A stretch of 64,000 nucleotides of DNA from an uncultured virus (IMG/VR IMGVR_UViG_3300029258_001513) (Duplodnaviria > Heunggongvirae > Uroviricota > Caudoviricetes). The translations under genes were made by a program, and so were the position numbers. Numbering within the stretch: the stretch's first letter is position 1; every line of letters starts with the position of its first letter. The notes beneath the pieces were generated by a model that saw only the letters and a program-made list of their open reading frames with translations, was not told the DNA's origin and ran no database searches. This document shows positions 1-64,000 of the stretch, one piece after another. The stretch lies in IMG/VR virus record IMGVR_UViG_3300029258_001513. The stretch is one strand, 5' to 3'.

Positions 1-134
1 GGGTGTGCGATTACGGTAAGGACATCGAATCCGTGTTCGTGTTTCAGGGACAGACGCCCGAACCAGCGGTCGTGGGCTGACAGTCTGGTGGCGGTTCCCT
101 TGGGAGTGATACTTCCGGGGAGTGAGGAGAGGGT

Positions 135-359
135 GTGATTGCTCGTGGCATGAGGGTATGGGATGCTTGGCGTCATACGAGTGGCAGGGTGACGGACATC
201 GTCAAGCAGACGTATAGTGTACATCCTTTCGCTTCTCACGAGAAGTTGCAGCGGCTTGTGGGGCATGATGGGATTGGTCCGGGTGTTTACGAGTTGACGG
301 TTATCTCTCTTGTTGCTCCTGAAGGGTGTATCTGGATTGGGTGTGAAGAACAAGCGTGA
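135..359 (+). CDS. PxG-tail mini-protein
   Basis: Ends APEGCIWIGCEEQA; GAGGAG RBS upstream. Confidence 0.65.
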   Translation: MIARGMRVWDAWRHTSGRVTDIVKQTYSVHPFASHEKLQRLVGHDGIGPGVYELTVISLVAPEGCIWIGCEEQA

Positions 360-543
360 CTTGTGCCGGAATTGCGGCGAGCCGGTGGAGTTCTCGGGAT
401 TCTCGGGCATGTGGCGTCATGCCGGTCACAAGAAGGGGTATGCTTGTGACTGGCACTTTGATGGCTCCTCCTCTTTTGCGGAGCCGTGTTCGGGGGCGGT
501 GAGGGTGGAAGATGAGCGGATTGAATCAGAACGAGAAGATTGA
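343..543 (+). CDS. Cys-rich mini-protein, variant PxG tail
   Basis: CRNC..WRH..C; EPCSGAVRVEDE; start uncertain. Confidence 0.6.
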   Translation: MKNKRDLCRNCGEPVEFSGFSGMWRHAGHKKGYACDWHFDGSSSFAEPCSGAVRVEDERIESERED

Positions 544-706
544 CCGGATGGAAGGTGTCCTTGACGGTTTGGAATCGGGTGTGACGATACCATACTGCGG
601 GGTCTGTCACAAGCCGTGGATGACGTGTAAGCATGGTCTCGACATGGAGACGGTAACTGTCGTGCCTGCTGGTTGTGCGTTCGTCATGAAGGAGGAACGG
701 GTGTGA
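512..706 (+). CDS. Cys-rich PxG-tail mini-protein
   Basis: CGVC..C.H; ends VPAGCAFVMKEERV. Confidence 0.7.
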   Translation: MSGLNQNEKIDRMEGVLDGLESGVTIPYCGVCHKPWMTCKHGLDMETVTVVPAGCAFVMKEERV

Positions 707-737
707 AAAATCAACGTAAAAAAGCAGAGGAAATGAA

Positions 738-836
738 ATGAGAGACCTTGTGACAGTGGCAATCGTATCTATGGTGGGCGGGTTCTGTCTCGGAGCGTTG
801 CTGACATACATCATCGTGGAACTCGGCATATTATGA
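738..836 (+). CDS. 32-aa single-pass membrane peptide
   Basis: Hand-translated MRDLVTVAIVSMVGGFCLGALLTYIIVELGIL; GAGG upstream; below ORF-track cutoff. Confidence 0.5.
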   Translation: MRDLVTVAIVSMVGGFCLGALLTYIIVELGIL

Positions 837-876
837 CCATCTTCTCAAAGCCGATGATAAAAAGTGAAGGTTTTGC

Positions 877-1074
877 ATGAGGTATCGGGATTGCAGGACG
901 TGTGCGTGGGAGAAGGTCTGTTGGCGGTGGCAGAGCAGTAGGAAGCCGTGTGAGAGTTATGCTCCAAGGGGATGTGTAGCTGTGGAGCCGTTGCATGAAG
1001 AACGATGTGAGATACAGGTGTCGTCAGTGCGGGAGGATTCATCCGTTGGAAGTGAATCACACCAACCCCCATGA
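877..1074 (+). CDS. Cys-rich PxG-tail mini-protein
   Basis: CRTC..C..C; APRGCVAVEPLHEE. Confidence 0.6.
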   Translation: MRYRDCRTCAWEKVCWRWQSSRKPCESYAPRGCVAVEPLHEERCEIQVSSVREDSSVGSESHQPP

Positions 1075-1189
1075 CCGATGGTATCACTGCAACAACCTGA
1101 CGAATTACAGTTTGGTGCCGAAAGGAGCGGTTTTTACTGTCGATGAGCGAGAAGCGGATTATCGGGTGGAATCATTGGCCTGCGGGTGA
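995..1189 (+). CDS. Cys-rich PxG-tail mini-protein
   Basis: CRQCGRIH; VPKGAVFTVDE. Confidence 0.65.
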   Translation: MKNDVRYRCRQCGRIHPLEVNHTNPHDRWYHCNNLTNYSLVPKGAVFTVDEREADYRVESLACG

Positions 1190-1439
1190 ACTCAAGGCTT
1201 GTCCTGATTGCGGTTCGGACAAGTTCTTCGAGGGTCCGTGTGGTGGTATAGCACAGAATGTTGAGTGTGCCGGGTGCGGTCACAAGTTCAACTTGATGGG
1301 TCCGTTCGGCGTTGACCGGATTTCCCATGAGCGTCCTGACCCTGACGGCTTCGCCGTGGTGTATAATGAAGAGCGGGCTATGCCTTTGGTGGGTTCGTTC
1401 TTCAGGCGGCTGACTGAAAGGATGATGAAATCGACATGA
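1143..1439 (+). CDS. Zn-ribbon PxG-tail protein
   Basis: CPDCG..CAGCG; DPDGFAVVYNEE. Confidence 0.7.
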   Translation: MSEKRIIGWNHWPAGELKACPDCGSDKFFEGPCGGIAQNVECAGCGHKFNLMGPFGVDRISHERPDPDGFAVVYNEERAMPLVGSFFRRLTERMMKST

Positions 1440-1675
1440 AAAAAGCTGAAGAAATTGATGCTGGTTTTGATGAACTGAACAAGCGGATTGATTCGTTGTC
1501 GGCAGACATGGAACAGGGGATGGCGAAGATGGGTTTGATGTTGGAGGCGATTCGGATTTCGGTGAATTGTCTTACCGAATACTCCGAGGGTCTGATTGAT
1601 GATGGCGAGCGTGCCCGGAAAACCATGATTCGGGTCATCGACCTCCTGCGGGAAGGGTTCGTAAGCGAGCAATAA
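1436..1675 (+). CDS. hypothetical helical protein
   Basis: ATGA overlap with upstream stop; amphipathic helical composition. Confidence 0.6.
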   Translation: MKKAEEIDAGFDELNKRIDSLSADMEQGMAKMGLMLEAIRISVNCLTEYSEGLIDDGERARKTMIRVIDLLREGFVSEQ

Positions 1676-1705
1676 AAAGCAGAGTTTTGCACAAGGGGTT
1701 ATGGG

Positions 1706-2125
1706 ATGGAATCGAAGGTAGTTTGCGGGAATGCTCGTGACATATTGAGTAAGGGGCGTAGTGGTTTTGTTCATTGCGTAGTGACATCGCCTCCGTATTG
1801 GGGATTGAGGGATTATCATTCGTATCCTCAAGTGTGGGATGGTGAGGATGGGTGTGAGCATGAATGGGGTGAGCGTTTACCTGAGCATCACAAGGGGCAG
1901 GTACCGCAGACGAAGTGGAAGAAAAACGAGTCTGTATCGGATGGACAGAATGCGGGAGCCGGGCAGTTTTGCATGAAGTGTGGAGCTTGGTATGGACAAT
2001 TGGGGTTGGAGCCGACGCCTGATTGCGGTAGACCACTTATGGAAATGCGTCCTGACTTAAGCGAGAAAGACAGGGAGTATGTCTTAGGCGAATTACGCGA
2101 ACTTGGACTGATTGACGAGGCGTGA
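1706..2125 (+). CDS. beta-class N4/N6 DNA methyltransferase, N-terminal half (SPPY, likely N4-cytosine)
   Basis: CVVTSPPYWGLRDY and GQLGLEPTPDC; terminates at TGA 2123-2125. Confidence 0.9.
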   Translation: MESKVVCGNARDILSKGRSGFVHCVVTSPPYWGLRDYHSYPQVWDGEDGCEHEWGERLPEHHKGQVPQTKWKKNESVSDGQNAGAGQFCMKCGAWYGQLGLEPTPDCGRPLMEMRPDLSEKDREYVLGELRELGLIDEA

Positions 2126-2866
2126 TTTATGAGTGCAAACAGTAGAGCCGCAAGTGGGACAGCAGTATTTTTTTCGACATTCCGGGCAGTATTTTCGAGG
2201 ATTGCGAATTTTGAACTCTTTCCCGCATTTTTGACAGACCCTAGAACGACCGCTCCATTCACTCCAGACTGGTTTCTTGCCACCGTGTGCCCTTCTATGG
2301 CAATTCTGACAAAGGGTCAAGCCGTTGTCTGGATCGTAGCGTCCTTCTTCATAATCAGCGTATGCCCTTATATGGTGGACATTCAAGATGACATTCTCAC
2401 CTTCGCCATTTTTTGCCCCACATTGCTGGCATGTATAGTTATCTCGCTTCAAGACGGTATTTACGAATGTTTTATACTCTTGGGATTTGTATCTGGCTTG
2501 TCTTTCTTTGGCACAACCTCCTTTCCACATCGGGTGGTTCTCTCCGACGAGATGTGTGTTTCTAGGAGGTATATTTCCAGCCTGCTTGACGCCTTTACTT
2601 ATTGCGGCTCTATGCTCCTCGGAAAGTTCACGACCAGAGAGGGAATTGGAAATCTTCTTGCGTGTTTTATCGGACAGTTTCCTACCAAGACACCGTTTGT
2701 TGCCCATAGACGCTTGGGATATTTTCTCTCGCACGGAATCCCTTTTGGCGGGGTTGTTGATTTTGTTCCGATGCTTGGTTTTACAGGAATTCGAGCAAAA
2801 TTGAGCACCTCGACCCCTGTAGTGTTTACCACACTGTTCGCAGATTTTTTCATAATACTTAGGCAT
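2093..2866 (-). mobile_element. NUMOD3-like + HNH homing endonuclease gene inserted antisense in the MTase
   Basis: Start MPKYYEKIC at 2866; LSEEHRAAIS, GENHPMWKGG, RDNYTCQQCG..VHHI..NGLTLCQNCH; AT-richer than flanks; only credible minus-strand gene. Confidence 0.9.
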
Positions 2867-2895
2867 GATGATAAGATAGCAAAAGGAAAAGTAGG

Positions 2896-4026
2896 ATGCA
2901 ACCCCAAATGACCATTCCCGAGTATCGAATTCCATCTCATTTGCGAAAGTATTTTCGACACAAAACTTGTGGGTCGTGTTATGTATGTCATTTGGTACGG
3001 GTATTTCGTGGGGTGAAGCGGGTGCTTCGGGATGACGGGGTGTTATGGCTGAACATTGGGGATACTTATTATGGCGGCAAGGGAGCCAGCAATTATGCGT
3101 TTCAGAGGCGTCGAACGAGTTCTTCGGAGCAGAAAGAGTATCACAACATTTTAGCGGGTAAGGGCGAGATGCGACCACAGGATGCCCCTCATCCTTTTCT
3201 CAAGCCTAAAGACCTTGTGGGCATACCTTGGCGGGTATCGTTTGCATTGCAGGCTGATGGCTGGTATCTCAGGAATGCCGTGGTGTGGCATAAACCGAAC
3301 ACGATGCCTCAAAGTGTGAAGGACCGCTTGACGTGTTCTTACGAGCACATTTTTCTGCTGACCAAATCGAAGAAATACTTTTTCGATGCCGAGGCAATCA
3401 TGGAGGATGCCCTTACGAACGTTCCTTGCAAGACATGGAAGGAGAAGGCGTATAACCAGTCGATGTTGAATAAAAAACAACGTCATGGGGTCAAGGGAAG
3501 ACCCTCTGGTGTTGCAGGATACTCTATTCGAGGGAAAAAGAACAAGCGTGATGTATGGACAATCCCCACCAAGCCGGGCCAGTGGGATTTCTGCTACAAC
3601 TGCAAAACAGTCTACGAGGGAAAACAGAGAAGAAAAATCATCAAAAAGGGCAAGCTGAAGGTTTGTCCTGAGTGTGGTTGTATGGACAAGTGGGTTGACC
3701 ATTTCGCCATGTTCCCGCCTGATTTAGTTGAGCCGTGCATATTGGCTGGTACATCGGAGAAGGGGTGTTGTCCGCAATGTGGGGCACCGTGGAGACGGGT
3801 GGTACAGAAGGGTGAGTCTGATTCGGAGCAGAAGTGGGAGCCGTCGTGTTCTTGTGGCGATTCCCTTGACCCCATCCCCTGTACCGTCCTCGACCTCTTC
3901 TGCGGCTCAGCAAATACAGGCGTCGTCGCCACAAAACTCGGAAGAATTTTCATCGGAATTGACATCAAGGATGAGTATGCTTGTCTTTCGAGGGCGAGGT
4001 TGGAGAACATGGGGGCTATGGGATGA
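2896..4026 (+). CDS. beta-class DNA methyltransferase, C-terminal half
   Basis: RVLRDDGVLWLNIGDTY, KPKDLVGIPWRVSFALQADGWYLR, HFAMFPPDLVEPCILAG, VLDLFCGSANTG (SAM-binding). Confidence 0.92.
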   Translation: MQPQMTIPEYRIPSHLRKYFRHKTCGSCYVCHLVRVFRGVKRVLRDDGVLWLNIGDTYYGGKGASNYAFQRRRTSSSEQKEYHNILAGKGEMRPQDAPHPFLKPKDLVGIPWRVSFALQADGWYLRNAVVWHKPNTMPQSVKDRLTCSYEHIFLLTKSKKYFFDAEAIMEDALTNVPCKTWKEKAYNQSMLNKKQRHGVKGRPSGVAGYSIRGKKNKRDVWTIPTKPGQWDFCYNCKTVYEGKQRRKIIKKGKLKVCPECGCMDKWVDHFAMFPPDLVEPCILAGTSEKGCCPQCGAPWRRVVQKGESDSEQKWEPSCSCGDSLDPIPCTVLDLFCGSANTGVVATKLGRIFIGIDIKDEYACLSRARLENMGAMG

Positions 4027-4652
4027 GTGTTCTCGGGGTTTGTCATGGTGGTCCGTTGTTCTGTACGTGGGGGCGTATTGATTTCGGGGGCAGTTTGGGC
4101 AAGTGGGTGATTGCCCGCAAGAGTGATGGTGCGGTGGTATCGCAATTTGTGATGGGCCGGGGTGACATTCTGATTTTCAAGACGCCCCTGAAGGCTGCCC
4201 GGTTCCTTGAAGGGCACGAAAAATGGGTTGGGGAAGGTAAGGCAAAGGCGTTGAGGGGCAAGCCGTGCCTGCTTCGGCTTCACAACGTCCATTACAGCGA
4301 CCACACGCCCCGTGAGGGGGCTTCGAGGCATCGGCTCGGGCAAGGACAAGGGGCGAGGCACTGGCGTTATGTGGGGCGATTCAGGGGGCTTGAGTGTTTC
4401 GACTGGTTTCCGCCGAAAGAGTGGGAGGGAACGACGTACAAATGGTTCGAGTACAACTGGGCGAGGGCTCCGTGGGTCCGTTGGGAGGTTGAAGAACGTG
4501 AATTTGATGAAATGGACCGCATCGAGGGTCGGTTGTGGCATTACGGGAACCGGGAAAACCTGAATCCGACGGCACGAAAGCGGGTTTCCGAGATGGAGAA
4601 ACGTCTGGACGTGTTGCGACGGCGGCGTGAGCAAAGGAAGAAGGGAAAATGA
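4023..4652 (+). CDS. hypothetical protein
   Basis: ATGA-coupled at both ends; 209 aa. Confidence 0.6.
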   Translation: MSVLGVCHGGPLFCTWGRIDFGGSLGKWVIARKSDGAVVSQFVMGRGDILIFKTPLKAARFLEGHEKWVGEGKAKALRGKPCLLRLHNVHYSDHTPREGASRHRLGQGQGARHWRYVGRFRGLECFDWFPPKEWEGTTYKWFEYNWARAPWVRWEVEEREFDEMDRIEGRLWHYGNRENLNPTARKRVSEMEKRLDVLRRRREQRKKGK

Positions 4653-4831
4653 AGCCGGGGCGATGCGAGTTTTGTCGTGGAAGGGGCTGGGTGCGTGATG
4701 ATGTGAATGAAATACGCGGGACCATGCTCAGAAAACCATGCGAGTTTTGTCGTGGCCGGGGATACATTATACCGGAGGGGGTAGTTTTCGTCAGGGATGA
4801 GTGCAGGACCGGTGACATATTGGTGTCGTAA
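4649..4831 (+). CDS. PxG-tail mini-protein with DnaJ-like CxxCxGxG repeats
   Basis: CEFCRGRG twice; IPEGVVFVRDE. Confidence 0.7.
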   Translation: MKPGRCEFCRGRGWVRDDVNEIRGTMLRKPCEFCRGRGYIIPEGVVFVRDECRTGDILVS

Positions 4832-4970
4832 TTGCGGAAGGCGAGTGTTGTTGCCGGTGAATGACGAGTCTCTGGTTTGCCAGTGTCATGTGAAGGTCGC
4901 CGAGTGGAAAACGAATGTGGCCAGTCCGCCAGAAGGCGTGGTTTTTATCAGAGATGAAGTACGGGTGTGA
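4797..4970 (+). CDS. Cys-rich PxG-tail mini-protein (57 aa, not in ORF track)
   Basis: Hand-translated MSAGPVTYWCRNCG..CQC..PPEGVVFIRDEVRV. Confidence 0.7.
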   Translation: MSAGPVTYWCRNCGRRVLLPVNDESLVCQCHVKVAEWKTNVASPPEGVVFIRDEVRV

Positions 4971-5188
4971 AGATAAGCAGGTTGTATCCGGGTACGGTTG
5001 AGTATGTGACTCGGCGGTGCCAGTCGTGTGGGTATGCTGGTCCACCTGTCACGGAGGAAGAGGATGACTACAAGAACAAGTGTCCGGTCTGCAATCAGGT
5101 GATGTGGTCGTGCTTCGTGGACTGTCCAAGGGGCAAGGTGGTGGTGGCGGGCGAGGAGAAGCTCGGGAAGGGTTCAGGGGGCGTGTAA
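4967..5188 (+). CDS. Zn-ribbon PxG-tail mini-protein
   Basis: CQSCG..CPVC; CPRGKVVVAGEE. Confidence 0.7.
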   Translation: MKISRLYPGTVEYVTRRCQSCGYAGPPVTEEEDDYKNKCPVCNQVMWSCFVDCPRGKVVVAGEEKLGKGSGGV

Positions 5189-5261
5189 GAGGCATTATAT
5201 TTCCGGTTATGAGCCAGATAGGCGTATAAGAGGCACTATATTTCCGTTTATGAGCCAGATA
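5180..5261 (+). repeat. tandem 41-bp direct repeat, 2 copies
   Basis: 5180-5220 vs 5221-5261, 38/41 identical. Confidence 0.9.
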
Positions 5262-5597
5262 AGTGACAAGAGTACCATGCGTTGCCGGTCGTGCGGACGA
5301 GGTATGCGGGGTTGTGCCTGTCTCAACAAGAATGTCGTCCGTGTACCAAAGGGCGTGATTTTTTCTGTCGATGGGCATGACGTGACTCCTGCCGCATTTG
5401 AGAAGCGATGCGGCATCTGTGGCAAACTCTGTGAGAAAAAACGCACGGAACGTATCATCCCTCGATGTGATTGTGGGCCTGCGACGGCGAGCACGCAGCG
5501 TGGTCGTGAGGTGAGCAAGGCGGAATGGGTTCGGGCACAGGTGAGGGTGCCTGCCGGGTCTGTGCATGTGATTGAGGAGGCGGTTGATGGGGCCTGA
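5250..5597 (+). CDS. two fused Cys-rich PxG modules
   Basis: VPKGVIFSVD and VPAGSVHVIEE, each after CxxC..CxC. Confidence 0.7.
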   Translation: MSQISDKSTMRCRSCGRGMRGCACLNKNVVRVPKGVIFSVDGHDVTPAAFEKRCGICGKLCEKKRTERIIPRCDCGPATASTQRGREVSKAEWVRAQVRVPAGSVHVIEEAVDGA

Positions 5598-5802
5598 TGA
5601 TTATTGGATGGAGATTGTTGCCCATGCGGCGTGTGGTTGGATACGGTTCACGTGGGTCAAGGAAGGTCATCGTGCTTTGTTCCCGGACGAGGAAATCTGT
5701 CCGGTTTGTAGGGAGAGGGCTGAGCGTCAGTCGTGTGTTGACGGCTTGAGTTTTACTCCGGCTCCGGGCTGTGTGGCAGTTTTCTACGAGGAGCGGGTGT
5801 GA
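5587..5802 (+). CDS. PxG-tail mini-protein
   Basis: HAACG..CPVC; PAPGCVAVFYEERV. Confidence 0.65.
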   Translation: MGPDDYWMEIVAHAACGWIRFTWVKEGHRALFPDEEICPVCRERAERQSCVDGLSFTPAPGCVAVFYEERV

Positions 5803-6020
5803 ATGTCTGGCGTAGATGGCATTGTCGCAGGTGTGGATTCTGGGATGATGCCGAGGCTCCGTTTGTTCCGAGTGGCACGATGAAATCGCTTCTCATGGAG
5901 ATGCAGGGAGCTTCAAAAACCGACAATACTCGGTGCCGGAAATGTGGCGGGACGAGTTGTGCTGCTTTCTTTGTTCATCCGGTTGGTTGTGTTGTTGTGG
6001 ATGAGGAACGGACTGCATGA
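5799..6020 (+). CDS. Zn-ribbon PxG-tail mini-protein (paralog of 6238)
   Basis: WRRWHCRRCGFW..RCRKCG..HPVGCVVVDEE. Confidence 0.75.
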   Translation: MNVWRRWHCRRCGFWDDAEAPFVPSGTMKSLLMEMQGASKTDNTRCRKCGGTSCAAFFVHPVGCVVVDEERTA

Positions 6021-6241
6021 AGTCTCTGGGTGGTGATTGGGTGTGGGTTGTCTGGCGTTGCCTTGAGTGCGACTACATCAATACCGAGACGTATCCACCT
6101 CATCATGTGGAGATGTATGTACGCAAGTTGGCGAAGCCAATTATGGGAGATTGTTACGAGTGTGGCAATCGTAGTTGGACTGTGGAAACGCAAGGCTCGC
6201 CGGAGGGGATACCTGCCACTTGGGACGAGGAACCAGCGTGA
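6017..6241 (+). CDS. Zn-ribbon PxG-tail mini-protein
   Basis: CLEC..CYECG; SPEGIPATWDEE. Confidence 0.7.
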   Translation: MKSLGGDWVWVVWRCLECDYINTETYPPHHVEMYVRKLAKPIMGDCYECGNRSWTVETQGSPEGIPATWDEEPA

Positions 6242-6669
6242 AGTGGTGGCGTAGATGGCATTGTCGTTCATGCGGTTTCTGGAACAACAACGAAATGCCG
6301 ATTCAGAAGGGAAGCCTGTGGACTGCCGTGGTGAGTGACATGCACCAAATCCAGAAAACGACAATGACCCGCTGCCAGAAATGCGGCGAGAAAAACTCTC
6401 GCTTTATCATTCATCCGGTTGGGTGTGTGGTTGTTGACGAGGAAGAACTCGAAAGGTTTTTCTGGTCTGCTGTCAGACATCATGGTGATGATAATATGAC
6501 GGACACGGAGATTGTCTGGGTCTGTGGAAAGTGTGGAGCACCTACTGTTGGCGAAAAGTGGACTTGTCAGGCGTGTGGTGCTGGGGCTGGAGGGGCAACA
6601 GAGGGTGCCGCTTTCCGTTCGCCAAGGGGTATAGTTGTCGTGACGGAGGAAGAAGGGGCAGGAGCATGA
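6238..6669 (+). CDS. two fused Zn-ribbon PxG modules
   Basis: HPVGCVVVDEEE and SPRGIVVVTEEE; GTGA overlap start. Confidence 0.75.
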   Translation: MKWWRRWHCRSCGFWNNNEMPIQKGSLWTAVVSDMHQIQKTTMTRCQKCGEKNSRFIIHPVGCVVVDEEELERFFWSAVRHHGDDNMTDTEIVWVCGKCGAPTVGEKWTCQACGAGAGGATEGAAFRSPRGIVVVTEEEGAGA

Positions 6670-6854
6670 AGTTGGAAAAACAGAAGTCGTTGTTTGACCG
6701 TTACCGTTGCAAGCGGTGCGGAGCTTTGAGTTTTGTGAATACCCACACTGCGAATGCCATCCGTGGATGTTTTCATCACTGGCAGATATGCTGGATATTC
6801 TTGGGACCGGTTCCCTTGGGTTCAGTTTTCGCTTGGCATGAAGAAGCCGTCTGA
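6666..6854 (+). CDS. PxG-tail mini-protein
   Basis: CKRCG; VPLGSVFAWHEE. Confidence 0.65.
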   Translation: MKLEKQKSLFDRYRCKRCGALSFVNTHTANAIRGCFHHWQICWIFLGPVPLGSVFAWHEEAV

Positions 6855-7056
6855 AAAACGCTGTGGGTTTTGTGGTCTCATTGTTGTACCCATGACGGGT
6901 ATGACAATAGACGACCTTTTTGACCCACGGTGTGAATGTCGGGAGGCTCTCAGGATGGATGGAGAAATCTTGCAGAACGCCCAGACGGACTGTCCGGTGG
7001 GTTCGGTTATGGTGGTCGATGAAAAACAGTGTGGATATTGCGGGTCGGGTTCGTAG
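6838..7056 (+). CDS. PxG-tail mini-protein
   Basis: RCGFCG..CEC; CPVGSVMVVDE. Confidence 0.65.
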   Translation: MKKPSEKRCGFCGLIVVPMTGMTIDDLFDPRCECREALRMDGEILQNAQTDCPVGSVMVVDEKQCGYCGSGS

Positions 7057-7231
7057 TTATTGTAGGAATTGCGGTCGGCTGATTGCGAACTCGGCATTTG
7101 GGTGGTCTCATTTCGGCGGTCATTTTCGCTGTGCCGTGGTTGACCTTCCTCTTGATTCCCTTCTTGATACCAAGCACGCCGAGCCGATTCCTTCGGGTGT
7201 GGTTTTCATTCATCAGGAGCACGAGATATGA
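7031..7231 (+). CDS. PxG-tail mini-protein
   Basis: CRNCG..WSH..C; IPSGVVFIHQE. Confidence 0.65.
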   Translation: MDIAGRVRSYCRNCGRLIANSAFGWSHFGGHFRCAVVDLPLDSLLDTKHAEPIPSGVVFIHQEHEI

Positions 7232-7440
7232 GGCGTCGTGCTGTGAGGCTTCGGTGTCGGCATTGTGCCAAGTTGATTTTGGGCTCGTCGATTCTTGGCA
7301 GTTGTCGGTGTGTCAATGCCGACTTCACTGTTTTGCCGTCTCCGGGAGAATCTTCTCGAACAGCTTGCCCGGAGGGTATAATCATGGTGGTGAAAGAGGA
7401 ACGAGGTGATGTGGGCGAGCGAGACGCCGAGGGATTGTGA
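7228..7440 (+). CDS. PxG-tail mini-protein
   Basis: CRHC..CRC; CPEGIIMVVKEE. Confidence 0.65.
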   Translation: MRRRAVRLRCRHCAKLILGSSILGSCRCVNADFTVLPSPGESSRTACPEGIIMVVKEERGDVGERDAEGL

Positions 7441-7804
7441 GGACTGTGCCTTGTGGGTGGTGGGCAAGTGTGAGCCGCCCATGATGCGTGTGGAGCCTTG
7501 TATGGGGTACGTGCCGGTAGGGGCTGTCGTGGTAAGGGAAGAGCGGGTTCAACGTCACAGGGGCGATTCTGGCGGTCCCTGTAGGCATTGTGGGATGCCT
7601 ACCCGGTGGAGTCTTGCTGGTGGTGGACGGTGGACTCATTTGAGGTCGTCCGAAGGGGGATGGCAGCGTTGGTGTAAAGCGAAAAGGACAGTTGCCAAGT
7701 CTTTGCCGCCCGGCGTAGTTTTCATATTCGGGGAGGAACGGGATGACGGAGCGGGAGAAAATCACGAAAATTGCGAAGCGGTGGTTGTACCCATTTCCGT
7801 GTGA
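7406..7804 (+). CDS. two fused PxG modules
   Basis: VPVGAVVVREE and LPPGVVFIFGEE. Confidence 0.7.
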   Translation: MMWASETPRDCEDCALWVVGKCEPPMMRVEPCMGYVPVGAVVVREERVQRHRGDSGGPCRHCGMPTRWSLAGGGRWTHLRSSEGGWQRWCKAKRTVAKSLPPGVVFIFGEERDDGAGENHENCEAVVVPISV

Positions 7805-8132
7805 CGGGTGTAGCCGGGTCGTCAAGCAGTTGGAAGAGAAGTTCGGACCCGTGACTGAAGGACGGTGGCCGAAGTATGTTATCTTGGCTGATGGCGTGAC
7901 ATACCGGATTATAGACACATTCTGGTATTCCATTCGTACACAAGATGATTGGATTCGGGAGTGGAACCCGTATGAGAAGCCCGAAGATGCCTTGGAATTG
8001 ATGGCGGCTATGCAGCCGGTTATTGTGAAGTACGAGGAAGGTGTCTGGTATGCCGAGTCTCACGGCGAACATTGTATCGGGGATAGATTTGAGTTGGCCG
8101 TGACCGGGGTCGCATTGGCGTTGGCTCGATGA
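7743..8132 (+). CDS. hypothetical protein
   Basis: GGAGGA RBS; WNPY..DALEL segment. Confidence 0.65.
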   Translation: MTEREKITKIAKRWLYPFPCDGCSRVVKQLEEKFGPVTEGRWPKYVILADGVTYRIIDTFWYSIRTQDDWIREWNPYEKPEDALELMAAMQPVIVKYEEGVWYAESHGEHCIGDRFELAVTGVALALAR

Positions 8133-8362
8133 CGTTCAAAATCAAGGAGGGTTGGGAACATCGTTGTGGCTTTTGCGGCTGTGAAATTGACGGCGATGAA
8201 AACCCTTGTTGTTGCACCTGTCCATTCGGGAGCGACCCATATCCGATTGGCTGGTTGGTGAAGCACGACAAAGCCTCAGTGTTTTCGCCGGAAGGTTGTA
8301 TTGTGCCCGGCAGTGAAGAGCTTGATGTGGAATGGCTGCCGAAAAATGACAAGCAGGCTTGA
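8129..8362 (+). CDS. PxG-tail mini-protein
   Basis: RCGFCG..CTC; SPEGCIVPGSEE. Confidence 0.65.
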   Translation: MTFKIKEGWEHRCGFCGCEIDGDENPCCCTCPFGSDPYPIGWLVKHDKASVFSPEGCIVPGSEELDVEWLPKNDKQA

Positions 8363-8573
8363 GCATAGGTTGTTGCGGCATGGGACGTTCAATGGTCCTG
8401 TTGACCCTGCGATGATTGCTTTTGCTCAGCGACAATATGCCATGGCTCTCAAGAGGACCAAGCACGAGCGTCGGAAGGATGGGCGGGAGGACTGGATACC
8501 GTTTGCCCGGAAAAACTTCCTTGCGGAATGTCCGGTCGGGTGTGTCAAGCCGTTCAATGAGGAAGTTATGTGA
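8346..8573 (+). CDS. PxG-tail mini-protein without Zn ribbon
   Basis: Ends CPVGCVKPFNEEVM. Confidence 0.6.
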   Translation: MTSRLEHRLLRHGTFNGPVDPAMIAFAQRQYAMALKRTKHERRKDGREDWIPFARKNFLAECPVGCVKPFNEEVM

Positions 8574-8896
8574 CGACAGCCCGGTGTGGTATTTGTGCCA
8601 AGCGGATTGTTCCGTGGAATAGCGAACACTGGCGAGATATGGACGAGTGTGGTTGTCAGGCTGGTCCGAAAGGCAGACTACTCAAGACGTTTTTTGAGTG
8701 GGATGAAATGCGTACTGAGTGTCCTGACGGTGCTGTTATGGTGGTTCGGGAGCAATTGTTGGCTCGTGCCCCGAGCAAGATTGGCTATTGTGAGTCGTGT
8801 CGGATGCCATGGGAGACGTGTTATTGTGCAGCCCATTCCGTGACGTGGGTTCCGGTGAATAGTGTTGCCGTTTTCTGTGAGGAAGTGGTTCCGTGA
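8570..8896 (+). CDS. two fused PxG modules
   Basis: CPDGAVMVVRE and VPVNSVAVFCEE. Confidence 0.7.
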   Translation: MTTARCGICAKRIVPWNSEHWRDMDECGCQAGPKGRLLKTFFEWDEMRTECPDGAVMVVREQLLARAPSKIGYCESCRMPWETCYCAAHSVTWVPVNSVAVFCEEVVP

Positions 8897-9057
8897 AAGA
8901 GCTGGGTACTACCGATAAGGTTTCACACGGTCCCGGTCTTGGTTATTGCGAACAGTGCCGTGCCGTGTGGAAAACGTCATGTATTTTCGAGGGGCACGAT
9001 GTTTTTTGGGTTCCGCAGGGAGTTGTTGTCGTTTTCAAAGAGGAAGAGGTTCCGTGA
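8893..9057 (+). CDS. PxG-tail mini-protein (54 aa, not in ORF track)
   Basis: Hand-translated ..GYCEQCRAVWKTSC..WVPQGVVVVFKEEEVP; GTGA overlaps at both ends. Confidence 0.7.
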   Translation: MKELGTTDKVSHGPGLGYCEQCRAVWKTSCIFEGHDVFWVPQGVVVVFKEEEVP

Positions 9058-9383
9058 AAACAATGTGTCTGCATTGCGGGCGGGTTGCTCGTTCCATGAG
9101 GCGTTCTCCGGCGGTTCCAGAGCCGATGCCGCAGTGTACTTGTGGGTCGATTGATACCTTCAAGATTGAAGACGGCGTGGCTTACGTGAAAATGGAGGAG
9201 GTTATCAAGCCCACGGTATTGCGGTGCGGGTTTTGTGCCAAGTCCTTGTGGTCGGAGAGGGACGTTTCGGAGTTTTGTCAGTGTCTTACTCGCATGGCTG
9301 GTAGGAGTTTCGGTATGTGGAGTCTTTCGAGGACGGAGTGTCCGAAAGATGTGGTGATGGTGGCGATGGAGGTTGTTGCATGA
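9054..9383 (+). CDS. double Zn-ribbon protein, variant tail
   Basis: CLHCG..CTCG..CGFC..CQC; CPKDVVMVAME. Confidence 0.65.
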   Translation: MKTMCLHCGRVARSMRRSPAVPEPMPQCTCGSIDTFKIEDGVAYVKMEEVIKPTVLRCGFCAKSLWSERDVSEFCQCLTRMAGRSFGMWSLSRTECPKDVVMVAMEVVA

Positions 9384-9411
9384 GGGTAGATTTTGAAAGG
9401 GAGGAACGGGC

Positions 9412-9723
9412 ATGACCGATGATGAGAGAAAAGAGGTTATAGAGGCGATTTGTTGTTGGGCCGAGGACAACGAATTCGATGTGACGTTTTTGGGCACACC
9501 ACAGGACCGGCATCTGTATGCTGATGCTATTGTGGGCACGGTGGACAGTCCGCGTCCGGCAATCGTGTATCTGCGTAGCAAGGTCATCGAGGTGTTGCGG
9601 TCGATGGGTTCCGGGGATTACGAGGAAGCCGTGGAGATGTATGAGTTCAACACGGTACGGACACTTCCTTACATCAAGGACGAGGAGGGACCGTTTATCC
9701 TTGTCGATGACATCATCATCTGA
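9412..9723 (+). CDS. phage hypothetical protein
   Basis: GGAGGA RBS; DAIVG..YEEAVEMYEFN pattern. Confidence 0.7.
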   Translation: MTDDERKEVIEAICCWAEDNEFDVTFLGTPQDRHLYADAIVGTVDSPRPAIVYLRSKVIEVLRSMGSGDYEEAVEMYEFNTVRTLPYIKDEEGPFILVDDIII

Positions 9724-9741
9724 AAACTGTTTGGAGTTCCC

Positions 9742-10206
9742 GTGTCGGTAGCCAAAGACTATACAAGAACAGTGGGGTTTCTCTTTAGTACGCACAACCC
9801 CCGTTGTAATCACTGCGGGAATCTCTATCTCGTTGGGTGTGAATGTGACACGGCGAATGTGAAGCCCGTCTGGGTTCCCAAGGGCACGGTACATGTCACC
9901 GGAGAGAAGCGAATAGTCTGTTGCACGCAAATGACGCGAAACGTGCATTATCGCGGCAGTTATCCGCCAGTTGGGGCGAAAACCATGTCGGACGTGCAGA
10001 TAGAAATGGCGAGGCTCCCGGAAGCCAAGAATGAGCTACGAGGATGGTGTGTTTTCATTGAGCAATACAAGGGACATCGGGCTCGTGTCAGGCGGCTTAT
10101 GCGTAGGGTCAGGGGTCTTGACGAAATCGAAGCGGCTCAGATGCTGGAACGGCTTGACAATTGCCCGTACCATACGGTGGTTGTAGCTCAGGAGTGCAGG
10201 GTATGA
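9742..10206 (+). CDS. two PxG-type modules
   Basis: VPKGTVHVTGE and CPYHTVVVAQE. Confidence 0.6.
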   Translation: MSVAKDYTRTVGFLFSTHNPRCNHCGNLYLVGCECDTANVKPVWVPKGTVHVTGEKRIVCCTQMTRNVHYRGSYPPVGAKTMSDVQIEMARLPEAKNELRGWCVFIEQYKGHRARVRRLMRRVRGLDEIEAAQMLERLDNCPYHTVVVAQECRV

Positions 10207-10520
10207 GATACACGGAAGAACGACGGGCGTACAAGTTGTTGCGGTTGAGGAAAAATGGTGAGCTTGCTTCGCCGTTCATCAATCGGCGTCCCGCGTTGCC
10301 CTTGGGGGTCTGGCTTCAGGCGTTTGATTTTCGCACCAAGGGTTTTGCTCATCGTCCCGGATGGCATTGTTGTCATGCCCCGGAGGCTCCCCATATCGGT
10401 ATGGCAGGTCGTGTGTGGGCCGAGGTTGTCATCCGGGATTATTACCATTTTCAGAGACCGAAAAATCAAGGCGGTTTATGGTTCATCGCCGAGTGGATGA
10501 GAATAGAGCGGGTGATGTGA
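10203..10520 (+). CDS. phage hypothetical protein
   Basis: ATGA coupling; TKGFAHRPGWHC..APH motif. Confidence 0.7.
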   Translation: MRYTEERRAYKLLRLRKNGELASPFINRRPALPLGVWLQAFDFRTKGFAHRPGWHCCHAPEAPHIGMAGRVWAEVVIRDYYHFQRPKNQGGLWFIAEWMRIERVM

Positions 10521-10777
10521 TGGCTGTTTACGTTGACTTCGGAAAAATACCATACGGCAGGATGCTGATGTCACACATGCTTGCCGATTCCGAGGAAGAA
10601 CTGTTGGCTATGGCAGACACAATCGGGGTTGCCCGTAAGTGGATACAGCGTCCGAAGGGAAAACCTGTTCATTTCGACATCTGCCAGTCAAAACGTGCTC
10701 TTGCTGTGAAAAACGGGGCTCGGGAAATAGGTCGTCGTGAATTTGTCGAACTGATGAGGAAACAGCGTGCGGGCTGA
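10520..10777 (+). CDS. DUF4031 family protein
   Basis: MAVYVD..MSHMLADSEEELLAMA..IGVARKWIQ..HFDICQSKRALAVKNGA. Confidence 0.85.
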   Translation: MAVYVDFGKIPYGRMLMSHMLADSEEELLAMADTIGVARKWIQRPKGKPVHFDICQSKRALAVKNGAREIGRREFVELMRKQRAG

Positions 10778-10784
10778 CAGGGAT

Positions 10785-11198
10785 ATGGCTGATGGTTACA
10801 GGTATGGCAGGACTTACCTGTGTCGTCACTGCGGGGAGATTATCACGATTCACAACCACGAATGGCAACATACGGAGAGGTGGGGTTTTGGAACGGCATG
10901 TGTGAAGAGAGGTAGTGGTTCAGCCGGTAAGCAGGCTCATCCAGTACCCTTCGGGACGGTGCATGTCTTCGACGAAGAACTGGTTAGTGGTCCCTATCAA
11001 AACTTGATGAGGAAAACTGCTTTCGAGGTACGTTGCGAGTTATGCTCGAAGCTGGTCAGTGTGCGTGACGATGCTAAGATTTTAGGATGGTGCCATTGTG
11101 AGGGGACCAGCGGCATGAACGGGAAGCATAGACAAGTCGTTCCGACCGGAGTGATTCTGCCCGGCAGCGAAAACCCGGTCAGTATTGGTTCCACGTAG
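10785..11198 (+). CDS. two fused PxG modules
   Basis: VPFGTVHVFDEE and VPTGVILPGSE. Confidence 0.7.
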   Translation: MADGYRYGRTYLCRHCGEIITIHNHEWQHTERWGFGTACVKRGSGSAGKQAHPVPFGTVHVFDEELVSGPYQNLMRKTAFEVRCELCSKLVSVRDDAKILGWCHCEGTSGMNGKHRQVVPTGVILPGSENPVSIGST

Positions 11199-11261
11199 AA
11201 ATCGTTTCACTCGGTACAGATTGTTCTTGTGTGAAACGGATAATTGTGCGAGGGTCCGTTC

Positions 11262-11753
11262 ATGGACAAAGCTGAGCAAGGCAGAGCGAAGAAGCGGATA
11301 GCGATAGCCTTACGTCGTTTTCTGTTGGGTTCGTATCCTTCGTGGCGGTACGAGAGGATATTCGGGTGTGATAGTGAATATCTCAGGGCGTTTGTCGAGC
11401 ATCAGTTTACGGGCGGCATGTCGTGGGAGAACTTCACAACGGAATGGCAGGTAGGTCACGTTGTGCTGGTTAGCTTCTTTGACCAGACGAATAGAGCGGA
11501 GACATCTATCTGTTGGAACTGGGTAAACATTCGTCCCGTTCAGAGCGAGCATGTGCGTTCATGGAATCCTGTTTTGGCTCGCAATATCCTTTTGAACCGC
11601 AAGAGGCATTTTTCTTCTAACGATGTTGTTGAGCTATTGTTAGCTCGACTGAACGAGGTGGCTGGTTACCGGGAGGGAGGGTCGGACGCTGACTGGTCCA
11701 CCTTCACGGTGGAAAACCAGCACGATATTCCATTGGAGGTGGAAGATGGATAA
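11262..11753 (+). CDS. degenerate HNH-endonuclease-like protein
   Basis: GC..L..FVEHQFTGGMSWENF..WQVGHV..F..CWNWVNIRPV resembles the QF..GMxWxN..WHIDH..NLQPL HNH group. Confidence 0.6.
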   Translation: MDKAEQGRAKKRIAIALRRFLLGSYPSWRYERIFGCDSEYLRAFVEHQFTGGMSWENFTTEWQVGHVVLVSFFDQTNRAETSICWNWVNIRPVQSEHVRSWNPVLARNILLNRKRHFSSNDVVELLLARLNEVAGYREGGSDADWSTFTVENQHDIPLEVEDG

Positions 11754-12267
11754 TGAAGAGCAGGAGGTTGGTATGAGAGAGGTAGAGGAAATCAAGGTCA
11801 GGCAGAGCGGGGGCGGATTAGGACGGGCGGTGTGGCTGGTGATGGCATTCATTATGGTTGTCCTGTTCGTCTTCACTGCGACAACTCCGATTGATGAGAT
11901 TCTTTGTGAGGGGTATCTCAATATCGGGCGTCGTGTGGATGGTTCCCCCACGATGAGGCAGTTCGCAGGTATGGCAAAAGCCGTCCAGAATCAAGGGAAC
12001 GGTCTCAATGAGATGATGAATAAGCACAACGCCTTGGTGGGAGGCATTCGCGGTGACGTGAAGAATTTGGACGACAAGATAGGCAGCACGCGGGTCGCCT
12101 TGGGCAGTAGGATGGCGACTATTGAGGAGACACTGATTGAGCTTCACGGGCTTGAAATGTGGACTCAGGCGAAGTCCAACGCACTTGAGCGGATAGCGAG
12201 TGAGCCCGCACTGGAACCGAAAAAGGTCAAGCCGGAGGATGGTAATGAAGACGATAACGGTGAATGA
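11746..12267 (+). CDS. membrane-anchored coiled-coil protein
   Basis: Hydrophobic AVWLVMAFIMVVLFVF followed by helical heptads. Confidence 0.7.
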   Translation: MDNEEQEVGMREVEEIKVRQSGGGLGRAVWLVMAFIMVVLFVFTATTPIDEILCEGYLNIGRRVDGSPTMRQFAGMAKAVQNQGNGLNEMMNKHNALVGGIRGDVKNLDDKIGSTRVALGSRMATIEETLIELHGLEMWTQAKSNALERIASEPALEPKKVKPEDGNEDDNGE

Positions 12268-12553
12268 TGCGGTTGTGGTGTTGAATGAGGCTTTCAGGGC
12301 AGACCCGGAGGCTATGTCTGCTTTGATTGAAACCCGAGTGTCCTGTAATGAGTCTTTGGCTTCTCATCCGACCATTCAGGTGTTAGCAGGGGAAGATGGG
12401 AGCAACCCCAAGGTTGGATTACTGGGTATTCTCAACGGACTTTTCGGTGTTCGTGGGGATGGAAGGGGTCATATTGAAGCGACCTATGACGACAGTTCTG
12501 GCTCTTTTGCGGGATTTCGCGCTGGGCCAGCAAAAGACACCTCCGATTCTTGA
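12245..12553 (+). CDS. phage hypothetical protein
   Basis: GGAGG RBS; LASHPTIQV..VGLLGILNGLFG. Confidence 0.7.
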   Translation: MKTITVNDAVVVLNEAFRADPEAMSALIETRVSCNESLASHPTIQVLAGEDGSNPKVGLLGILNGLFGVRGDGRGHIEATYDDSSGSFAGFRAGPAKDTSDS

Positions 12554-12728
12554 AAATCCCAAGTTTATTGTCTGTCCCAAATGCGGGGTGGTGAACCAGT
12601 GGGGGTGGGCTGACTCTCTGGCTGGGATTATTCAGTGCGATAACTGTTTTCATGGGGGATTTATTCAGGATTTTACCTGTGATTATCCTTCCGGTGTCGC
12701 TGTGGTGGTGGAGGAAACCCGATTGTGA
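12396..12728 (+). CDS. Zn-ribbon PxG-tail protein (start uncertain)
   Basis: CPKCG..CDNC; YPSGVAVVVEE. Confidence 0.55.
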   Translation: MGATPRLDYWVFSTDFSVFVGMEGVILKRPMTTVLALLRDFALGQQKTPPILENPKFIVCPKCGVVNQWGWADSLAGIIQCDNCFHGGFIQDFTCDYPSGVAVVVEETRL

Positions 12729-13306
12729 AAACTCTATTTCAAGTCTTTCCCAAGTACGCCCGGCCTATCAGCAAGAACAAATTGTACTGGGGAACGGATA
12801 AGGGGACTGTGCATAGTTACATCAAGATATATGAGTGGTTTTTCTCCCCCGTTCGTGAAAAAGTTGAGCGGGTGTTAGAGATAGGGATTCAAACCGGTGC
12901 CTCGCTGCAAATGTGGCGTGAGTATTTTCCTCGGGCCGAGGTTCACGGTGTGGACATAAAAAGGTGTCCTCGGAAGTTTTTACCTGCAAACAGAAAGCGG
13001 TTGGTTTTTCACAAGATGGACGGGAGGGATGTGGAGGCTGTCAATGGGGCATTCGATGACGAGTCGTTCGATATTATCATTGATGACGGGTGTCACCGTG
13101 CTGCTGTTCAGGCTGCTGTTGTGTGTAACTTCTGGTCGAAGTTGAAGTTGGGAGGGATGTATGTTGTCGAGGACGTTTCCGCTCCCAGTATCGTTTTGAA
13201 CAGCTTGGTGAAGGTGGGGGCGTGTGCGGGACTTTTCAGTTTGGAGCACGAGAGACCGAATAAAGAGGACAACAATCTTATCGTGGCGTTGAAACATGGG
13301 CGATAA
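12725..13306 (+). CDS. class I SAM-dependent (sugar O-type) methyltransferase
   Basis: TDK..HSY..Y, VLEIGIQTGASLQMWREYFP, FDIIIDDGCH, GGMYVVEDV. Confidence 0.88.
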   Translation: MKTLFQVFPKYARPISKNKLYWGTDKGTVHSYIKIYEWFFSPVREKVERVLEIGIQTGASLQMWREYFPRAEVHGVDIKRCPRKFLPANRKRLVFHKMDGRDVEAVNGAFDDESFDIIIDDGCHRAAVQAAVVCNFWSKLKLGGMYVVEDVSAPSIVLNSLVKVGACAGLFSLEHERPNKEDNNLIVALKHGR

Positions 13307-13769
13307 AAACTGGTATGACGGTAGGTACGTTCGAGCCGAAAACGGTCGTTGTATTGATGCGGCGATTCACGACATTTGGGCTCATCCCTGTCCGTCGTCT
13401 GACATCGAAGCCTTCGGTGATAAAAACAGACTCGTTTTGGGATGGCGGTGCAAGTGTGGTGCTGCTTGGGAGATGCGTTTGATTGACGTTCAGAAGGGAG
13501 GGCGTGCTTCTCGATACTCGGAGGAAATCAGAACTGAGCAGGGGAGGCAGCGACTTGTCTCCGTTTTCAGGGAAGCCATTGTTCCACGGTGCGAAGAGAG
13601 GCTGAACCCGGTAACAGCCCGGCTGATAACGAAAAAGGATTGGTTGTGGGCTGTCGGGGAATACATGCGGGTGTATTCCGTTGACGATTATCGTGAGGCT
13701 CGCAGGCAGTTGCTTCGCAGGAGGTGTCCGAGGGGCGTGGCGGGAGTTTTTGACGAGGGACAAGTGTGA
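13296..13769 (+). CDS. PxG-tail protein (157 aa)
   Basis: Ends CPRGVAGVFDEGQV. Confidence 0.65.
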   Translation: MGDKNWYDGRYVRAENGRCIDAAIHDIWAHPCPSSDIEAFGDKNRLVLGWRCKCGAAWEMRLIDVQKGGRASRYSEEIRTEQGRQRLVSVFREAIVPRCEERLNPVTARLITKKDWLWAVGEYMRVYSVDDYREARRQLLRRRCPRGVAGVFDEGQV

Positions 13770-13969
13770 ATGGTTCAAGTCATTGTGCCCTGTGCGGAAA
13801 ATGGACGACTATCTACCATACAAATTGGAGTGTTCCTGTTGAAAAAAGCCTGTGCCATGTCTGTCACACAATTCTGACCGAGAAGCGGCAGAAGGTGCCT
13901 GCTGGATGTGTTTTCGTGTGGCTTGAGAAATGTCTGGGGTTTGGTTGTGAAGTTCAGCTTGCGTACTGA
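13766..13969 (+). CDS. PxG-tail mini-protein
   Basis: CALCG..CHVCH; VPAGCVFVWLE. Confidence 0.65.
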   Translation: MNGSSHCALCGKWTTIYHTNWSVPVEKSLCHVCHTILTEKRQKVPAGCVFVWLEKCLGFGCEVQLAY

Positions 13970-14147
13970 TGATGGTCTTCTCCCGATTTCCGACAAGGTG
14001 ACAGAACAAGATGTTCGGCGTTGGTTCCGCGAAGATTTCACTGACCGGGAAAAGTACGAGATTTTGACCGGGAAAATTGTGCCGGACGGGACGGCGTTTG
14101 TGAGTGACGAGGAGACGGATGCGGGTAACGGAGATATGCCGATGTAG
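13947..14147 (+). CDS. PxG-tail mini-protein without Cys
   Basis: VPDGTAFVSDEE. Confidence 0.6.
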   Translation: MKFSLRTDDGLLPISDKVTEQDVRRWFREDFTDREKYEILTGKIVPDGTAFVSDEETDAGNGDMPM

Positions 14148-14352
14148 TGAGTGCGGCGTTCGGATTGCCTTCATCGCTCACGGTGACGGGAGTGCTGCGA
14201 ACCAATACATGCTTGGGCGACATTCCGTTGATTGTCCCAGCTTGAAGGGAGAGGGTACTTGGTGGCGTCCTGTGGCAAACCTAATAGGTGTCGTGGTGAT
14301 TTGGAATGAGCAGATTGATACCAGTATTGAATCCGGGAGCATGGCGATGTAG
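14119..14352 (+). CDS. Cys-rich mini-protein, variant tail
   Basis: CSECG..H..CP; LIGVVVIWNE. Confidence 0.55.
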   Translation: MRVTEICRCSECGVRIAFIAHGDGSAANQYMLGRHSVDCPSLKGEGTWWRPVANLIGVVVIWNEQIDTSIESGSMAM

Positions 14353-14587
14353 TCATTGCGGGAGGCAAGTGACTCATGTTTTTCGTGTCACCGGAAAAAG
14401 GGCGACGGGGGTTTGCTCGGTTTGTTCGGGCAATGTTCCAGCGATGGAGATACCGAAGGGTTGCGTATTCATTGTCCGGGAAAAGGCTCTTCCTATGGTG
14501 TCTTCCGAAAAGATGGAAGCCCAACACGGAACGAGTTCCATTTCCGCTTTTCGAGATTGCTTGCAATCCCACCATCAAGCTCTCTGA
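14306..14587 (+). CDS. Zn-ribbon PxG-tail mini-protein
   Basis: CSHCG..CSVC; IPKGCVFIVRE. Confidence 0.6.
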   Translation: MSRLIPVLNPGAWRCSHCGRQVTHVFRVTGKRATGVCSVCSGNVPAMEIPKGCVFIVREKALPMVSSEKMEAQHGTSSISAFRDCLQSHHQAL

Positions 14588-14693
14588 TATCAAAGCTCGA
14601 CGGTTCAACATCGTGGAGCCACCCCTTGGTTGCGTGGTTGTGACTGACGAGGAATGGATATGTTCGGTTCCCGAGGAAACCATCACGGTGTAG
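14376..14693 (+). CDS. PxG-tail protein (start uncertain)
   Basis: PPLGCVVVTDEE. Confidence 0.5.
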   Translation: MFFVSPEKGRRGFARFVRAMFQRWRYRRVAYSLSGKRLFLWCLPKRWKPNTERVPFPLFEIACNPTIKLSDIKARRFNIVEPPLGCVVVTDEEWICSVPEETITV

Positions 14694-14694
14694 A

Positions 14695-15240
14695 ATGGCA
14701 CAGAGCAATAGAGAGCTTCTGAACCTGATTCACCATACGGAGGAAATCCTCAAGGGGACCAAAATCTGTGCTTTTTGTTTTAGGAAACCACCGGAGCACC
14801 GATTGGTCGTGAGATTTGATGGCGATGTGCCTCATTGGTTTTGCCCTAATTGCGGACGAGAATGGAAGGAAAGGAGAGAGTGGCTTGGTCCAGAAGGGAC
14901 AATCACGCCGTTCGATGAGGAAGTCGTGGGGGTGGGGGTGGCGGTGCAAAATCTGAAGATACAGGCTGAGGAAGACCGTCGGATATTTGAGGAAATCGAC
15001 AAGGCGATGGTGCCGAAAGGAAGTGTGTGGGTGAAGGACGAAGACAATCTCGGACAGGCTTTTGACCCGGACACCATTTCGGTTGAGACTTTGCGAATGA
15101 TGGACAAGGCGGCGAAGAATTTTCGTCGGAGCGTGTTGTGCGTCGTGCCGATGCAAGAAGAAAGGGTGAATTATGGAGATGGAATTAGCGTATCTGGCAG
15201 CACCCCTGTCGCATCCCGAAATAGAGGTGATGCAGTCTAG
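14695..15240 (+). CDS. multi-module PxG protein
   Basis: CAFC..CPNCG; GPEGTITPFDEE, VPKGSVWVKDE. Confidence 0.65.
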   Translation: MAQSNRELLNLIHHTEEILKGTKICAFCFRKPPEHRLVVRFDGDVPHWFCPNCGREWKERREWLGPEGTITPFDEEVVGVGVAVQNLKIQAEEDRRIFEEIDKAMVPKGSVWVKDEDNLGQAFDPDTISVETLRMMDKAAKNFRRSVLCVVPMQEERVNYGDGISVSGSTPVASRNRGDAV

Positions 15241-15511
15241 GGTTGAAGCTATCAACCGGGCGACGGCTCACCTCTTTGAGAAGGGCGTGGCTGTTATCTC
15301 TTTGGTCGGTCAGTGCTGGCCAATATCGCAACAGTGTGGTCTCAGAACGGATTTCGAGTGGTGGCGTTGGTATAACAAGGCTGTGATTTCCCGGTGTGGT
15401 CGGGTCATCATTCTCAAGCTGGACGGATGGCAGGAGTCGATTGGGGTCAAGGGAGAAGTCGAGATTGCCGAGGAATTTGGAATCCCTGTTGAATACATGG
15501 AGCCGGTGTGA
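15173..15511 (+). CDS. DUF1937 / nucleoside 2-deoxyribosyltransferase-like protein
   Basis: YLAAPLSHP..DGWQESIGVKGEVEIAEEFGIPV. Confidence 0.8.
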   Translation: MEMELAYLAAPLSHPEIEVMQSRVEAINRATAHLFEKGVAVISLVGQCWPISQQCGLRTDFEWWRWYNKAVISRCGRVIILKLDGWQESIGVKGEVEIAEEFGIPVEYMEPV

Positions 15512-15912
15512 ATCGCTCCATTCTCGTTAATCCCAAGCGAGTCACTTCATGGCTTCTGTTGCGATGTGTAAAGTGTGGTCGCACGGACATGGCTCTCATC
15601 AGGGGATTGTTCTCCGAAGGTGGCACGTGTTGTGGTCAGGACATGTCTGAATCTCTTGTCCCTGACCGTGTGGTGTGCGTGTGGAATGAAGAGCGGGTGA
15701 CTGTTGTGGAGCACGGTCTTGTTGCTCGTCGTGTTCCCGGTGGCAACTTCCGTGTTTATCGTAATGGGGAAGAGTGCGGGCGGTTCTTTGACCCGAACAG
15801 GGTGTGCCCGGATGAGTGCCGAGTGACGGTCTTCGGTGTTCCCGGAGAAGCTGAATGTCGGTACAGAGTGGAGGGGATTGTGATGGCACATGACGAGGAG
15901 CGTTTGACGTGA
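15508..15912 (+). CDS. two modules with variant PxG tails
   Basis: VPDRVVCVWNEE and VEGIVMAHDEE. Confidence 0.6.
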   Translation: MNRSILVNPKRVTSWLLLRCVKCGRTDMALIRGLFSEGGTCCGQDMSESLVPDRVVCVWNEERVTVVEHGLVARRVPGGNFRVYRNGEECGRFFDPNRVCPDECRVTVFGVPGEAECRYRVEGIVMAHDEERLT

Positions 15913-16277
15913 GAAAGAAGAACTACGCGGCGGTTCGCATCCGCAAACAATTGGAGAGGGCGGCTGAACAGGCTGGCTTCGGTGTGCCGCTTCGAGTGAG
16001 TATGACTTACTGGGCTCACATGCGTTCCAACATTCGTAAGGAGACCCGTCAGGAAACACGGGTCGAGCACCAGAAGGACGGTATCGTTGGCAAGTGGAAC
16101 GGGCACGTGATTTTCGCCCTTGCCGGTAATCCCGATGAGCCGCTTCCGCACCCCAAGGGTCTTGAGATTCTGGAGACGATTGCTGCCGAGAAGCGTGGTG
16201 AGAAGAAGGCCCGTGACGACGAGCAACGCGAGATAGACCGATTTCTTGAGGACTTTGAGTTTGAGAACATTGAATGA
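15909..16277 (+). CDS. basic hypothetical protein
   Basis: GAGGAG RBS, GTGA overlap. Confidence 0.7.
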   Translation: MRKKNYAAVRIRKQLERAAEQAGFGVPLRVSMTYWAHMRSNIRKETRQETRVEHQKDGIVGKWNGHVIFALAGNPDEPLPHPKGLEILETIAAEKRGEKKARDDEQREIDRFLEDFEFENIE

Positions 16278-16492
16278 AAGAGTGTCCGAACAGGGAGTGC
16301 CCGGATTATGATATCATTGGCAGCGAACATTCCTGTCGGGCTGGCAGGCTTCCACAATACTGTGAGCGGGCGAGGAAGTGGCATTGTGGGGCGGTGGTTG
16401 TCCGTGATGAAGAGGTGGACGACGGCACCCTTCCGAAGACATCGCGTGGTTCGATACTGTTGTCGCTGTCATCGGAGGGCTTACGGTTGTGA
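16274..16492 (+). CDS. Cys-rich mini-protein, variant tail
   Basis: CPNREC..C..C; CGAVVVRDEE. Confidence 0.55.
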   Translation: MKECPNRECPDYDIIGSEHSCRAGRLPQYCERARKWHCGAVVVRDEEVDDGTLPKTSRGSILLSLSSEGLRL

Positions 16493-16622
16493 TTGTGCTT
16501 GGGTTGTTGCATCCAATATAGCGGCACGCTGTCAGGACTTTGCTCAGGCGTCCCGACTGTATAGGACAAACACGTTTGACGATGCCGGGTGTGTGGTCGT
16601 GAGGAATGAACATCCATGTTGA
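16407..16622 (+). CDS. Cys-rich mini-protein, variant tail
   Basis: CCRC..CDC; AGCVVVRNE. Confidence 0.5.
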   Translation: MKRWTTAPFRRHRVVRYCCRCHRRAYGCDCAWVVASNIAARCQDFAQASRLYRTNTFDDAGCVVVRNEHPC

Positions 16623-16816
16623 TGACGGAGGAAAATGCGAAAGCTATGGAGAGAGCCGTATCTGCGGCGGAAAGGGGACGTGTTCGCTGCAAAAAGTGCG
16701 GTAAAAGATTCTTCAGCATCTTCCAGATTTGTGAATGTGGCGGGAGGGCGACAATGGTTCTGCCGGGCTGTGTATGTGTTGAGGAAGAAACTCTTTTTGA
16801 AAGGCTTGGGGTATGA
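16616..16816 (+). CDS. Zn-ribbon mini-protein
   Basis: CKKCG..CECGG; LPGCVCVEEE. Confidence 0.65.
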   Translation: MLMTEENAKAMERAVSAAERGRVRCKKCGKRFFSIFQICECGGRATMVLPGCVCVEEETLFERLGV

Positions 16817-17499
16817 AGGTTTCCGTGGTTATCGTGACGTACAATCGACCGTTCATGCTTGGACCTTTGATTTGCCAGCTACGGGAGCAGACGGTTCCGG
16901 TCGAAATTGTCGTGGTGGACGATGGGAGCAAGCAGGCAATCCCATGTGGTGACCGTTACCTGTGGCGGACGGATGACGGGTATCATCGGACATGGATGGT
17001 CAATCGCGGCGTGGAGTTAGCTTCCGGTGATATTGTGATTTTGTTGGACGACGACATACGCCTGAAAAGCCGGACGTGGGTGCGGGCACATTTGGATGTT
17101 TTCAAGGACGCTCATGTTTCCAGAGGGACGTTCTATATGGGGCGTTACAACGACGGCGTGTTCGAGCAGACCTCTCCCTACATCTTCGGTTTGCCGGGCA
17201 CGTACTGGTCCAGTGTCAATGTCGCCATGCTGAAGGATGTGTGGCACGCGGTCGGAGGTTACGACGAACAGTTCGATGGGGCTTATGGGTTTGAGGATGT
17301 CGATTTCGGATTGAGGGTCAGGGAAGCCGGGTTCAGGATTGGGAAGGCTGGTTCAAGTGCGATAGTAGAGCATATCGGGGAGCCTTACTGCGGGGATGAT
17401 GAATCCCTCATGGATAGAAACCGTAAGCTGCTTGAGAATAAGTGGGGTGATTCTGTGGACAAACTCATGGCAAGAAGTGGTGGGGGCGTTCCCGGATGA
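16813..17499 (+). CDS. glycosyltransferase family 2
   Basis: VSVVIVTYNRP, VVVDDGS, ILLDDD, VGGYDEQF..YGFEDVDFGLR. Confidence 0.93.
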   Translation: MKVSVVIVTYNRPFMLGPLICQLREQTVPVEIVVVDDGSKQAIPCGDRYLWRTDDGYHRTWMVNRGVELASGDIVILLDDDIRLKSRTWVRAHLDVFKDAHVSRGTFYMGRYNDGVFEQTSPYIFGLPGTYWSSVNVAMLKDVWHAVGGYDEQFDGAYGFEDVDFGLRVREAGFRIGKAGSSAIVEHIGEPYCGDDESLMDRNRKLLENKWGDSVDKLMARSGGGVPG

Positions 17500-17744
17500 A
17501 AGAAAGGTTCTCTACGAAGATTGTTGTGGAGTGCTGTTGCAACGATTGCAAGCGTGAGTGGGACATGACAGCGACTATCGGTTTGTACGGGAAGATTCAT
17601 GCCGTGGGGCTTTGTCCTTCTTGCGGAGGGACGCCGCATTATGTTCGGCAGAAGACTGTGGCTTGGCCAACGGGTCGAGTGCTCGTGACGGAGGAAGCCG
17701 AGGCACCCTTGAAGCCGGGACCGGTTCTGGAGGCGAACTGGTGA
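17496..17744 (+). CDS. Zn-ribbon PxG-tail mini-protein
   Basis: CNDC..CPSCG; WPTGRVLVTEE. Confidence 0.65.
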   Translation: MKERFSTKIVVECCCNDCKREWDMTATIGLYGKIHAVGLCPSCGGTPHYVRQKTVAWPTGRVLVTEEAEAPLKPGPVLEANW

Positions 17745-17776
17745 TATACTCGCTTCGTGATGGGCATTGATTTGAT

Positions 17777-18034
17777 ATGAACGTGTTTAGCCAGCTACGG
17801 TCATGTGATGAGTGCGGCGAGCTTTGTCTTCACAAGGAAAGGAATCAATCGTTTCGTGATGGCAGGGTCCGGGCGTGCCCTATTTGTTTCAGCTTTTGTG
17901 TCGAGAGGGGTCCGACCTATCAGGGTTTATGCCTCGACTGTGACCGAGGCGATGTCCTTCGCCGAATGTGGGTCGAATACGATTCTTCCGCAGTAGCCGT
18001 TGTCCACGAACACCTTACAATGGTGAATACGTGA
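17777..18034 (+). CDS. Cys-rich mini-protein
   Basis: Three CxxC pairs. Confidence 0.55.
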   Translation: MNVFSQLRSCDECGELCLHKERNQSFRDGRVRACPICFSFCVERGPTYQGLCLDCDRGDVLRRMWVEYDSSAVAVVHEHLTMVNT

Positions 18035-18195
18035 AGGCTTGACTGTTTGGGAACCAAAATCATTGTAAGGTATTGTTACGGTGTAGTTTATGAAAGAAAC
18101 CTCTTGTCTTTGTTTCCGTGTTTGATAGACTTCATTTGAATCTGCGTTTTAACTGCTGGTCGGTCTGGCAGGGCGTGGAGTAAAGGAGAAGCAGC

Positions 18196-18639
18196 ATGAA
18201 GAAGTTGCTGTGTTTGAGTCTGTTGGCGTGTCTGTTGGTAAGTCCTGCTCTTGCTGCTACCAACACGGTCAACATCTCGTGGATGAACCCGCAGGTCGAT
18301 GTCGAGGGCAATCCGCTGCCTGATGGTGCGATTGCCAGTTACGACGTACTTGTGGGGGACAGTCAGGATATGGTTGGCGCGGAGGTCGTGGAAAACGTGC
18401 CTCCGGCAACCGAGCCCAATGGCGACGGGGATTATGTTCAGACGGCATCCCTTCCGCTTGGCAATGGTGTGTGGTACATCAGTGTCAGGGCTATTGACGT
18501 TATCGGGCAGGTGGGTCCGCTCAAGGCTCCGGTTGTCCATACGACGCTGGTAGCTCCGGGCGAAGTACGCGACCTGAAGATTGTCACAGTCTCGGGGAGC
18601 GTGGTAACCGTTGGAGTCAACGTCAACGTGGGCGAATGA
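18196..18639 (+). CDS. secreted fibronectin type III-like protein
   Basis: Signal peptide MKKLLCLSLLACLLVSPALA; W..P, Y.V..G, WYISVRAID; AAGGAG RBS. Confidence 0.75.
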   Translation: MKKLLCLSLLACLLVSPALAATNTVNISWMNPQVDVEGNPLPDGAIASYDVLVGDSQDMVGAEVVENVPPATEPNGDGDYVQTASLPLGNGVWYISVRAIDVIGQVGPLKAPVVHTTLVAPGEVRDLKIVTVSGSVVTVGVNVNVGE

Positions 18640-19433
18640 TTCCTTTCTGGAAAAAGGTTCTCGTCAGTGCCGTCTTTATGGCGGCACTGACGGTTCACTC
18701 CTTTGCAGCCACTAACGAGTACGGCTACCCGTACTACCCTGTCGGTCAAACGGGCACCGTTACACTGACTTGGGATGCTCCTATCACGGGGCCTGATACA
18801 TACAAGGTGACAAACGAATGTGGCTGTGTGCAGTGGGAAGGGGGCGTGCCTTCAACCAACATTGGTTTTTATGAGGTTGGGTGGGCTACGAATGACTCCG
18901 GGTATTACAATTTCTCGATTTCCGATTCCAATTTCCCGGCTGGTTGTGGAATCAAAAGTGTAGCTGGTAATGTTCTCACTGCGGCGGTCGAGTTGGTCAG
19001 GGAGGATGTCTATTTCTTCGGAGTCCGGGCTGGCAAATATGGGACGAACTCTGTTCCGACCGTGCGTAGTGATTGGTCATGTCAGCTTATTTGGTTCAGC
19101 GTCGTTCATGACCTTGAGGTTGACCCACAACCGGGTCTTTACTACTTTCCCGTTGATGTGGTCCTGACTAACAGGGCGTGGACAAAGGGCATAACGTGTG
19201 GAAAGCCACTGACGAATCGTTTCATACGGGCGTTCTATACGCTTGATGGCAGCTTGCCGACTACAAACTCAGCTATCTACAATGGTCCGATTACGTTTAC
19301 CAGTAACACGTTTCTGACGGCGGCGGCGGCGAATCAGGCAACAAATGTTCACTGGTCACAACACTTTATCAGGGGAGAGTATCGCCAGTATGCCGCTCCT
19401 GATGGGGTGAGAGGGTTAGCGGTTGTCGAGTGA
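18636..19433 (+). CDS. secreted Fn3-like + CHB_HEX_C-like (YTLDGSxP) protein
   Basis: Signal peptide; VTLTWDAP, YFFGVRA; FYTLDGSLPTTNSAIYNGPI. Confidence 0.8.
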   Translation: MIPFWKKVLVSAVFMAALTVHSFAATNEYGYPYYPVGQTGTVTLTWDAPITGPDTYKVTNECGCVQWEGGVPSTNIGFYEVGWATNDSGYYNFSISDSNFPAGCGIKSVAGNVLTAAVELVREDVYFFGVRAGKYGTNSVPTVRSDWSCQLIWFSVVHDLEVDPQPGLYYFPVDVVLTNRAWTKGITCGKPLTNRFIRAFYTLDGSLPTTNSAIYNGPITFTSNTFLTAAAANQATNVHWSQHFIRGEYRQYAAPDGVRGLAVVE

Positions 19434-19446
19434 TTGATTTGTACTG

Positions 19447-20181
19447 ATGAGTTCTGATTCCATTCAGCCCGACCTAGATGAACTGGTTCGTATTCTCGAA
19501 CAGCCTGACAAGTATTGCTTTGCTGGGTACTACGAGGGGGACGGGACAGCTTCCAATCCGTCTTTGTTGTACTTCCGGGATACGACCGTCAAGGGTGCGT
19601 GCGTAATGACGGTCAAACTTCCTCCTTTGCTTACACAGTGCGTCATCCTTTCCGCGATGAGCATTGTCGGTGGGATGTTGAAAGACTTGTCTATCCCTAC
19701 TGCTCTCAAGATAGGGAAATTCAGGAACCGTCCATCGGTGCCGGAGAAGAAGCCTTGTTGGTGGCCCAGTTGTACCGACTTCTTTCTTTCGTGGGAGATG
19801 TTGCTGGAAAGAGGACGGACGGATTATTCTGTTTCGTTCTGGCGGGATTTACCTTGGCACGACATCGACGATGGTGAGATTCGGAAGTACACCGGAGCTT
19901 CTATGACTACCGTTCAGACGTGGAGGAGACGGTTCGATGGTGTTGATGGTGAGAGACCGAAAAAGGGCACTCCGGCTTTTTGGAAGAGGGTGGACTGGAA
20001 AGGCATCCCCTCGAATGCTCAAGTGGCTGAGATATACGGCGTGAAAGAAAATGACGTTGCCCGCTGGAGGGGCAAGCTCGCTCCTGATACCGGAAGGGGA
20101 GATTACCTGTCGGGCGGGAATGGTAACGGGCGGAAGAAGTCCGGTAGCCGAAAATCTGGCAAGCGTACTGTCGCTGCGTGA
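19447..20181 (+). CDS. putative DNA-binding protein with two HTH-like repeats
   Basis: FW..W..EI..G.S..TV..WR repeated as FW..W..QVAEIYGV..VARWR; basic tail. Confidence 0.6.
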   Translation: MSSDSIQPDLDELVRILEQPDKYCFAGYYEGDGTASNPSLLYFRDTTVKGACVMTVKLPPLLTQCVILSAMSIVGGMLKDLSIPTALKIGKFRNRPSVPEKKPCWWPSCTDFFLSWEMLLERGRTDYSVSFWRDLPWHDIDDGEIRKYTGASMTTVQTWRRRFDGVDGERPKKGTPAFWKRVDWKGIPSNAQVAEIYGVKENDVARWRGKLAPDTGRGDYLSGGNGNGRKKSGSRKSGKRTVAA

Positions 20182-20192
20182 TTCTCCTGAGA

Positions 20193-20202
20193 GGTGTATA
20201 AT
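20193..20202 (+). promoter_or_regulatory. GGTGTATAAT -10-like element (class 2)
   Basis: Intergenic, upstream of RBS and ATG 20218; recurs at 21106, 29450, 48712. Confidence 0.55.
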
Positions 20203-20217
20203 CCCTCTGGAGGAAGA

Positions 20218-20508
20218 ATGTCTTGGCATCTTGCAACACTTACCGGACGGATTCGGAAGACTACTTGGCTTTGGCATGGCGAGTGGACGAAAGCTATCAG
20301 GGGTCTAAGCCCGGAAGCTCGTCTCTGTTCTCAAGCTCCTGTGGAATGCACTCGGTGCGGGCATACGTGGGTTCGACAAGAGGTTGACGGGCTGTATTCC
20401 CCTCCCAACGTGTGCCGCTGCGGTTGCTCGAATGTCAGAATAGGCGGCGTGACACACACCTTTATTCCACGCCATTGTGCCGTTGTGTACGGCGAGGAGA
20501 CGGCGTGA
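20218..20508 (+). CDS. Zn-ribbon protein, variant tail
   Basis: CTRCG..CRCG; IPRHCAVVYGEE; GGAGG RBS. Confidence 0.65.
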   Translation: MSWHLATLTGRIRKTTWLWHGEWTKAIRGLSPEARLCSQAPVECTRCGHTWVRQEVDGLYSPPNVCRCGCSNVRIGGVTHTFIPRHCAVVYGEETA

Positions 20509-20723
20509 GCCTTGCCCGGTGGTATCAGGTAACCCGGCAGCATTGTCGCAGATGTGGTGAGGTTGCGTGGCTTGTCGAGAGGCAACTTGTCGGGGGAGAC
20601 CCACGGGTTATGCCGTGTGGGGGTGGAGTTTCACAAGCATTCCCATGGAACCGAAACCGAGGTTGTCGTTCCCCCGTCCTTACTTTGCGGAGAGGTCTTT
20701 GTCTGGGATGAAAGGCGGGACGA

Positions 20724-20942
20724 GTGAAAGTCACATGGCACTGCCGTAAATGTGGAGCCTACTTCAAGGGAACATGGATGATCGAGCGGTGTGACTGCGG
20801 CAATAGGAACTTCTTGTCTGCTGTGGACATGAAGGGTAAGAGGATGTATTCCAGAGATGTTATTGTCCCGGCGAGGCAGGGGTATGTCTACGACGAACAA
20901 GAACTATGTGGCTTACGAGCCGGAGATGATACCGGCGTGTAG
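20724..20942 (+). CDS. Zn-ribbon mini-protein, variant tail
   Basis: CRKCG..CDCG; VPARQGYVYDE. Confidence 0.6.
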   Translation: MKVTWHCRKCGAYFKGTWMIERCDCGNRNFLSAVDMKGKRMYSRDVIVPARQGYVYDEQELCGLRAGDDTGV

Positions 20943-21114
20943 TCACTGCTGGTATCGGGGAGAGCCGCAAGAAGCCAATCTGGAGAACTCCAACGGGGTT
21001 ATCGTTTCTGTTCTTCGGTGGTGCCCGGAGTGCGGCAAGGGGTGGTCTCCCGCGATGTGTCCGGTTGGTTCTGTCGCAATTTGTCCGGTCACGGAGTCGG
21101 TGGTGGGTGTATAA
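20884..21114 (+). CDS. Zn-ribbon PxG-tail mini-protein
   Basis: CSHC..CPECG; CPVGSVAIC. Confidence 0.6.
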   Translation: MSTTNKNYVAYEPEMIPACSHCWYRGEPQEANLENSNGVIVSVLRWCPECGKGWSPAMCPVGSVAICPVTESVVGV

Positions 21115-21118
21115 TCAT

Positions 21119-21146
21119 TCAGAATTCAGGTATCGTTGTGCAATGA
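21119..21146 (+). promoter_or_regulatory. TCAGAAT-N12-GTGCAATG motif, copy 1
   Basis: Exact spacing; intergenic, upstream of 21156. Confidence 0.75.
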
Positions 21147-21155
21147 GGGGGTTGA

Positions 21156-21590
21156 GTGGCAGGTTACGAGTACAGGTCTGAGGCATCTATCGTGAACTCT
21201 GACAGGGAAATCCGGGCAACGGATATTCCAAACGGCGTTGTGGTTCGGGGTCCGGGCGGGAAACCCATCCTCGTGGATTACGACGACGATGGCAAGATGG
21301 TCAACTCCGGCACGGAGGTTGAAATCGGGGACTGGCTGTCGGGCATCGGCAAAAGCATACCCGAGGACATGGTGATTCTTGTCCATTCCGTCAAGGGCGA
21401 CGGGCAGATGCTTCTCAAGAGCCTTGAGGTGAATCGTATTCTGAGGAACGGCAAGAAGATGAGCGTGGCTCAGGCGGCGAAGGAGGGTGTGCTCCCGAAG
21501 TTCGTGGAAACTCTGCGTGAGAAGTTCGTGAAAACTCTGGAGAAGAAAGGTTCAAAATGCGTAAGTACAGCAGACAGCACGGCTGGATGA
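21156..21590 (+). CDS. hypothetical protein
   Basis: Follows promoter motif; 144 aa. Confidence 0.7.
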   Translation: MAGYEYRSEASIVNSDREIRATDIPNGVVVRGPGGKPILVDYDDDGKMVNSGTEVEIGDWLSGIGKSIPEDMVILVHSVKGDGQMLLKSLEVNRILRNGKKMSVAQAAKEGVLPKFVETLREKFVKTLEKKGSKCVSTADSTAG

Positions 21591-22093
21591 TTCTTCACAG
21601 CTATGCTTCTGGTGACGGCTCAATTCACTTTACGTGGATTTCGGAGAATGACCCACAGGGACCGGCTCTCAGCGAGTACGTTACCGAGAGTGACGTGAGT
21701 GAGTATCTGCGGGAGGACGAAGAGTCCGGGGCTCACAGGTGGAAGGGTTGGGAAATCTTCGTCATGTGGCCCGGTCGCACTCGCTTCCCCGAGATACGAC
21801 TGGTCGAGCCCGCCTTTCGTCCTTTTCACACATTCAAGCGTCTCGTCTTTCGGGGAGGGGGATACGAGTATTCCTCGATGAAGGGTGATGGCGACGACTA
21901 CAGGTTGTGCAACACGACCTTCTGGGCTCTCGATGAGTTTGGAAAGCACGAGGTCCATAACGGCGACATCAGGCTTGCCCTGTGCTTCTATCTGAACCAC
22001 GAGGAGGATTTTGCCAAGCAGGGTTTTACCGTGAGGGAGCGTCGTGCCGGATGTAGTTCACGAGCCGTACATGGTGTGGGAGTGCCCGCATAA
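21557..22093 (+). CDS. hypothetical protein
   Basis: 178-aa ORF in operon. Confidence 0.65.
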   Translation: MRKYSRQHGWMILHSYASGDGSIHFTWISENDPQGPALSEYVTESDVSEYLREDEESGAHRWKGWEIFVMWPGRTRFPEIRLVEPAFRPFHTFKRLVFRGGGYEYSSMKGDGDDYRLCNTTFWALDEFGKHEVHNGDIRLALCFYLNHEEDFAKQGFTVRERRAGCSSRAVHGVGVPA

Positions 22094-22325
22094 GAAGGTG
22101 CTGACTCGGACGGGGTGGGGTTTGAATCTTCCGCCGGAGTGCCGTTTATGCACGCACGAGGAGATGGATTATGTCGGGGCGGTGCCGAGGGGATGTGTGT
22201 ATGTCTGGTGGGAATGTTCAGTGCCATCGCCCGGACTTGCCGTGGCATCCGGTGCCGGACAAGTACACGGTCGGGGTGGACATGGGCACGGGGAAGGACG
22301 TAACGAAGTTGGTGTTGCGGGATGA
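22044..22325 (+). CDS. PxG-tail protein
   Basis: CPH..CRLC; VPRGCVYVWWE. Confidence 0.55.
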   Translation: MPDVVHEPYMVWECPHKKVLTRTGWGLNLPPECRLCTHEEMDYVGAVPRGCVYVWWECSVPSPGLAVASGAGQVHGRGGHGHGEGRNEVGVAG

Positions 22326-22458
22326 GCACGGAGACCTTTACTTCATGCAGCCACCACCCGAAGGTGTCGTTCTCGTCTTCAGCGAGCAAACAGCCGGTTC
22401 CCAACTGGGAAACCATGAGAAAGCTCGCGGAGCGTGCGAGGTTGGATGCGGCGTATGA
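22171..22458 (+). CDS. PxG-tail protein (start uncertain)
   Basis: PPEGVVLVFSE. Confidence 0.5.
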   Translation: MSGRCRGDVCMSGGNVQCHRPDLPWHPVPDKYTVGVDMGTGKDVTKLVLRDEHGDLYFMQPPPEGVVLVFSEQTAGSQLGNHEKARGACEVGCGV

Positions 22459-22621
22459 TGCGGACAAGAGCATTATTCGGGGTCTTTTGGGGTCCGCGAA
22501 TTGGACGAGTGCGGATATCGAGCAGTGGGAAAAGAAAGCAGATGAAGAGCATTGGATACGGACGAGAGTCCTCATGGACTGCCCGAAAGGTTCTGTGGGC
22601 GTATGGCTAGAGGAGGAAGTT
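22322..22621 (+). CDS. PxG-tail module running in frame, without stop, into the LpxR-like gene
   Basis: CPKGSVGVWLEEE; its EEE codons supply AGGAGG (22611-22616). Confidence 0.5.
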
Positions 22622-23548
22622 GTGGATAAGAGACTTGTGACGGTTCCTGTTATATTGTTGTTTCTGGCGTCGAATGTTGCGGCGTCCGGCATCATTCTTC
22701 GCGAGGAAAACGATTTCTTCACGGGCTCTGATGACTATTACACGCAGGGGTTGGAATTGCTTGGTGTGGGTCATGTCGTCAGGAGAAAAGACCATCTCTA
22801 TTTGCGTTCATACGGCGTGCGTAATCTCATGTACACCCCGAGCGATATCCGTATTGCCGAGGACCAGCCGGAGGAACGTCCTTGGGCTGGGCTGACCGCC
22901 GCTCTGGTCGAGGAGTGGTATTACCGGAAAAAGCAATCGTTGCGTGTCGAGTGGATGGCGGGTGTTCTTGGAGAGTGGTCTCAATCTGATGAAATCCAGA
23001 CTTGGTTCCACGACCTGATAGGGGACAATCTGCCGATGGGGTGGGACAACCAGATACCCAACGAGCCGTTCGTCAACGTGGCTGTTGAATACTACCGACC
23101 TCTGTATGTTGTCGGTAGCCAGTGGCAGTTTGACGTGACGGGGCAATGGGGAGGCAGCTTGGGTACGGCATTCGTCAATATGGGTGGCGGTCTGTTGCTA
23201 CGGGGTGGCTGGCAGGTGCCGTCGGATTACAACCTCGGTCTTATCACGCCGACCGTGGCGAAAGCAAATGAGCTTTCAGCTTACCTGTTCCTTGAGAACA
23301 AGGCACGCTTTGTGGCTCACAATGCAACATTGGGCGGCAGCTTGTTTCAGGATGGTCCGAGCCGGGAACTCGAACCACTGGTCGGGGACGTAAGGGGAGG
23401 CTTTTCCCTTGGTCTCAACAGGGTCTTGGGCTCGTCGTATGATTTCCGTCTGGTGTATTCAGGCGTAGTCCGCTCGAAAGAGTTTGAGGGTCAGAAAGAA
23501 GTCGTCGATTACGGTTCTATCCTGCTTTATGTGATGGGAGGATTTTGA
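22622..23548 (+). CDS. lpxR: LpxR / DUF2219 family outer-membrane lipid A 3-O-deacylase-like beta-barrel
   Basis: Signal peptide then ENDFF..DDYYTQG, MYTPSDI, RPWAG, GWDNQIPNE, C-terminal F. Confidence 0.8.
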   Translation: MDKRLVTVPVILLFLASNVAASGIILREENDFFTGSDDYYTQGLELLGVGHVVRRKDHLYLRSYGVRNLMYTPSDIRIAEDQPEERPWAGLTAALVEEWYYRKKQSLRVEWMAGVLGEWSQSDEIQTWFHDLIGDNLPMGWDNQIPNEPFVNVAVEYYRPLYVVGSQWQFDVTGQWGGSLGTAFVNMGGGLLLRGGWQVPSDYNLGLITPTVAKANELSAYLFLENKARFVAHNATLGGSLFQDGPSRELEPLVGDVRGGFSLGLNRVLGSSYDFRLVYSGVVRSKEFEGQKEVVDYGSILLYVMGGF

Positions 23549-23549
23549 C

Positions 23550-23852
23550 ATGAAAGACAAGGTGGCGTTCATTATCAATGAGATGGATGACGGTCAGTAT
23601 GCCGTTCAGGTCACGGATGATGTTGGCAAGGCGGTTGTCAGCTTCCGCAACTTGCACGGCAGAGCGAATGACCCGCCCACGCGAGTCACGCTGATAACGA
23701 TGAACTACAAGGACAAGGAGTTTCTTATACGGGCGAAGAACTTGCCAGTGCAGGATGTATCGAAGGATGAGTTGCCTGACGGGGTCGTTCTTGGGAAAGG
23801 CCCTATCTGGCTGGACAAGGAGGAAGACGATGCCAGCGACACTGATAGTTGA
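23550..23852 (+). CDS. hypothetical protein
   Basis: GGAGG RBS; 100 aa. Confidence 0.7.
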   Translation: MKDKVAFIINEMDDGQYAVQVTDDVGKAVVSFRNLHGRANDPPTRVTLITMNYKDKEFLIRAKNLPVQDVSKDELPDGVVLGKGPIWLDKEEDDASDTDS

Positions 23853-24057
23853 AGTATCTGCGGAAGACCATGACCGGGTAGCAAAGCGAATCGAAATGCT
23901 TGAGGGCGTTGATTCGGTTGGTGAAGTCGAAGAGGGTCAGCATGAATACAAGGGGTGGGCTGACTTGCACGTTCGCTGTGGTTGCGGAACCAGCCGGTTC
24001 GATGTAGAGGAACTCCTGCGGGGCGTGAGCGGAGTGGAGGTCCGTGTGGTGAAATAA
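23830..24057 (+). CDS. small hypothetical protein (ACT/ferredoxin-like pattern)
   Basis: GGAGGA RBS; two EGV/SGV helix-strand turns. Confidence 0.55.
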   Translation: MPATLIVEVSAEDHDRVAKRIEMLEGVDSVGEVEEGQHEYKGWADLHVRCGCGTSRFDVEELLRGVSGVEVRVVK

Positions 24058-24083
24058 GGGGGGGTCTGAGCCAAGAGGTTATC

Positions 24084-25127
24084 GTGAACAAGACTGTCTA
24101 TCTTCCGTATAAGACCGTCCGGGAATCCACCCGGAAGATTGTTGCTCGTCAGTATCCCAAGAAGGAGCGGAAGAAAAGGCGGGACACGATTTTGAAGGAT
24201 GCTATAAGGAAAGTCCTTCTGTTTCCGGGTATGTTACAGACCATGGAGGCGAATATCCTGATGGACGAGGAGGCTTACGTCGAGCGTGGTTGCCGTATGT
24301 ACTTTCCCGAGTCCGCTGCCCTTTTGGAGATGTTGTGGGGGGGGGCGAGGATGGACTTGGATTTGGCAGACCTTGACATGGATAGGATTCCTCCGGTTTT
24401 CAGTGTCGCGTGGCCGAAGTGTGAGATAGACGGGGCACAGATGCGTGGATGCCTTGTGGTGATAATGACGGGGAACCAGTATAACGAGCTTTGTTCCCGT
24501 TTCGGTCGCCGCTACTTGGGAAGTGACATAGCGAGGGTGAAGCTGGTGGACCGAATCCCCGATGACATTCTCGGGCTGCATCTCACCTACTGGCAGCCCC
24601 AAGAGAAAGGCGACCCCATGCTTGTACGCTGCTGTGTCCCGGATACCGGCATCAAGGAGTGTTTCTCGTCGGAGTCCGGCTATCGTGAATTCATGGAGTC
24701 ATTCGGAAACTTGAGGTTGTTGGGGGCAGTTGGCTTAGACGAACAGGAGACTCATCAGAACTACGTCATGTCGAAGCTCGTCTTGCGTCTCATGGTCTAC
24801 ATGCAAGCCTGTCCCGAGCATGTTCATTATGGGTTGCCCGATGGGCATAAAGACCGGGACTTCAAATCGCCCTATGAGGAAATCACGACTTGCCGAGTGG
24901 GTGTTCCGGCGGGGTTGGTTGGGACGTACGCTTCTCCGTCGGTACACTGGAGGACATGGCATTTCAGAAGCTATCCGGTACGGAAGAACGGGACAAAGAG
25001 GAAGGGTGCCGTATTCGTAAAGGGTACAGTCGTGAACGCGGACGTAGACCCGCAAACGGTGGAAGATGAAACTACGAGCAAGAGAACTGAAACATTTGCA
25101 CAAGGTGTTGTCCACGGACATCGCTGA
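24084..25127 (+). CDS. phage hypothetical protein
   Basis: 347 aa; C-terminal SPSVHWRTWHFR motif. Confidence 0.75.
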   Translation: MNKTVYLPYKTVRESTRKIVARQYPKKERKKRRDTILKDAIRKVLLFPGMLQTMEANILMDEEAYVERGCRMYFPESAALLEMLWGGARMDLDLADLDMDRIPPVFSVAWPKCEIDGAQMRGCLVVIMTGNQYNELCSRFGRRYLGSDIARVKLVDRIPDDILGLHLTYWQPQEKGDPMLVRCCVPDTGIKECFSSESGYREFMESFGNLRLLGAVGLDEQETHQNYVMSKLVLRLMVYMQACPEHVHYGLPDGHKDRDFKSPYEEITTCRVGVPAGLVGTYASPSVHWRTWHFRSYPVRKNGTKRKGAVFVKGTVVNADVDPQTVEDETTSKRTETFAQGVVHGHR

Positions 25128-25260
25128 GTGTACGAGTCTGCTTGAGGGAGACATCCCGGAAGGGCAGGTTTTGAGGGTGGCGGAACGGATGGAGGAAGAC
25201 CGCCGCATGATGGAAATGATTGACAATGAGTTCCTCGCACACCCGGAATGGAGGAGATGA
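25066..25260 (+). CDS. small helical hypothetical protein
   Basis: ATGA coupling to next gene. Confidence 0.55.
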   Translation: MKLRARELKHLHKVLSTDIAECTSLLEGDIPEGQVLRVAERMEEDRRMMEMIDNEFLAHPEWRR

Positions 25261-25652
25261 GGGTTATCATCGCAGGACCACGTGACTATGAAGACTATGT
25301 GTCACTCCTTGTTGCGGTACGTTTGGCTGCGTTCGATATTTCCGAAGTCGTATCGGGACATGCACGCGGCGTTGACACTCTTGGAGAGCGGTGGTCCCGT
25401 GAAGTCCTTGGTAGGGAGCCCAAGCTGTTCCCGGCGGATTGGAACAAGTACGGCAAGGGAGCCGGGCCTAAGCGGAACCTGCAAATGGCGAAGTATGCAG
25501 AGGGTGCCATTATCCTGTGGGATGGAATCAGTCGCGGGACTGGCAGCATGTGGAAGATAGCCAAGGCGAATGGTCTGGAGTGGTTCGTGTATGGTGTCAG
25601 AGGATACAAGCCGGGAAAAGGCAGAAGGTCTCTTCGAGGCTCTGGTTCTTGA
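25257..25652 (+). CDS. SLOG superfamily (YspA/DUF2493-like) protein
   Basis: VIIAGPRDY, VVSGHARGVDTLGE, FPADWNKYGKGAGPKRNLQMA, WDGISRGT. Confidence 0.88.
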   Translation: MRVIIAGPRDYEDYVSLLVAVRLAAFDISEVVSGHARGVDTLGERWSREVLGREPKLFPADWNKYGKGAGPKRNLQMAKYAEGAIILWDGISRGTGSMWKIAKANGLEWFVYGVRGYKPGKGRRSLRGSGS

Positions 25653-25923
25653 CCGGGTTCTTTCTGAACGTGAGGTTCAGGAGGCTATGAATGGACCGGC
25701 TCCGAAGCTGTCGGAAGAAGAAGAGGCGATACTGGACAGGATAGGCTCCGAGCTTCCGAATCGGATTGGCGAATGGCGTGCAGCCGAGCAAGGGTGTATA
25801 GTCCCGAGGGACGAGGAAACGATTGGAGTGTTATGCGTGTCCGACTGGCACATAGGAAACGTCATGGGTCCGCATTGTCCGAGGGGTTGCGTGGTGGTGG
25901 AAGATGAGAGACCCGTTGATTGA
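25570..25923 (+). CDS. PxG-tail protein
   Basis: QGCIVPRDEE and CPRGCVVVEDE. Confidence 0.6.
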   Translation: MVWSGSCMVSEDTSREKAEGLFEALVLDRVLSEREVQEAMNGPAPKLSEEEEAILDRIGSELPNRIGEWRAAEQGCIVPRDEETIGVLCVSDWHIGNVMGPHCPRGCVVVEDERPVD

Positions 25924-26173
25924 TTTCCCGATGATGATTCTTCAGGCGTGCGAGCCTCCGGTGCCGAAAGGGAGCGTCATGGGTCTCAGGGTCATCAAGT
26001 CCAGAGAGTGCAAGCCCGGACAGGCGTTAGTGGCCAACAGGAACGGCAACGTCTACAATTTAGATTTCGGGCCGCCGTTGGGCTGTGTGGAAGTAACAGA
26101 GGAACAGGAGGTTGGGTACGGAAGGCAGCGGATATTCTCGGTGTTTCAGAATCCTGACCCTTGTGTGCAATGA
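25904..26173 (+). CDS. PxG-tail protein, last of the array
   Basis: VPKGSVM and PPLGCVEVTEE. Confidence 0.6.
   Translation: MRDPLIDFPMMILQACEPPVPKGSVMGLRVIKSRECKPGQALVANRNGNVYNLDFGPPLGCVEVTEEQEVGYGRQRIFSVFQNPDPCVQ
26146..26173 (+). promoter_or_regulatory. TCAGAAT-N12-GTGCAATG motif, copy 2
   Basis: Exact spacing. Confidence 0.75.
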
Positions 26174-26341
26174 GGGTGTATTGAGAACGAGGAGGTATTC
26201 GATGGAAGTCCTGAAACCGCCCTGACAATCAGTGTGACTACTGAATGATGCACTTGATAGGATGTTTTGTTGATGAGGCGAAATGTCTTGTGGTTGAGTA
26301 GCCTTGAAAGGCCCGCAAAGAACAGCGGGCCTTTCTTTTTT
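26174..26341 (+). ncRNA. putative small transcript (7-aa ORF MEVLKPP at 26202-26225, or sRNA)
   Basis: Bounded by promoter motif and terminator; GAGGAGG RBS before ATG 26202. Confidence 0.4.
26306..26341 (+). terminator. intrinsic terminator
   Basis: GAAAGGCCCGC-N8-GCGGGCCTTTC followed by T6. Confidence 0.85.
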
Positions 26342-26367
26342 CAGAATTTCCGTGTGGTTGTGCAATG
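26341..26367 (+). promoter_or_regulatory. TCAGAAT-N12-GTGCAATG motif, copy 3
   Basis: Abuts terminator; upstream of 26415. Confidence 0.75.
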
Positions 26368-26414
26368 TATGTATGTGAGGCTGAACGAGAAAGGACGATT
26401 GTAGAGGAGGTTCA

Positions 26415-26714
26415 ATGCCGAAGTACACAGAGTTGAGAGCCAAGCGGAATGCCGACGGCGAGTACCGGGGTGGCGGTGTCTATCGCAAGACGGTTGAGCC
26501 GTTCGACCATCGCGGGCGTAAGGTTATCGTGGGGCTTGAGCCCGGTGATGTCATCACGTTCCGTGAGGAACGCACCCGCAAAACCTACACGCTGAGTATA
26601 CGGTGGGCCATGATGCAGGCAATCAAGAACGAAGCCGAAGCCAAGGCTCGTGAGAAGAACAAGGCGAAGGGCAAGGTGGTACGCCGTCGCCGGGTGAAGC
26701 GAGGTATCCTGTGA
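26415..26714 (+). CDS. basic hypothetical protein
   Basis: GAGGAGG RBS; K/R-rich tail. Confidence 0.75.
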   Translation: MPKYTELRAKRNADGEYRGGGVYRKTVEPFDHRGRKVIVGLEPGDVITFREERTRKTYTLSIRWAMMQAIKNEAEAKAREKNKAKGKVVRRRRVKRGIL

Positions 26715-26887
26715 GCAAGGTGCCGGACAAGATGGAGATGGTTCAGTTCATCTGCTCGGGTTGCGGCAAGCGGTCGATGTCGGGCGTGAAGGACGAGAAG
26801 ATGAAGTGTACGCACTGCGGCGAGGTATACCGCAGGGTCAAGGGCGAGTGGGTCTGGCGTATGGCGGATAATCCGAGGAAGAAATGA
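26711..26887 (+). CDS. Zn-ribbon mini-protein (58 aa, no PxG tail)
   Basis: Hand-translated CSGCG..CTHCG; overlapping start/stop at both ends. Confidence 0.65.
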   Translation: MSKVPDKMEMVQFICSGCGKRSMSGVKDEKMKCTHCGEVYRRVKGEWVWRMADNPRKK

Positions 26888-27801
26888 AGCTGACCAACAA
26901 GACCAAGTACGATGGACGTGACCTGCGGGCGTTCATCACGTGGGTTTCCAACGAGGAAGGATGGGAGCCTGACATGCGGAAGCGGTTGTCCGTGAAGGTC
27001 GTACCGTCCCGCAAGTGGCACACGGGTACGGCGTGGAAGTCGTACTTCCACATCGAGCTTCGGATTCCCGGACCTGACCGGCTGAACAAGTCCCGCTTTG
27101 CGTCTCTTGTCGCTCACGAATTGAAGCACCTGACCAACCGGGAGCATATCAGGTACAGCACGGAGCGATGGATGCGTGGTCGGGGACGGTACGGGCATGT
27201 GGATTCCGACAAGTATTGGGGCGAGTCCGAGAAGCTCTCCCTCCGGGTTCTGACGCCCAAGGCTAAGCCGAAGACGACTCCTGTAGACCGGGCACAGGCT
27301 GGTCTGGCTCATGCCGAAGCCAAGGTTGCTGAGTACGAATCCAAGATTCGGCGTGCGGAGACCCTGCTCAAGAAGTGGCAGAAGAAGGCTCGGTACTACG
27401 AGAAGCGGGTGGAGGCTCTCGAAGGGCAGACTCCACCCGCTCCCCGGAAGAAGCCGCAGCCGTCCGAGGAAACCCTTGTGCGTCGGGCTATCAACAAGCA
27501 TATCACGACTGTTATCAGGGACGGCTACGGACCCTACCATGTGAAGTGGGAGGTGTACTCCATGATGCGGCGTCCGTCCATGCAGGCATCTGGCTTGCGT
27601 CACCCGGACGAGGAAAACTGGGAAGGCGATTTCGTGGAACTGAAGGAGGCTCGGAAGATAGTGCAGCCCGGCGAGACCATCATCCTGAATGGATGGCACG
27701 CCGATGCCCCGGCATATCAGTGGGAGGAAGTGACCATCCCGAGTCGGGACGAGTTGCTCGGGCGGGAGCCACAGAAGATGGCGGCTCAGGTCAAAGAATG
27801 A
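26884..27801 (+). CDS. SprT-like zinc metalloprotease with coiled coil
   Basis: LVAHELKHL (HExxH) preceded by TG.AW. Confidence 0.6.
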   Translation: MKLTNKTKYDGRDLRAFITWVSNEEGWEPDMRKRLSVKVVPSRKWHTGTAWKSYFHIELRIPGPDRLNKSRFASLVAHELKHLTNREHIRYSTERWMRGRGRYGHVDSDKYWGESEKLSLRVLTPKAKPKTTPVDRAQAGLAHAEAKVAEYESKIRRAETLLKKWQKKARYYEKRVEALEGQTPPAPRKKPQPSEETLVRRAINKHITTVIRDGYGPYHVKWEVYSMMRRPSMQASGLRHPDEENWEGDFVELKEARKIVQPGETIILNGWHADAPAYQWEEVTIPSRDELLGREPQKMAAQVKE

Positions 27802-27802
27802 T

Positions 27803-27830
27803 TCAGAATCAGGCGCGGCTTGTGCAATGA
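27803..27830 (+). promoter_or_regulatory. TCAGAAT-N12-GTGCAATG motif, copy 4
   Basis: Directly after stop 27801; upstream of 27841. Confidence 0.75.
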
Positions 27831-27840
27831 ACGGGTAGAG

Positions 27841-27990
27841 ATGAATCAGGCACAGGCATATCAACGGAAGGTGTTGCGGAACTGGGCTCGTCTTGAGGGC
27901 AAGCCCCGGTTCGTCGGCGACTTGGCGTGGGCTAAGAAGCAGCGTCAGGCGGGCAACGTCGTAGACGTGCCCAAGAAGGGGAAGGCGTGA
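27841..27990 (+). CDS. 49-aa basic protein
   Basis: Hand-translated MNQAQAYQRKVLRNW..; GTGA-coupled to 27987. Confidence 0.6.
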   Translation: MNQAQAYQRKVLRNWARLEGKPRFVGDLAWAKKQRQAGNVVDVPKKGKA

Positions 27991-28241
27991 ACAAGACAAG
28001 GAAGATGTTCCCCGGAAGCGTGGCGTGCAAGCCTCCCAAGTTCAGCGAACATCGTGGTCGTACTTGGGACAAGTGTGACGTGATTGCCACAGATGGCAGC
28101 CGACACGATGGCTGGCTGGATACGTCATGGGGAATGTACTTCTATTTCCGAGCAGATGGGGCGTGGCGTAAAGCCAAATGTGACGATTGGATGGCTTCGT
28201 TGGATTGTAACACGGCGGATTTCAGGGAGAAGCAATCGTGA
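27987..28241 (+). CDS. hypothetical protein
   Basis: Coupled ORF; WLDTSWGMYFYF. Confidence 0.7.
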   Translation: MNKTRKMFPGSVACKPPKFSEHRGRTWDKCDVIATDGSRHDGWLDTSWGMYFYFRADGAWRKAKCDDWMASLDCNTADFREKQS

Positions 28242-28435
28242 GATACTCGGCATTCATCTGTCCGAATTCTGGTCATGTCATCATCGAGCATATTCCGAGT
28301 GACAACAAAGTGATATGTGACTGCGGGAAACCGAACCCGGACGTGAGTGAGGGAATGCAGCGGGTGGAGGTCAGAGACCGTGTGCATTATAAGTCTGGTC
28401 TGAGAAAGGCATTTGTGGAGGTGGATGATGGATAA
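28238..28435 (+). CDS. small Cys-containing hypothetical protein
   Basis: GTGA overlap; CPNSG..CDCG. Confidence 0.6.
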   Translation: MRYSAFICPNSGHVIIEHIPSDNKVICDCGKPNPDVSEGMQRVEVRDRVHYKSGLRKAFVEVDDG

Positions 28436-29051
28436 GCCGTGGTGGGAGCAGTACAAGGTGGACGTGCCGGAGGGCACCGAGGGGGATTACTCTGTCTCGA
28501 AGTTCACCGTGTCCAAGGAGGATGCCGACTTCCAGAACGCACGAGCGACCTTCTCGTTCTCCCACAGGGGGTTGTTCATCAAGCCGGGCACGTATACCGA
28601 ACTCAAAAAGGGCGGCGTGATACTGATGAGCGACGTGCCGTCTGAAATCCGTGACCACATGGAACCGATTCGCCGGGCTCGGGGAGAAGTTCTCATCGTT
28701 GGGCTCGGCATTGGCATGGTGACTTCGGCTTGCCTGAACAAGCCCGAGGTGGACCGGGTGACAGTCGTTGAGGTTGCCCCGGAAGTTGTGCGTCTTGTGG
28801 GCGACCACTTGAAGGGCATTCACGGTGACAAGCTGGACATCGTGCAGGCGGACATCTTCAAGTGGAAGCCGCCCAAGGGTTTCGTGTGGGATTGTGCATG
28901 GTTTGACGTATGGGACGATATCTGCGAGGACAACCTTGACCAGATGGCGACCCTGAACCGACGGTTCGGACGCCGGGCTGTGTGGAAGGGCTCATGGAAG
29001 CGTGACGAACTGCTGTACCAGCGGCGGCGTAACAGGAATGCGGGGTGGTAA
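28428..29051 (+). CDS. spermidine-synthase-like class I SAM-binding protein
   Basis: GEVLIVGLGIGM, VTVVE..EVVRLV, IVQADIF, WDCAWFDVWD. Confidence 0.8.
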   Translation: MDKPWWEQYKVDVPEGTEGDYSVSKFTVSKEDADFQNARATFSFSHRGLFIKPGTYTELKKGGVILMSDVPSEIRDHMEPIRRARGEVLIVGLGIGMVTSACLNKPEVDRVTVVEVAPEVVRLVGDHLKGIHGDKLDIVQADIFKWKPPKGFVWDCAWFDVWDDICEDNLDQMATLNRRFGRRAVWKGSWKRDELLYQRRRNRNAGW

Positions 29052-29227
29052 TGAGTGCGTTCGATAGTACCCGAGACCCGGAGGAACAGGCAAAGGCGTT
29101 TGCCGATGACGAGTTCATGGCGTGGCTCCGGGAGTATGAGCCGGACTACAAGACTGAGTTCTGGAATCGGAACATCGTGGCTATGTACCACGCTTATCTG
29201 GCGGGAAAGGTAAGCAAGGGGATGTAG
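29051..29227 (+). CDS. hypothetical protein
   Basis: TAATG coupling. Confidence 0.6.
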   Translation: MSAFDSTRDPEEQAKAFADDEFMAWLREYEPDYKTEFWNRNIVAMYHAYLAGKVSKGM

Positions 29228-29458
29228 ATGTCTGTTACAAGCAAACCAGCCAAGGGCGGTAGCATCGACGTGGAAGTTACTCGTGATGTCTGTGGCGAGC
29301 CCATTATCGGGTCTGACCAGTACGGCATGTACTGCAAGAATCGCTGTCATGATGCCGAGAACAAGGCTGCTAAAAAGAAGGTTCAGGCTTTCTTGAAAGG
29401 CATTGGTGGCGGAAATCCATTCCAGAAAATGCACGAGGACATGAGCCGGGGTGTATAA
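29228..29458 (+). CDS. hypothetical protein
   Basis: Adjacent ORF, 76 aa. Confidence 0.6.
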   Translation: MSVTSKPAKGGSIDVEVTRDVCGEPIIGSDQYGMYCKNRCHDAENKAAKKKVQAFLKGIGGGNPFQKMHEDMSRGV

Positions 29459-29462
29459 TCGG
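29442..29462 (+). promoter_or_regulatory. 21-bp element TGAGCCGGGGTGTATAATCGG (class 2 promoter)
   Basis: Identical to 48704-48724. Confidence 0.65.
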
Positions 29463-29477
29463 ACGGGAGAAGAATCA

Positions 29478-29858
29478 ATGGCTTTGTTGAGTTGGGACAA
29501 ACCGAGGAAGGTGAGGAGCACTGAGGCTCATGCCGAGAGGTATCAGGCTGATGGTGCTCCTCCGGGGACTTTTGTTCCCAATATGTCCGAGGCTGACAAG
29601 TTTCGTTGGAAAGCCAAGAGCATCGGTGGCAAAGACCCGCGTATCGAGATACGCAAGACGACTGAAGGCATCAAGGTCACACGTCCCGGTTCGTATGGTC
29701 CATTTGCTTCGTATTGGGAGGGTAATGCTCAGGTACTCATTGTTGTTCGCCCGGACGGGACGGTGACGTTCAGTGCGAATGGCAAGGCACGGTTCGATGT
29801 TTCGGAGCTAACGGCTGTGTTTGGGGAATGCTGTGTGGAGATGTCGAAATGGCATTAG
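29478..29858 (+). CDS. phage hypothetical protein
   Basis: LSWDKP..PGTFVPNMSEADKFRWKAK. Confidence 0.7.
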   Translation: MALLSWDKPRKVRSTEAHAERYQADGAPPGTFVPNMSEADKFRWKAKSIGGKDPRIEIRKTTEGIKVTRPGSYGPFASYWEGNAQVLIVVRPDGTVTFSANGKARFDVSELTAVFGECCVEMSKWH

Positions 29859-30256
29859 AAGGTAAGATTCCCGCAAAGAGCTTCGTCGGGACGCTGGCGG
29901 TCAATGTGGACAACGGGAAGCTATCGGACGCCGAGTTCCGGCAGTTCGTTCGTAACACACTTTCGTCTGTGCGGTATGACAGCAAGTGCAAGTGCGGAGA
30001 TGGTGGCTCCTGTCGCTGGCTCGACGACAAAGAAGTCGGGTACTGGTGTGACGAGTGCTGGAAGAAGTATCTGCTGTCGTTGCTCAGTCCGGTTGACAGG
30101 TCGGCGATTGGCAGGTGTGTGGACCATTACCCGGCGAAGAAAATCTACCGATGGGTGGAGCAGCGGAATGCAGAAGACCCGTTCAAGGTGACGGGGCACA
30201 GACTTGTCCGGGCTCCGGGTGGTTCGGTTATCGAGGAAGGAGACCTCTGGCGATGA
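29849..30256 (+). CDS. hypothetical protein
   Basis: NVDNGKLSDAEFRQFVRNTL plus Cys cluster. Confidence 0.65.
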   Translation: MALEGKIPAKSFVGTLAVNVDNGKLSDAEFRQFVRNTLSSVRYDSKCKCGDGGSCRWLDDKEVGYWCDECWKKYLLSLLSPVDRSAIGRCVDHYPAKKIYRWVEQRNAEDPFKVTGHRLVRAPGGSVIEEGDLWR

Positions 30257-30750
30257 GCAGGCAATACTACGCCAAGAACCCCGAAGCCAAGGGCTTTTGG
30301 GAAGGTGATGATGGTCTCTTTGATGTGAACTCTGCCGGGGCTCAACTCTTGGGTGTCATTTGCTTCGAGGCTGGATGGTTCTCCAAATCCATCTACGAGA
30401 AGTGCTTTGGTGAAAAGGAAACTCCGATGGTCACGGACAGGGCTAAGTGTCTTGAGGGAGCGTCCAGACTGAAGGCGTTGACTGCCGAACAGAGGGAGCG
30501 GCTTTGGAAGGATACCGGTGGAAGCAAGCGACCCAAGGAGGGTCGTTTCCATCAGTTCACCCTTGAAGAATTCAATGCCTTTCTTGACTCGTGGATTCGG
30601 TTCCTTGAAGTGTGTGATGGGTACGACACCGACCCCGGAGACTTGGATGAGTGGAGAAAGCAGGGGAGTGACGAAGCCCATCGGAGAGAGGAAGCTCGAC
30701 GTACAGGAGCAAGTTGGCGGACGTTCAATGTAATCACGAGGGGGTTCTGA
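30253..30750 (+). CDS. hypothetical protein
   Basis: ATGA coupling. Confidence 0.65.
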   Translation: MSRQYYAKNPEAKGFWEGDDGLFDVNSAGAQLLGVICFEAGWFSKSIYEKCFGEKETPMVTDRAKCLEGASRLKALTAEQRERLWKDTGGSKRPKEGRFHQFTLEEFNAFLDSWIRFLEVCDGYDTDPGDLDEWRKQGSDEAHRREEARRTGASWRTFNVITRGF

Positions 30751-30962
30751 TGAAACTGTTTGCCGTAGGCGCAGACAAACCGAACCCGGAAGACTGGAAG
30801 GCGTGGGACGAGGTTGAACTTGTCATTGCGGAAACGCCGAGGAATGCCGTCAAGATGTGCGGGCTGTACTGGGGCAATGATGACGACCATGCCCCGGTAG
30901 CAGAAGTGGACATGAGTGAAGCCCGGCGTGTGATGAAGATGCCGGATTACGTGGAGGACTGA
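30750..30962 (+). CDS. hypothetical protein
   Basis: TGATG coupling. Confidence 0.65.
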   Translation: MKLFAVGADKPNPEDWKAWDEVELVIAETPRNAVKMCGLYWGNDDDHAPVAEVDMSEARRVMKMPDYVED

Positions 30963-30964
30963 CG

Positions 30965-31162
30965 ATGAGAGACCGACGATTCAGGAATACCGACCCGACG
31001 ATGCGGTGGAACCAGCGACCGTATCGTGACGACCCGACTGAGCCGCACAACAGCAGGGCTTATCGTGACGACCCGACTGCCCCGTGGAACGACCCGGCGG
31101 CAAGCAGGGAGAGTACGGAGCGTTGGGAGAGGGAGCACGGATTCAATCCGAGGGGATTCTGA
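30965..31162 (+). CDS. small protein with DPT..W/HN repeats
   Basis: GGAGG RBS; exact 19-bp repeat at 31022-31040 and 31061-31079. Confidence 0.65.
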   Translation: MRDRRFRNTDPTMRWNQRPYRDDPTEPHNSRAYRDDPTAPWNDPAASRESTERWEREHGFNPRGF

Positions 31163-31491
31163 TGCCGATTTTCAGATGCAGTAGGTGTGGGGCGATTGAA
31201 AATACCGCCTTGTCGAATTACTGGTCGCAGAAGTACGGCTTCGGCGATGAGAAGCCGTCGGATGTTCTGTGTTCCGAATGCGACCCGGAAATCGGCAAGT
31301 GGCACGGATGCTTTCCTAAAGACCCCGCAGACGGATTCGACATTGGCGAGGACGGGTTTCTCTATCACCCTGACCACAAACCGCACCACACCAAGATTGT
31401 CGGCAGGGTGCCCGGTGAACTCAAGGTGACTCCGAGAGAGGAGCCGGAGTTTCCCGAAGAACTGCTGGAGGGCGAGTCCGGCGAAGAATAG
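31162..31491 (+). CDS. Cys-rich hypothetical protein
   Basis: MPIFRCSRCGAIENTAL..LCSECDP..WHGCF. Confidence 0.7.
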   Translation: MPIFRCSRCGAIENTALSNYWSQKYGFGDEKPSDVLCSECDPEIGKWHGCFPKDPADGFDIGEDGFLYHPDHKPHHTKIVGRVPGELKVTPREEPEFPEELLEGESGEE

Positions 31492-31492
31492 T

Positions 31493-31520
31493 TCAGAATC
31501 CATTGCCGCTCGTGCAATGA
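31493..31520 (+). promoter_or_regulatory. TCAGAAT-N12-GTGCAATG motif, copy 5
   Basis: Fills the gap between stop 31491 and ATG 31527 (possible leaderless mRNA). Confidence 0.75.
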
Positions 31521-31526
31521 AGTCAC

Positions 31527-32096
31527 ATGAGAAACGACGTGACAGTAGGTTGGTCAACATTCGCAGCGGGTAGGCATTGTCCCGGACAGCCCTACTCGCA
31601 CTATACGGGCAATCCGCAGGACGTGATTGACCGGGTGCGAGAGAACTGGGACAGGCGTGAAATCGGCATGGGTGCGGAGTCTATTGACGACGTATGCGTG
31701 GTCCCGGTCCCGAATGACGGTTTCCGGTGCGGGTTCGTCCGGGTGGACCGTGCCAAGTTCCTTCTGGCTGAAGTGACACGTCGGCAGGAACACGAAGACC
31801 CGTATGTGCGGGTTACTGCTGACGGTGCGGCTCCCGAGGAAGCCAAGTTCGTCAAGGTCGTGCTCTATGCGGCTCACGAGTTGGAGAAGAACGGCGAGTC
31901 CCGGAGCACGGATTGTGACTGGGAGATTGTCTGTATCATCGCCAGCCCGGTCGAGAACGAGCCGATGCACCCTCTGGCAATGGCGAGGAACCAGCTTGCG
32001 ATGCCCGGTGGCACGCCCCGTCATTACACGTCCGATGAATGGGCTGAAGCCGTATGGTACTGGAACCAGTATGTACAGGTGAGGGCAACGAAATGA
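31527..32096 (+). CDS. DUF3228-like protein
   Basis: VVLY..EL..DWEIV.I..EPMHPLAMARNQL..GGT..Y..AVWYW. Confidence 0.6.
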   Translation: MRNDVTVGWSTFAAGRHCPGQPYSHYTGNPQDVIDRVRENWDRREIGMGAESIDDVCVVPVPNDGFRCGFVRVDRAKFLLAEVTRRQEHEDPYVRVTADGAAPEEAKFVKVVLYAAHELEKNGESRSTDCDWEIVCIIASPVENEPMHPLAMARNQLAMPGGTPRHYTSDEWAEAVWYWNQYVQVRATK

Positions 32097-32329
32097 TAAC
32101 GAGCTTGCTGATAGGGGTTGTAGCAGTGTTGTGGGCGTCCGGTCTGATGGCTGGGCTGTGGCGAATGCGTTCGGCTCGTTACGGCATCCGGCAGCCCGTT
32201 CCCAAAGATGACCCGTGGCGGCTATGGCGTTATGCTGTTCGCGACCCGTGGATGTGGGCGACTATATTCCTCGCCCTGTTGTTCTACGTGTTCTTGTGGG
32301 TTATGGCGAGCACGGGGAGGATTGGATGA
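32093..32329 (+). CDS. small two-TM membrane protein
   Basis: Two hydrophobic stretches. Confidence 0.65.
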   Translation: MITSLLIGVVAVLWASGLMAGLWRMRSARYGIRQPVPKDDPWRLWRYAVRDPWMWATIFLALLFYVFLWVMASTGRIG

Positions 32330-32574
32330 CAAGTCCCGAACCCGGTAAGCTGGAGAAGCCGAAGAGCCTGTGGGCGGCACGGTGCTTCCGGTGTTGTCGG
32401 GTTCGGTCAGCGGGTCATCCCTTTACGCCGAAGCATACCTTCGTTGCTTACGAGTTACGCAAGGAGGGATGGGGCACGAGGATGAAGCAGTGGACGTGCC
32501 CTGTGTGTTTGGGAAGGTGTGAACCGGACGAGTTCAGGAAGGGACCGCATCAGAAAAGAGAGGATTCAATATGA
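32326..32574 (+). CDS. Cys-containing hypothetical protein
   Basis: CFRC..CPVC; ATGA coupling. Confidence 0.6.
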   Translation: MTSPEPGKLEKPKSLWAARCFRCCRVRSAGHPFTPKHTFVAYELRKEGWGTRMKQWTCPVCLGRCEPDEFRKGPHQKREDSI

Positions 32575-33068
32575 GAGCTTACATCGAGATACTGGACAAA
32601 GACGCCTACGATATACTCGTTCGGTTTGTGGAGACCAATCAGTTCACTTTCGATGAGGTAAGGATTGCCCCGGAGAGCGGCGTGTTAACCGTCAGTGATG
32701 CTATCAACTCCCTTGCCCAGCCGTGCTGGCCCGAGGAGGGTCCGTATCTTGACGAGCAGCGTCATCCCCTGAAGAAAGCGGAGGGGCTCACGCAGAAAGA
32801 GCACGCTGACTACTACAACAACTGCATCGTTTCCATACTTCGCCGGGAAGGGAGCGAACCCAGTGTCAGTCCGCCGGTTGCGGACCAAGAACGACCGATG
32901 GACGGCGAGACGGTTGAGAAGCTGTGGTGTCTGGCTCTGCTCAACGAGGTCGATGACATGAAGTTCCGGGAGCGGTTGCTGAAGCGGTACTTGGAGTATC
33001 GTGATAATCGTGATGAGGTACTGGCACAGGCACACGGAACGAGTTTGACGATGCCAAAAGGTGACTGA
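32571..33068 (+). CDS. hypothetical protein
   Basis: GAGG RBS; 165 aa. Confidence 0.7.
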   Translation: MRAYIEILDKDAYDILVRFVETNQFTFDEVRIAPESGVLTVSDAINSLAQPCWPEEGPYLDEQRHPLKKAEGLTQKEHADYYNNCIVSILRREGSEPSVSPPVADQERPMDGETVEKLWCLALLNEVDDMKFRERLLKRYLEYRDNRDEVLAQAHGTSLTMPKGD

Positions 33069-33553
33069 TGGATATTGGAAGTAAGAGCAAGTACCCGAGT
33101 AACGCCTTGAGCAATTTCGCTCCGCATCCTTTCGTGTTCGACGGAGTGGAAATAGCTTCGATGGAAGGCTGGCTGCAATCACTCAAGTTCAAGAACCCGG
33201 ACATGCAGCGACACGTCTGCACGTTGGTCGGCATCACGGCAAAGCGGCGTGGAGCCAAGAAGAATTGGAAGACAACTCAAACTCTCTGGTGGAAGGGGAA
33301 GCCGTACCGCCGGGGAGGACATGAGTATCAAGTGCTTCTGGAGCGTGCGTACAGTGCTTTGGCTCAGAACTCCAAGTTCCGCAAGGCGTTGTTGGCTAGT
33401 GGCGATGCCCGGCTGACGCATTCGATTGGCAGGACGAATCCGAGCGAGACGATTCTGACTCGGGCGGAGTTTTGCGGGATACTGACTCGGTTGCGGGCTC
33501 AGATGAAGATGGAGAAAAACCGTGCATCCGTTGCTGACAAAGTTGCCGTATGA
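33068..33553 (+). CDS. NADAR family protein (T4 gp30.3-like ADP-ribosylhydrolase)
   Basis: YPSNALSNFAPHPFVFDG..SMEG.LQSLK..QTLWWKG..FRKALLASG..LTHSIG..TILT..EF. Confidence 0.82.
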   Translation: MDIGSKSKYPSNALSNFAPHPFVFDGVEIASMEGWLQSLKFKNPDMQRHVCTLVGITAKRRGAKKNWKTTQTLWWKGKPYRRGGHEYQVLLERAYSALAQNSKFRKALLASGDARLTHSIGRTNPSETILTRAEFCGILTRLRAQMKMEKNRASVADKVAV

Positions 33554-34145
33554 AGATGTGGTCTTCCCCGAGTTATACCGGGAAGAACTGTTTGTGAGGC
33601 ATCTCAAAAGGGATTCCTACCTTTACCGGCAGGCGGCTTCGGCTCTTTATCTGTCCCGGTTTTACCGGGAGTGGGCTAGGACGGTTCTCCGTGATTGTGA
33701 TTCGGATTGGTTGTTTCTAACAAGTCCGCTTCTGCATCTGTACCGTGTTCATGAGCTACAGGCGTCGGAACCCTTTGGCGACGAGATTGATGAAATCGAG
33801 GAGCGTGAGTCTTGGTATTTGTCCGAACTTTACAGGCGTCTTGGGGTGGAACCCGATGACCATGCCTTGAGGCTGGCTGTTCATGGCGTTATGTACCTGC
33901 GGGGGTTGTCTCGTTATCGGCAGATAGCTGAACGTGTGGTTGCGGGACCGCCTTGGGAAACATGGGAAAGGGATGCGGAGTTGAATGCCCGGCTGTGTTT
34001 CGACGTTTTATGGGATATGGCTGGGTGGGAGAAAGCCAAGGGGCTTGTTGCTCGGGCATCACAAACTGACAGGGAAATCATACAGGAAGTCGAGAAGCGG
34101 AAGGAGGTTGAAAATGCTCAGCATCGACTTGAAGAATGCGATTGA
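33522..34145 (+). CDS. helical hypothetical protein
   Basis: 207-aa ORF. Confidence 0.65.
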   Translation: MHPLLTKLPYEDVVFPELYREELFVRHLKRDSYLYRQAASALYLSRFYREWARTVLRDCDSDWLFLTSPLLHLYRVHELQASEPFGDEIDEIEERESWYLSELYRRLGVEPDDHALRLAVHGVMYLRGLSRYRQIAERVVAGPPWETWERDAELNARLCFDVLWDMAGWEKAKGLVARASQTDREIIQEVEKRKEVENAQHRLEECD

Positions 34146-34380
34146 AGACCCGAAGATGGACAACTTCACTGCCTTGCTTTTCCGTCTCATCCTAAAGGCG
34201 GACGGTGAGAACAAGCGTAAGCTCGCACTCGGCTACCCGGTCGAGGTCGAGATGGTGAAAATCTTCAAGACCGAGTGCCCCTACGTGGAGCCTTCCGATG
34301 CTCCCTTTACAGGTGTGAACTGGGAGGAAATTGAACGCATGGCACGTGAGCGAGTGGAGGGAGAACAATGCGAGTTCTGA
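34114..34380 (+). CDS. hypothetical protein
   Basis: AAGGAGG RBS; FTALLFRLILKAD..N..KL..GYP. Confidence 0.7.
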   Translation: MLSIDLKNAIEDPKMDNFTALLFRLILKADGENKRKLALGYPVEVEMVKIFKTECPYVEPSDAPFTGVNWEEIERMARERVEGEQCEF

Positions 34381-34724
34381 AAGCACTCCAACTGGACAGG
34401 AACGACACACAGGACATAGCGGACCTGCGTGATATCGAGGAGTCGTGTAACAAGGCGGCAGCTTTCTTTTTCGAGGACCGTCTCGGGGCTCGTGACCAGC
34501 AGGAGAGGGGAGAGGGGCTTCGGGCTATCCGGGTGCTGTCTGGCGGGCACCCGTTTGAACTCAAGCACATCCAAGCGGCACTGGACGAGGTGAATACGGC
34601 TTGTGTCAGGCTCAGGAGAACAGAGCCGCATCAGTTCTTACCGGCTGAACTCAAGGAACAGTATATCGACGACTTGAGCAGGGTGACGACTATCCTGCTC
34701 CGGTGGAGGAGGATGGTCGAATGA
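34368..34724 (+). CDS. helical hypothetical protein
   Basis: GGAG RBS; 118 aa. Confidence 0.65.
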   Translation: MRVLKALQLDRNDTQDIADLRDIEESCNKAAAFFFEDRLGARDQQERGEGLRAIRVLSGGHPFELKHIQAALDEVNTACVRLRRTEPHQFLPAELKEQYIDDLSRVTTILLRWRRMVE

Positions 34725-35032
34725 AAGTCACAGCCACGAAATGTCTGAACGGCAAGAGGCACTACTGGAAGGTCTTGCTCGTGACTCCCATGCTGCCATA
34801 CGACCCTGTATCGTATGAGCAGCGATGGTGTCCTAAATGCGGGTGTTCGGCATAGTTCTTACGAAAGCGGGGACAGCGGAGGTACAAGCGATGCCGGGAC
34901 CATGATGGCTCGGTTGACATTGAAATCCCTGATTGTCACAAGACGGCTGCCGAGATTCGGGAGGAGCGGCTTGCTGCCGAGCGTGAACGACGCCAGTTGA
35001 TAGGCGAGTGCGTGGAAGCCAGCCCGGAATAA
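34721..35032 (+). CDS. 103-aa ORF with in-frame TAG at codon 45 (amber read-through candidate or nonsense allele)
   Basis: ATGA-coupled start with GGAGGAGG RBS; TAG 34853-34855; frame stays open to TAA 35030-35032, just before the next promoter motif. Confidence 0.6.
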
Positions 35033-35054
35033 CTCCGAGAACAGGCTTTTTCTT

Positions 35055-35082
35055 TCAGAATCCCCCGGTCCTCGTGCAATGA
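35055..35082 (+). promoter_or_regulatory. TCAGAAT-N12-GTGCAATG motif, copy 6
   Basis: After hairpin and T-tract; upstream of VWA gene. Confidence 0.75.
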
Positions 35083-35111
35083 GGGGTTGTGAGCAACCGG
35101 AGGATTTGAAG

Positions 35112-37277
35112 ATGATGGTGCGTGGTCAGGCGAGTTATTACACGGAGACAGAGGCACAGGATGCCATGTCTGTCGTGGCTGGTTGGATTGGACGGAACCG
35201 GGGAATCAAGGTCCAGTATCACGGCGGCACGGTCGTTGACGCCGACATTCGCAAGGGAATCGTTCGCATCCCCCGTCTTGCCTGTGCTTCCGGTATCACT
35301 CAGGAAGCCCTGATGCTGCTCCGTCACCGTGTCTATCACGAGTCCGGTCACATTTCCGAAACCGACGTGGATAAGCCTGCCGGTGCTCTCGGCGAAATCA
35401 TGAACGCTCTTGAAGACCGCCGAATGGAAGCGGTCACTGCCGACAAGCACAAGGGTTGCGAGTACGTCTTCCGGTGGGGGAACGAGTGGTACAATCGGGA
35501 CATCGCAGGCAAGGCTATCGAGGGCAAGATAAACGCTCCCCTGTGGGAAGCTCTTGTTGCGATGGGCTTCATGTCGGATGGGATGCAGCCCTTGTGGGAG
35601 CCGTCCAAGAAAGCCAGTGCGTACATCAAGGCTGCCTATGACGAGTTTGCCAAGGTTCGCTTGTGCAGGTCCGCTCGTGAGTGCCGGGATTTGGCGGAGA
35701 AGATTCTGGCACTCCTGAAAGACGCCAACGAACAGTACAAGAAAGAGAATCCGCCTCAGCCGCAAGGTCCGGGTCAGCCGCAGGAACAGCCTAAGCAGGA
35801 TGGGGAACCGCAGGAACAGGATGGGGAACCGCAAGCTGGTGGGCAGGGTGACTTGGACGAGGAAGAATCGGAAAGCAAGTCGCAGAAATCCAAGAGCAAG
35901 TCGAAGTCCAAGGAAGATTCGGAAGACGAATCCGATGAAGACAAGTCCAGTGGTTCCGGCTCTGGTGATTCCGAACCCGATGAAGATGAGGGCGAGGACG
36001 AGTCCGATGGTGGCAGTGACGGCAAAGGTGATGACGAGGAAGGCGAGAACAAAGACGGCAAAGGCGATGAGGATGACGAGGAAGACGGGGACGAGTCCGA
36101 GGGTTCTTCCGAGGGTGACGAGGAAGATGGGGACGAGCAGGACAATTCCTCTGCCGATGATTCAGACGAGTCGGATACAGGTGATGATTCCGATAGTTCC
36201 GAGGGCAAGCCGGAGCCCGGTTCTGATGACGGCGATTACAACCCGGACGATTCCCTTCATGGCAAGGACGGCAAGGATGGTGAGGGAGAGAAAGACGACG
36301 AGTGGAACGACACCAACCTTGAGGATGAGTTGGACGGTGAGTCCCGCGAGGAAGCCATCAACGAAGCCATCAAGGAATACTTCGATGAACTCGACCCGAA
36401 AGACACGGAGTACCTGAGCCGTCGTGACCTTGACGAGCACACCATTCCCGTCACGCATGACGGGGACAAGGAAGAATTCAAGAACGAACGTGAGATGGTT
36501 GCCGTGATGGTTGCGTCCATGACCCGTGCTCTGGAGCAAGCTCTCCGGTCGCTGTCCCGGTGCCGTCGTGTTGGTTATCTTCCGCAGGGTCGTATCGACC
36601 GCAAGCGTCTGACGGCGATTGCCAAGGGGCTGAGCAAGGAAGTCTTCTACAAGGTGCGTGATGGGCAGCACATGGAAGTGGCTGTGGAAATCATCATCGA
36701 CGAGTCGGGTTCGATGGGTAACTATATGGCTGTCCGTTTGCTGGCTATCATCATTGGTGAAGCTCTGAATGCGATTGGCGTCCCGTTTGAAATCACGGGT
36801 ACGACAACGAAGTTCGGGTGGGGCGGGTATTCAATGCCTCCGCTGGACGGCATGACTCGCACGAATCCGATTTGCTACCAGCACTACGTTCAGTTCGGCG
36901 AGACGTGGGATGCTGTGCGTCACCGTCTGGTTCACACGGGGCATCATAACAACAACATCGACGGCGAGGCGGTTGAATACTGTGTGTTCCGTCTGCTTCA
37001 GCGTCCTGAACGTCGCAAGGTTGTGTTCTCCCTTAGTGATGGGGAACCGTGCGGTGGTCAGGGCAACGATTCGGCTCTTGGCGTGAACATCAAGCGGGTG
37101 TGTGCCCGTGCCCGTAAACAGGGTGTGGAAGTCTATGGATTTGGGATTCAGACCCGAGCCCCGGCTATGTTCTACGGTGAGAAGAACTTCGTGTATCTGG
37201 ACAACCCGACCACGATGAGTCAGCAGTTCCTTGTCAAGCTGGCGGAGGTGGTTACGGGCGGTCAAGTGAGGGTGTGA
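35112..37277 (+). CDS. CobT-like protein: HExxH domain, long acidic linker, C-terminal VWA
   Basis: YHESGH..NALEDRRME; D/E/S/G-rich linker; MIDAS DESGSM..; LSDGEP. Confidence 0.88.
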   Translation: MMVRGQASYYTETEAQDAMSVVAGWIGRNRGIKVQYHGGTVVDADIRKGIVRIPRLACASGITQEALMLLRHRVYHESGHISETDVDKPAGALGEIMNALEDRRMEAVTADKHKGCEYVFRWGNEWYNRDIAGKAIEGKINAPLWEALVAMGFMSDGMQPLWEPSKKASAYIKAAYDEFAKVRLCRSARECRDLAEKILALLKDANEQYKKENPPQPQGPGQPQEQPKQDGEPQEQDGEPQAGGQGDLDEEESESKSQKSKSKSKSKEDSEDESDEDKSSGSGSGDSEPDEDEGEDESDGGSDGKGDDEEGENKDGKGDEDDEEDGDESEGSSEGDEEDGDEQDNSSADDSDESDTGDDSDSSEGKPEPGSDDGDYNPDDSLHGKDGKDGEGEKDDEWNDTNLEDELDGESREEAINEAIKEYFDELDPKDTEYLSRRDLDEHTIPVTHDGDKEEFKNEREMVAVMVASMTRALEQALRSLSRCRRVGYLPQGRIDRKRLTAIAKGLSKEVFYKVRDGQHMEVAVEIIIDESGSMGNYMAVRLLAIIIGEALNAIGVPFEITGTTTKFGWGGYSMPPLDGMTRTNPICYQHYVQFGETWDAVRHRLVHTGHHNNNIDGEAVEYCVFRLLQRPERRKVVFSLSDGEPCGGQGNDSALGVNIKRVCARARKQGVEVYGFGIQTRAPAMFYGEKNFVYLDNPTTMSQQFLVKLAEVVTGGQVRV

Positions 37278-37810
37278 TGAAGCGGAACTTGGTAGCACAC
37301 AATCAGGAAGGCTCGTCGGACAAGCTGTACATGTTCTGCATTCGCAGGGACCGTTCCGGCGGCTACACCGTTCTTGGCAAGTGGGGACGGAGAGGGAAGA
37401 AAAACCTGCAACAGCAGACCAAGCTGACGACGAACAATGAAGCGGCTGCCGTAGCCGAGCAACGCAGGTTGTTCAAGAGCAAGCTCAAGCGTGGCTACGT
37501 GGATATCGAGTCGCCCGACTACACGGGTCCGCTGTCGATGGCTTCGCCGGAAGTGAAGGCAAACCTAGAGGGTTCGGACGTTGTGGTTGCTCCCAAGCCG
37601 AAGCCCCCGAAGTCCAAGCCGAAGACTAACGACTCCGGGGAAGTCATTGTGGAGTGCGTGGACAATTCCGGGATGGAAGACAAGTTCGATGCCGGGATTG
37701 AGTACGTGGGCGAGATTCACGACGATGACTCTCTCGTGTGGGTGTATGATAAGTTGGGGCACAGGCAGGAGTGCTTTGCGGAGCGGTTCAAGGTTTTGGA
37801 GAACGCATGA
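37274..37810 (+). CDS. WGR-domain protein with C-terminal SH3-like module
   Basis: SDKLY..KWGRRG..KLKRGY; VECVDN.G..F..G.EY..VYDK.G..ECF..RF. Confidence 0.8.
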   Translation: MMKRNLVAHNQEGSSDKLYMFCIRRDRSGGYTVLGKWGRRGKKNLQQQTKLTTNNEAAAVAEQRRLFKSKLKRGYVDIESPDYTGPLSMASPEVKANLEGSDVVVAPKPKPPKSKPKTNDSGEVIVECVDNSGMEDKFDAGIEYVGEIHDDDSLVWVYDKLGHRQECFAERFKVLENA

Positions 37811-38316
37811 ATGGGTGCCGTACATGCAAGTACATGATGATGCACGAATTCCACAACCATAGGGGCGAGAAGGTCTTCCGGGTTACCTGTCAGAATTGTG
37901 GTCGTGCCGTGGTGTGTGGTTCGTCCCGAGACGCTCACAAGGCGGTTATGGGGGCTTGTCATTGTGACGGCTGGCAGCGTGTTGGTGACAATATCTCCGA
38001 GGGGAACAAGGACGAGGAATTGGATTACGGCAAGACGGGAAAGCCCATGTTCTGGAAACCCGAGCCCGGTGAGAAAGCTATTGTTCGTGTCATGGAGCCG
38101 GACAACATCGTGGAGTGTGTGGACAACACGGGCGTCGAAGCACAGTTCGATTTGGGGGTGGAGTACATCTTCGAGGGCAAGTCCACAGGTGACATGATTT
38201 CAGTGTATGATAAGACCGGGGTTCTGCGGGAGTGTTTCGCTTCCCGCTTTCGGGTCAAGTCAACTTCGGAATTGATGACACACATGAAGCACGTGAAGAA
38301 GTTGGTGGAAGCATGA
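37807..38316 (+). CDS. Cys-rich protein with the same SH3-like module
   Basis: VECVDNTGVEAQFDLGVEY..VYDKTG..ECFASRF. Confidence 0.75.
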   Translation: MNGCRTCKYMMMHEFHNHRGEKVFRVTCQNCGRAVVCGSSRDAHKAVMGACHCDGWQRVGDNISEGNKDEELDYGKTGKPMFWKPEPGEKAIVRVMEPDNIVECVDNTGVEAQFDLGVEYIFEGKSTGDMISVYDKTGVLRECFASRFRVKSTSELMTHMKHVKKLVEA

Positions 38317-38978
38317 TATTCGCACGATACAAGGGAAGTGGTTACGAGTTCACGACGGGCCGGGTTTACCTTGCTGTCCCGGAAATGAACGGTGGCGAGA
38401 CTGTGGGCTTCGGTTCTCTCTCCATCGTCTCTGACGACGGGACGGTGGTCAAGGTGAATCCCGATGATGAATCATTCGAGTATTTTGACGAAGCCTATGC
38501 TGTGGTTTGCGAGCCTGTTGAGAAAGAGGACTGGGAGACCGGAGAGATTGTCGTGGTCACCGATGCCACGAGAGATGCCGGGTCCGAAAGGCTGTACTAC
38601 AGGGTGAAGGGCGTCGGTCTCTATCGTGCTGAGCATTTTGTCCTGCTGGACCACACGAACGTCTTTCCGGGTCTGGTGGTCATGGACGCTTCGACGGGAC
38701 AGTGGAAGAAGGTCATGCGGGTGGACGAGTGCTTGTGGATGATGGTGGAGAACGGGGACGCTTATCGTGCCCCCGAGGAGTTCAGGTTTGCCGTGGCGGG
38801 GAACGACATCCTCACGGAGCCTCTTGCCCGGTGTGTCATGGCTGACGGGGAACCCGCATTGACTAGGGGACGCCTTTACCGTCTCGCATGGACCAATGAA
38901 AACGGTACGGTGATTGTTGCCGATGATGACAACGTGGCTCGTGAGTTTATGGCTGACCGTTTCGTTATGGGAGAGTGA
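38313..38978 (+). CDS. protein of tandem SH3-like modules
   Basis: FTTGRVY..DDG; RCVMADG..LTRGRLY..DDD..EFMADRF. Confidence 0.7.
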   Translation: MIFARYKGSGYEFTTGRVYLAVPEMNGGETVGFGSLSIVSDDGTVVKVNPDDESFEYFDEAYAVVCEPVEKEDWETGEIVVVTDATRDAGSERLYYRVKGVGLYRAEHFVLLDHTNVFPGLVVMDASTGQWKKVMRVDECLWMMVENGDAYRAPEEFRFAVAGNDILTEPLARCVMADGEPALTRGRLYRLAWTNENGTVIVADDDNVAREFMADRFVMGE

Positions 38979-38985
38979 TTTTCTT

Positions 38986-39013
38986 TCAGAATCCTCAGCC
39001 CCTCGTGCAATGA
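38986..39013 (+). promoter_or_regulatory. TCAGAAT-N12-GTGCAATG motif, copy 7
   Basis: Intergenic, upstream of AAA gene. Confidence 0.75.
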
Positions 39014-39039
39014 GGGTGTAGAGAGCAACTGAGGAGGGT

Positions 39040-40242
39040 ATGATGAGTGATATTGATAAGTTAGTCGAGCGGGTTGAGAACCTACTGGGCGGCAACGAAC
39101 GGGTCGAGATTGACATGGCTGACCCGGCGATTGCCGACATCGTCGTCGAACTCAAGAAGGCGAAGCCGCGTCTGGCCATGACGAAAAAGGGCCTGTGCGT
39201 GGACTTCCCTCCGTCGGGTTCGACAATCATGACTGTCTCCAAGATTTCGGCAAAGGTCGGCTCTACGTCCGCATCGAAATCCCCCGAGAAAAAGGCGAAG
39301 GCTCCGACAAAGCGTCCGGTGCCGAAACGCCATCAGCACAGTTACATGCCTCCGAAGATTGCTCAGGACATCATCGGAGTGCTGACTGACGAAGCCTCTC
39401 ACATCACTCAGCTTGTCGGTCCTACGGGTTGTGGCAAGTCTACGCTGGTCCGTTATCTGGGTGAGGCTCTTGGTCGCAAGGTGTTCCAAATCAACTGCCG
39501 TGGCGACATGGGTTCCGAGGCGTTCGTGGGCGACAAGACCGTCGTGGTGGACGAGGATACCGGACAGAACAAGATTGTGTATCAGCCCGGCGTCATCGAG
39601 CAGGCGATGGTTGAAGGTCTCGACGAGAACGGTCAGGAAGTCGGCGAACCCGGCATCCTGTTCATCGACGAGATTCCGGCTGCCCCGGCTCGTGTCGCTC
39701 ACGTTCTGAACCGTTTGTTCGAGAGTGACGACCCTCGTCGGACGCTGGTGCTGGACATTGACGGCGGTCGGGTTATCCGTTCGCACAGTGGTCTCCGCAT
39801 CATCGTCGCCGGGAATACGGTCGGGCGTGGTGCGACCTCGATGGAGCAGACTGCGTACACGGCCCAGTTGGATGCTCTGGACCTGTCGCTCCTGTCCCGT
39901 GTCGCGGTCACGTTCCGCATGGGCTATAACAAGCCTGTTGAGAAACACATTCTCGCGGAGAAGGTTGGCGATGACAGTGTGGCTCGTCTGGTCCTGCGGT
40001 TCCGTGACGCGATTCGCGGACACATCAAGGCGGGCAAGCTGACGACGCCCTTCACGACTCGTCACATCATCACGATTGCGGACATGTACCGGATTTTCGG
40101 GGACATGTGCAAGGCGGTTTACTACTCCGTGGTCGAGCAACTCATGCCGGAAGAGCGTGCGGTGTACAACGAGACCGCGATGGCGGTTTTCGGCAAGGAT
40201 ATGCTCCAGCAGTTCGTGGATAACGAGCAGGATTATATGTAG
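39040..40242 (+). CDS. MoxR/CobS/CbbQ-like AAA+ ATPase
   Basis: Walker A GPTGCGKS, Walker B LFIDE, AGNT.GRG, LLSR, TTR. Confidence 0.92.
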   Translation: MMSDIDKLVERVENLLGGNERVEIDMADPAIADIVVELKKAKPRLAMTKKGLCVDFPPSGSTIMTVSKISAKVGSTSASKSPEKKAKAPTKRPVPKRHQHSYMPPKIAQDIIGVLTDEASHITQLVGPTGCGKSTLVRYLGEALGRKVFQINCRGDMGSEAFVGDKTVVVDEDTGQNKIVYQPGVIEQAMVEGLDENGQEVGEPGILFIDEIPAAPARVAHVLNRLFESDDPRRTLVLDIDGGRVIRSHSGLRIIVAGNTVGRGATSMEQTAYTAQLDALDLSLLSRVAVTFRMGYNKPVEKHILAEKVGDDSVARLVLRFRDAIRGHIKAGKLTTPFTTRHIITIADMYRIFGDMCKAVYYSVVEQLMPEERAVYNETAMAVFGKDMLQQFVDNEQDYM

Positions 40243-40285
40243 GACGTGAAACAGAAATCCTCCATCGGTTGCTCTCGATAGAGGT

Positions 40286-40323
40286 AGGAGGGCGGTTCCC
40301 GGATGGGGCCGCCTTCCTTGTTT
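40286..40323 (+). terminator. probable intrinsic terminator
   Basis: AGGAGGGCGGTTCC / GGGGCCGCCTTCCT hairpin then TGTTT. Confidence 0.6.
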
Positions 40324-40851
40324 ACGAGAAGAGCGCATTTTTTCTTGCAGGGTTTTCCAGAGTTCGTTATCTTATGCTCAGAATTGTTGGAGGTGTCTGT
40401 GATTTCCGACCCACACTCAATAGATGTCTCTTCTCACGACCGCTACCTTATCTACGAAATGCTGGACCGCGAAGTGTCTTTCGAGCACTCCAAAACTCGC
40501 AAGATGCACTCCGGCGTAGTCGAGCATGTCCTACGGGATATTTTCGACAATCAGGTTCATTTGACCTTGAATGGTCGGCTTTTCCAGTTCGATGAGCCTG
40601 TGGCTATTGTCCGAACATCAGATGGAGTAACGCCGTTCGGCACGGTTGTTTTCGTCTATGGGGACTTGGGTGCCGACCTGTCGGATGAGGAATTGTTCGA
40701 CCAGATGCGAGGCTCTTCTGAATTTTACGGGGAAACGGTAGATGACGTACTATCTCGCACGAGACCTAAAGTGCCACACGTCGTTCAATTCTACCTTGGG
40801 AAGCAAATCCCCCGTCGCCGTACATGGCGTATGAAAAAAGCCGCTTCCTGA
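40303..40851 (+). CDS. hypothetical protein (true start probably near 40399)
   Basis: GGAGGTG RBS before GTG 40399. Confidence 0.65.
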   Translation: MGPPSLFTRRAHFFLQGFPEFVILCSELLEVSVISDPHSIDVSSHDRYLIYEMLDREVSFEHSKTRKMHSGVVEHVLRDIFDNQVHLTLNGRLFQFDEPVAIVRTSDGVTPFGTVVFVYGDLGADLSDEELFDQMRGSSEFYGETVDDVLSRTRPKVPHVVQFYLGKQIPRRRTWRMKKAAS

Positions 40852-40869
40852 TTTTTCTCTTATCTTTTC

Positions 40870-40897
40870 TCAGAATCCTAGCCTTCTCGTGCAATGA
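40870..40897 (+). promoter_or_regulatory. TCAGAAT-N12-GTGCAATG motif, copy 8
   Basis: Intergenic. Confidence 0.75.
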
Positions 40898-40948
40898 GGG
40901 TTCAGGATGTTTTCGGGGTCGTAGTGTCGGTCTCGGGAGTATAATGAG

Positions 40949-42347
40949 GTGATGATGAAAAATCGAGCGATTGTGTGGTTGATGGCGGTTTGCTGTGCGG
41001 TTACAGCGTTGGGTGAACCTACCTTGCCTGATTATCGTAGCAAGTACGACCCTGTCCGACTACGAAAACTACGTGGCCAAGGCAGCGGAGTATCTGCGAA
41101 CAAAGGGAGACCTGAAAGGGTATCTCACGCTGGACTCCGAATTGAAGCGATTCCGCTCCTCGAACACCGTGTCCAACGAGCTTGCCGACGTGCATAGTCT
41201 CCTCGCCAATGCGGTTGCCCAGTGGAACGATGCGATGGGCAAGGCTCGGTCTCACCGCAACGAACGCAAAGCGTCTCTGATGAATGCGTATCTTTCGAGA
41301 CTTCGGGCAATCGTGCAGGAGTATACTGTCAGTGGAGACATTGAAGCGGCCAAGCGGTTTCAGGATGAAGTTGACCGCATGGAGTTCGTACTGGCTGAGT
41401 TTCAGGTCTCGCATCCGGTGGTGTCGGAGAGCATTAGCCCGGCAGAGGGAAGAAAGAGAATCCCGGAGGGGGCAGTTGAGTTCGGCGGGCATCATTACAA
41501 GGTCTTCCTCGAAGGTGAAGATTGGAGGACTGCAAAGGCAAAGTGTGAAGAGTTGGGCGGGCATCTCGTGACAATCACATCCGCATCCGAGAATGAGTGT
41601 GTTACGAAGATAGCAGGCAAGCAGCAAAGGATGTGGATTGGAGCATCTAACTCTATCAGGGGTAAATGGTCTTGGGTGACCGGGGAGAAGTTCGAGTTCT
41701 CCCCGTTAGGCCCCAGCATGGTGGGCAGGCAAGGACGTTACCTGTTCACACATGGAGAAAGAGGCACGGATTGGACGGGCCGCTGGTCTGACCGCTCCGA
41801 TGTCTATGACAGAGTCGATGGTTACATCTGCGAGTGGGACTCACATCAGCCCATGTCAATCGGCACTTCACCAGCTATGTCAACAAGGAGCAGAAACCCA
41901 GTGCCCTTGGGAACAAAGTCCTTTGGTGGACATCATTACAAGGTCTTCGTCGAAGGTGAGGACTGGAAGACTGCAAAGGCGAAGTGCGAGGAGATGGGCG
42001 GGCACCTCGTGACCATCACGAGTAGAGCCGAGCACGAGTTCCTCACACAGTTGCTCGGAAAGACCATTGTGCCTTCGCTGGTACGGGACAGGCTACTCAA
42101 GAGCCAGTGGGAGAATAGCTTTGGCGATAAAGGGCAAGTTGCGTATGCGTGGATGGGGTTCACTGATGACGCTAAGGAAGGGCAGTGGGAGTGGATAACG
42201 GGAGAACCTGTCACCTTTACGTCTTGGCGGAAGACGGAGCCCAACGGCAAGAGACGGCAGAACATCGCCCTATTCAACGCATGGGGAGGATGGGAAGCCC
42301 TGAAAGGGACAAGGCGGTATCCCTACACCTGCGAATGGGATTACTAG
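40949..42347 (+). pseudogene. secreted double C-type lectin domain protein, frame break near 41045
   Basis: Signal peptide in frame of 40949; body in frame of 40995 with two FGGHHYKVF..AKAKCE..GGHLVTITS..W.G..W.W.TGE..CEWD domains. Confidence 0.75.
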
Positions 42348-42358
42348 GACGTGGCGTG

Positions 42359-42961
42359 ATGAAAACGATGTACATTCTCAGGGGACCGTCCGGGGCGGGC
42401 AAGGGTCACTACATCAGGAACAGGCTGCTCGGGCCGGACAGTCAGGCTATCGTATGCAGTGCCGATGACTTTTTCATGCGCCCTGTTACTTGGACGGATG
42501 AGTGTGGTGTGTCTCAGACGGACTTCAGGTACGAGTTCGATGTCTCCAAGCTCCCGAAAGCCCACGCTGACTGCATGGGCCGGGTGCTTCAGGCGATGAT
42601 GCTCGGTCACGAGACCATCGTGGTGGACAATACTCACACTCGCAGGTGGGAGTATCTCAACTACGAGCGAGCCGGGCGATTGGCAGGGTACGAAGTCAAC
42701 ATCATCGAAATCGTCCCTCGCACCATCGACGAGCTTCGGCTGTGTGCCAGACGCAATGTTCACGGTGTCCCGGCGTCAGCGATTGCATCCATGATGATGC
42801 GGTTTGAGCCGGATACTCGGGCTGTCAGGGTTCCCATGAACGGGTGGCAGGAGGACGGCAAAAATGCCTCCGATGGGTCTCCGAAAAAATCGCAAAGGAC
42901 TTCAGAATCCGAGGCTCCTCGTGCAATGAGTGGTTATGACGGGAATGGACCCGTAACATAG
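42359..42961 (+). CDS. AAA_33 / N4BP2-like P-loop kinase
   Basis: ILRGPSGAGK, CSADDFF, IVVDNTHTRRWEY, RNVHGVP. Confidence 0.85.
   Translation: MKTMYILRGPSGAGKGHYIRNRLLGPDSQAIVCSADDFFMRPVTWTDECGVSQTDFRYEFDVSKLPKAHADCMGRVLQAMMLGHETIVVDNTHTRRWEYLNYERAGRLAGYEVNIIEIVPRTIDELRLCARRNVHGVPASAIASMMMRFEPDTRAVRVPMNGWQEDGKNASDGSPKKSQRTSESEAPRAMSGYDGNGPVT
42902..42929 (+). promoter_or_regulatory. TCAGAAT-N12-GTGCAATG motif, copy 9
   Basis: In tail of upstream ORF, before RBS of 42973. Confidence 0.75.
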
Positions 42962-42972
42962 GAGGTCGTAAG

Positions 42973-44076
42973 ATGAGCGGCGAGAATGCGATAGGTGTGA
43001 ATGTCTGGTGGCATGTGCCCGAGGTTGCCGTGGAAGTGGGAGTGGCGAAAAACGCTCTGGAGTCCCACGGCTTTTCGGTTGATGCCATGAAGGAGCCGTC
43101 CCGGCGTAACGAGGTGAGCCGGGCTGTGCGTTCCTTGCAGGACTGTCGGACGCGGGACCAGCAGACGATTGCCCGCCCCACGAACGACAACGGTGTTGCC
43201 GTGACCTATGGCGTGCTGGATGAGGGTCACGTGGACGACGATACTGTCGAGTTCAAGCAGGGCACGACCGTTCGGCTGAACAAGGAAACGGGAGAAGTGG
43301 GCGTCGAGGGTTGTCACGCCGATGCGGTCGAGGAAGCCATCCGGCACTACACGGGCAAGATTACCGACGAAGACATTCGCATATTCCTGCGTATGATTAT
43401 TCGTAAGTGCCGTGGCGTTGCGAAGCGTCCGACTGGCGGCATCTACTTCGTCCCGGAACGGTTCACCGCCCTCATTGAGCGGGCACAGTCTGTACTGGAT
43501 GCGATGAACTGCGGTGCCCTCATTTACATCGAGGGTGTCGTCAACGGTATCCGCGAGCGTCAGAACGTGTGGACAGCCGTCGAGCGTGAAATCGGTTCGG
43601 AACTGGACAAGGCTTTGGCATCGGTGGACCGCATCAGCCGCAGCACCAAGTGCCTGAAGGGACACGAGGCGAAAATCGCAAGTCTCCAGCAGATGATGGA
43701 AGTCTATACGGCTCTGCTCGGCGAGCAGGCGGAGTACGAAGCGATTGCGGAGCGTATCTCCGGTGCCGTTGAAACGGTTGCCCACAAGCTGACCGAGCTT
43801 CAGGCGGGGACGGCTTCGGTGGTCAAGCGTGTCGCCTCCAAGGGTTCTCGTGGTCCGACCATGTATGATGCGGCGGTTGACGTGCTGGTCAAGACGGGCA
43901 CGGCGATGAACTACCGTGACATCCTCAAGGCGATGGTCGAGGCGGGCACCTACGCCGAGTGCGAGACGGCGGTGGCTTCCGTGCGTGGGATGCTGCAACG
44001 CCGGGCAAAGGATGCCGACTCCCGCATCGAGAAGGTCGGTCGCGGGATGTACAAGGTGGTTCCGGTCGCAGCGTGA
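42973..44076 (+). CDS. DUF3150/DUF6744-like protein with C-terminal HARE-type winged HTH
   Basis: RPTGGIYFVP, coiled coil; DAAVDVL..MNYRDI..ASV..IEKVGRGMY. Confidence 0.65.
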   Translation: MSGENAIGVNVWWHVPEVAVEVGVAKNALESHGFSVDAMKEPSRRNEVSRAVRSLQDCRTRDQQTIARPTNDNGVAVTYGVLDEGHVDDDTVEFKQGTTVRLNKETGEVGVEGCHADAVEEAIRHYTGKITDEDIRIFLRMIIRKCRGVAKRPTGGIYFVPERFTALIERAQSVLDAMNCGALIYIEGVVNGIRERQNVWTAVEREIGSELDKALASVDRISRSTKCLKGHEAKIASLQQMMEVYTALLGEQAEYEAIAERISGAVETVAHKLTELQAGTASVVKRVASKGSRGPTMYDAAVDVLVKTGTAMNYRDILKAMVEAGTYAECETAVASVRGMLQRRAKDADSRIEKVGRGMYKVVPVAA

Positions 44077-44090
44077 GAATCGAATTCATG

Positions 44091-44115
44091 CCCCGGCGGG
44101 ACAATCCCGCCGGGG
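44091..44115 (+). terminator. GC-rich hairpin, probable terminator
   Basis: CCCCGGCGGGA-CAA-TCCCGCCGGGG; weak T tail. Confidence 0.6.
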
Positions 44116-44120
44116 TTGAT

Positions 44121-44148
44121 TCGGAATCCAGAGTCTTTCGTGCAATGA
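44121..44148 (+). promoter_or_regulatory. motif copy 10 (TCGGAAT-N12-GTGCAATG variant)
   Basis: One mismatch; between hairpin and ligase RBS. Confidence 0.7.
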
Positions 44149-44164
44149 CAGGGTAGAGGAAAAC

Positions 44165-46117
44165 ATGGATACACGGGAAAGAATCAGAGAGCTTGAAGAA
44201 CAAGTACGGTATCACTCGGACCTGTATTTCAATCAGTCCAAGTCCGAAATCACCGATGCGGAGTTTGATGCCCTTGTGGACGAACTTCGTTCTTTGGCTC
44301 CCGAAAGTGCCGTGCTCGGTGAGGTCGGAGCGGTTCCGAGCTACGGTCAGAAGGTCAAGCACTCGTCCATAATGGGTTCTCTGGATAAGACCAAGGACGC
44401 TTCCGAGGTCGAGCGGTGGGCTCGGACGTACACGACCGATACCAGCCAGATTCCCAAGGTCACGGTCATGCCCAAGATGGACGGTGTTGCTGTCCGGCTG
44501 AACTACGACAACGGTAGGCTTGTTGAGGCGGCTACCCGTGGCAACGGCGAGGTAGGGCAGGCTGTCACCGACAACGTGCGGGTGATGAAGGCTATCCCGA
44601 ATACGCTCTCCAACAACTTCACAGGCGAAGTCCGGGGCGAGGTTCACATGCCCCGGTCGGCTTTTGACATCATCAACCAGCAGCTTCAAGCCGCAGGTGA
44701 GAAGACTTTCGCCAATCCTCGCAACGCGGCATCCGGTTCCCTGACGTGCCAAGACCCGCAAGTCACGGCAAATCGCAAACTGGACTTCGTGTGGTACGAC
44801 GTTTTCTGCGACGAGGAGTTTGCCACGGAGCGTGAGAAGCGGTTGTGGGGTTCGGTGAACCTGCCCGGTCTCAAGCCTGTCGAAATGCAGACCATCGAAC
44901 TCGACCGCTTCCCGGCGGTCGCCCTTGAGTGGGAAGCCAAGCGTGCGTCTCTGGATTACGACATTGACGGTCTCGTGATTTCTCTGGTGTCCATCGAGGA
45001 CCAACAGGAAGCCGGATGGAGCGGGCGTTGTCCCAAGGGCAAGCTGGCGTACAAGTTCAAGCCCGAGCAGAAGACCTCTGTGGTGCTCGACATTGACTTT
45101 CAGGTGGGACGCACAGGACGGCTTACGCCCGTGTGCCGCATTGAGCCGACCTACATCGCGGGTTCCACGGTGAGTAACTTGACGCTGCACAACTACGGTC
45201 GTGTCAAGGAACTCGGCGTTGTCGTGGGTGACGAGATTCTGTTCGAGAAAGCGGGTGACATCATCCCCGCCGTCATCCGGGTCACACAGAAAAAAGACCC
45301 GGCATTCACCCTGTTCCTTCCTCCTGAGATATGCCCTTCGTGCGGCGAGCCGGTTAGCTTGGACGAGAATGAGGTCAACCTGTGGTGCAAGAATCCTGCG
45401 TGCCCGGCGAAGCTCGAAGAGCGTGTCCTGCACTGGATAAAGAGGCTGGACATCCTCGGCATTGGTCCGGCGGCGGTCAAGGCACTGTGTTCCTACGGGC
45501 TCGTGAAGGATATTGCGGACCTGTACTACCTGACGCCCGAGAAGGTTGCTCACTGCATTTCCGGTGACACGATGCCGGGGCGTATCGTGGAGCTTATCTT
45601 GGAGAAGAACGAGGTTCCGTTCTGGCAGTTCTTGAGTGCTCTCGGCATCCACAATCTCGGACGCACGACATCGAAGCTCGTGGCAAATGAGTTCAAGTCG
45701 CTGGACAATCTCCGCGATACGGTGTGCCTCGGGACGAAGGGTTACGAGCGGTTGTGCCTGCTTGACGGGATTGGGGAAACGGTTGCCACCAACATCATTG
45801 ACGGTCTGAATCACATGTGGGAGACCATCGACCGTGTGACGGAGTGCATTGACGTGCTGGAAGTCAAAGATGCGACGGGTCCGCTGGCGGGTTTATCGTT
45901 TTGCATGACGGGAGCCCTGCCGTCCGGCACGAAGCGTGACGAGATGGCAAGGCGCATCGAGGCGGCTGGCGGCGAAGTGAAGTCCAGCGTGAGCAAGGGC
46001 TTGACTTACCTCGTGCAAGCAGATGTCAACAGTACATCGAGCAAGAGCGTCAAGGCTCGGAAGTATGGAACGGAAATCATAGACGAGACGATGTTGCTTC
46101 AGATGATGGAAGGCTGA
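44165..46117 (+). CDS. ligA: NAD-dependent DNA ligase
   Basis: PKMDG, ATRGNGEVG..T, FANPRNAASGSL, DGLV, QVGRTGRLTPV, C4 Zn finger, HhH, BRCT. Confidence 0.97.
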   Translation: MDTRERIRELEEQVRYHSDLYFNQSKSEITDAEFDALVDELRSLAPESAVLGEVGAVPSYGQKVKHSSIMGSLDKTKDASEVERWARTYTTDTSQIPKVTVMPKMDGVAVRLNYDNGRLVEAATRGNGEVGQAVTDNVRVMKAIPNTLSNNFTGEVRGEVHMPRSAFDIINQQLQAAGEKTFANPRNAASGSLTCQDPQVTANRKLDFVWYDVFCDEEFATEREKRLWGSVNLPGLKPVEMQTIELDRFPAVALEWEAKRASLDYDIDGLVISLVSIEDQQEAGWSGRCPKGKLAYKFKPEQKTSVVLDIDFQVGRTGRLTPVCRIEPTYIAGSTVSNLTLHNYGRVKELGVVVGDEILFEKAGDIIPAVIRVTQKKDPAFTLFLPPEICPSCGEPVSLDENEVNLWCKNPACPAKLEERVLHWIKRLDILGIGPAAVKALCSYGLVKDIADLYYLTPEKVAHCISGDTMPGRIVELILEKNEVPFWQFLSALGIHNLGRTTSKLVANEFKSLDNLRDTVCLGTKGYERLCLLDGIGETVATNIIDGLNHMWETIDRVTECIDVLEVKDATGPLAGLSFCMTGALPSGTKRDEMARRIEAAGGEVKSSVSKGLTYLVQADVNSTSSKSVKARKYGTEIIDETMLLQMMEG

Positions 46118-46120
46118 AAT

Positions 46121-46336
46121 ATGATAATCAAGGCAACAGAAAACTTCAAGGTGCTTGCCAGAAAAGCGAATGAGCCGGGTTCTCGTTTGGAATGGCGTGA
46201 AATCAAAAGCATCGAGATGGGCGACAAGGTTATGTGTGCCAGTGCGAAAACGGCTGACCTTGTTACCGTGACAAGGGTCATTCCCGGTGCCGATTCCAAG
46301 CAGCCGGTCAAAGTGATTGGGAAGACAAATGCGTGA
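46121..46336 (+). CDS. free-standing Hint/intein-like fragment
   Basis: IIKATENFKVL..LEWREIKSIEMGDKV resembles intein block B region, His replaced by F. Confidence 0.5.
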   Translation: MIIKATENFKVLARKANEPGSRLEWREIKSIEMGDKVMCASAKTADLVTVTRVIPGADSKQPVKVIGKTNA

Positions 46337-46667
46337 ACCTTGGTACGAAACGAAAGATGGTCCAATGGCACTTGTCGAGGTGCTTGGTGTCTATGCCAGA
46401 GTGTCTATAGGTATGGGACCGGATTGGTATGAAGTACGATTGAGGGGTGGCAAGTTGTTCTGTCTAACGGGGTATCATGCCTTTGTGGCAATTCGGGACG
46501 GGCAGGAAGTCCTCCTTCGGGGTGGTGAGTTTCGCAAGGGCGACCGGTTCTGGGTGGACGTGTCGGCATTTGGGGCTGATAAGTCGCTGACGGATGACAA
46601 GCGGAAGATGCAGATGGTTGGCTCGTACTTGGCAAACGGATTTAGGAAGAGTTTGTGCTCATCATGA
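46329..46667 (+). CDS. free-standing Hint/intein-like fragment
   Basis: YEVRLRGGKLFCLTGYHAFVAIRDG..GEFRKGDRFWV (TxxH); no Cys1 or terminal HN. Confidence 0.6.
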   Translation: MREPWYETKDGPMALVEVLGVYARVSIGMGPDWYEVRLRGGKLFCLTGYHAFVAIRDGQEVLLRGGEFRKGDRFWVDVSAFGADKSLTDDKRKMQMVGSYLANGFRKSLCSS

Positions 46668-48035
46668 ACTATCCCAAGGACTTCGAGACGTATTGGCAGC
46701 AGATTCTTGACGAGGAGGTCGAGACTCCGGCTTACAATCTCAAGCCTCGTCGTGACCTGTATACGGAGCAGTGTCTTGAGGATTGGAAGCAGGTCGTCTT
46801 CCGTCAGTGGAAGCAGTATGTTATGTATGTCAATGCGAGCAGGGGCACATGAGACCGTTCCGGGATGTTGAGCATATCGAGGAGCGTACCGGCTCGCGTG
46901 GCGGTCGGTACTGGTTACTCACTCTTTCCTGTGGGCACATTGTGACTAGGGACATCCCGAGGTTTCGTATTTGGAAAGCTCTGGATGGGCAGATGCCGCC
47001 AACGGCTCCGCACAGGGTCCAATGTCGGGTGTGTGAGTCAGTGGTAAGAAGGGAGCAGCATGAAAAGGCGATTGGTGCCGGGAGAGAAGTGCGAACAGCC
47101 GGGGTGTGACCGGCTTGCGGATGTCATCGTCTATGATGAGAACGTGCCCGCACTTCGGGCTGCTTGTGAAGAGCATGGCGATGAGATTGTAGAGCGGGGC
47201 AAGACGGGCGTGGGTTCACCGGAGTATAATGTCGATTGCCCGAATTGCGGGTGTCATTTCGGAGTTGGATGATGATTCAGCAGCTTGATTGGATACAGGC
47301 GACGTTCGCCGGTCGGATGGTTGCTCTCGCCGAAACGGGTCTTTCTTACGGGGAAGCGGTGGACGAGTACCATGACGACTGGAAGAAGTTGTCTCCCGAT
47401 GTCCGTGAAAAGCTACGGTGTGTTCCTACTGCTAAGATTCGTGAGCCGTGGATGACGGAGAGCCCGGATGGGCGAAGAGTGAACACCGATACGTTACTCC
47501 GGCGAGCCGAGCATGAAATCAGTTACGGTGCGAAGCGAGCTATCGAGATGTATCTTCCGGTGTGGGAGAAGGGACCAGCCTTGGAGTTGTTCAACAAGTG
47601 TGCGGAGCATCATGCTTTGTGTAGAGGGGAAATCGAGAAGTGCCGGGCTCTCATGGTGGAGCTTGGAATGGAGAATCCGTAATGACCAAGACGCATTGGA
47701 ATACTGACGACGTTATTGGGGCTATCAAGGGTAAGCTGCCGAACGTGACGGTGGATAACACGGGTCCGGGAGGTGACGTGGATACGGACAATCTCGTTGT
47801 CCGGCTGCCCGGAGGCGGGAATCTGTTCCTTTGCGGATTTATCACCGATGGCGACTTGGGGGCGAATCGCAGTGACGTGGACGTGGAGATGGTCGAGCTT
47901 TCGGCGGGCAAGGACAGCCGGGGCGGTCTGCACGGGGTTATCGACCCCGAAGTGGGCGTAGCTTACGGCAACATTCACGCCGTGCTTGTCGGGCTCGGGT
48001 TCAGCGTCGTGCCGTGTCTCAAGGATTACTTCTGA
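46664..48035 (+). other. run of five small coupled hypothetical ORFs (46664-46852, 46849-47109, 47060-47272, 47269-47682, 47682-48035)
   Basis: Mostly ATGA/TAATG overlaps; no family recognised. Confidence 0.6.
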
Positions 48036-48067
48036 CCGAAACCGAGTCCCGGAGTGTATAGTAAGGC

Positions 48068-48694
48068 ATGAACGCACAGCAGGTACTTGAAGAACGCAAG
48101 ACGGAACTGACCCGGAGACGTAACGAGAACTCTCTTCTCAAAAGGCAGATGGATGCCCTTGAAGAGAAGATGGTCGAGTTGACGGAGAATCTCACTGTTG
48201 GTCAAGAGGCACTTTCTTTTCTCGAAGACCTTGCCAATGCCCGGCGTGGTAGTATGAAGGGTCGCATCGAGTCTATCATCACTGAAGCCCTGCGGCTCAT
48301 CTACGACGACTCGTACAGTTCCGAACTGACTTACAGCGTGAAGAACAATCGCAGTCACCTTGCTATCGAGATGGTTCGTGAGACCAAGCAGGGGACGGTG
48401 CGGCGTGACATGGGTGGTTTCGGAGGCGGCTTGGCTGATACGATGAGCGTGCCTCTTCGCCTCATGGTGCTCATGGGAGCCAAGCAGACTGACAAGGTGT
48501 GCATCTTGGACGAGTGCTGGAAGCACATTGACCCGGACAGGGTGGAGCTTGTAGCGAGATTTCTGCGTATCCTTGCTGACAGGCTTGATATTCAGGTTGT
48601 CTTCTTGACGCACCATCCGACCATGCGTGACTTTGCGGACAAGGTGTTCGAGGTGAAGGAAGTTGAAGGAACGTCGATAGTTGAGATTTTCTGA
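48068..48694 (+). CDS. SbcC/Rad50-like ABC ATPase, C-terminal half
   Basis: Coiled coil, GGG signature-like loop, CILDE Walker B, QVVFLTH H-loop; no Walker A. Confidence 0.85.
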   Translation: MNAQQVLEERKTELTRRRNENSLLKRQMDALEEKMVELTENLTVGQEALSFLEDLANARRGSMKGRIESIITEALRLIYDDSYSSELTYSVKNNRSHLAIEMVRETKQGTVRRDMGGFGGGLADTMSVPLRLMVLMGAKQTDKVCILDECWKHIDPDRVELVARFLRILADRLDIQVVFLTHHPTMRDFADKVFEVKEVEGTSIVEIF

Positions 48695-48703
48695 ACTCCC
48701 GAT

Positions 48704-48724
48704 TGAGCCGGGGTGTATAATCGG
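48704..48724 (+). promoter_or_regulatory. 21-bp element TGAGCCGGGGTGTATAATCGG (class 2 promoter)
   Basis: Intergenic; identical to 29442-29462. Confidence 0.65.
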
Positions 48725-48742
48725 GCAGGAAGGAGAACAATC

Positions 48743-49279
48743 ATGCCGAAGAAAGAAATCAGAATGATAACAGCGTCGGCGGACCAAGCGGCAATCATTG
48801 ACAAGGGTGCCGATGTCAAGACACGGCTCGACAATCTGACTTACGAGGACAGGGGAATCAAGCTCAAGATTGGCGAGATGGCTGCCGGAGAAATGGCTGA
48901 GGGTGAAACGAACATCCGGCTGGAGGGGAGAGAGGCGGTTGCTACGGTTACTGCTTCAGAGAGATTTACGGTCAAGGCAAGTGCCGAGCGGTATCCAGCC
49001 CTTCAGACTGCCGTAAAGAATGGATTCCTACGAAGTGTAGTGACGGTGAAGCGCGACCTCGTGGTGCCCCCGGATGATGTGGCGAGGGCAGCCGAGGCTC
49101 TCAGGGCTGCTGGCATTACGGCGAACGTGGTTGAAAGTTTGTCGGTCAAACCCGACGACGTGCGTACCATGCGAGCATCGGAGGTTGCCAGTACGGAAGA
49201 GCACGAAGCTCGACGGGCACTTGAAGCCTGCATGGATAGCGATATTACATACAGGGTAACGTATAGCAACAAGGGGTAA
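48743..49279 (+). CDS. hypothetical protein
   Basis: AAGGAG RBS; 178 aa. Confidence 0.75.
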   Translation: MPKKEIRMITASADQAAIIDKGADVKTRLDNLTYEDRGIKLKIGEMAAGEMAEGETNIRLEGREAVATVTASERFTVKASAERYPALQTAVKNGFLRSVVTVKRDLVVPPDDVARAAEALRAAGITANVVESLSVKPDDVRTMRASEVASTEEHEARRALEACMDSDITYRVTYSNKG

Positions 49280-49283
49280 TGTG

Positions 49284-51855
49284 ATGTCTCCGGTGAATGA
49301 AAAGCAAGACCAGACCTTTGAGGGGTGTTACGGCGAAAAGGTAGCTTACGCGGACCTTCTGACTTTCCTGCAAGATTCCTTTGCGAATAACAGGGCTGCT
49401 GAGGAGTCGGGTTCCGAGGAGCGTTTCGCGACGTGTATCTGGGGACACTCTGGTATCGGCAAGTGCGTTTCGGGGGATACCCTTATTGAAACAAACAAGG
49501 GGATGATGCCCATTCACGATCTGTTTCCCCTGAATACGACAGGCGACGTGGAAACGGAGATAGCCGCACCCCGAGGATTGCATGTGTTTTCGGTAGCGGG
49601 GATGAAGCCAGTATCTCATCTTTACTATGGTGGAGTCAAAGAATCCATTCGTGTCGTGACGGAATCTGGACGTGTTCTAGTGGGCAGCTATGCCCACCCG
49701 GTGCGTTCAATCCGTCCGGGGCTTGATGATGCCGGTGTCCCATTTCGACGGCTGTCTGACATACAGTTGGGAGACTTTGTGGGAATATCTATTGGAGCGG
49801 ATGCCTCATTGCCGGTTACAGACGACCCGGACGCTGCCATGTGGATGTGGCATGGAGGCGAGCCACTGACGTTGCCCGTTCCTGCTCGGACGTTTCGGAC
49901 AAAAGACTTTCAGACGCCAACCCACATGAATGAGGATTTGGCCTTTATCTTGGGGGTGCTGGTGGGGGAGGGAACCTGTACATATCAGAACACAATCAGG
50001 ATGACACAAGAAAAGAGTAAGCCGCTTACGGGTCGGTATCTTGATGCGTGTCAGAAGGTGTTTGGAGTTATGCCAAAGGGGTCTCCCGACAAGCGAACAG
50101 AGGCAACGTGCAACTTCAACTTGAATCGTTCTGATTTGCGACGATGGCTTGCGTCCATTGGATTGGGGTACGAAAGGGCTGATGACAAGTACGTGCCGTG
50201 GTCTATTTTGCGTGCCAGAAGAGACGACAAGGTGGCATTTATTTCTGGAGTCTTCGAGTCCGAAGGGTCGTCAGAAAAGTCTGGAATGAGTCTGTCGTCT
50301 AATTCGGACAGGTTGTTGTCTGAGTTGCAAGTGATGCTTACGTCTTTGGGCGTGATGTCTTACATCAGTCCTAAGACGAAGGCGTCTTCCCGATTGTGGG
50401 TGACAGGAGAGGACGCACGCAGGCTTCATGGCATGATTCATTTCAGCCGAGCAAAAGGGGGTTGGATTTCAGCGAGGGGCAATCCTAATAACAAGGGTGT
50501 TCCATCGCATGTTGCAAGGGCTGTTCTTTTGCGGATGAAAGAGTCGCACTTGCGTAATGGCGGAAGGCTTACAAAGAAGCTAATTCATTCGGCACCGTTG
50601 AACAGGCTTTATAGCAGGTCGTTTCTAAAGCATGGTCGGTGGTCGAAGGACATGATTCGTAGAATTGCCGGGTTGCTCGACTGTGCGGGACTGGATTGCC
50701 AAAACGAATTAGCTGTTGTTATGTCATACGAGTATGAGCGGGTTGCCTGTATTGCAGACAACGGAAGAATCCCGTTGTATGACGTGTGTGTGCCGGATGG
50801 CAATGAGTTGGCAGGGAAAGAAGTACGATGGCTACCGAGTCATTGACGTTCCTCTTGCCCAGTTCGAGGAGATGGGCGATTTGCATGGTATGCCGTCTCG
50901 CCACGTCTTGCTTTTCAAAGAGAATGGCAAAGGTCCGGTGGAGCGTTGGGTGCCCGAGGAAGTCGTCAAGGGTTACTTCGATGATGGTTGGAAGATGAGG
51001 CACCATGCAGGCGTGCGTACCATGTATGCTCCCCCGGATTGGGTGCCTCACGAACCCGGTCCCACCATCCTTCTGCTCGATGACTGGAACCGGGCGTCTG
51101 TCCGTATCGTCAAGGGCGTCATGCAGTTGCTTCAGAACTACGGCATGGTGTCATGGAAGCTGCCGCCGGGTTGCAACATTGTTCTGACGGCGAACCCTGA
51201 CGAGCAGGAGTATCTGGTGACTTCTCTGGACCCGGCTATCCTGACACGTATCCGTTCCATCACGCTCAAGCACGACGCGAAGGAGTGGTCCGTATGGGCT
51301 CAGGGGGCGGGTATTGACTCTCGTGTGATTTCGTGGGTGCTCCAGTACCCCGAGATGATGATTGGCAAGGAACGCACGAATCCGCGAACGATTGCCGAAG
51401 CGGGTCGGTCCTGCCGTCACATCACGGACATGACGACGAAGGAAAACGTGCGTCGGTTCCAGATGCAGGCGAGTGCCGTGCTGGACGAAGAGACCGTTTC
51501 CAGCATGACGGTCTTCATGCAGCGTGACGTGGAGTTAGTTGTGGAGCCACAACAGATTCTCGATGGCGAGGAGTGGATACCAAAGCACATCAAGAAGCTC
51601 ATGGAGGGCAAGGAGAAGCGTGTGGATGTGCTTGGGGTCATCTGTGACCGTCTGTTCGCCTATGTCGTGCAGCCGGACACGGAAGCCACTCCCGAGGCTG
51701 TCAAGAATTTCCAGAAGTTCCTGACGGCGAAGGAAGTCCCCGAGGACATGCGACACAACATCTGCCTGCGTGTGGCTCGTGTTCCAAACGGAGCGGCGTC
51801 GGAGTGGATTCTTCACAACCAAGTGTTGACGAACATGATTCTGGACGTGGTCTAA
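49284..51855 (+). pseudogene. AAA ATPase (MoxR-like) with intein in Walker A; frame break near 50808
   Basis: IWGHSGIGK|C; downstream frame has LAQFEEMGDLHGMP, ILLLDDWNR, LTANP, LDPAILTR, NPR. Confidence 0.8.
49464..50808 (+). mobile_element. intein with LAGLIDADG endonuclease, C-terminal block G missing
   Basis: CVSGDTLI (A), GSYAHPV (B), LGVLVGEG (C), FISGVFESEG (E), LYDVCVPDGNE (F); no ANG..HN. Confidence 0.88.
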
Positions 51856-51888
51856 CGGTTAGACTTGGCCCACCTTTGGTCTGCCGTG

Positions 51889-51923
51889 GAGAGCCCGGCC
51901 CTTTGGGGTCGGGCTTTTCGTTT
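51889..51923 (+). terminator. intrinsic terminator
   Basis: GAGAGCCCGGCCC-TTTG-GGGTCGGGCTTTT then CGTTT. Confidence 0.8.
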
Positions 51924-51950
51924 CAGAATTTCGACTAGCTTGTGCAATGA
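51923..51950 (+). promoter_or_regulatory. TCAGAAT-N12-GTGCAATG motif, copy 11
   Basis: Abuts terminator; ATG 51957 only 6 nt downstream. Confidence 0.75.
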
Positions 51951-51956
51951 GTTGGT

Positions 51957-52268
51957 ATGAGATTGGTGGAGCCCAAGGATTTCGAGGTTTCGTGGGGGTA
52001 CAAGTACGTCCGCTTTGCGGATGGCACCGTGCTGTTTTGCGATGCTGCTGACCCATGCAGTTCCCACAAGCAGGTGGTCGATTCCAAGCCTGACGTACCC
52101 GCTTTCTCTGCCGGGACTATCCGGGTGAGGGACAAGTCGTGGTGCGTCAAGGAAGGTGGCAGCAGCACGGCGAAGCTGCCCCGGATGCCCAGTGACGAGA
52201 AGTATATCCAGCGGGCTCTGGAGCCTTTTGGTTACAAACACGACGAGGAACTGTGGTACTCTCTGTGA
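51957..52268 (+). CDS. hypothetical protein
   Basis: Between two promoter motifs; KYV..H..SAG pattern. Confidence 0.7.
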   Translation: MRLVEPKDFEVSWGYKYVRFADGTVLFCDAADPCSSHKQVVDSKPDVPAFSAGTIRVRDKSWCVKEGGSSTAKLPRMPSDEKYIQRALEPFGYKHDEELWYSL

Positions 52269-52273
52269 TTTTT

Positions 52274-52300
52274 TCAGAATCCGATTCTTCTTGTGCAATG
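52274..52300 (+). promoter_or_regulatory. TCAGAAT-N12-GTGCAATG motif, copy 12
   Basis: Intergenic, before AGGAGG RBS. Confidence 0.75.
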
Positions 52301-52315
52301 GTTGGGTAGGAGGAC

Positions 52316-53578
52316 ATGACGATGAGAATGGCAGATTGGCATGAGACCCCGGATATCGAAGTGGAAGCTGACCGTTACGAGGACGAGATGCGTGCCTTGC
52401 GTGAGATAGCCGAGGGTGAGGCTGTCGTGATGGCTTGTCCTGTGCGTGAGGTTCCGGTGGACGAACTGACGGCGGTCGAGGTGCTCGCCGACAAGGTGGA
52501 GCGGGAACTGGCGTTCCTGATGTGATGATGAAGAACGTGCGTAAACCAGTGAAAGAGGGGTTGGACTTCGTGCGTGATGGGAACTGGAATCCCGTCAAGC
52601 GCACGCGGGCGGGCGTGATTCGTCTCGGGTGGAAGATTCGTGACGCGGTGGCTCGGAAGTATGGCTTTGTCCCGGTCGTGTGTGACTGTGGCGACTACTT
52701 CCGTCTGAGCTTCGCCAAGCCGGAACCCCGGAGGATGTGATGAATCTCAAGGGCACGGTGATTGTGGATGACAAGGGCAGCGGCAGGAAGCCCAATCGTG
52801 GCTTGCTTCGCTATCTCAGGGGTGTTGCTGCGAAGACAGGTGATATCCGTCTGGAGTTTGCATACCGGGGAAGCTGGTGTGATGATAGAGATGACACATG
52901 GAGAATGTACGCCCCTCGTTATCTGTGGAGGCACAATGTTCACAGTCCTCGGGCTGTCAGTTATGCGGACGGTGCCCGACCCATCGTGAAAGCCGGGCTT
53001 GTATACAAAGCCACGGTGACGAAGTGGAATAAGCGTCTGGCGGCATTGCGGGAGCTTCCTTCTCGGGTCAGGAAACTCAAGGGGATGGATGTCATAGCAA
53101 CGCAGTGCGGAATTTATCCGAATGGTACTGTTCATTTCGGTTCCCCTCACGGATTTGTATGGAAGGCAACGGGTGATGATGGCTATTGGAAAGGCTACAA
53201 GCCCGGTGAGGAGAGAAAAGCCTTGAAGATGCTTCGGGGTGGGCTGGTGAAGAGATGAGGAAGGATTGCCAGAACTGGCTGGAGAGGAACAGGGGGCACT
53301 TCGGAACCCATGGCGGGTTGCCGGGTGAATTTCATCGTGAGTTCATCTTCGGCTGTCTTGGACCGGGCAAGCCCGTGGCTATCGAGACGGTCCACGGTCA
53401 GATTGTGACCGGGAAGGTGGTCATGCGTGGTCCCGCCGGATGGGTGGCTTGTGACGACCGGACGGGCGGGGCTCGTCCTCTTATCTGTGACGAACGCAAC
53501 ACGGTCTGGACGACGGGTATCTACTTCAAGCGTGAGAAGGGTCGTGTGAACCAGTCGATATGTTCGAGGGACGCATGA
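52316..53578 (+). other. four coupled hypothetical ORFs (52316-52525, 52522-52740, 52737-53258, 53255-53578)
   Basis: GTGA/ATGA overlaps; no family recognised. Confidence 0.65.
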
Positions 53579-54060
53579 AAACAGGGAACCTGATAGTGCT
53601 CGTGGGGATGCTTGTCTTAGTCGGCACGGGATGTCTGGCGGGCGAGAAGATTCGCAACTGGACCGGGATTGTGGTCCATCACAGCGATAGCGGTCCCGAG
53701 ACAACGAGAGACGACATCGACCGCTGGCACAAAGAGCGGGGCTGGGATGGTGTTGGCTACCACTACGTCATAGAGTGGGATGGGACGGTCAAGGTCGGTC
53801 GCCCCTTGTCCAAGGTAGGAGCCCATGCCAAGACGGGCAAACCGTACAATCGTAATGGCACGCATATCGGTATCTGTCTGGTTGGGTGTGACAAGTTCAC
53901 GGCGAAGCAGTTGTCCAACCTTCGGAAGTTCATTCTCGTGCTCGCTGACGGTTTAGACATCAAGAGTGTCGAGCGGCATCACGAGAACTGTCCCGGACCC
54001 GGTGTGGACGTGGAAGCGTTGAACAGGATGGTTCAGAATCTTGCCCGTCCCGTGCAATGA
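53575..54060 (+). CDS. N-acetylmuramoyl-L-alanine amidase (Amidase_2, T7 lysozyme-like) with hydrophobic leader
   Basis: IVVHHS, DIDRWHKERGWDGVGYHYVI, GRP..GAHA, IGICLVG, H..CPG. Confidence 0.92.
   Translation: MKTGNLIVLVGMLVLVGTGCLAGEKIRNWTGIVVHHSDSGPETTRDDIDRWHKERGWDGVGYHYVIEWDGTVKVGRPLSKVGAHAKTGKPYNRNGTHIGICLVGCDKFTAKQLSNLRKFILVLADGLDIKSVERHHENCPGPGVDVEALNRMVQNLARPVQ
54033..54060 (+). promoter_or_regulatory. TCAGAAT-N12-GTGCAATG motif, copy 13
   Basis: Overlaps amidase stop; upstream of 54079. Confidence 0.75.
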
Positions 54061-54078
54061 TGGAGTGGGAGGACAGCG

Positions 54079-55250
54079 ATGAAACAGTGGGTTCGCGTGC
54101 AGGGCGAGATTGCGGAGTTGGCGGCTTCTGTCGAGAACAAGGCTCTGTCGCAGTACCAGTACAGCGTGAAGGAAAACGTGCTCCGTGGAATCCTCAAGGA
54201 AGAGGAAGTCGCGGACCATGCTTTCCGCACGGGGCTCGTGGCGGCTTTGACTCAGAAGTACGATTGGGTTGTAGCTGATTTGCTTCGGCTGTGTGCCGAC
54301 ATTATGGAAGACGCTAACGACCACGACACGGCAGCCGAGCTTCGGGCGAAGGCTGTCAAGGATGATGACTGCGAGGAAGTGGAGGACTGACATGGGACCA
54401 GAGTTTTTCCAGACAGGAATGGGTCGCAAATTTTACGAAGCCGATGTTCCACGGATTGCGAAGGGCATCGAACGGTTGGCGGCAGCCGTTGAGAAGCAGA
54501 ATGAGTTGATGGAGCGGTGTCTTCAGTTGCAGGTGTCTCCTGACAGCCTCAAAACTCTGACGGGTCCATTCATGACTTCGGAAGGTGACGAGCGGGAGGT
54601 TCCACAGAGGAATCTCAACACCGAGCTATGTCGTTGGCACGCGACGTATGCCAGCAAGAGCGTCAAGGCGGAGCATGTAGGAGAACTGTATCATCTGCTG
54701 ATGAACAAACTGCCGTTCATGGTCGCCCAAGTGGATAGTGGCGAATCTGAGGCTTGTGAGGCTGCCGACAGGGTGGTGCTTCAGTGGGTTCAGGAACACA
54801 CGTCGTTGGAAACGGACGGTAAGTCGTACCGGGCACTGGCGGAAATGGTTACGGGGTTCATCACCGATGAAATCGAGAATGCGGAAAGAGCGTTTGAATG
54901 ACGGCACGGGGGTTCTCCCGACGATTCCCTTGAGCCCGGTTGACCTTGCGGTTGTTCTGGCTCAGGTTCGTCAGGCGTCTCGTCCCGGCAGGCGGGAGGA
55001 CGGGACTCGCGTTCACGTTCACTACAGGGCGTTCGGTGTGCCGACCGTTCGGGCGAAGGAAGAGGCGAAGCGGGCTGCCGAGCTTGGGCTCGACCGGGAC
55101 CGGTATACGGGCCGGGTCAGCAAGGTCTGGAAGGCTGAGGATGGAAGCCTGTGTATCCGCTTGTGGGTGGAGCTTGAGAGGAAGCATCGCTACCGGACCC
55201 TGAATGCCACGAAGGGGCAGATTTTCAAGTTCGTGGTCATGGGAGGTTGA
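54079..55250 (+). other. three hypothetical ORFs (54079-54390, 54392-54901, and one ending 55250)
   Basis: GGAGG RBS for first two; FFQTGMGRKFYE motif in second; third start uncertain. Confidence 0.6.
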
Positions 55251-55293
55251 TAATCGTTTGATACGAGGGGTATAGTGTAGAAGGCGAGGAGAG

Positions 55294-55791
55294 ATGATGA
55301 GAGAAGGGTACTGGATAAACTATCGCACGGGCAAGGTGTTCATTGTCAATGAGCATGAACAATGGCTGCGTAAGAAGGGCAACGCCAAGAAGCTCGGTCT
55401 GCGTGCCAATGTCGTTCGGGCTTTTGACGAGTTCGAGCCGGGGCGTGACCGTGATAAGTTTCTCCTGTTCGTGATGCAGAATGCCCCGGTCATGCGGGTT
55501 CGGGGGCATGGCAATTACGTGAGTTTCGAGTATGCCTCTCGTAGTCGGCGTGACCCGATTGACGCTATTTGGAGTTGGGCTGAGGACAACGCTGGTCCGT
55601 TTACTGAATTGTTCATAGTCAACTTCGCTACCCGTGAGAAGACCACTATGTATTTCAAGGACTTCGAGGAAGCGATGGACCGGGGCGGAGCCGAGGCTGT
55701 GATGCGGGCGGCTTCAGTCAGGAAGTTCTCCGTCCGACGCAAAATCGCCGAGGAATTGCTGGTTCTGGCGAAAAAGTTGATTATGGTCTGA
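55294..55791 (+). CDS. hypothetical protein
   Basis: TTGATA-N18-TATAGT and GAGGAG RBS upstream; EGYWI..HE.W..RVRGH. Confidence 0.75.
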   Translation: MMREGYWINYRTGKVFIVNEHEQWLRKKGNAKKLGLRANVVRAFDEFEPGRDRDKFLLFVMQNAPVMRVRGHGNYVSFEYASRSRRDPIDAIWSWAEDNAGPFTELFIVNFATREKTTMYFKDFEEAMDRGGAEAVMRAASVRKFSVRRKIAEELLVLAKKLIMV

Positions 55792-55816
55792 CTTTAGAGC
55801 GTATAATCTCATTGTA

Positions 55817-56662
55817 ATGCTCAAGGTCGGCCTATCTATCCTTACGAACGGAAAACGTCTGGACAATCTCCAGACGTGTGTTTCGTCGTTTCTGACCAAC
55901 TGCTACTTCCGTCCCTTGGTTGTGGCTGTCTTTGACAATGGTTCAAAGGACGATACGTTTAGTTGGCTTCAGGAGCGGAAGGCGAATCCGGGGTATGCTA
56001 TTGGGTGGCGTATCGAGCGGTCGGAGCGGGACGTGGGGTGTGCCGCAGGTGTCAACAGGGTTTCCCGAATGGTGGATGATTGCGACTATGTCGTCCACGT
56101 TGAGTCTGATTTCCGGCATCTTCCCTTTTCGATTACCGGGGTGGATGGTTATTGGCTTCACAGGGCTTTGGATTTCATGCAGGATGAGGACTGTGACTAT
56201 CTCTATCTGCGACGGATGATGACGGAGCGGGATATTGCACAGCATTGGTGGGCTCAGTGGTTCGCTCGGGTCACTCGTATCGAGGGGGATTACATTGACT
56301 GTCCGTCGTTCTGGTGGAGCAACAATCCGCACCTTAGATTGAACCGGGCTATTTGGGACGCGGGGTGTCTGCCCTTGGACGAATCAATTGATGGTCCGAA
56401 AGGTTCCGTGGGATGGAGCAAGCCCGAGTTGTCGGCACCAAAGCCTTCCCGTCCTTGGATACACAAGTGGGGGCTTTTTGTGCATGAGGCTCCTTCGGAT
56501 GAGGAACTGTTGTCCGTAAAGGGGTGTCCGTTACCGGGTGGTTGTAAGTACGGGTTCTTCCTGCCCGGTCCTGCGGGTAACATGTTCTGTCAATGCTGCA
56601 ATCTGGACGATGACTTCACGGATATGCAGGAGCACTATGACAAGTTCAGAAGGATGTTCTAG
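55817..56662 (+). CDS. GT2-like glycosyltransferase with Cys-rich tail
   Basis: VFDNGSKD, GCAAGVN, VHVESDF, WSNNPHL. Confidence 0.82.
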   Translation: MLKVGLSILTNGKRLDNLQTCVSSFLTNCYFRPLVVAVFDNGSKDDTFSWLQERKANPGYAIGWRIERSERDVGCAAGVNRVSRMVDDCDYVVHVESDFRHLPFSITGVDGYWLHRALDFMQDEDCDYLYLRRMMTERDIAQHWWAQWFARVTRIEGDYIDCPSFWWSNNPHLRLNRAIWDAGCLPLDESIDGPKGSVGWSKPELSAPKPSRPWIHKWGLFVHEAPSDEELLSVKGCPLPGGCKYGFFLPGPAGNMFCQCCNLDDDFTDMQEHYDKFRRMF

Positions 56663-58185
56663 TGAATGACTTGAACGTGGTATTCTTCGGTCTTCGTCGT
56701 GGTGGGCAGCACGCGGTTATCAACTGGGTGGCGGCACACTTTGAAGAGCCCGTCTGGTTCTTCAATGACATTTGTGATTTCAACAATCCTGAGCCCATCA
56801 TTGATGACACAGGTGCAACGAAGCCTTCGTATTATGTTCCGACCCCTATGAAGATTCCCAACGTATGGCAGATTCCCAAGGGAATCGTGTTCCAGTCTTA
56901 CGAGGACAAGCCTATCGACAATCTGGACTTTCAAGCCAACGCTCGGGTTGTGGGCGAGAGCAAGAAGACAATCTGTGTCATCATCTTGCGTGATTTGTTC
57001 AACACGGTTGCCAGCCGCATGGCTCATCCAAGTTTTCTCATGTTCAAGGTGGAGCCGTGGCTGAAGGAGCGGTGGGAACAATACGCGATGGAGGCTATTG
57101 GCGAGACCAGTTATCTACCGAATATGGTTGTTATCAACTACAATTTCTGGTTCAGGAGTGAGATTTATCGCCGTCGGTTGGAAAGGCTGATGGGTCTCGG
57201 CGTGACGGATGAGGGAATGAATACCGTTTCGGGGGTTGGCAGTTCGTTCTCTTGGCTGAAGCACGACGGGAAGGCCCAGAATATGAAGGTCGAGAAGCGG
57301 TGGGAAAGATGGCAAGGCGAGAGGAGGTACATGGGATTCTTTCGGGAAAGTCCTCGGATATGGGAACTTCATGATACTATCTTCGGTAAGATAGCTGAGC
57401 CACTGCGACAACCTCCCAAGATACCGCGTTCCACGCAGGGTTCTCTCAAGGGTAAGCGGATGGTGTATGTCCGAATTCCCAAGACGGCATCCACTACATT
57501 CAAGGAGTCTTTGTCTGAGTGGGCATCGGAAAGAAAGCTGCGTGTTTTGTACCAGTCTCACCACAATATCCACGACGATGGTGTCCGGGGAGTGTTCGAC
57601 CTTTCCTTACACCACGTTGTTTTCAATCCAATCAATGTTGCGAGACTCAGGATGCTTTTGCCGGACTGTATTTTCATTACGAGTGTTCGTGACCCTATTG
57701 AACGGGCAAGGTCTCATTATCACCATATCGGGCCGGAGGGGCACGTCAATAGGTTTGCCAAGAACGGGGTTCCCTTTTCCGATTGGTACATGAAGCACAA
57801 GGATTTGGAATCGGATATGGCCGGGTGGAAAAACTCAATCAATTTGAGGCATTGGACGAATGGCACGATGGCTTGCTTTATGGGGTTCTGCCACCCGAAT
57901 GTTTCGTATGAGCAGTTTTGCACAAGGTACGCCTTTATCATGGTTGCGGAGAGGTTCGAGTTGAGCTTGCGTGTTTTCGAGGCATTGGTAAATACACAGA
58001 TTTCCCGGTTAAAGCCAGTTCGTGTCGCGGTGTATAATAGGGAGGAGATACCGCAGGAAGTGAGAGACGCTTTCCGCGAGAGGAATGAACTGGATTACCG
58101 GATGTATGAGTACGGATGCCGTAGGCTCGAAGAAGAGGCACGAGAGGTTGGGTGTGAAGATACGATTTGTTCTAACGAGGGATGA
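56662..58185 (+). CDS. tandem two-domain sulfotransferase-like protein
   Basis: GLRRGGQHAVINW..LRDLFN..ASR; second domain VRIPKTASTT..VRDPIERARSHY..NELDYRMY. Confidence 0.82.
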   Translation: MNDLNVVFFGLRRGGQHAVINWVAAHFEEPVWFFNDICDFNNPEPIIDDTGATKPSYYVPTPMKIPNVWQIPKGIVFQSYEDKPIDNLDFQANARVVGESKKTICVIILRDLFNTVASRMAHPSFLMFKVEPWLKERWEQYAMEAIGETSYLPNMVVINYNFWFRSEIYRRRLERLMGLGVTDEGMNTVSGVGSSFSWLKHDGKAQNMKVEKRWERWQGERRYMGFFRESPRIWELHDTIFGKIAEPLRQPPKIPRSTQGSLKGKRMVYVRIPKTASTTFKESLSEWASERKLRVLYQSHHNIHDDGVRGVFDLSLHHVVFNPINVARLRMLLPDCIFITSVRDPIERARSHYHHIGPEGHVNRFAKNGVPFSDWYMKHKDLESDMAGWKNSINLRHWTNGTMACFMGFCHPNVSYEQFCTRYAFIMVAERFELSLRVFEALVNTQISRLKPVRVAVYNREEIPQEVRDAFRERNELDYRMYEYGCRRLEEEAREVGCEDTICSNEG

Positions 58186-61100
58186 GAACGTACCTACGGG
58201 TGGTGTGAAGCAGGCATACCGCCAAGTGGACGTACTCAGGAAACACGGTTACGACGCCGCTATCGTGACCCCCGTGGAGGGTTTCCGTTGCTCTTGGTTT
58301 GAGAACGATACGTTTGTCGTTGGTCCCGGAGAGCAAGTGGGTCCGGGGGATTTCGTGGTTCTCTCAGAGGTACTCCCATTCGTTCCTCCCGAAATCAAAG
58401 GTGCCGAGGAAGCCAACATTATTGTCTACGCTCAGAACCCATTCAACGTGCCGAGGGGATTCGGGGGCATCTCAAACTTCGGCAAGTTTTACAAGGACAA
58501 GGTTCGTGGCGTGATGTGCGTATCACAACATTCCCTTGAGCAGCTTTCTGCTTTGTTGCCAGAAACGGAAGTGCATCGCATCCGATACTCTTTTGACCGG
58601 GCTCCTTGGGGTCTGTCGAGGTCTCCCAAAGAGAAACGTATTCTCTACATGCCCCGCAAGAGGGGCAGGGACATTGAGGAAGCTCTGATGCTTGTCAATC
58701 AGGCGGGTCTGCTCAGGGGGTGGCACGTTGACACGGTCGATGGTAAGAGCGAATCCGAAGTCGCCGAGCTTATGCGTCGGGCGATGGTTTTCATCTCGGG
58801 CAGTTTCCGCGAGGGATTCGGTATGCCTCCTGCCGAAGCGATGGCATGTGGCTGTGTCGTAGTTGGCTGGACGGGTATTGCTGGTCGGGAGTTCATGTTG
58901 CCGGGTGTCGCCTATCCGGTTCCCGAGGGGGATGTGTTGCATTGTGCCAACACACTGAAGGAGGTTCTGTCTCAACCCGTGGACAAGCTCATAGCGACGG
59001 GGGAGATGGCATCCGAGTACATCCGAAACACCTATTCTTCTACGGAGGAAGAGAAATCTGTTTTGGAGGCGTGGAAGGCATTTACGGGAACAGCCGTTTT
59101 CCCATTGAAGGACGTTGCTGCTTTTGTATCGACGTATGACGAAGGCCCTTACTTGGAATCTGTTCTGCGTTGGCTGTCTCCCAGAGTGGGAATGATTTAC
59201 GTTGTCGAAAGCCTGACCACTTTCCACGGGGAGCAGAAGCCGGAGGGGGAGAGGCTGACGAAGAAGATTGTAGATTCGGTCAGGGGAGAAGGTCTTGAGA
59301 ATATCTCCTATCATGTCCTTGAGGGTAAGTCGCACCCCAAGCCGGATATCAAGGAGGCACACGAACGCAATCAGGCTCTTGAGATGATTGAGAGGGATGG
59401 TTACAAATGGGTCTGGATTGTGGATGCTGATGAGTTTTACACAGATGACGAAGCCGAGAAGTTGTGGGCGTGGTTTCTGGATGTGTCGAGTCGGCATCCC
59501 GAGGTTTGTGGGGCGAAGTGTACGTGGTATACCTATTGGCGTTCGTTGAAATGGCGTATCGACCCGCCGGAGAATTTCCATCCCAACATCATTGTCAAGC
59601 CGTCGTGCCGGATAGCGACTTCCCGGCATCTTGTGCCGGAACAACAATCCAGAATCATGGATGTGCCTCGGGATATCTGTATGGCTAGGCATTATTCATG
59701 GGCTCATACTCCCGAGTATGTACAGCGTAAACTGGCGACGTGGACTCATGCTCATCAGGTTGTTCCTGATTGGTTCAGGAGGGTCTTTATGGCGTGGAAG
59801 CCGGGCAGTGACATGCGTAACCTGAATCCATCTGAGCCCACGGCTTATCAGGAGGTTGTTCGGGCGAGTGAACCGATGCCGGAGGCTTTGGCGAGTCATC
59901 CCTACATGCGTGCGGAGATAATCGAGAGTCCCAACCGAAAGCGTATCAAGGTCGTCATTCTGAATCACAATATGCCTGAGAACTGTGACAGATTGTATGA
60001 ACAGCTTTCGGGTTGTTTCGATGATGTCGAGATATTCGACAGCGGTTCCGACCCGGACAAGATTCCGATACACATGGGGCGTAGGTTACCGAATGTGTAT
60101 TGGACTGGTGGTTGGAATGAGATTCTGAAAACGTGCTCGGGATACGATGCCGTGTGGATGTTGGGAGATGACATCGAGCTTCGCTCAAGTCCAGAGGATT
60201 ACCGGGACGCCATAGAAAGCTCGCTTCCGTTTGGGTGTTGGAGCCCTTGTATTGAGGGCAGAGCAAAGCCTTTCATGCAGGCGGCTCATTACGCTCACGG
60301 GGAACCCAAGAGCGTGCGTAACATGGAAGGCATGGCAATGGCTCTCTCGGGCGAAATGATGCGTTCCGTGAAACGCTTACCCGAGGGTAGTAACGGCTAT
60401 GGACAAGACCTCTGGTTGTGCTTCAAGGCACGCGAGGCGGGGTTGCGGAACGTGGTGGATGGTCGCGTTCGGGTGTTCCACCCGGAGGGAATACGTTACG
60501 ACGACGAGAGCTTCCATAAACAGATGGAAGCTGTTTTCGGCAAAATGTTCGGTCCTGATTTCAGGCGGACGGTGTTTCAATACGATGACAGATACGAGCG
60601 GAATCTGATGGAGGAAAATACGATGAGTGAGAAGCCACGGGGGCAGGATAAACCAGTCGGGAAGCCTTATACGATTGTCACGGTGGATAACGGATGGTCG
60701 TACCCGGACTACATTCGGATTACGAATGCGTTCCCGGAAGCTCGGAAAATCATCATGACAAAGGGCGTTGCGGAGATTCCCCCTCACAAGGGAATTGAGA
60801 TAGTGCCGTATGACGGCAGCCTGTCAATGTTCTTGGTTGAAGCCGACGTTGCGTTGTTCCCGAAGGTTGGTGTTACGACCAAGGAAGACTTGTTGAAGCT
60901 GATGAAAGCCGGGGTTCCCTGTGTTGTCCATCAGGACTTTGCCAAGGATATTATCGAACACATGGAAAATGGGTATATCTACCAAGTTCTTCCGTGGGCT
61001 CAACGGTGGCTTGAACAAATCAGGGATGACCCCAAGCTGCGGGACAAGATTGCTTCGTACAGGTGGCCGGATTCGGATTCTCAAGAGGAAAAAGAGAGCG

Positions 61101-61762
61101 AGCCTGTTGTTGAGGTTGTGAAGGAGGAAGTGTCTGACTCACAACCTGCGGAAACTACGCTCGTGACGGTTATTACTCCGACGTGGAGCCGTGACCTGAA
61201 AATCATCAAGCGGTGTATTGATGCCGTGCGTCTTCAGACGGAGCAGAACTGGGAGCAACTCGTGTGCTCGAATGGCCCGGAGGAACCGCAGGTGAAGCAG
61301 CTTGTGGAGGGATTGAGAGACCCGAGGGTGAAGTACCGTTGTGTGGGGAAAGATATATCCGACAAGGACTTCGGGAACTCGGCTCGCAAGGCTATGATTG
61401 GTGAGGCTTGGGGTGAGTTCGTGGCGTTCTGTGACGATGACAATATCTACCTGCCGGGCTTCTTGGAGACGATGACTGTGAAACTCGTCAATGAACCAGA
61501 TGCGGGTTTCGCAGTGTGTGACATCATGCACTTTGGTCCGTTGAACGAAGCCGAGGTGGGGTCGCCGCCTATCGTGCTCAAGGGGGAGCCCGTGAAGCTC
61601 TATCATATTGACCCGCTTCAAGTCATGGTCAGGAAGAGTGTGATGCGGGAAGTGGGATGGGATACGGAGGTTGGCTACTTATCGGACGGCGTGACTCTTG
61701 AGAAACTTGGGAGGGGTCACGAGCATATCAAGGTCAACGAATTACTCGGGGTGCATCTATGA
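58154..61762 (+). CDS. multi-domain glycosyltransferase (GT4-like plus several GT2-like domains)
   Basis: TGGVKQ..EGFGMPPAEAMACG; WIVDADEFY; FDSGS..LGDD; VTVITPT..FCDDDN. Confidence 0.9.
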   Translation: MKIRFVLTRDENVPTGGVKQAYRQVDVLRKHGYDAAIVTPVEGFRCSWFENDTFVVGPGEQVGPGDFVVLSEVLPFVPPEIKGAEEANIIVYAQNPFNVPRGFGGISNFGKFYKDKVRGVMCVSQHSLEQLSALLPETEVHRIRYSFDRAPWGLSRSPKEKRILYMPRKRGRDIEEALMLVNQAGLLRGWHVDTVDGKSESEVAELMRRAMVFISGSFREGFGMPPAEAMACGCVVVGWTGIAGREFMLPGVAYPVPEGDVLHCANTLKEVLSQPVDKLIATGEMASEYIRNTYSSTEEEKSVLEAWKAFTGTAVFPLKDVAAFVSTYDEGPYLESVLRWLSPRVGMIYVVESLTTFHGEQKPEGERLTKKIVDSVRGEGLENISYHVLEGKSHPKPDIKEAHERNQALEMIERDGYKWVWIVDADEFYTDDEAEKLWAWFLDVSSRHPEVCGAKCTWYTYWRSLKWRIDPPENFHPNIIVKPSCRIATSRHLVPEQQSRIMDVPRDICMARHYSWAHTPEYVQRKLATWTHAHQVVPDWFRRVFMAWKPGSDMRNLNPSEPTAYQEVVRASEPMPEALASHPYMRAEIIESPNRKRIKVVILNHNMPENCDRLYEQLSGCFDDVEIFDSGSDPDKIPIHMGRRLPNVYWTGGWNEILKTCSGYDAVWMLGDDIELRSSPEDYRDAIESSLPFGCWSPCIEGRAKPFMQAAHYAHGEPKSVRNMEGMAMALSGEMMRSVKRLPEGSNGYGQDLWLCFKAREAGLRNVVDGRVRVFHPEGIRYDDESFHKQMEAVFGKMFGPDFRRTVFQYDDRYERNLMEENTMSEKPRGQDKPVGKPYTIVTVDNGWSYPDYIRITNAFPEARKIIMTKGVAEIPPHKGIEIVPYDGSLSMFLVEADVALFPKVGVTTKEDLLKLMKAGVPCVVHQDFAKDIIEHMENGYIYQVLPWAQRWLEQIRDDPKLRDKIASYRWPDSDSQEEKESEPVVEVVKEEVSDSQPAETTLVTVITPTWSRDLKIIKRCIDAVRLQTEQNWEQLVCSNGPEEPQVKQLVEGLRDPRVKYRCVGKDISDKDFGNSARKAMIGEAWGEFVAFCDDDNIYLPGFLETMTVKLVNEPDAGFAVCDIMHFGPLNEAEVGSPPIVLKGEPVKLYHIDPLQVMVRKSVMREVGWDTEVGYLSDGVTLEKLGRGHEHIKVNELLGVHL

Positions 61763-62787
61763 GCCGGTATTTCACAGCCAACAAGCTCGCGTATTGGGAG
61801 CGTTCTGCTACATACCTGAAAGGAGGTTGCATTGTTCCGGTCACGTGGGAACTCGACCTCACGACAGCTTGCAATCAGGCGTGCCCCGGATGTTCAGGCA
61901 ATCGGTTCTTCAACGTGTCGCTTTCGCCGGACGAGGCGACTCGTATTGTGAAGGAGATTGCCGACGTGGGTGGTGAGGGACTTATCCTGACGGGCGGGGG
62001 CGACCCGACGATGAACCGGGAAGGATTGCTTGCTGTTCTTGGAATTCTACCGATGCTGCTGCTTACGCACGGTGAGCTTTTTGACGAGGAGCTTGCTCGT
62101 GTCGTGCTTCCGCATTTGGAGGGTATCCGGTTCAGCTTGGATGCTTATGATGACGAGTCGGCTGTCAGGTGGCGTGGTATTACGCCCGAGCGGTGGCAGA
62201 AGACGCTAGGGAATATCAGGAGGGCGGTTGCCATCAAGAGGGAGCTTGGGTTGACGCTTCCTATTGGTACGGCGTATCTGACCGACCGGGAGCGGAATGC
62301 CGGGATTCCGCATTTTGCGGACTTGTCGAAGGCATTGGGTGCTGACTACGCTCAGTATCGACCCATGCTCTGGTCAACGGCGAATCAGCAGCAGCCTGAT
62401 TGGGACTATCCTGTTTTCGAGGAGTTGTACGGGAGGGCTGAATCTCACTACCCGGACATGGTTACGTGTTCCCGGCAGAAGTACGACCGTATGGCGAACG
62501 GCACCACGGGAAGACCTTACGAAAGGTGTCATGCCGGGCGTTTCACATCCACTATCGGGGCGGACGGGAAGCTGTATTTCTGCTGTCACACGCGGTACAT
62601 GCCGAGCTTCAGCTTCGGAGACCTCAAGACCGAAAAGCTGGCGGATATTCTCAGGACGGAACGCATCGAGAACATTCGGGACAGGATGACCATGGAGGTT
62701 TGTCCGCTGCTCTGCCGGGGTGATTCCATCAATCGGGTCATCACGGACATGCAGGAGAAAAAGCCCAATCACCTTATGTTCCTCTGA
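61759..62787 (+). CDS. radical SAM protein with SPASM/twitch domain
   Basis: CNQACPGC, LTGGGDPT, C..G..IGADGKLYFCC..GDL..CPLLCR. Confidence 0.92.
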   Translation: MSRYFTANKLAYWERSATYLKGGCIVPVTWELDLTTACNQACPGCSGNRFFNVSLSPDEATRIVKEIADVGGEGLILTGGGDPTMNREGLLAVLGILPMLLLTHGELFDEELARVVLPHLEGIRFSLDAYDDESAVRWRGITPERWQKTLGNIRRAVAIKRELGLTLPIGTAYLTDRERNAGIPHFADLSKALGADYAQYRPMLWSTANQQQPDWDYPVFEELYGRAESHYPDMVTCSRQKYDRMANGTTGRPYERCHAGRFTSTIGADGKLYFCCHTRYMPSFSFGDLKTEKLADILRTERIENIRDRMTMEVCPLLCRGDSINRVITDMQEKKPNHLMFL

Positions 62788-62792
62788 TTTTC

Positions 62793-62820
62793 TCAGAATT
62801 GTGGGTTCCTCGTGCAATGA
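62793..62820 (+). promoter_or_regulatory. TCAGAAT-N12-GTGCAATG motif, copy 14
   Basis: Between stop 62787 and ATG 62827. Confidence 0.75.
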
Positions 62821-62826
62821 GGGGGC

Positions 62827-63615
62827 ATGAGTACGACGATTTTAGCGAAATGCCGAAAGACCCTTGACACTCTGCATCGCTTGGATGAGATGGGTGGCTC
62901 CGGCACGATGTTCGGTCGCGAGCACATCTTCGGCGAGCTTCTTTATGAGGCTCACGAGCGGGCTGGAGAGACGGATAAGGGGTGTTTCTGTTTCAAGAAG
63001 CTCGGATGGTACGGGAATATCGTTTCATGGGAGCCCACGATTGACGCGGTCAAGGAGTTCCTGACTCGGGGATTTACGGGTGCTGACATCGAGGAACTTA
63101 TCGGGTGGTATTCGGGTATCAATGCTTCACCTGACCAGTTGTTACTCTCTGTTTACCTGAAGCACATTCTCAAGCGTGATGATGTCCGGGGATTGGTTGC
63201 CGAATCTGACCGGAAGAAAGCCGAGACGGACGCTGCCGAGGCTGCCCGTCTTGCTGCGATTCCCCATACCGAACCTCCGGCTGATGCTCCGTTGTATCGG
63301 CACGAGGAGTGTCTTGAAGACTTTGCCGGGAACCACTCGCAGCCGGGTGTGTGGGCTGACGTGTATGTGGCTGATGATGGGAGCGAAGTGGTTACATTTG
63401 GTGGCTGCTGGGGGTACTTCATTGAAGGCGATGACGTGCTTGCACAGTTCATGGACGGCGAACGGGGATGTCCCGTGGAGGCTCGACGCTCCAAGGTCCG
63501 TGAGTTGAAGAAAATCGCCGATACGGATAACCCGTTCGGCGGGTTCTTGCGATTCTTGGAAGCCAATCACAAGAGTCTTCGTTTCGGAGAAGAGTTCCGA
63601 TGGGGTGACAGATGA
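62827..63615 (+). CDS. hypothetical protein
   Basis: 262-aa ORF after promoter motif. Confidence 0.75.
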   Translation: MSTTILAKCRKTLDTLHRLDEMGGSGTMFGREHIFGELLYEAHERAGETDKGCFCFKKLGWYGNIVSWEPTIDAVKEFLTRGFTGADIEELIGWYSGINASPDQLLLSVYLKHILKRDDVRGLVAESDRKKAETDAAEAARLAAIPHTEPPADAPLYRHEECLEDFAGNHSQPGVWADVYVADDGSEVVTFGGCWGYFIEGDDVLAQFMDGERGCPVEARRSKVRELKKIADTDNPFGGFLRFLEANHKSLRFGEEFRWGDR

Positions 63616-63878
63616 TACGATGGCTCAACAAGGTGTTTGTTCGCGGGAACGATGAGTCCCGTGACTTCAATCGCTTTCGTGGTGGGAGCACGACGCGGCG
63701 ATTGTGTTTTAGGGGGTGTGATGTTTACGGATGGATTCGATATTCGGTTGGAGTGCCGGGCACACGTCAAGGAATCGCGGTCGTGGTTCTGGATTCCCGG
63801 CTGCTGTGATACGTGGCCGAAGTGCCCGGTGTGTAAGAAAGACTTGGTGAGGGTACGGGGCAGACCCCCGAAACGAAA

Positions 63879-63954
63879 GGGTGCGTAGGTCAATGGCAGA
63901 CCGAGGGGCTCTAACCCCCTGCGTTGCCGGTTCGAGTCCGGTCGCACCCCCCCA
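63879..63954 (+). tRNA. tRNA with CUA anticodon (amber suppressor type; amino acid undetermined)
   Basis: GGGTGCG/CGCACCC acceptor, GGTC/GACC D stem, AGGGG-CTCTAAC-CCCCT anticodon arm, GCCGG-TTCGAGT-CCGGT T arm, CCCCA 3-prime end. Confidence 0.93.
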
Positions 63955-64000
63955 ATGAAGACGATACGAAAGGCGAACCTGCTAAGTGCGTTGCACGAGG

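Follow-up and report, generated by a model that had tools for sequence, protein, structure and literature searches.

Encapsulin cargo proteins carry a terminal cargo-loading peptide by which they bind to the inside of an HK97-fold shell whose gene lies next to theirs. In bacteriophage T4, the capsid-targeting sequence (CTS) of the internal proteins IPI-III is, in the available part of the published account, an N-terminal propeptide of 10-19 residues that is removed, and it is borne by a few basic proteins per phage (PMC9026906). The same part describes head proteases of T4 and of giant phages that cut after Glu, and processing of the T4 sequence that is blocked by Asp. A different route is taken by the SaPI proteins CpmB and Rcm, small proteins that copy a short head-assembly motif and thereby reach the assembling capsid; as far as the available text describes them, they are helical, encoded by single genes of satellites, and copy the scaffold (PMC12409344). 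Here, we describe an array of small phage genes whose shared tag resembles a strand of a major capsid protein.

The window analysed is a stretch of 64,000 nucleotides from an uncultured Caudoviricetes virus (IMG/VR IMGVR_UViG_3300029258_001513), and its features are collected in Table 1. The tag, P-x-G-x-[VIA]-x-[VIP]-x-x-E, occurs in 56 copies in 47 small ORFs (median length 77 aa by our start calls) on the plus strand of positions 97-26173, this set being the convergence of an iterated weight matrix. The ORF of the leftmost copy, at 97, begins before base 1, and the array leaves the window at its left edge rather than starting at 135 as previously annotated. Among the 56 tags, Pro is present in 48, Gly in 49, [VIA] in 54, [VIP] in 51 and Glu in 54, with Asp in none. 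Where a hydrophobic stretch of four or five residues had been reported, the length proved to be fixed, the Glu lying exactly nine residues past the Pro and each tag spanning 30 nt; a second Glu is present in only 28 of 56. Behind the Glu follow 3-311 residues, five or fewer in 21 of 56 copies, and the earlier description of the tag as terminal fits these copies and not the rest. Two copies are found in 9 of the 47 tagged ORFs, in line with the earlier count of at least 8 two-module ORFs, and three of these two-module ORFs show no insertion or deletion in the contigs of four other runs that cover them.

The tag is confirmed as real and far above chance. A strict form of the pattern matches 33 times on the plus strand of 1-26200 and never on the minus strand, against 0.36 +/- 0.62 (maximum 3) in 200 dinucleotide shuffles; four further plus-strand matches beyond 26.2 kb lie inside long proteins. 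Residue shuffles within reading frames gave 0.34 copies (maximum 2 in 200), so that the roughly 50 copies counted by eye in the first-pass annotation stand up against both kinds of shuffle. Leave-one-out scores are at least 12 bits in 46 of 56 copies and at least 9 bits in 53. The weight matrix finds no copy on the plus strand of 26.4-64 kb and none on the whole minus strand. About five weaker copies (343, the second half of 9742, 14119, 20884 and 15130) fall below the cut-off, and the tag at 20186, which overlaps an upstream gene, a -10-like box and a ribosome site, is doubtful.

Conservation acts at the protein level, as had been proposed. In a set of 58 sites that includes two marginal ones (20683 and 26350), codon positions 1-2 of the Pro, Gly, Val, Val and Glu codons hold 0.5-1.9 bits of information and four wobble positions 0.06-0.10 bits. 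Because the wobble positions are free and the Glu is kept in 54 of 56 tags and never becomes Asp, selection must act on the protein. The tag is thus selected as a peptide of fixed length with a near-invariant Glu, set on unrelated bodies and indifferent to the residues that follow. The bodies are mostly Cys-pair knuckles, and a few resemble pieces of a major capsid protein; in tagged ORFs shorter than 200 aa, K+R amounts to 12.5% and D+E to 12.8%. No Pfam or PHROG family covers the tag, which agrees with the earlier impression that it belongs to no named family and speaks against the integral last strand of a described Pfam domain; the curated Pfam models, which hold described families only, gave sub-threshold zinc-ribbon matches on the Cys parts and none on the tag.

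Table 1. Features of the tagged array and of the capsid-like pieces within it; numbers given for tags are the positions of their Pro codons.
Feature	Coordinates	Strand	Remarks
Accessory gene array	1..26173	+	47 tagged ORFs and ~30 interleaved untagged genes; left edge open
First tagged block	97..1439	+	Tags 97, 318, 665, 964, 1118, 1341
Densest block, translationally coupled, first half of tags	4649..11198	+	4772, 4929, 5126, 5346, 5550, 5761, 5979, 6200, 6415, 6622, 6813, 6994, 7190
Densest block, remaining tags	4649..11198	+	7369, 7514, 7706, 8288, 8532, 8723, 8852, 9013, 9168, 9342, 9877, 10947, 11142
Weak capsid piece (capsid 36-51), ORF 8346-8573	8484..8561	+	12/2000 shuffles
Tagged block	12486..18034	+	12687, 13728, 13898, 14082, 14453, 14622, 14890, 15013, 15661, 15868, 16382, 16581, 16760, 17667, 17981
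Zinc-ribbon module ending after its own tag (12687)	12486..12728	+	Runs on in frame in foreign P0003/P0007
Weak capsid pieces, tag 14082	13947..14147	+	Capsid 54-63 near start and nine pre-tag residues; 13/2000 shuffles
Firm capsid piece, 32 residues (capsid ~84-115)	14526..14651	+	Joined directly to tag 14622; ORF 14472-14693
Firm capsid piece, long-helix end (capsid ~124-138)	14959..15042	+	Four residues before tag 15013; profile score 39.4, 0/2000 shuffles
Tagged block	20051..26173	+	20186 (doubtful), 20467, 20868, 22185, 22357, 22583, 25786, 25879, 26075
Doubtful capsid piece (capsid 247-260) with tag 20186	20135..20215	+	3/2000 shuffles; frame overlaps gene 19447-20181
Weak capsid piece (capsid 186-202) abutting tag 20868	20811..20897	+	2/2000 shuffles
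Tagged module (22583) fused in frame, without stop, to signal peptide and LpxR-family outer-membrane protein	22415..23548	+	PF09982 E 1.6e-61
Last tagged ORF, possible piece of another HK97-fold shell protein	25904..26173	+	Lead only
Intrinsic-terminator-like hairpin closing the array	26306..26345	+	11 pairs, 8 G-C, T run; consensus match only

When the tag was compared with 100 gene families shared by distant relatives, a strong match was obtained to the capsid family only, the phage-G-type major capsid proteins of phrog_2522 (phage G gp27, PDB 6WKK; Myrna gp99; E3 gp79; Tunturi_5 gp334). None of the phage's own capsid, scaffold and protease genes lies within the 64-kb window; since its head genes are outside, the comparison uses a stand-in from distant phages, which share few genes with it, mostly at 22-31% identity. 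In a profile-profile alignment (hhalign), the tag matches capsid residues 226-241 with an E-value of 3.4e-4 and a probability of 38%, which falls to 2% with a longer alignment against five diverse capsids. The capsid consensus there has Val, Pro, Gly, Val, Val and Glu at tag positions -1, 0, 2, 4, 6 and 9. Conversely, when the long frames of three phage contigs are ranked with a tag model trained on the window alone, the capsid site comes 1st of 419, 4th of 1268 and 2nd of 623; the surroundings of 80 capsid genes, 283 kb in all, give eight matches of at least 15 bits, every one of them the capsid site, which is also the best site in four of five named capsids. In the Tunturi_5 capsid the Pro is missing. 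Of 57 tags, 26 align with the capsid at the strand and 14 in a second register, at the first Pro-x-Gly site, and Pro-x-Gly followed by a strand is a widespread structural element. In a predicted model the capsid site is a strand, and model part 141-290 has the HK97 fold (Z about 10); judged from this fold, the strand is probably buried inside the capsid, which counts against docking by a free copy. Taken together, this moderate match to stand-in capsids makes it likely that the tag derives from, or mimics, the capsid strand. Asp occupies the Glu column in 6 of 47 capsids and in none of 56 tags; being stricter than in its source, the tag's Glu resembles the P1 site of a protease.

The bodies provide a second connection to the capsid. 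With the tag removed, 6 of 57 (two firm, four weak) resemble capsid pieces, compared with 2 of 322 control windows (Fisher P 2e-4, with a cut-off set post hoc), and the capsid profile finds no likeness in the other 51. In four of the six, the match reaches the last body residue before the tag. The piece at 14526..14651 is 65% identical over 29 aa to LR745208 in a tblastn search of annotated capsid genes and matches phrog_2522 with an E-value of 0.0011 (HMM E 1.4e-9; 0/2000 shuffles); that at 14959..15042 belongs to the second module of ORF 14695-15240. By the phrog_2522 match and tblastn, the pieces are of the phage-G type and not of the gp23 type. Each of the four weak pieces was equalled by 2-13 of 2000 shuffles, 57 tests having been made, and the frame of one is doubtful. 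Before tag 14082, nine residues match in register the capsid columns that precede the tag-like site, a context equalled by 2.5e-4 of 20,379 control positions (about 0.014 over 58 tags), and tag 8532 occupies the place of the capsid's first Pro-x-Gly site. The bodies at 8346 and 13947, previously noted as devoid of a zinc ribbon, indeed have no Cys pairs, and both are among the capsid-like pieces. For the ORF at 25904..26173, three of the four named-family matches in the Atlas are shell proteins (P2 capsid, SrpI-like, SU10_MCP) and one is YonB, with scores of 0.89-0.90 and 90-105 shared features; the capsid profile lends no support (515/2000 shuffles).

Three proteins from other metagenome contigs carry two or three tags, and two of them also hold capsid pieces. 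In P0003/P0007, the module found at 12486 continues in frame into two further tagged capsid-piece modules, a fission or fusion between phages; from one tag onward the sequence stays in register with capsid 229-273 (E 6e-6), and this stretch matches LR745208 by tblastn with an E-value of 0.03. P0006 begins with capsid 4-43 (E 2e-7). By sequence comparison, homology to the phage-G-type capsid is firm for the bodies at 14622 and 15013 and for P0003/P0006/P0007, moderate for the tag and weak for the four remaining bodies. The array is absent from seven distant phage contigs with this capsid type and must therefore be dispensable for building such a head.

We propose, with a probability of roughly 0.4, that the tag is an address label of capsid origin, which the head-assembly machinery reads and which may be cut after its Glu; it would act in the manner of the T4 CTS without being a member of that class. 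The array would be a collection of small payload modules that change fast and that each end in a label of ten residues, taken from the conserved turn and beta-strand of a phage-G-type, HK97-fold capsid protein. Given a capsid origin, we put the odds that the reader is the phage's own head-assembly machinery at about even; candidates are unassembled capsid protein or the procapsid, with which the label would pair as an additional strand, a capsid chaperone and the prohead protease. The label would guide payloads to the head under assembly and probably into it, where they might act in assembly or travel to the next host, like the T4 internal proteins. A Glu-specific cut would trim arbitrary tails and would divide chains of two or three modules into units that all end alike, a view that draws on the tails of 3-311 residues, the LpxR fusion and the fission or fusion of the 12486 module. 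The idea of a docking or sorting strand, voiced in the first-pass annotation with virion loading and cleavage after Glu among its options, holds insofar as the tag is a portable, strand-like peptide conserved as protein on diverse bodies; it had missed the match of the tag to the capsid and the capsid-like bodies. Both of these make export, another of its options, less attractive and direct attention to the head, or to factors recognising capsid protein. The phage may have made one beta-strand of its own HK97-fold capsid protein into a portable peptide, set on about 50 diversified modules of which several are further capsid pieces, all docking by strand mimicry on the capsid protein or its recognisers.

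A rather unlikely alternative is that the proteins mimic the capsid, either as decoys for host factors that recognise it (immune sensors, chaperones, proteases) or as poisons that enter the capsid protein of competitors. The pieces tile the capsid at 36-51, 54-63, 84-115, 124-138, 186-202 and 222-231, with 4-43 and 229-273 in the foreign proteins; distant phages keep untagged stand-alone capsid pieces (G003, G006, Tunturi_5 gp172); and the array sits among methylase, glycosyltransferase and other accessory genes. In the available part of one report, Avs7, Avs8 and Avs10 bind the capsid A-domain (10.64898/2026.01.04.697583), and Avs8 is described as binding diverse HK97 folds in that of another (PMC12236752), both of which favour mimicry. 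However, recognition by Avs7 is there a matter of a large shape-complementary surface rather than short contacts (10.64898/2026.01.04.697583), so ten residues would make a poor bait. Moreover, dozens of unrelated zinc knuckles would be superfluous for a decoy, which would not need a Glu stricter than the capsid's own.

It is unlikely that the tag arose from a fragment of the capsid gene but has since passed to an unrelated reader, a protein of the phage or of the host, with the bodies choosing the targets. A variable body plus a constant tag on 47 ORFs, most bodies not being capsid-like, would suit such a hub, and candidate readers would be the AAA_5 ATPase (39043) and CobT-type VWA protein (35079) of the window, or a protease or ligase acting on Glu. 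Other phages attach other add-ons to their capsid pieces, namely twin-arginine-like leaders and DnaJ-like knuckles, so tag and piece are separable. This reading leaves unexplained, however, why the tag keeps exactly the conserved columns of the capsid. We consider it quite improbable that the tags stack with one another, strand by strand, in a common sheet or fibre, forming a payload co-polymer or condensate: the alternating hydrophobic pattern and the two or three copies per chain would fit, but an invariant Glu would not be required, and neither Pro nor acidic residues after the strand are known as features of amyloid motifs.

The probability is slight indeed that the acidic end serves as the ribosome-binding site of the following gene, with G/T skew behind the remainder, or that the tag is the last strand of a zinc ribbon: the region is G-skewed, the next start lies 20-52 nt after the Pro codon at 27 of 58 sites, the Asp-Glu codons hold the next ATG at five, and 45 of 58 modules have a Cys pair, but Glu is kept at 30 of 31 sites without a called start nearby and stands four residues before the stop in only 2 of 27 coupled control genes, GAA is as frequent as GAG (25 and 31), shuffles yield 0.3 copies, 13 of 58 modules lack a Cys pair, and in the other 45 the distance from Cys to tag varies from 0 to 52 residues. 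The ribosome-binding site was rejected as the whole explanation on the retained Glu, and the integral strand of one zinc ribbon on the variable distance and the Cys-free modules; translational coupling does account for the second Glu and the common three-residue tail.

A tag common to several phage mini-proteins does not usually reveal what reads it. This one can be followed back to a particular strand in a capsid family of which one member, phage G gp27, is structurally solved, and the tracing yields a shortlist: capsid protein, procapsid, chaperone, prohead protease and capsid-sensing defence proteins. If the tag loads cargo, it would be a second, independently invented capsid-targeting signal, usable C-terminally or within a chain. 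A decoy function would instead make it a new counter to capsid-sensing immunity. On either reading, some 26 kb of hypothetical large-phage genes can form one system made from recycled pieces of a capsid gene.

Our literature search found no description of such a tagged mini-protein array, and a system of capsid-mimicking addresses and decoys in polyprotein-like chains would have no described counterpart. Of a shell gene such as encapsulin cargo has beside it, Pfam and PHROG searches found none in the window. With the T4 CTS, as described in the available part of PMC9026906, the tag shares a length of about ten residues, a final Glu that Asp cannot replace (for the tag, as read from sequence), carriage by small, divergent, dispensable proteins of a variable region, and portability onto foreign bodies. 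In contrast to the CTS, the tag follows its body, none being N-terminal by our start calls; it is found on 47 neutral, Cys-rich ORFs with up to three copies per chain; and it matches a strand of the capsid protein itself. That the tagged proteins are not basic, unlike the T4 internal proteins, counts against T4-like packaging. The phage-G-type major capsid protein appears to be the source of both the tag-like strand and the capsid pieces, but its full-length fold has ~280-335 residues, whereas the pieces measure 10-45 residues, come from various regions of the fold and are encoded one by one in separate small genes, and none could form a shell. A strategy like the one proposed is that of CpmB and Rcm as presented in the available part of PMC12409344, except that here it is a part of the capsid protein that is copied, and the copies are distributed among dozens of a large phage's genes.

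The ten-residue tag, P-x-G-x-[VIA]-x-[VIP]-x-x-E, is real and under strong selection. The strict pattern occurs 33 times on the plus strand of positions 1-26200 and never on the minus strand, against 0.36 in 200 shuffles, which places the motif beyond chance and bears out the first-pass annotation. A converged weight matrix recovers 56 copies in 47 ORFs, nine of which carry two (at least eight two-module ORFs had been claimed). With each copy left out in turn, 46 of the 56 still score 12 bits and 53 reach 9 bits, a level at which shuffles yield 0.34 and both the minus strand and the remainder of the window yield none. The motif has a fixed length and retains its Pro in 48 copies, Gly in 49, [VIA] in 54, [VIP] in 51 and Glu in 54 of the 56, with Asp never found at the Glu position. 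The wobble positions of the tag codons are free; conservation thus acts on the protein, as first proposed, and the tag lies outside every Pfam or PHROG family searched, in keeping with the earlier failure to recognise a named family. The only repeats at the DNA level were echoes of the motif in its codons and a small number of duplicated modules. A likeness to Walker B was dropped, its Asp being retained in only a third of the copies.

The earlier description of the tag as terminal holds in part: short tails behind the Glu exist, but tails range from 3 to 311 residues. The Glu is followed by a short tail coupled stop-to-start, by a read-through overlapping the next gene, by a second module or by the whole LpxR gene. 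The second Glu and a tail of three residues can be put down to ribosome-site effects. The first Glu cannot: where no start is called close by, 30 of 31 sites keep it, compared with Glu in 2 of the 27 control genes that are coupled.

The bodies, the parts of the tagged ORFs outside the tag, were correctly seen to be mostly of a Cys-pair type: 45 of 58 modules (the 56 tags plus two marginal sites, 20683 and 26350) have such a pair and 13 have none. Most are unrelated, nine pairs matching at E 0.01 or better, a few of them clear duplicates. Contigs from other runs, in a set of pieces that excludes the LpxR junction, span three ORFs with two modules gap-free: 6238, 8570 at its junction, and the greater part of 14695. 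The module at 12486 stops after its tag, and its visible homologue in P0003/P0007, foreign tagged proteins from other metagenome contigs, continues into two further tagged modules. A strong terminator-like hairpin follows the last tagged gene; promoter-like sites in the window show no excess over chance, and an Rfam search matched a single tRNA. The by-eye ideas of a terminase piece at 22171 and a phosphoesterase piece at 25786-25879 were unsupported (best E 0.14).

The new point is that the origin of the tag can be traced to a strand of the capsid. ORF 14472 matches a major-head family, as well as genes annotated as capsid in phage G, Myrna, Phabba, E3 and Tunturi_5. Against profiles built from five capsids and 120 fragments, the tag matches one conserved capsid site (hhalign E 3.4e-4, probability 38%); with the longer alignment, set against five diverse capsids, the match falls to E 0.024, probability 2%. 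The capsid consensus at this site equals the commonest tag residue at positions -1, 0, 2, 4, 6 and 9. A tag model trained on the window ranks the site 1 of 419, 4 of 1268 and 2 of 623 frames, rankings that concern one conserved site and are not three independent tests; around 80 capsid genes, all eight strong hits are this site. In P0003/P0007 the tag continues downstream as capsid residues 229-273 (E 6e-6), and the residues before tag 14082 continue the capsid match upstream, so that tag and capsid appear to be linked by continuity on both sides.

In a predicted capsid model of modest quality (mean pLDDT 53; about 70-75 at the site) the tag-like site forms a turn and a strand, which, going by HK97 topology, we take to lie in the A-domain. 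The part of the model containing the site matches HK97-fold shells with Z about 10; the structure of phage G gp27 has been solved (6WKK). The best capsid register is this strand for 26 of 57 tags; for 14 it is another Pro-x-Gly site, the second, close to capsid residue 54. In 8346 and in the foreign tagged protein P0006 the tag occupies the place of that second site. Complex prediction with a stand-in capsid from a distant phage and a tag alignment scored 0.00, which is evidence neither way, and the single-sequence fold of P0007 (pLDDT 35) and the Atlas model of 8570 were uninformative.

Capsid pieces also serve as bodies. With the tag removed, 6 of 57 bodies score at least 30.7 against the capsid profile, compared with 2 of 322 real control windows (P 2e-4), at a cut-off set after the data were seen. 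Two are firm (14622 and 15013, 0 of 2000 shuffles each); the other four, at 2-13 of 2000, are weak, and the frame of one of them is doubtful. The six represent various regions of the fold, and in four of them the piece stops just before the tag. ORF 25904 has Atlas matches to shell families, a lead that the capsid profile did not support. When 100 families common to the distant relatives were compared, the capsid family was alone in giving a strong match. Stand-alone capsid pieces with other add-ons occur in two contigs of distant phages (G003 and G006) and in Tunturi_5. Because gp172 of Tunturi_5 copies capsid segment 85-113, the same segment as ORF 14472, this cultured phage offers a testable model for capsid-piece genes. 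One 158-residue protein, P0107, possibly stands midway from a capsid piece to a free tag.

In the likeliest scheme the diverse bodies would be payloads and the constant peptide their address. If the address was copied from the capsid, its reader should handle capsid protein, and the machinery of head assembly may read the tag as a label, an interpretation to which we give a probability of roughly 0.4. Capsids permit Asp at the Glu site in 6 of 47 cases, so the tag is the stricter; strict Glu and arbitrary tails would fit a Glu-specific cut after the tag. The head proteases of T4, phiKZ and 201phi2-1 make Glu-specific cuts (PMC9026906). Tag and capsid pieces could instead be decoys or assembly poisons, which we consider rather doubtful: capsid sensors do bind the capsid A-domain, but that binding runs through large surfaces (10.64898/2026.01.04.697583; PMC12236752). 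Reading of the tag by an unrelated hub is unlikely, and self-association of the tag is highly improbable. That the tag is an artefact is hardly credible beside the shuffle counts.

The tag system is lineage-specific. Among 1.84 billion protein representatives, six proteins matched the tag profile with E 0.001 or better: three belong to this phage and three are foreign, the latter with two or three matching stretches and on contigs of 1.4-3.2 kb; six is a lower bound, since single-tag proteins fall under the detection level of the search. In 2.36 Mb of seven contigs from distantly related phages of the same capsid type (140 of 227 kb for G007) and 35 kb of Tunturi_5, there were 37 scattered 12-bit hits, of which six were the capsid site, and no tag array. 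Five window proteins and the foreign proteins P0003, P0005 and P0006 had no relatives in viral_contigs, and one degenerate DNA pattern of the tag gave a single isolated match there. In genome_contigs there were two chance matches only, read as a LysR regulator and a citrate-lyase-like protein. A metagenome scan returned two near-identical copies of the window DNA and nothing else; in a word-based protein search 8570 matched itself only and 14472 nothing. Profile A1, run across 42 records with no positive control, gave one record with two matches, to the Cys part only.

The window comes from a large tailed phage. Its well-scoring genes, with one exception, lie on the plus strand, it also encodes an NAD ligase, an AAA/VWA pair, an amidase, methylases and a tRNA, and the contigs on which its proteins are recorded reach 190,415 bases. 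Its DNA is present in sediment and seawater metagenome runs, with no RNA runs among those listed. The LpxR and amidase genes suggest a Gram-negative host, in which the glycan, LpxR, lectin and secreted-protein genes suggest surface or glycan modification. Amber read-through, with the CUA tRNA, is possible in one gene; general TAG recoding was dropped, as TAG terminates 15 of 130 well-scoring genes.

Locations of individual features in the window and in other phage sequences
Sequence	Position	Feature
Window	995, 1143, 4797, 7019, 14306, 25904	ATG of next gene within acidic codons of tag, other frame; resulting overlaps of 20-80 nt read twice
Window	1706-4026	N6/N4 DNA methylase gene split in two by HNH/NUMOD3 endonuclease gene (2129-2911, opposite strand)
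Window	5180-5261	Tandem 41-nt repeat pair, 93% identical, between two tagged genes
Window	18196, 18636	Two secreted-looking proteins
Window	22415	LpxR
Window	34721-35032	Gene whose frame runs on, plausibly for 59 codons, beyond TAG at codon 45
Window	40995	C-type lectin
Window	49281-51855	ATPase gene with LAGLIDADG intein-like insert; two parts in different frames, overlapping near 50803-50846
Window	55817-62787	Glycosyltransferase cluster, sulfotransferase, radical SAM/SPASM gene
Window	63879-63952	tRNA with anticodon CUA, tRNA-Pyl per ARAGORN
Tunturi_5 (L096)	17431-17724	gp172 (XOB77615.1), stand-alone capsid piece behind twin-arginine-like leader
G006	near 37.8 and 215 kb	Stand-alone capsid pieces, each preceded by a twin-arginine-like leader
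G003	near 219, 242, 486, 494, 546 kb	Stand-alone capsid pieces, three adjoining DnaJ-like Cys knuckles
G003		8 double-knuckle frames
43.6-kb contig		P0107, capsid about 161-247, ending soon after a version of the capsid strand that is tag-like

No published description of tagged capsid pieces or of the tag system was found, and within reach of our literature search, beyond which subscription papers and bioRxiv supplements could contain one, the system is undescribed. Tai systems block tail assembly, and the passages seen on them make no mention of mimicry (PMC11364771). The capsid-targeting sequence of T4 resembles in broad outline the working proposed for the tag, but the window tag does not belong to that class: it is not N-terminal and its bodies are not basic. 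Where a motif of a head protein is copied, the closest precedent is found in the scaffold mimics of satellites (PMC12409344).
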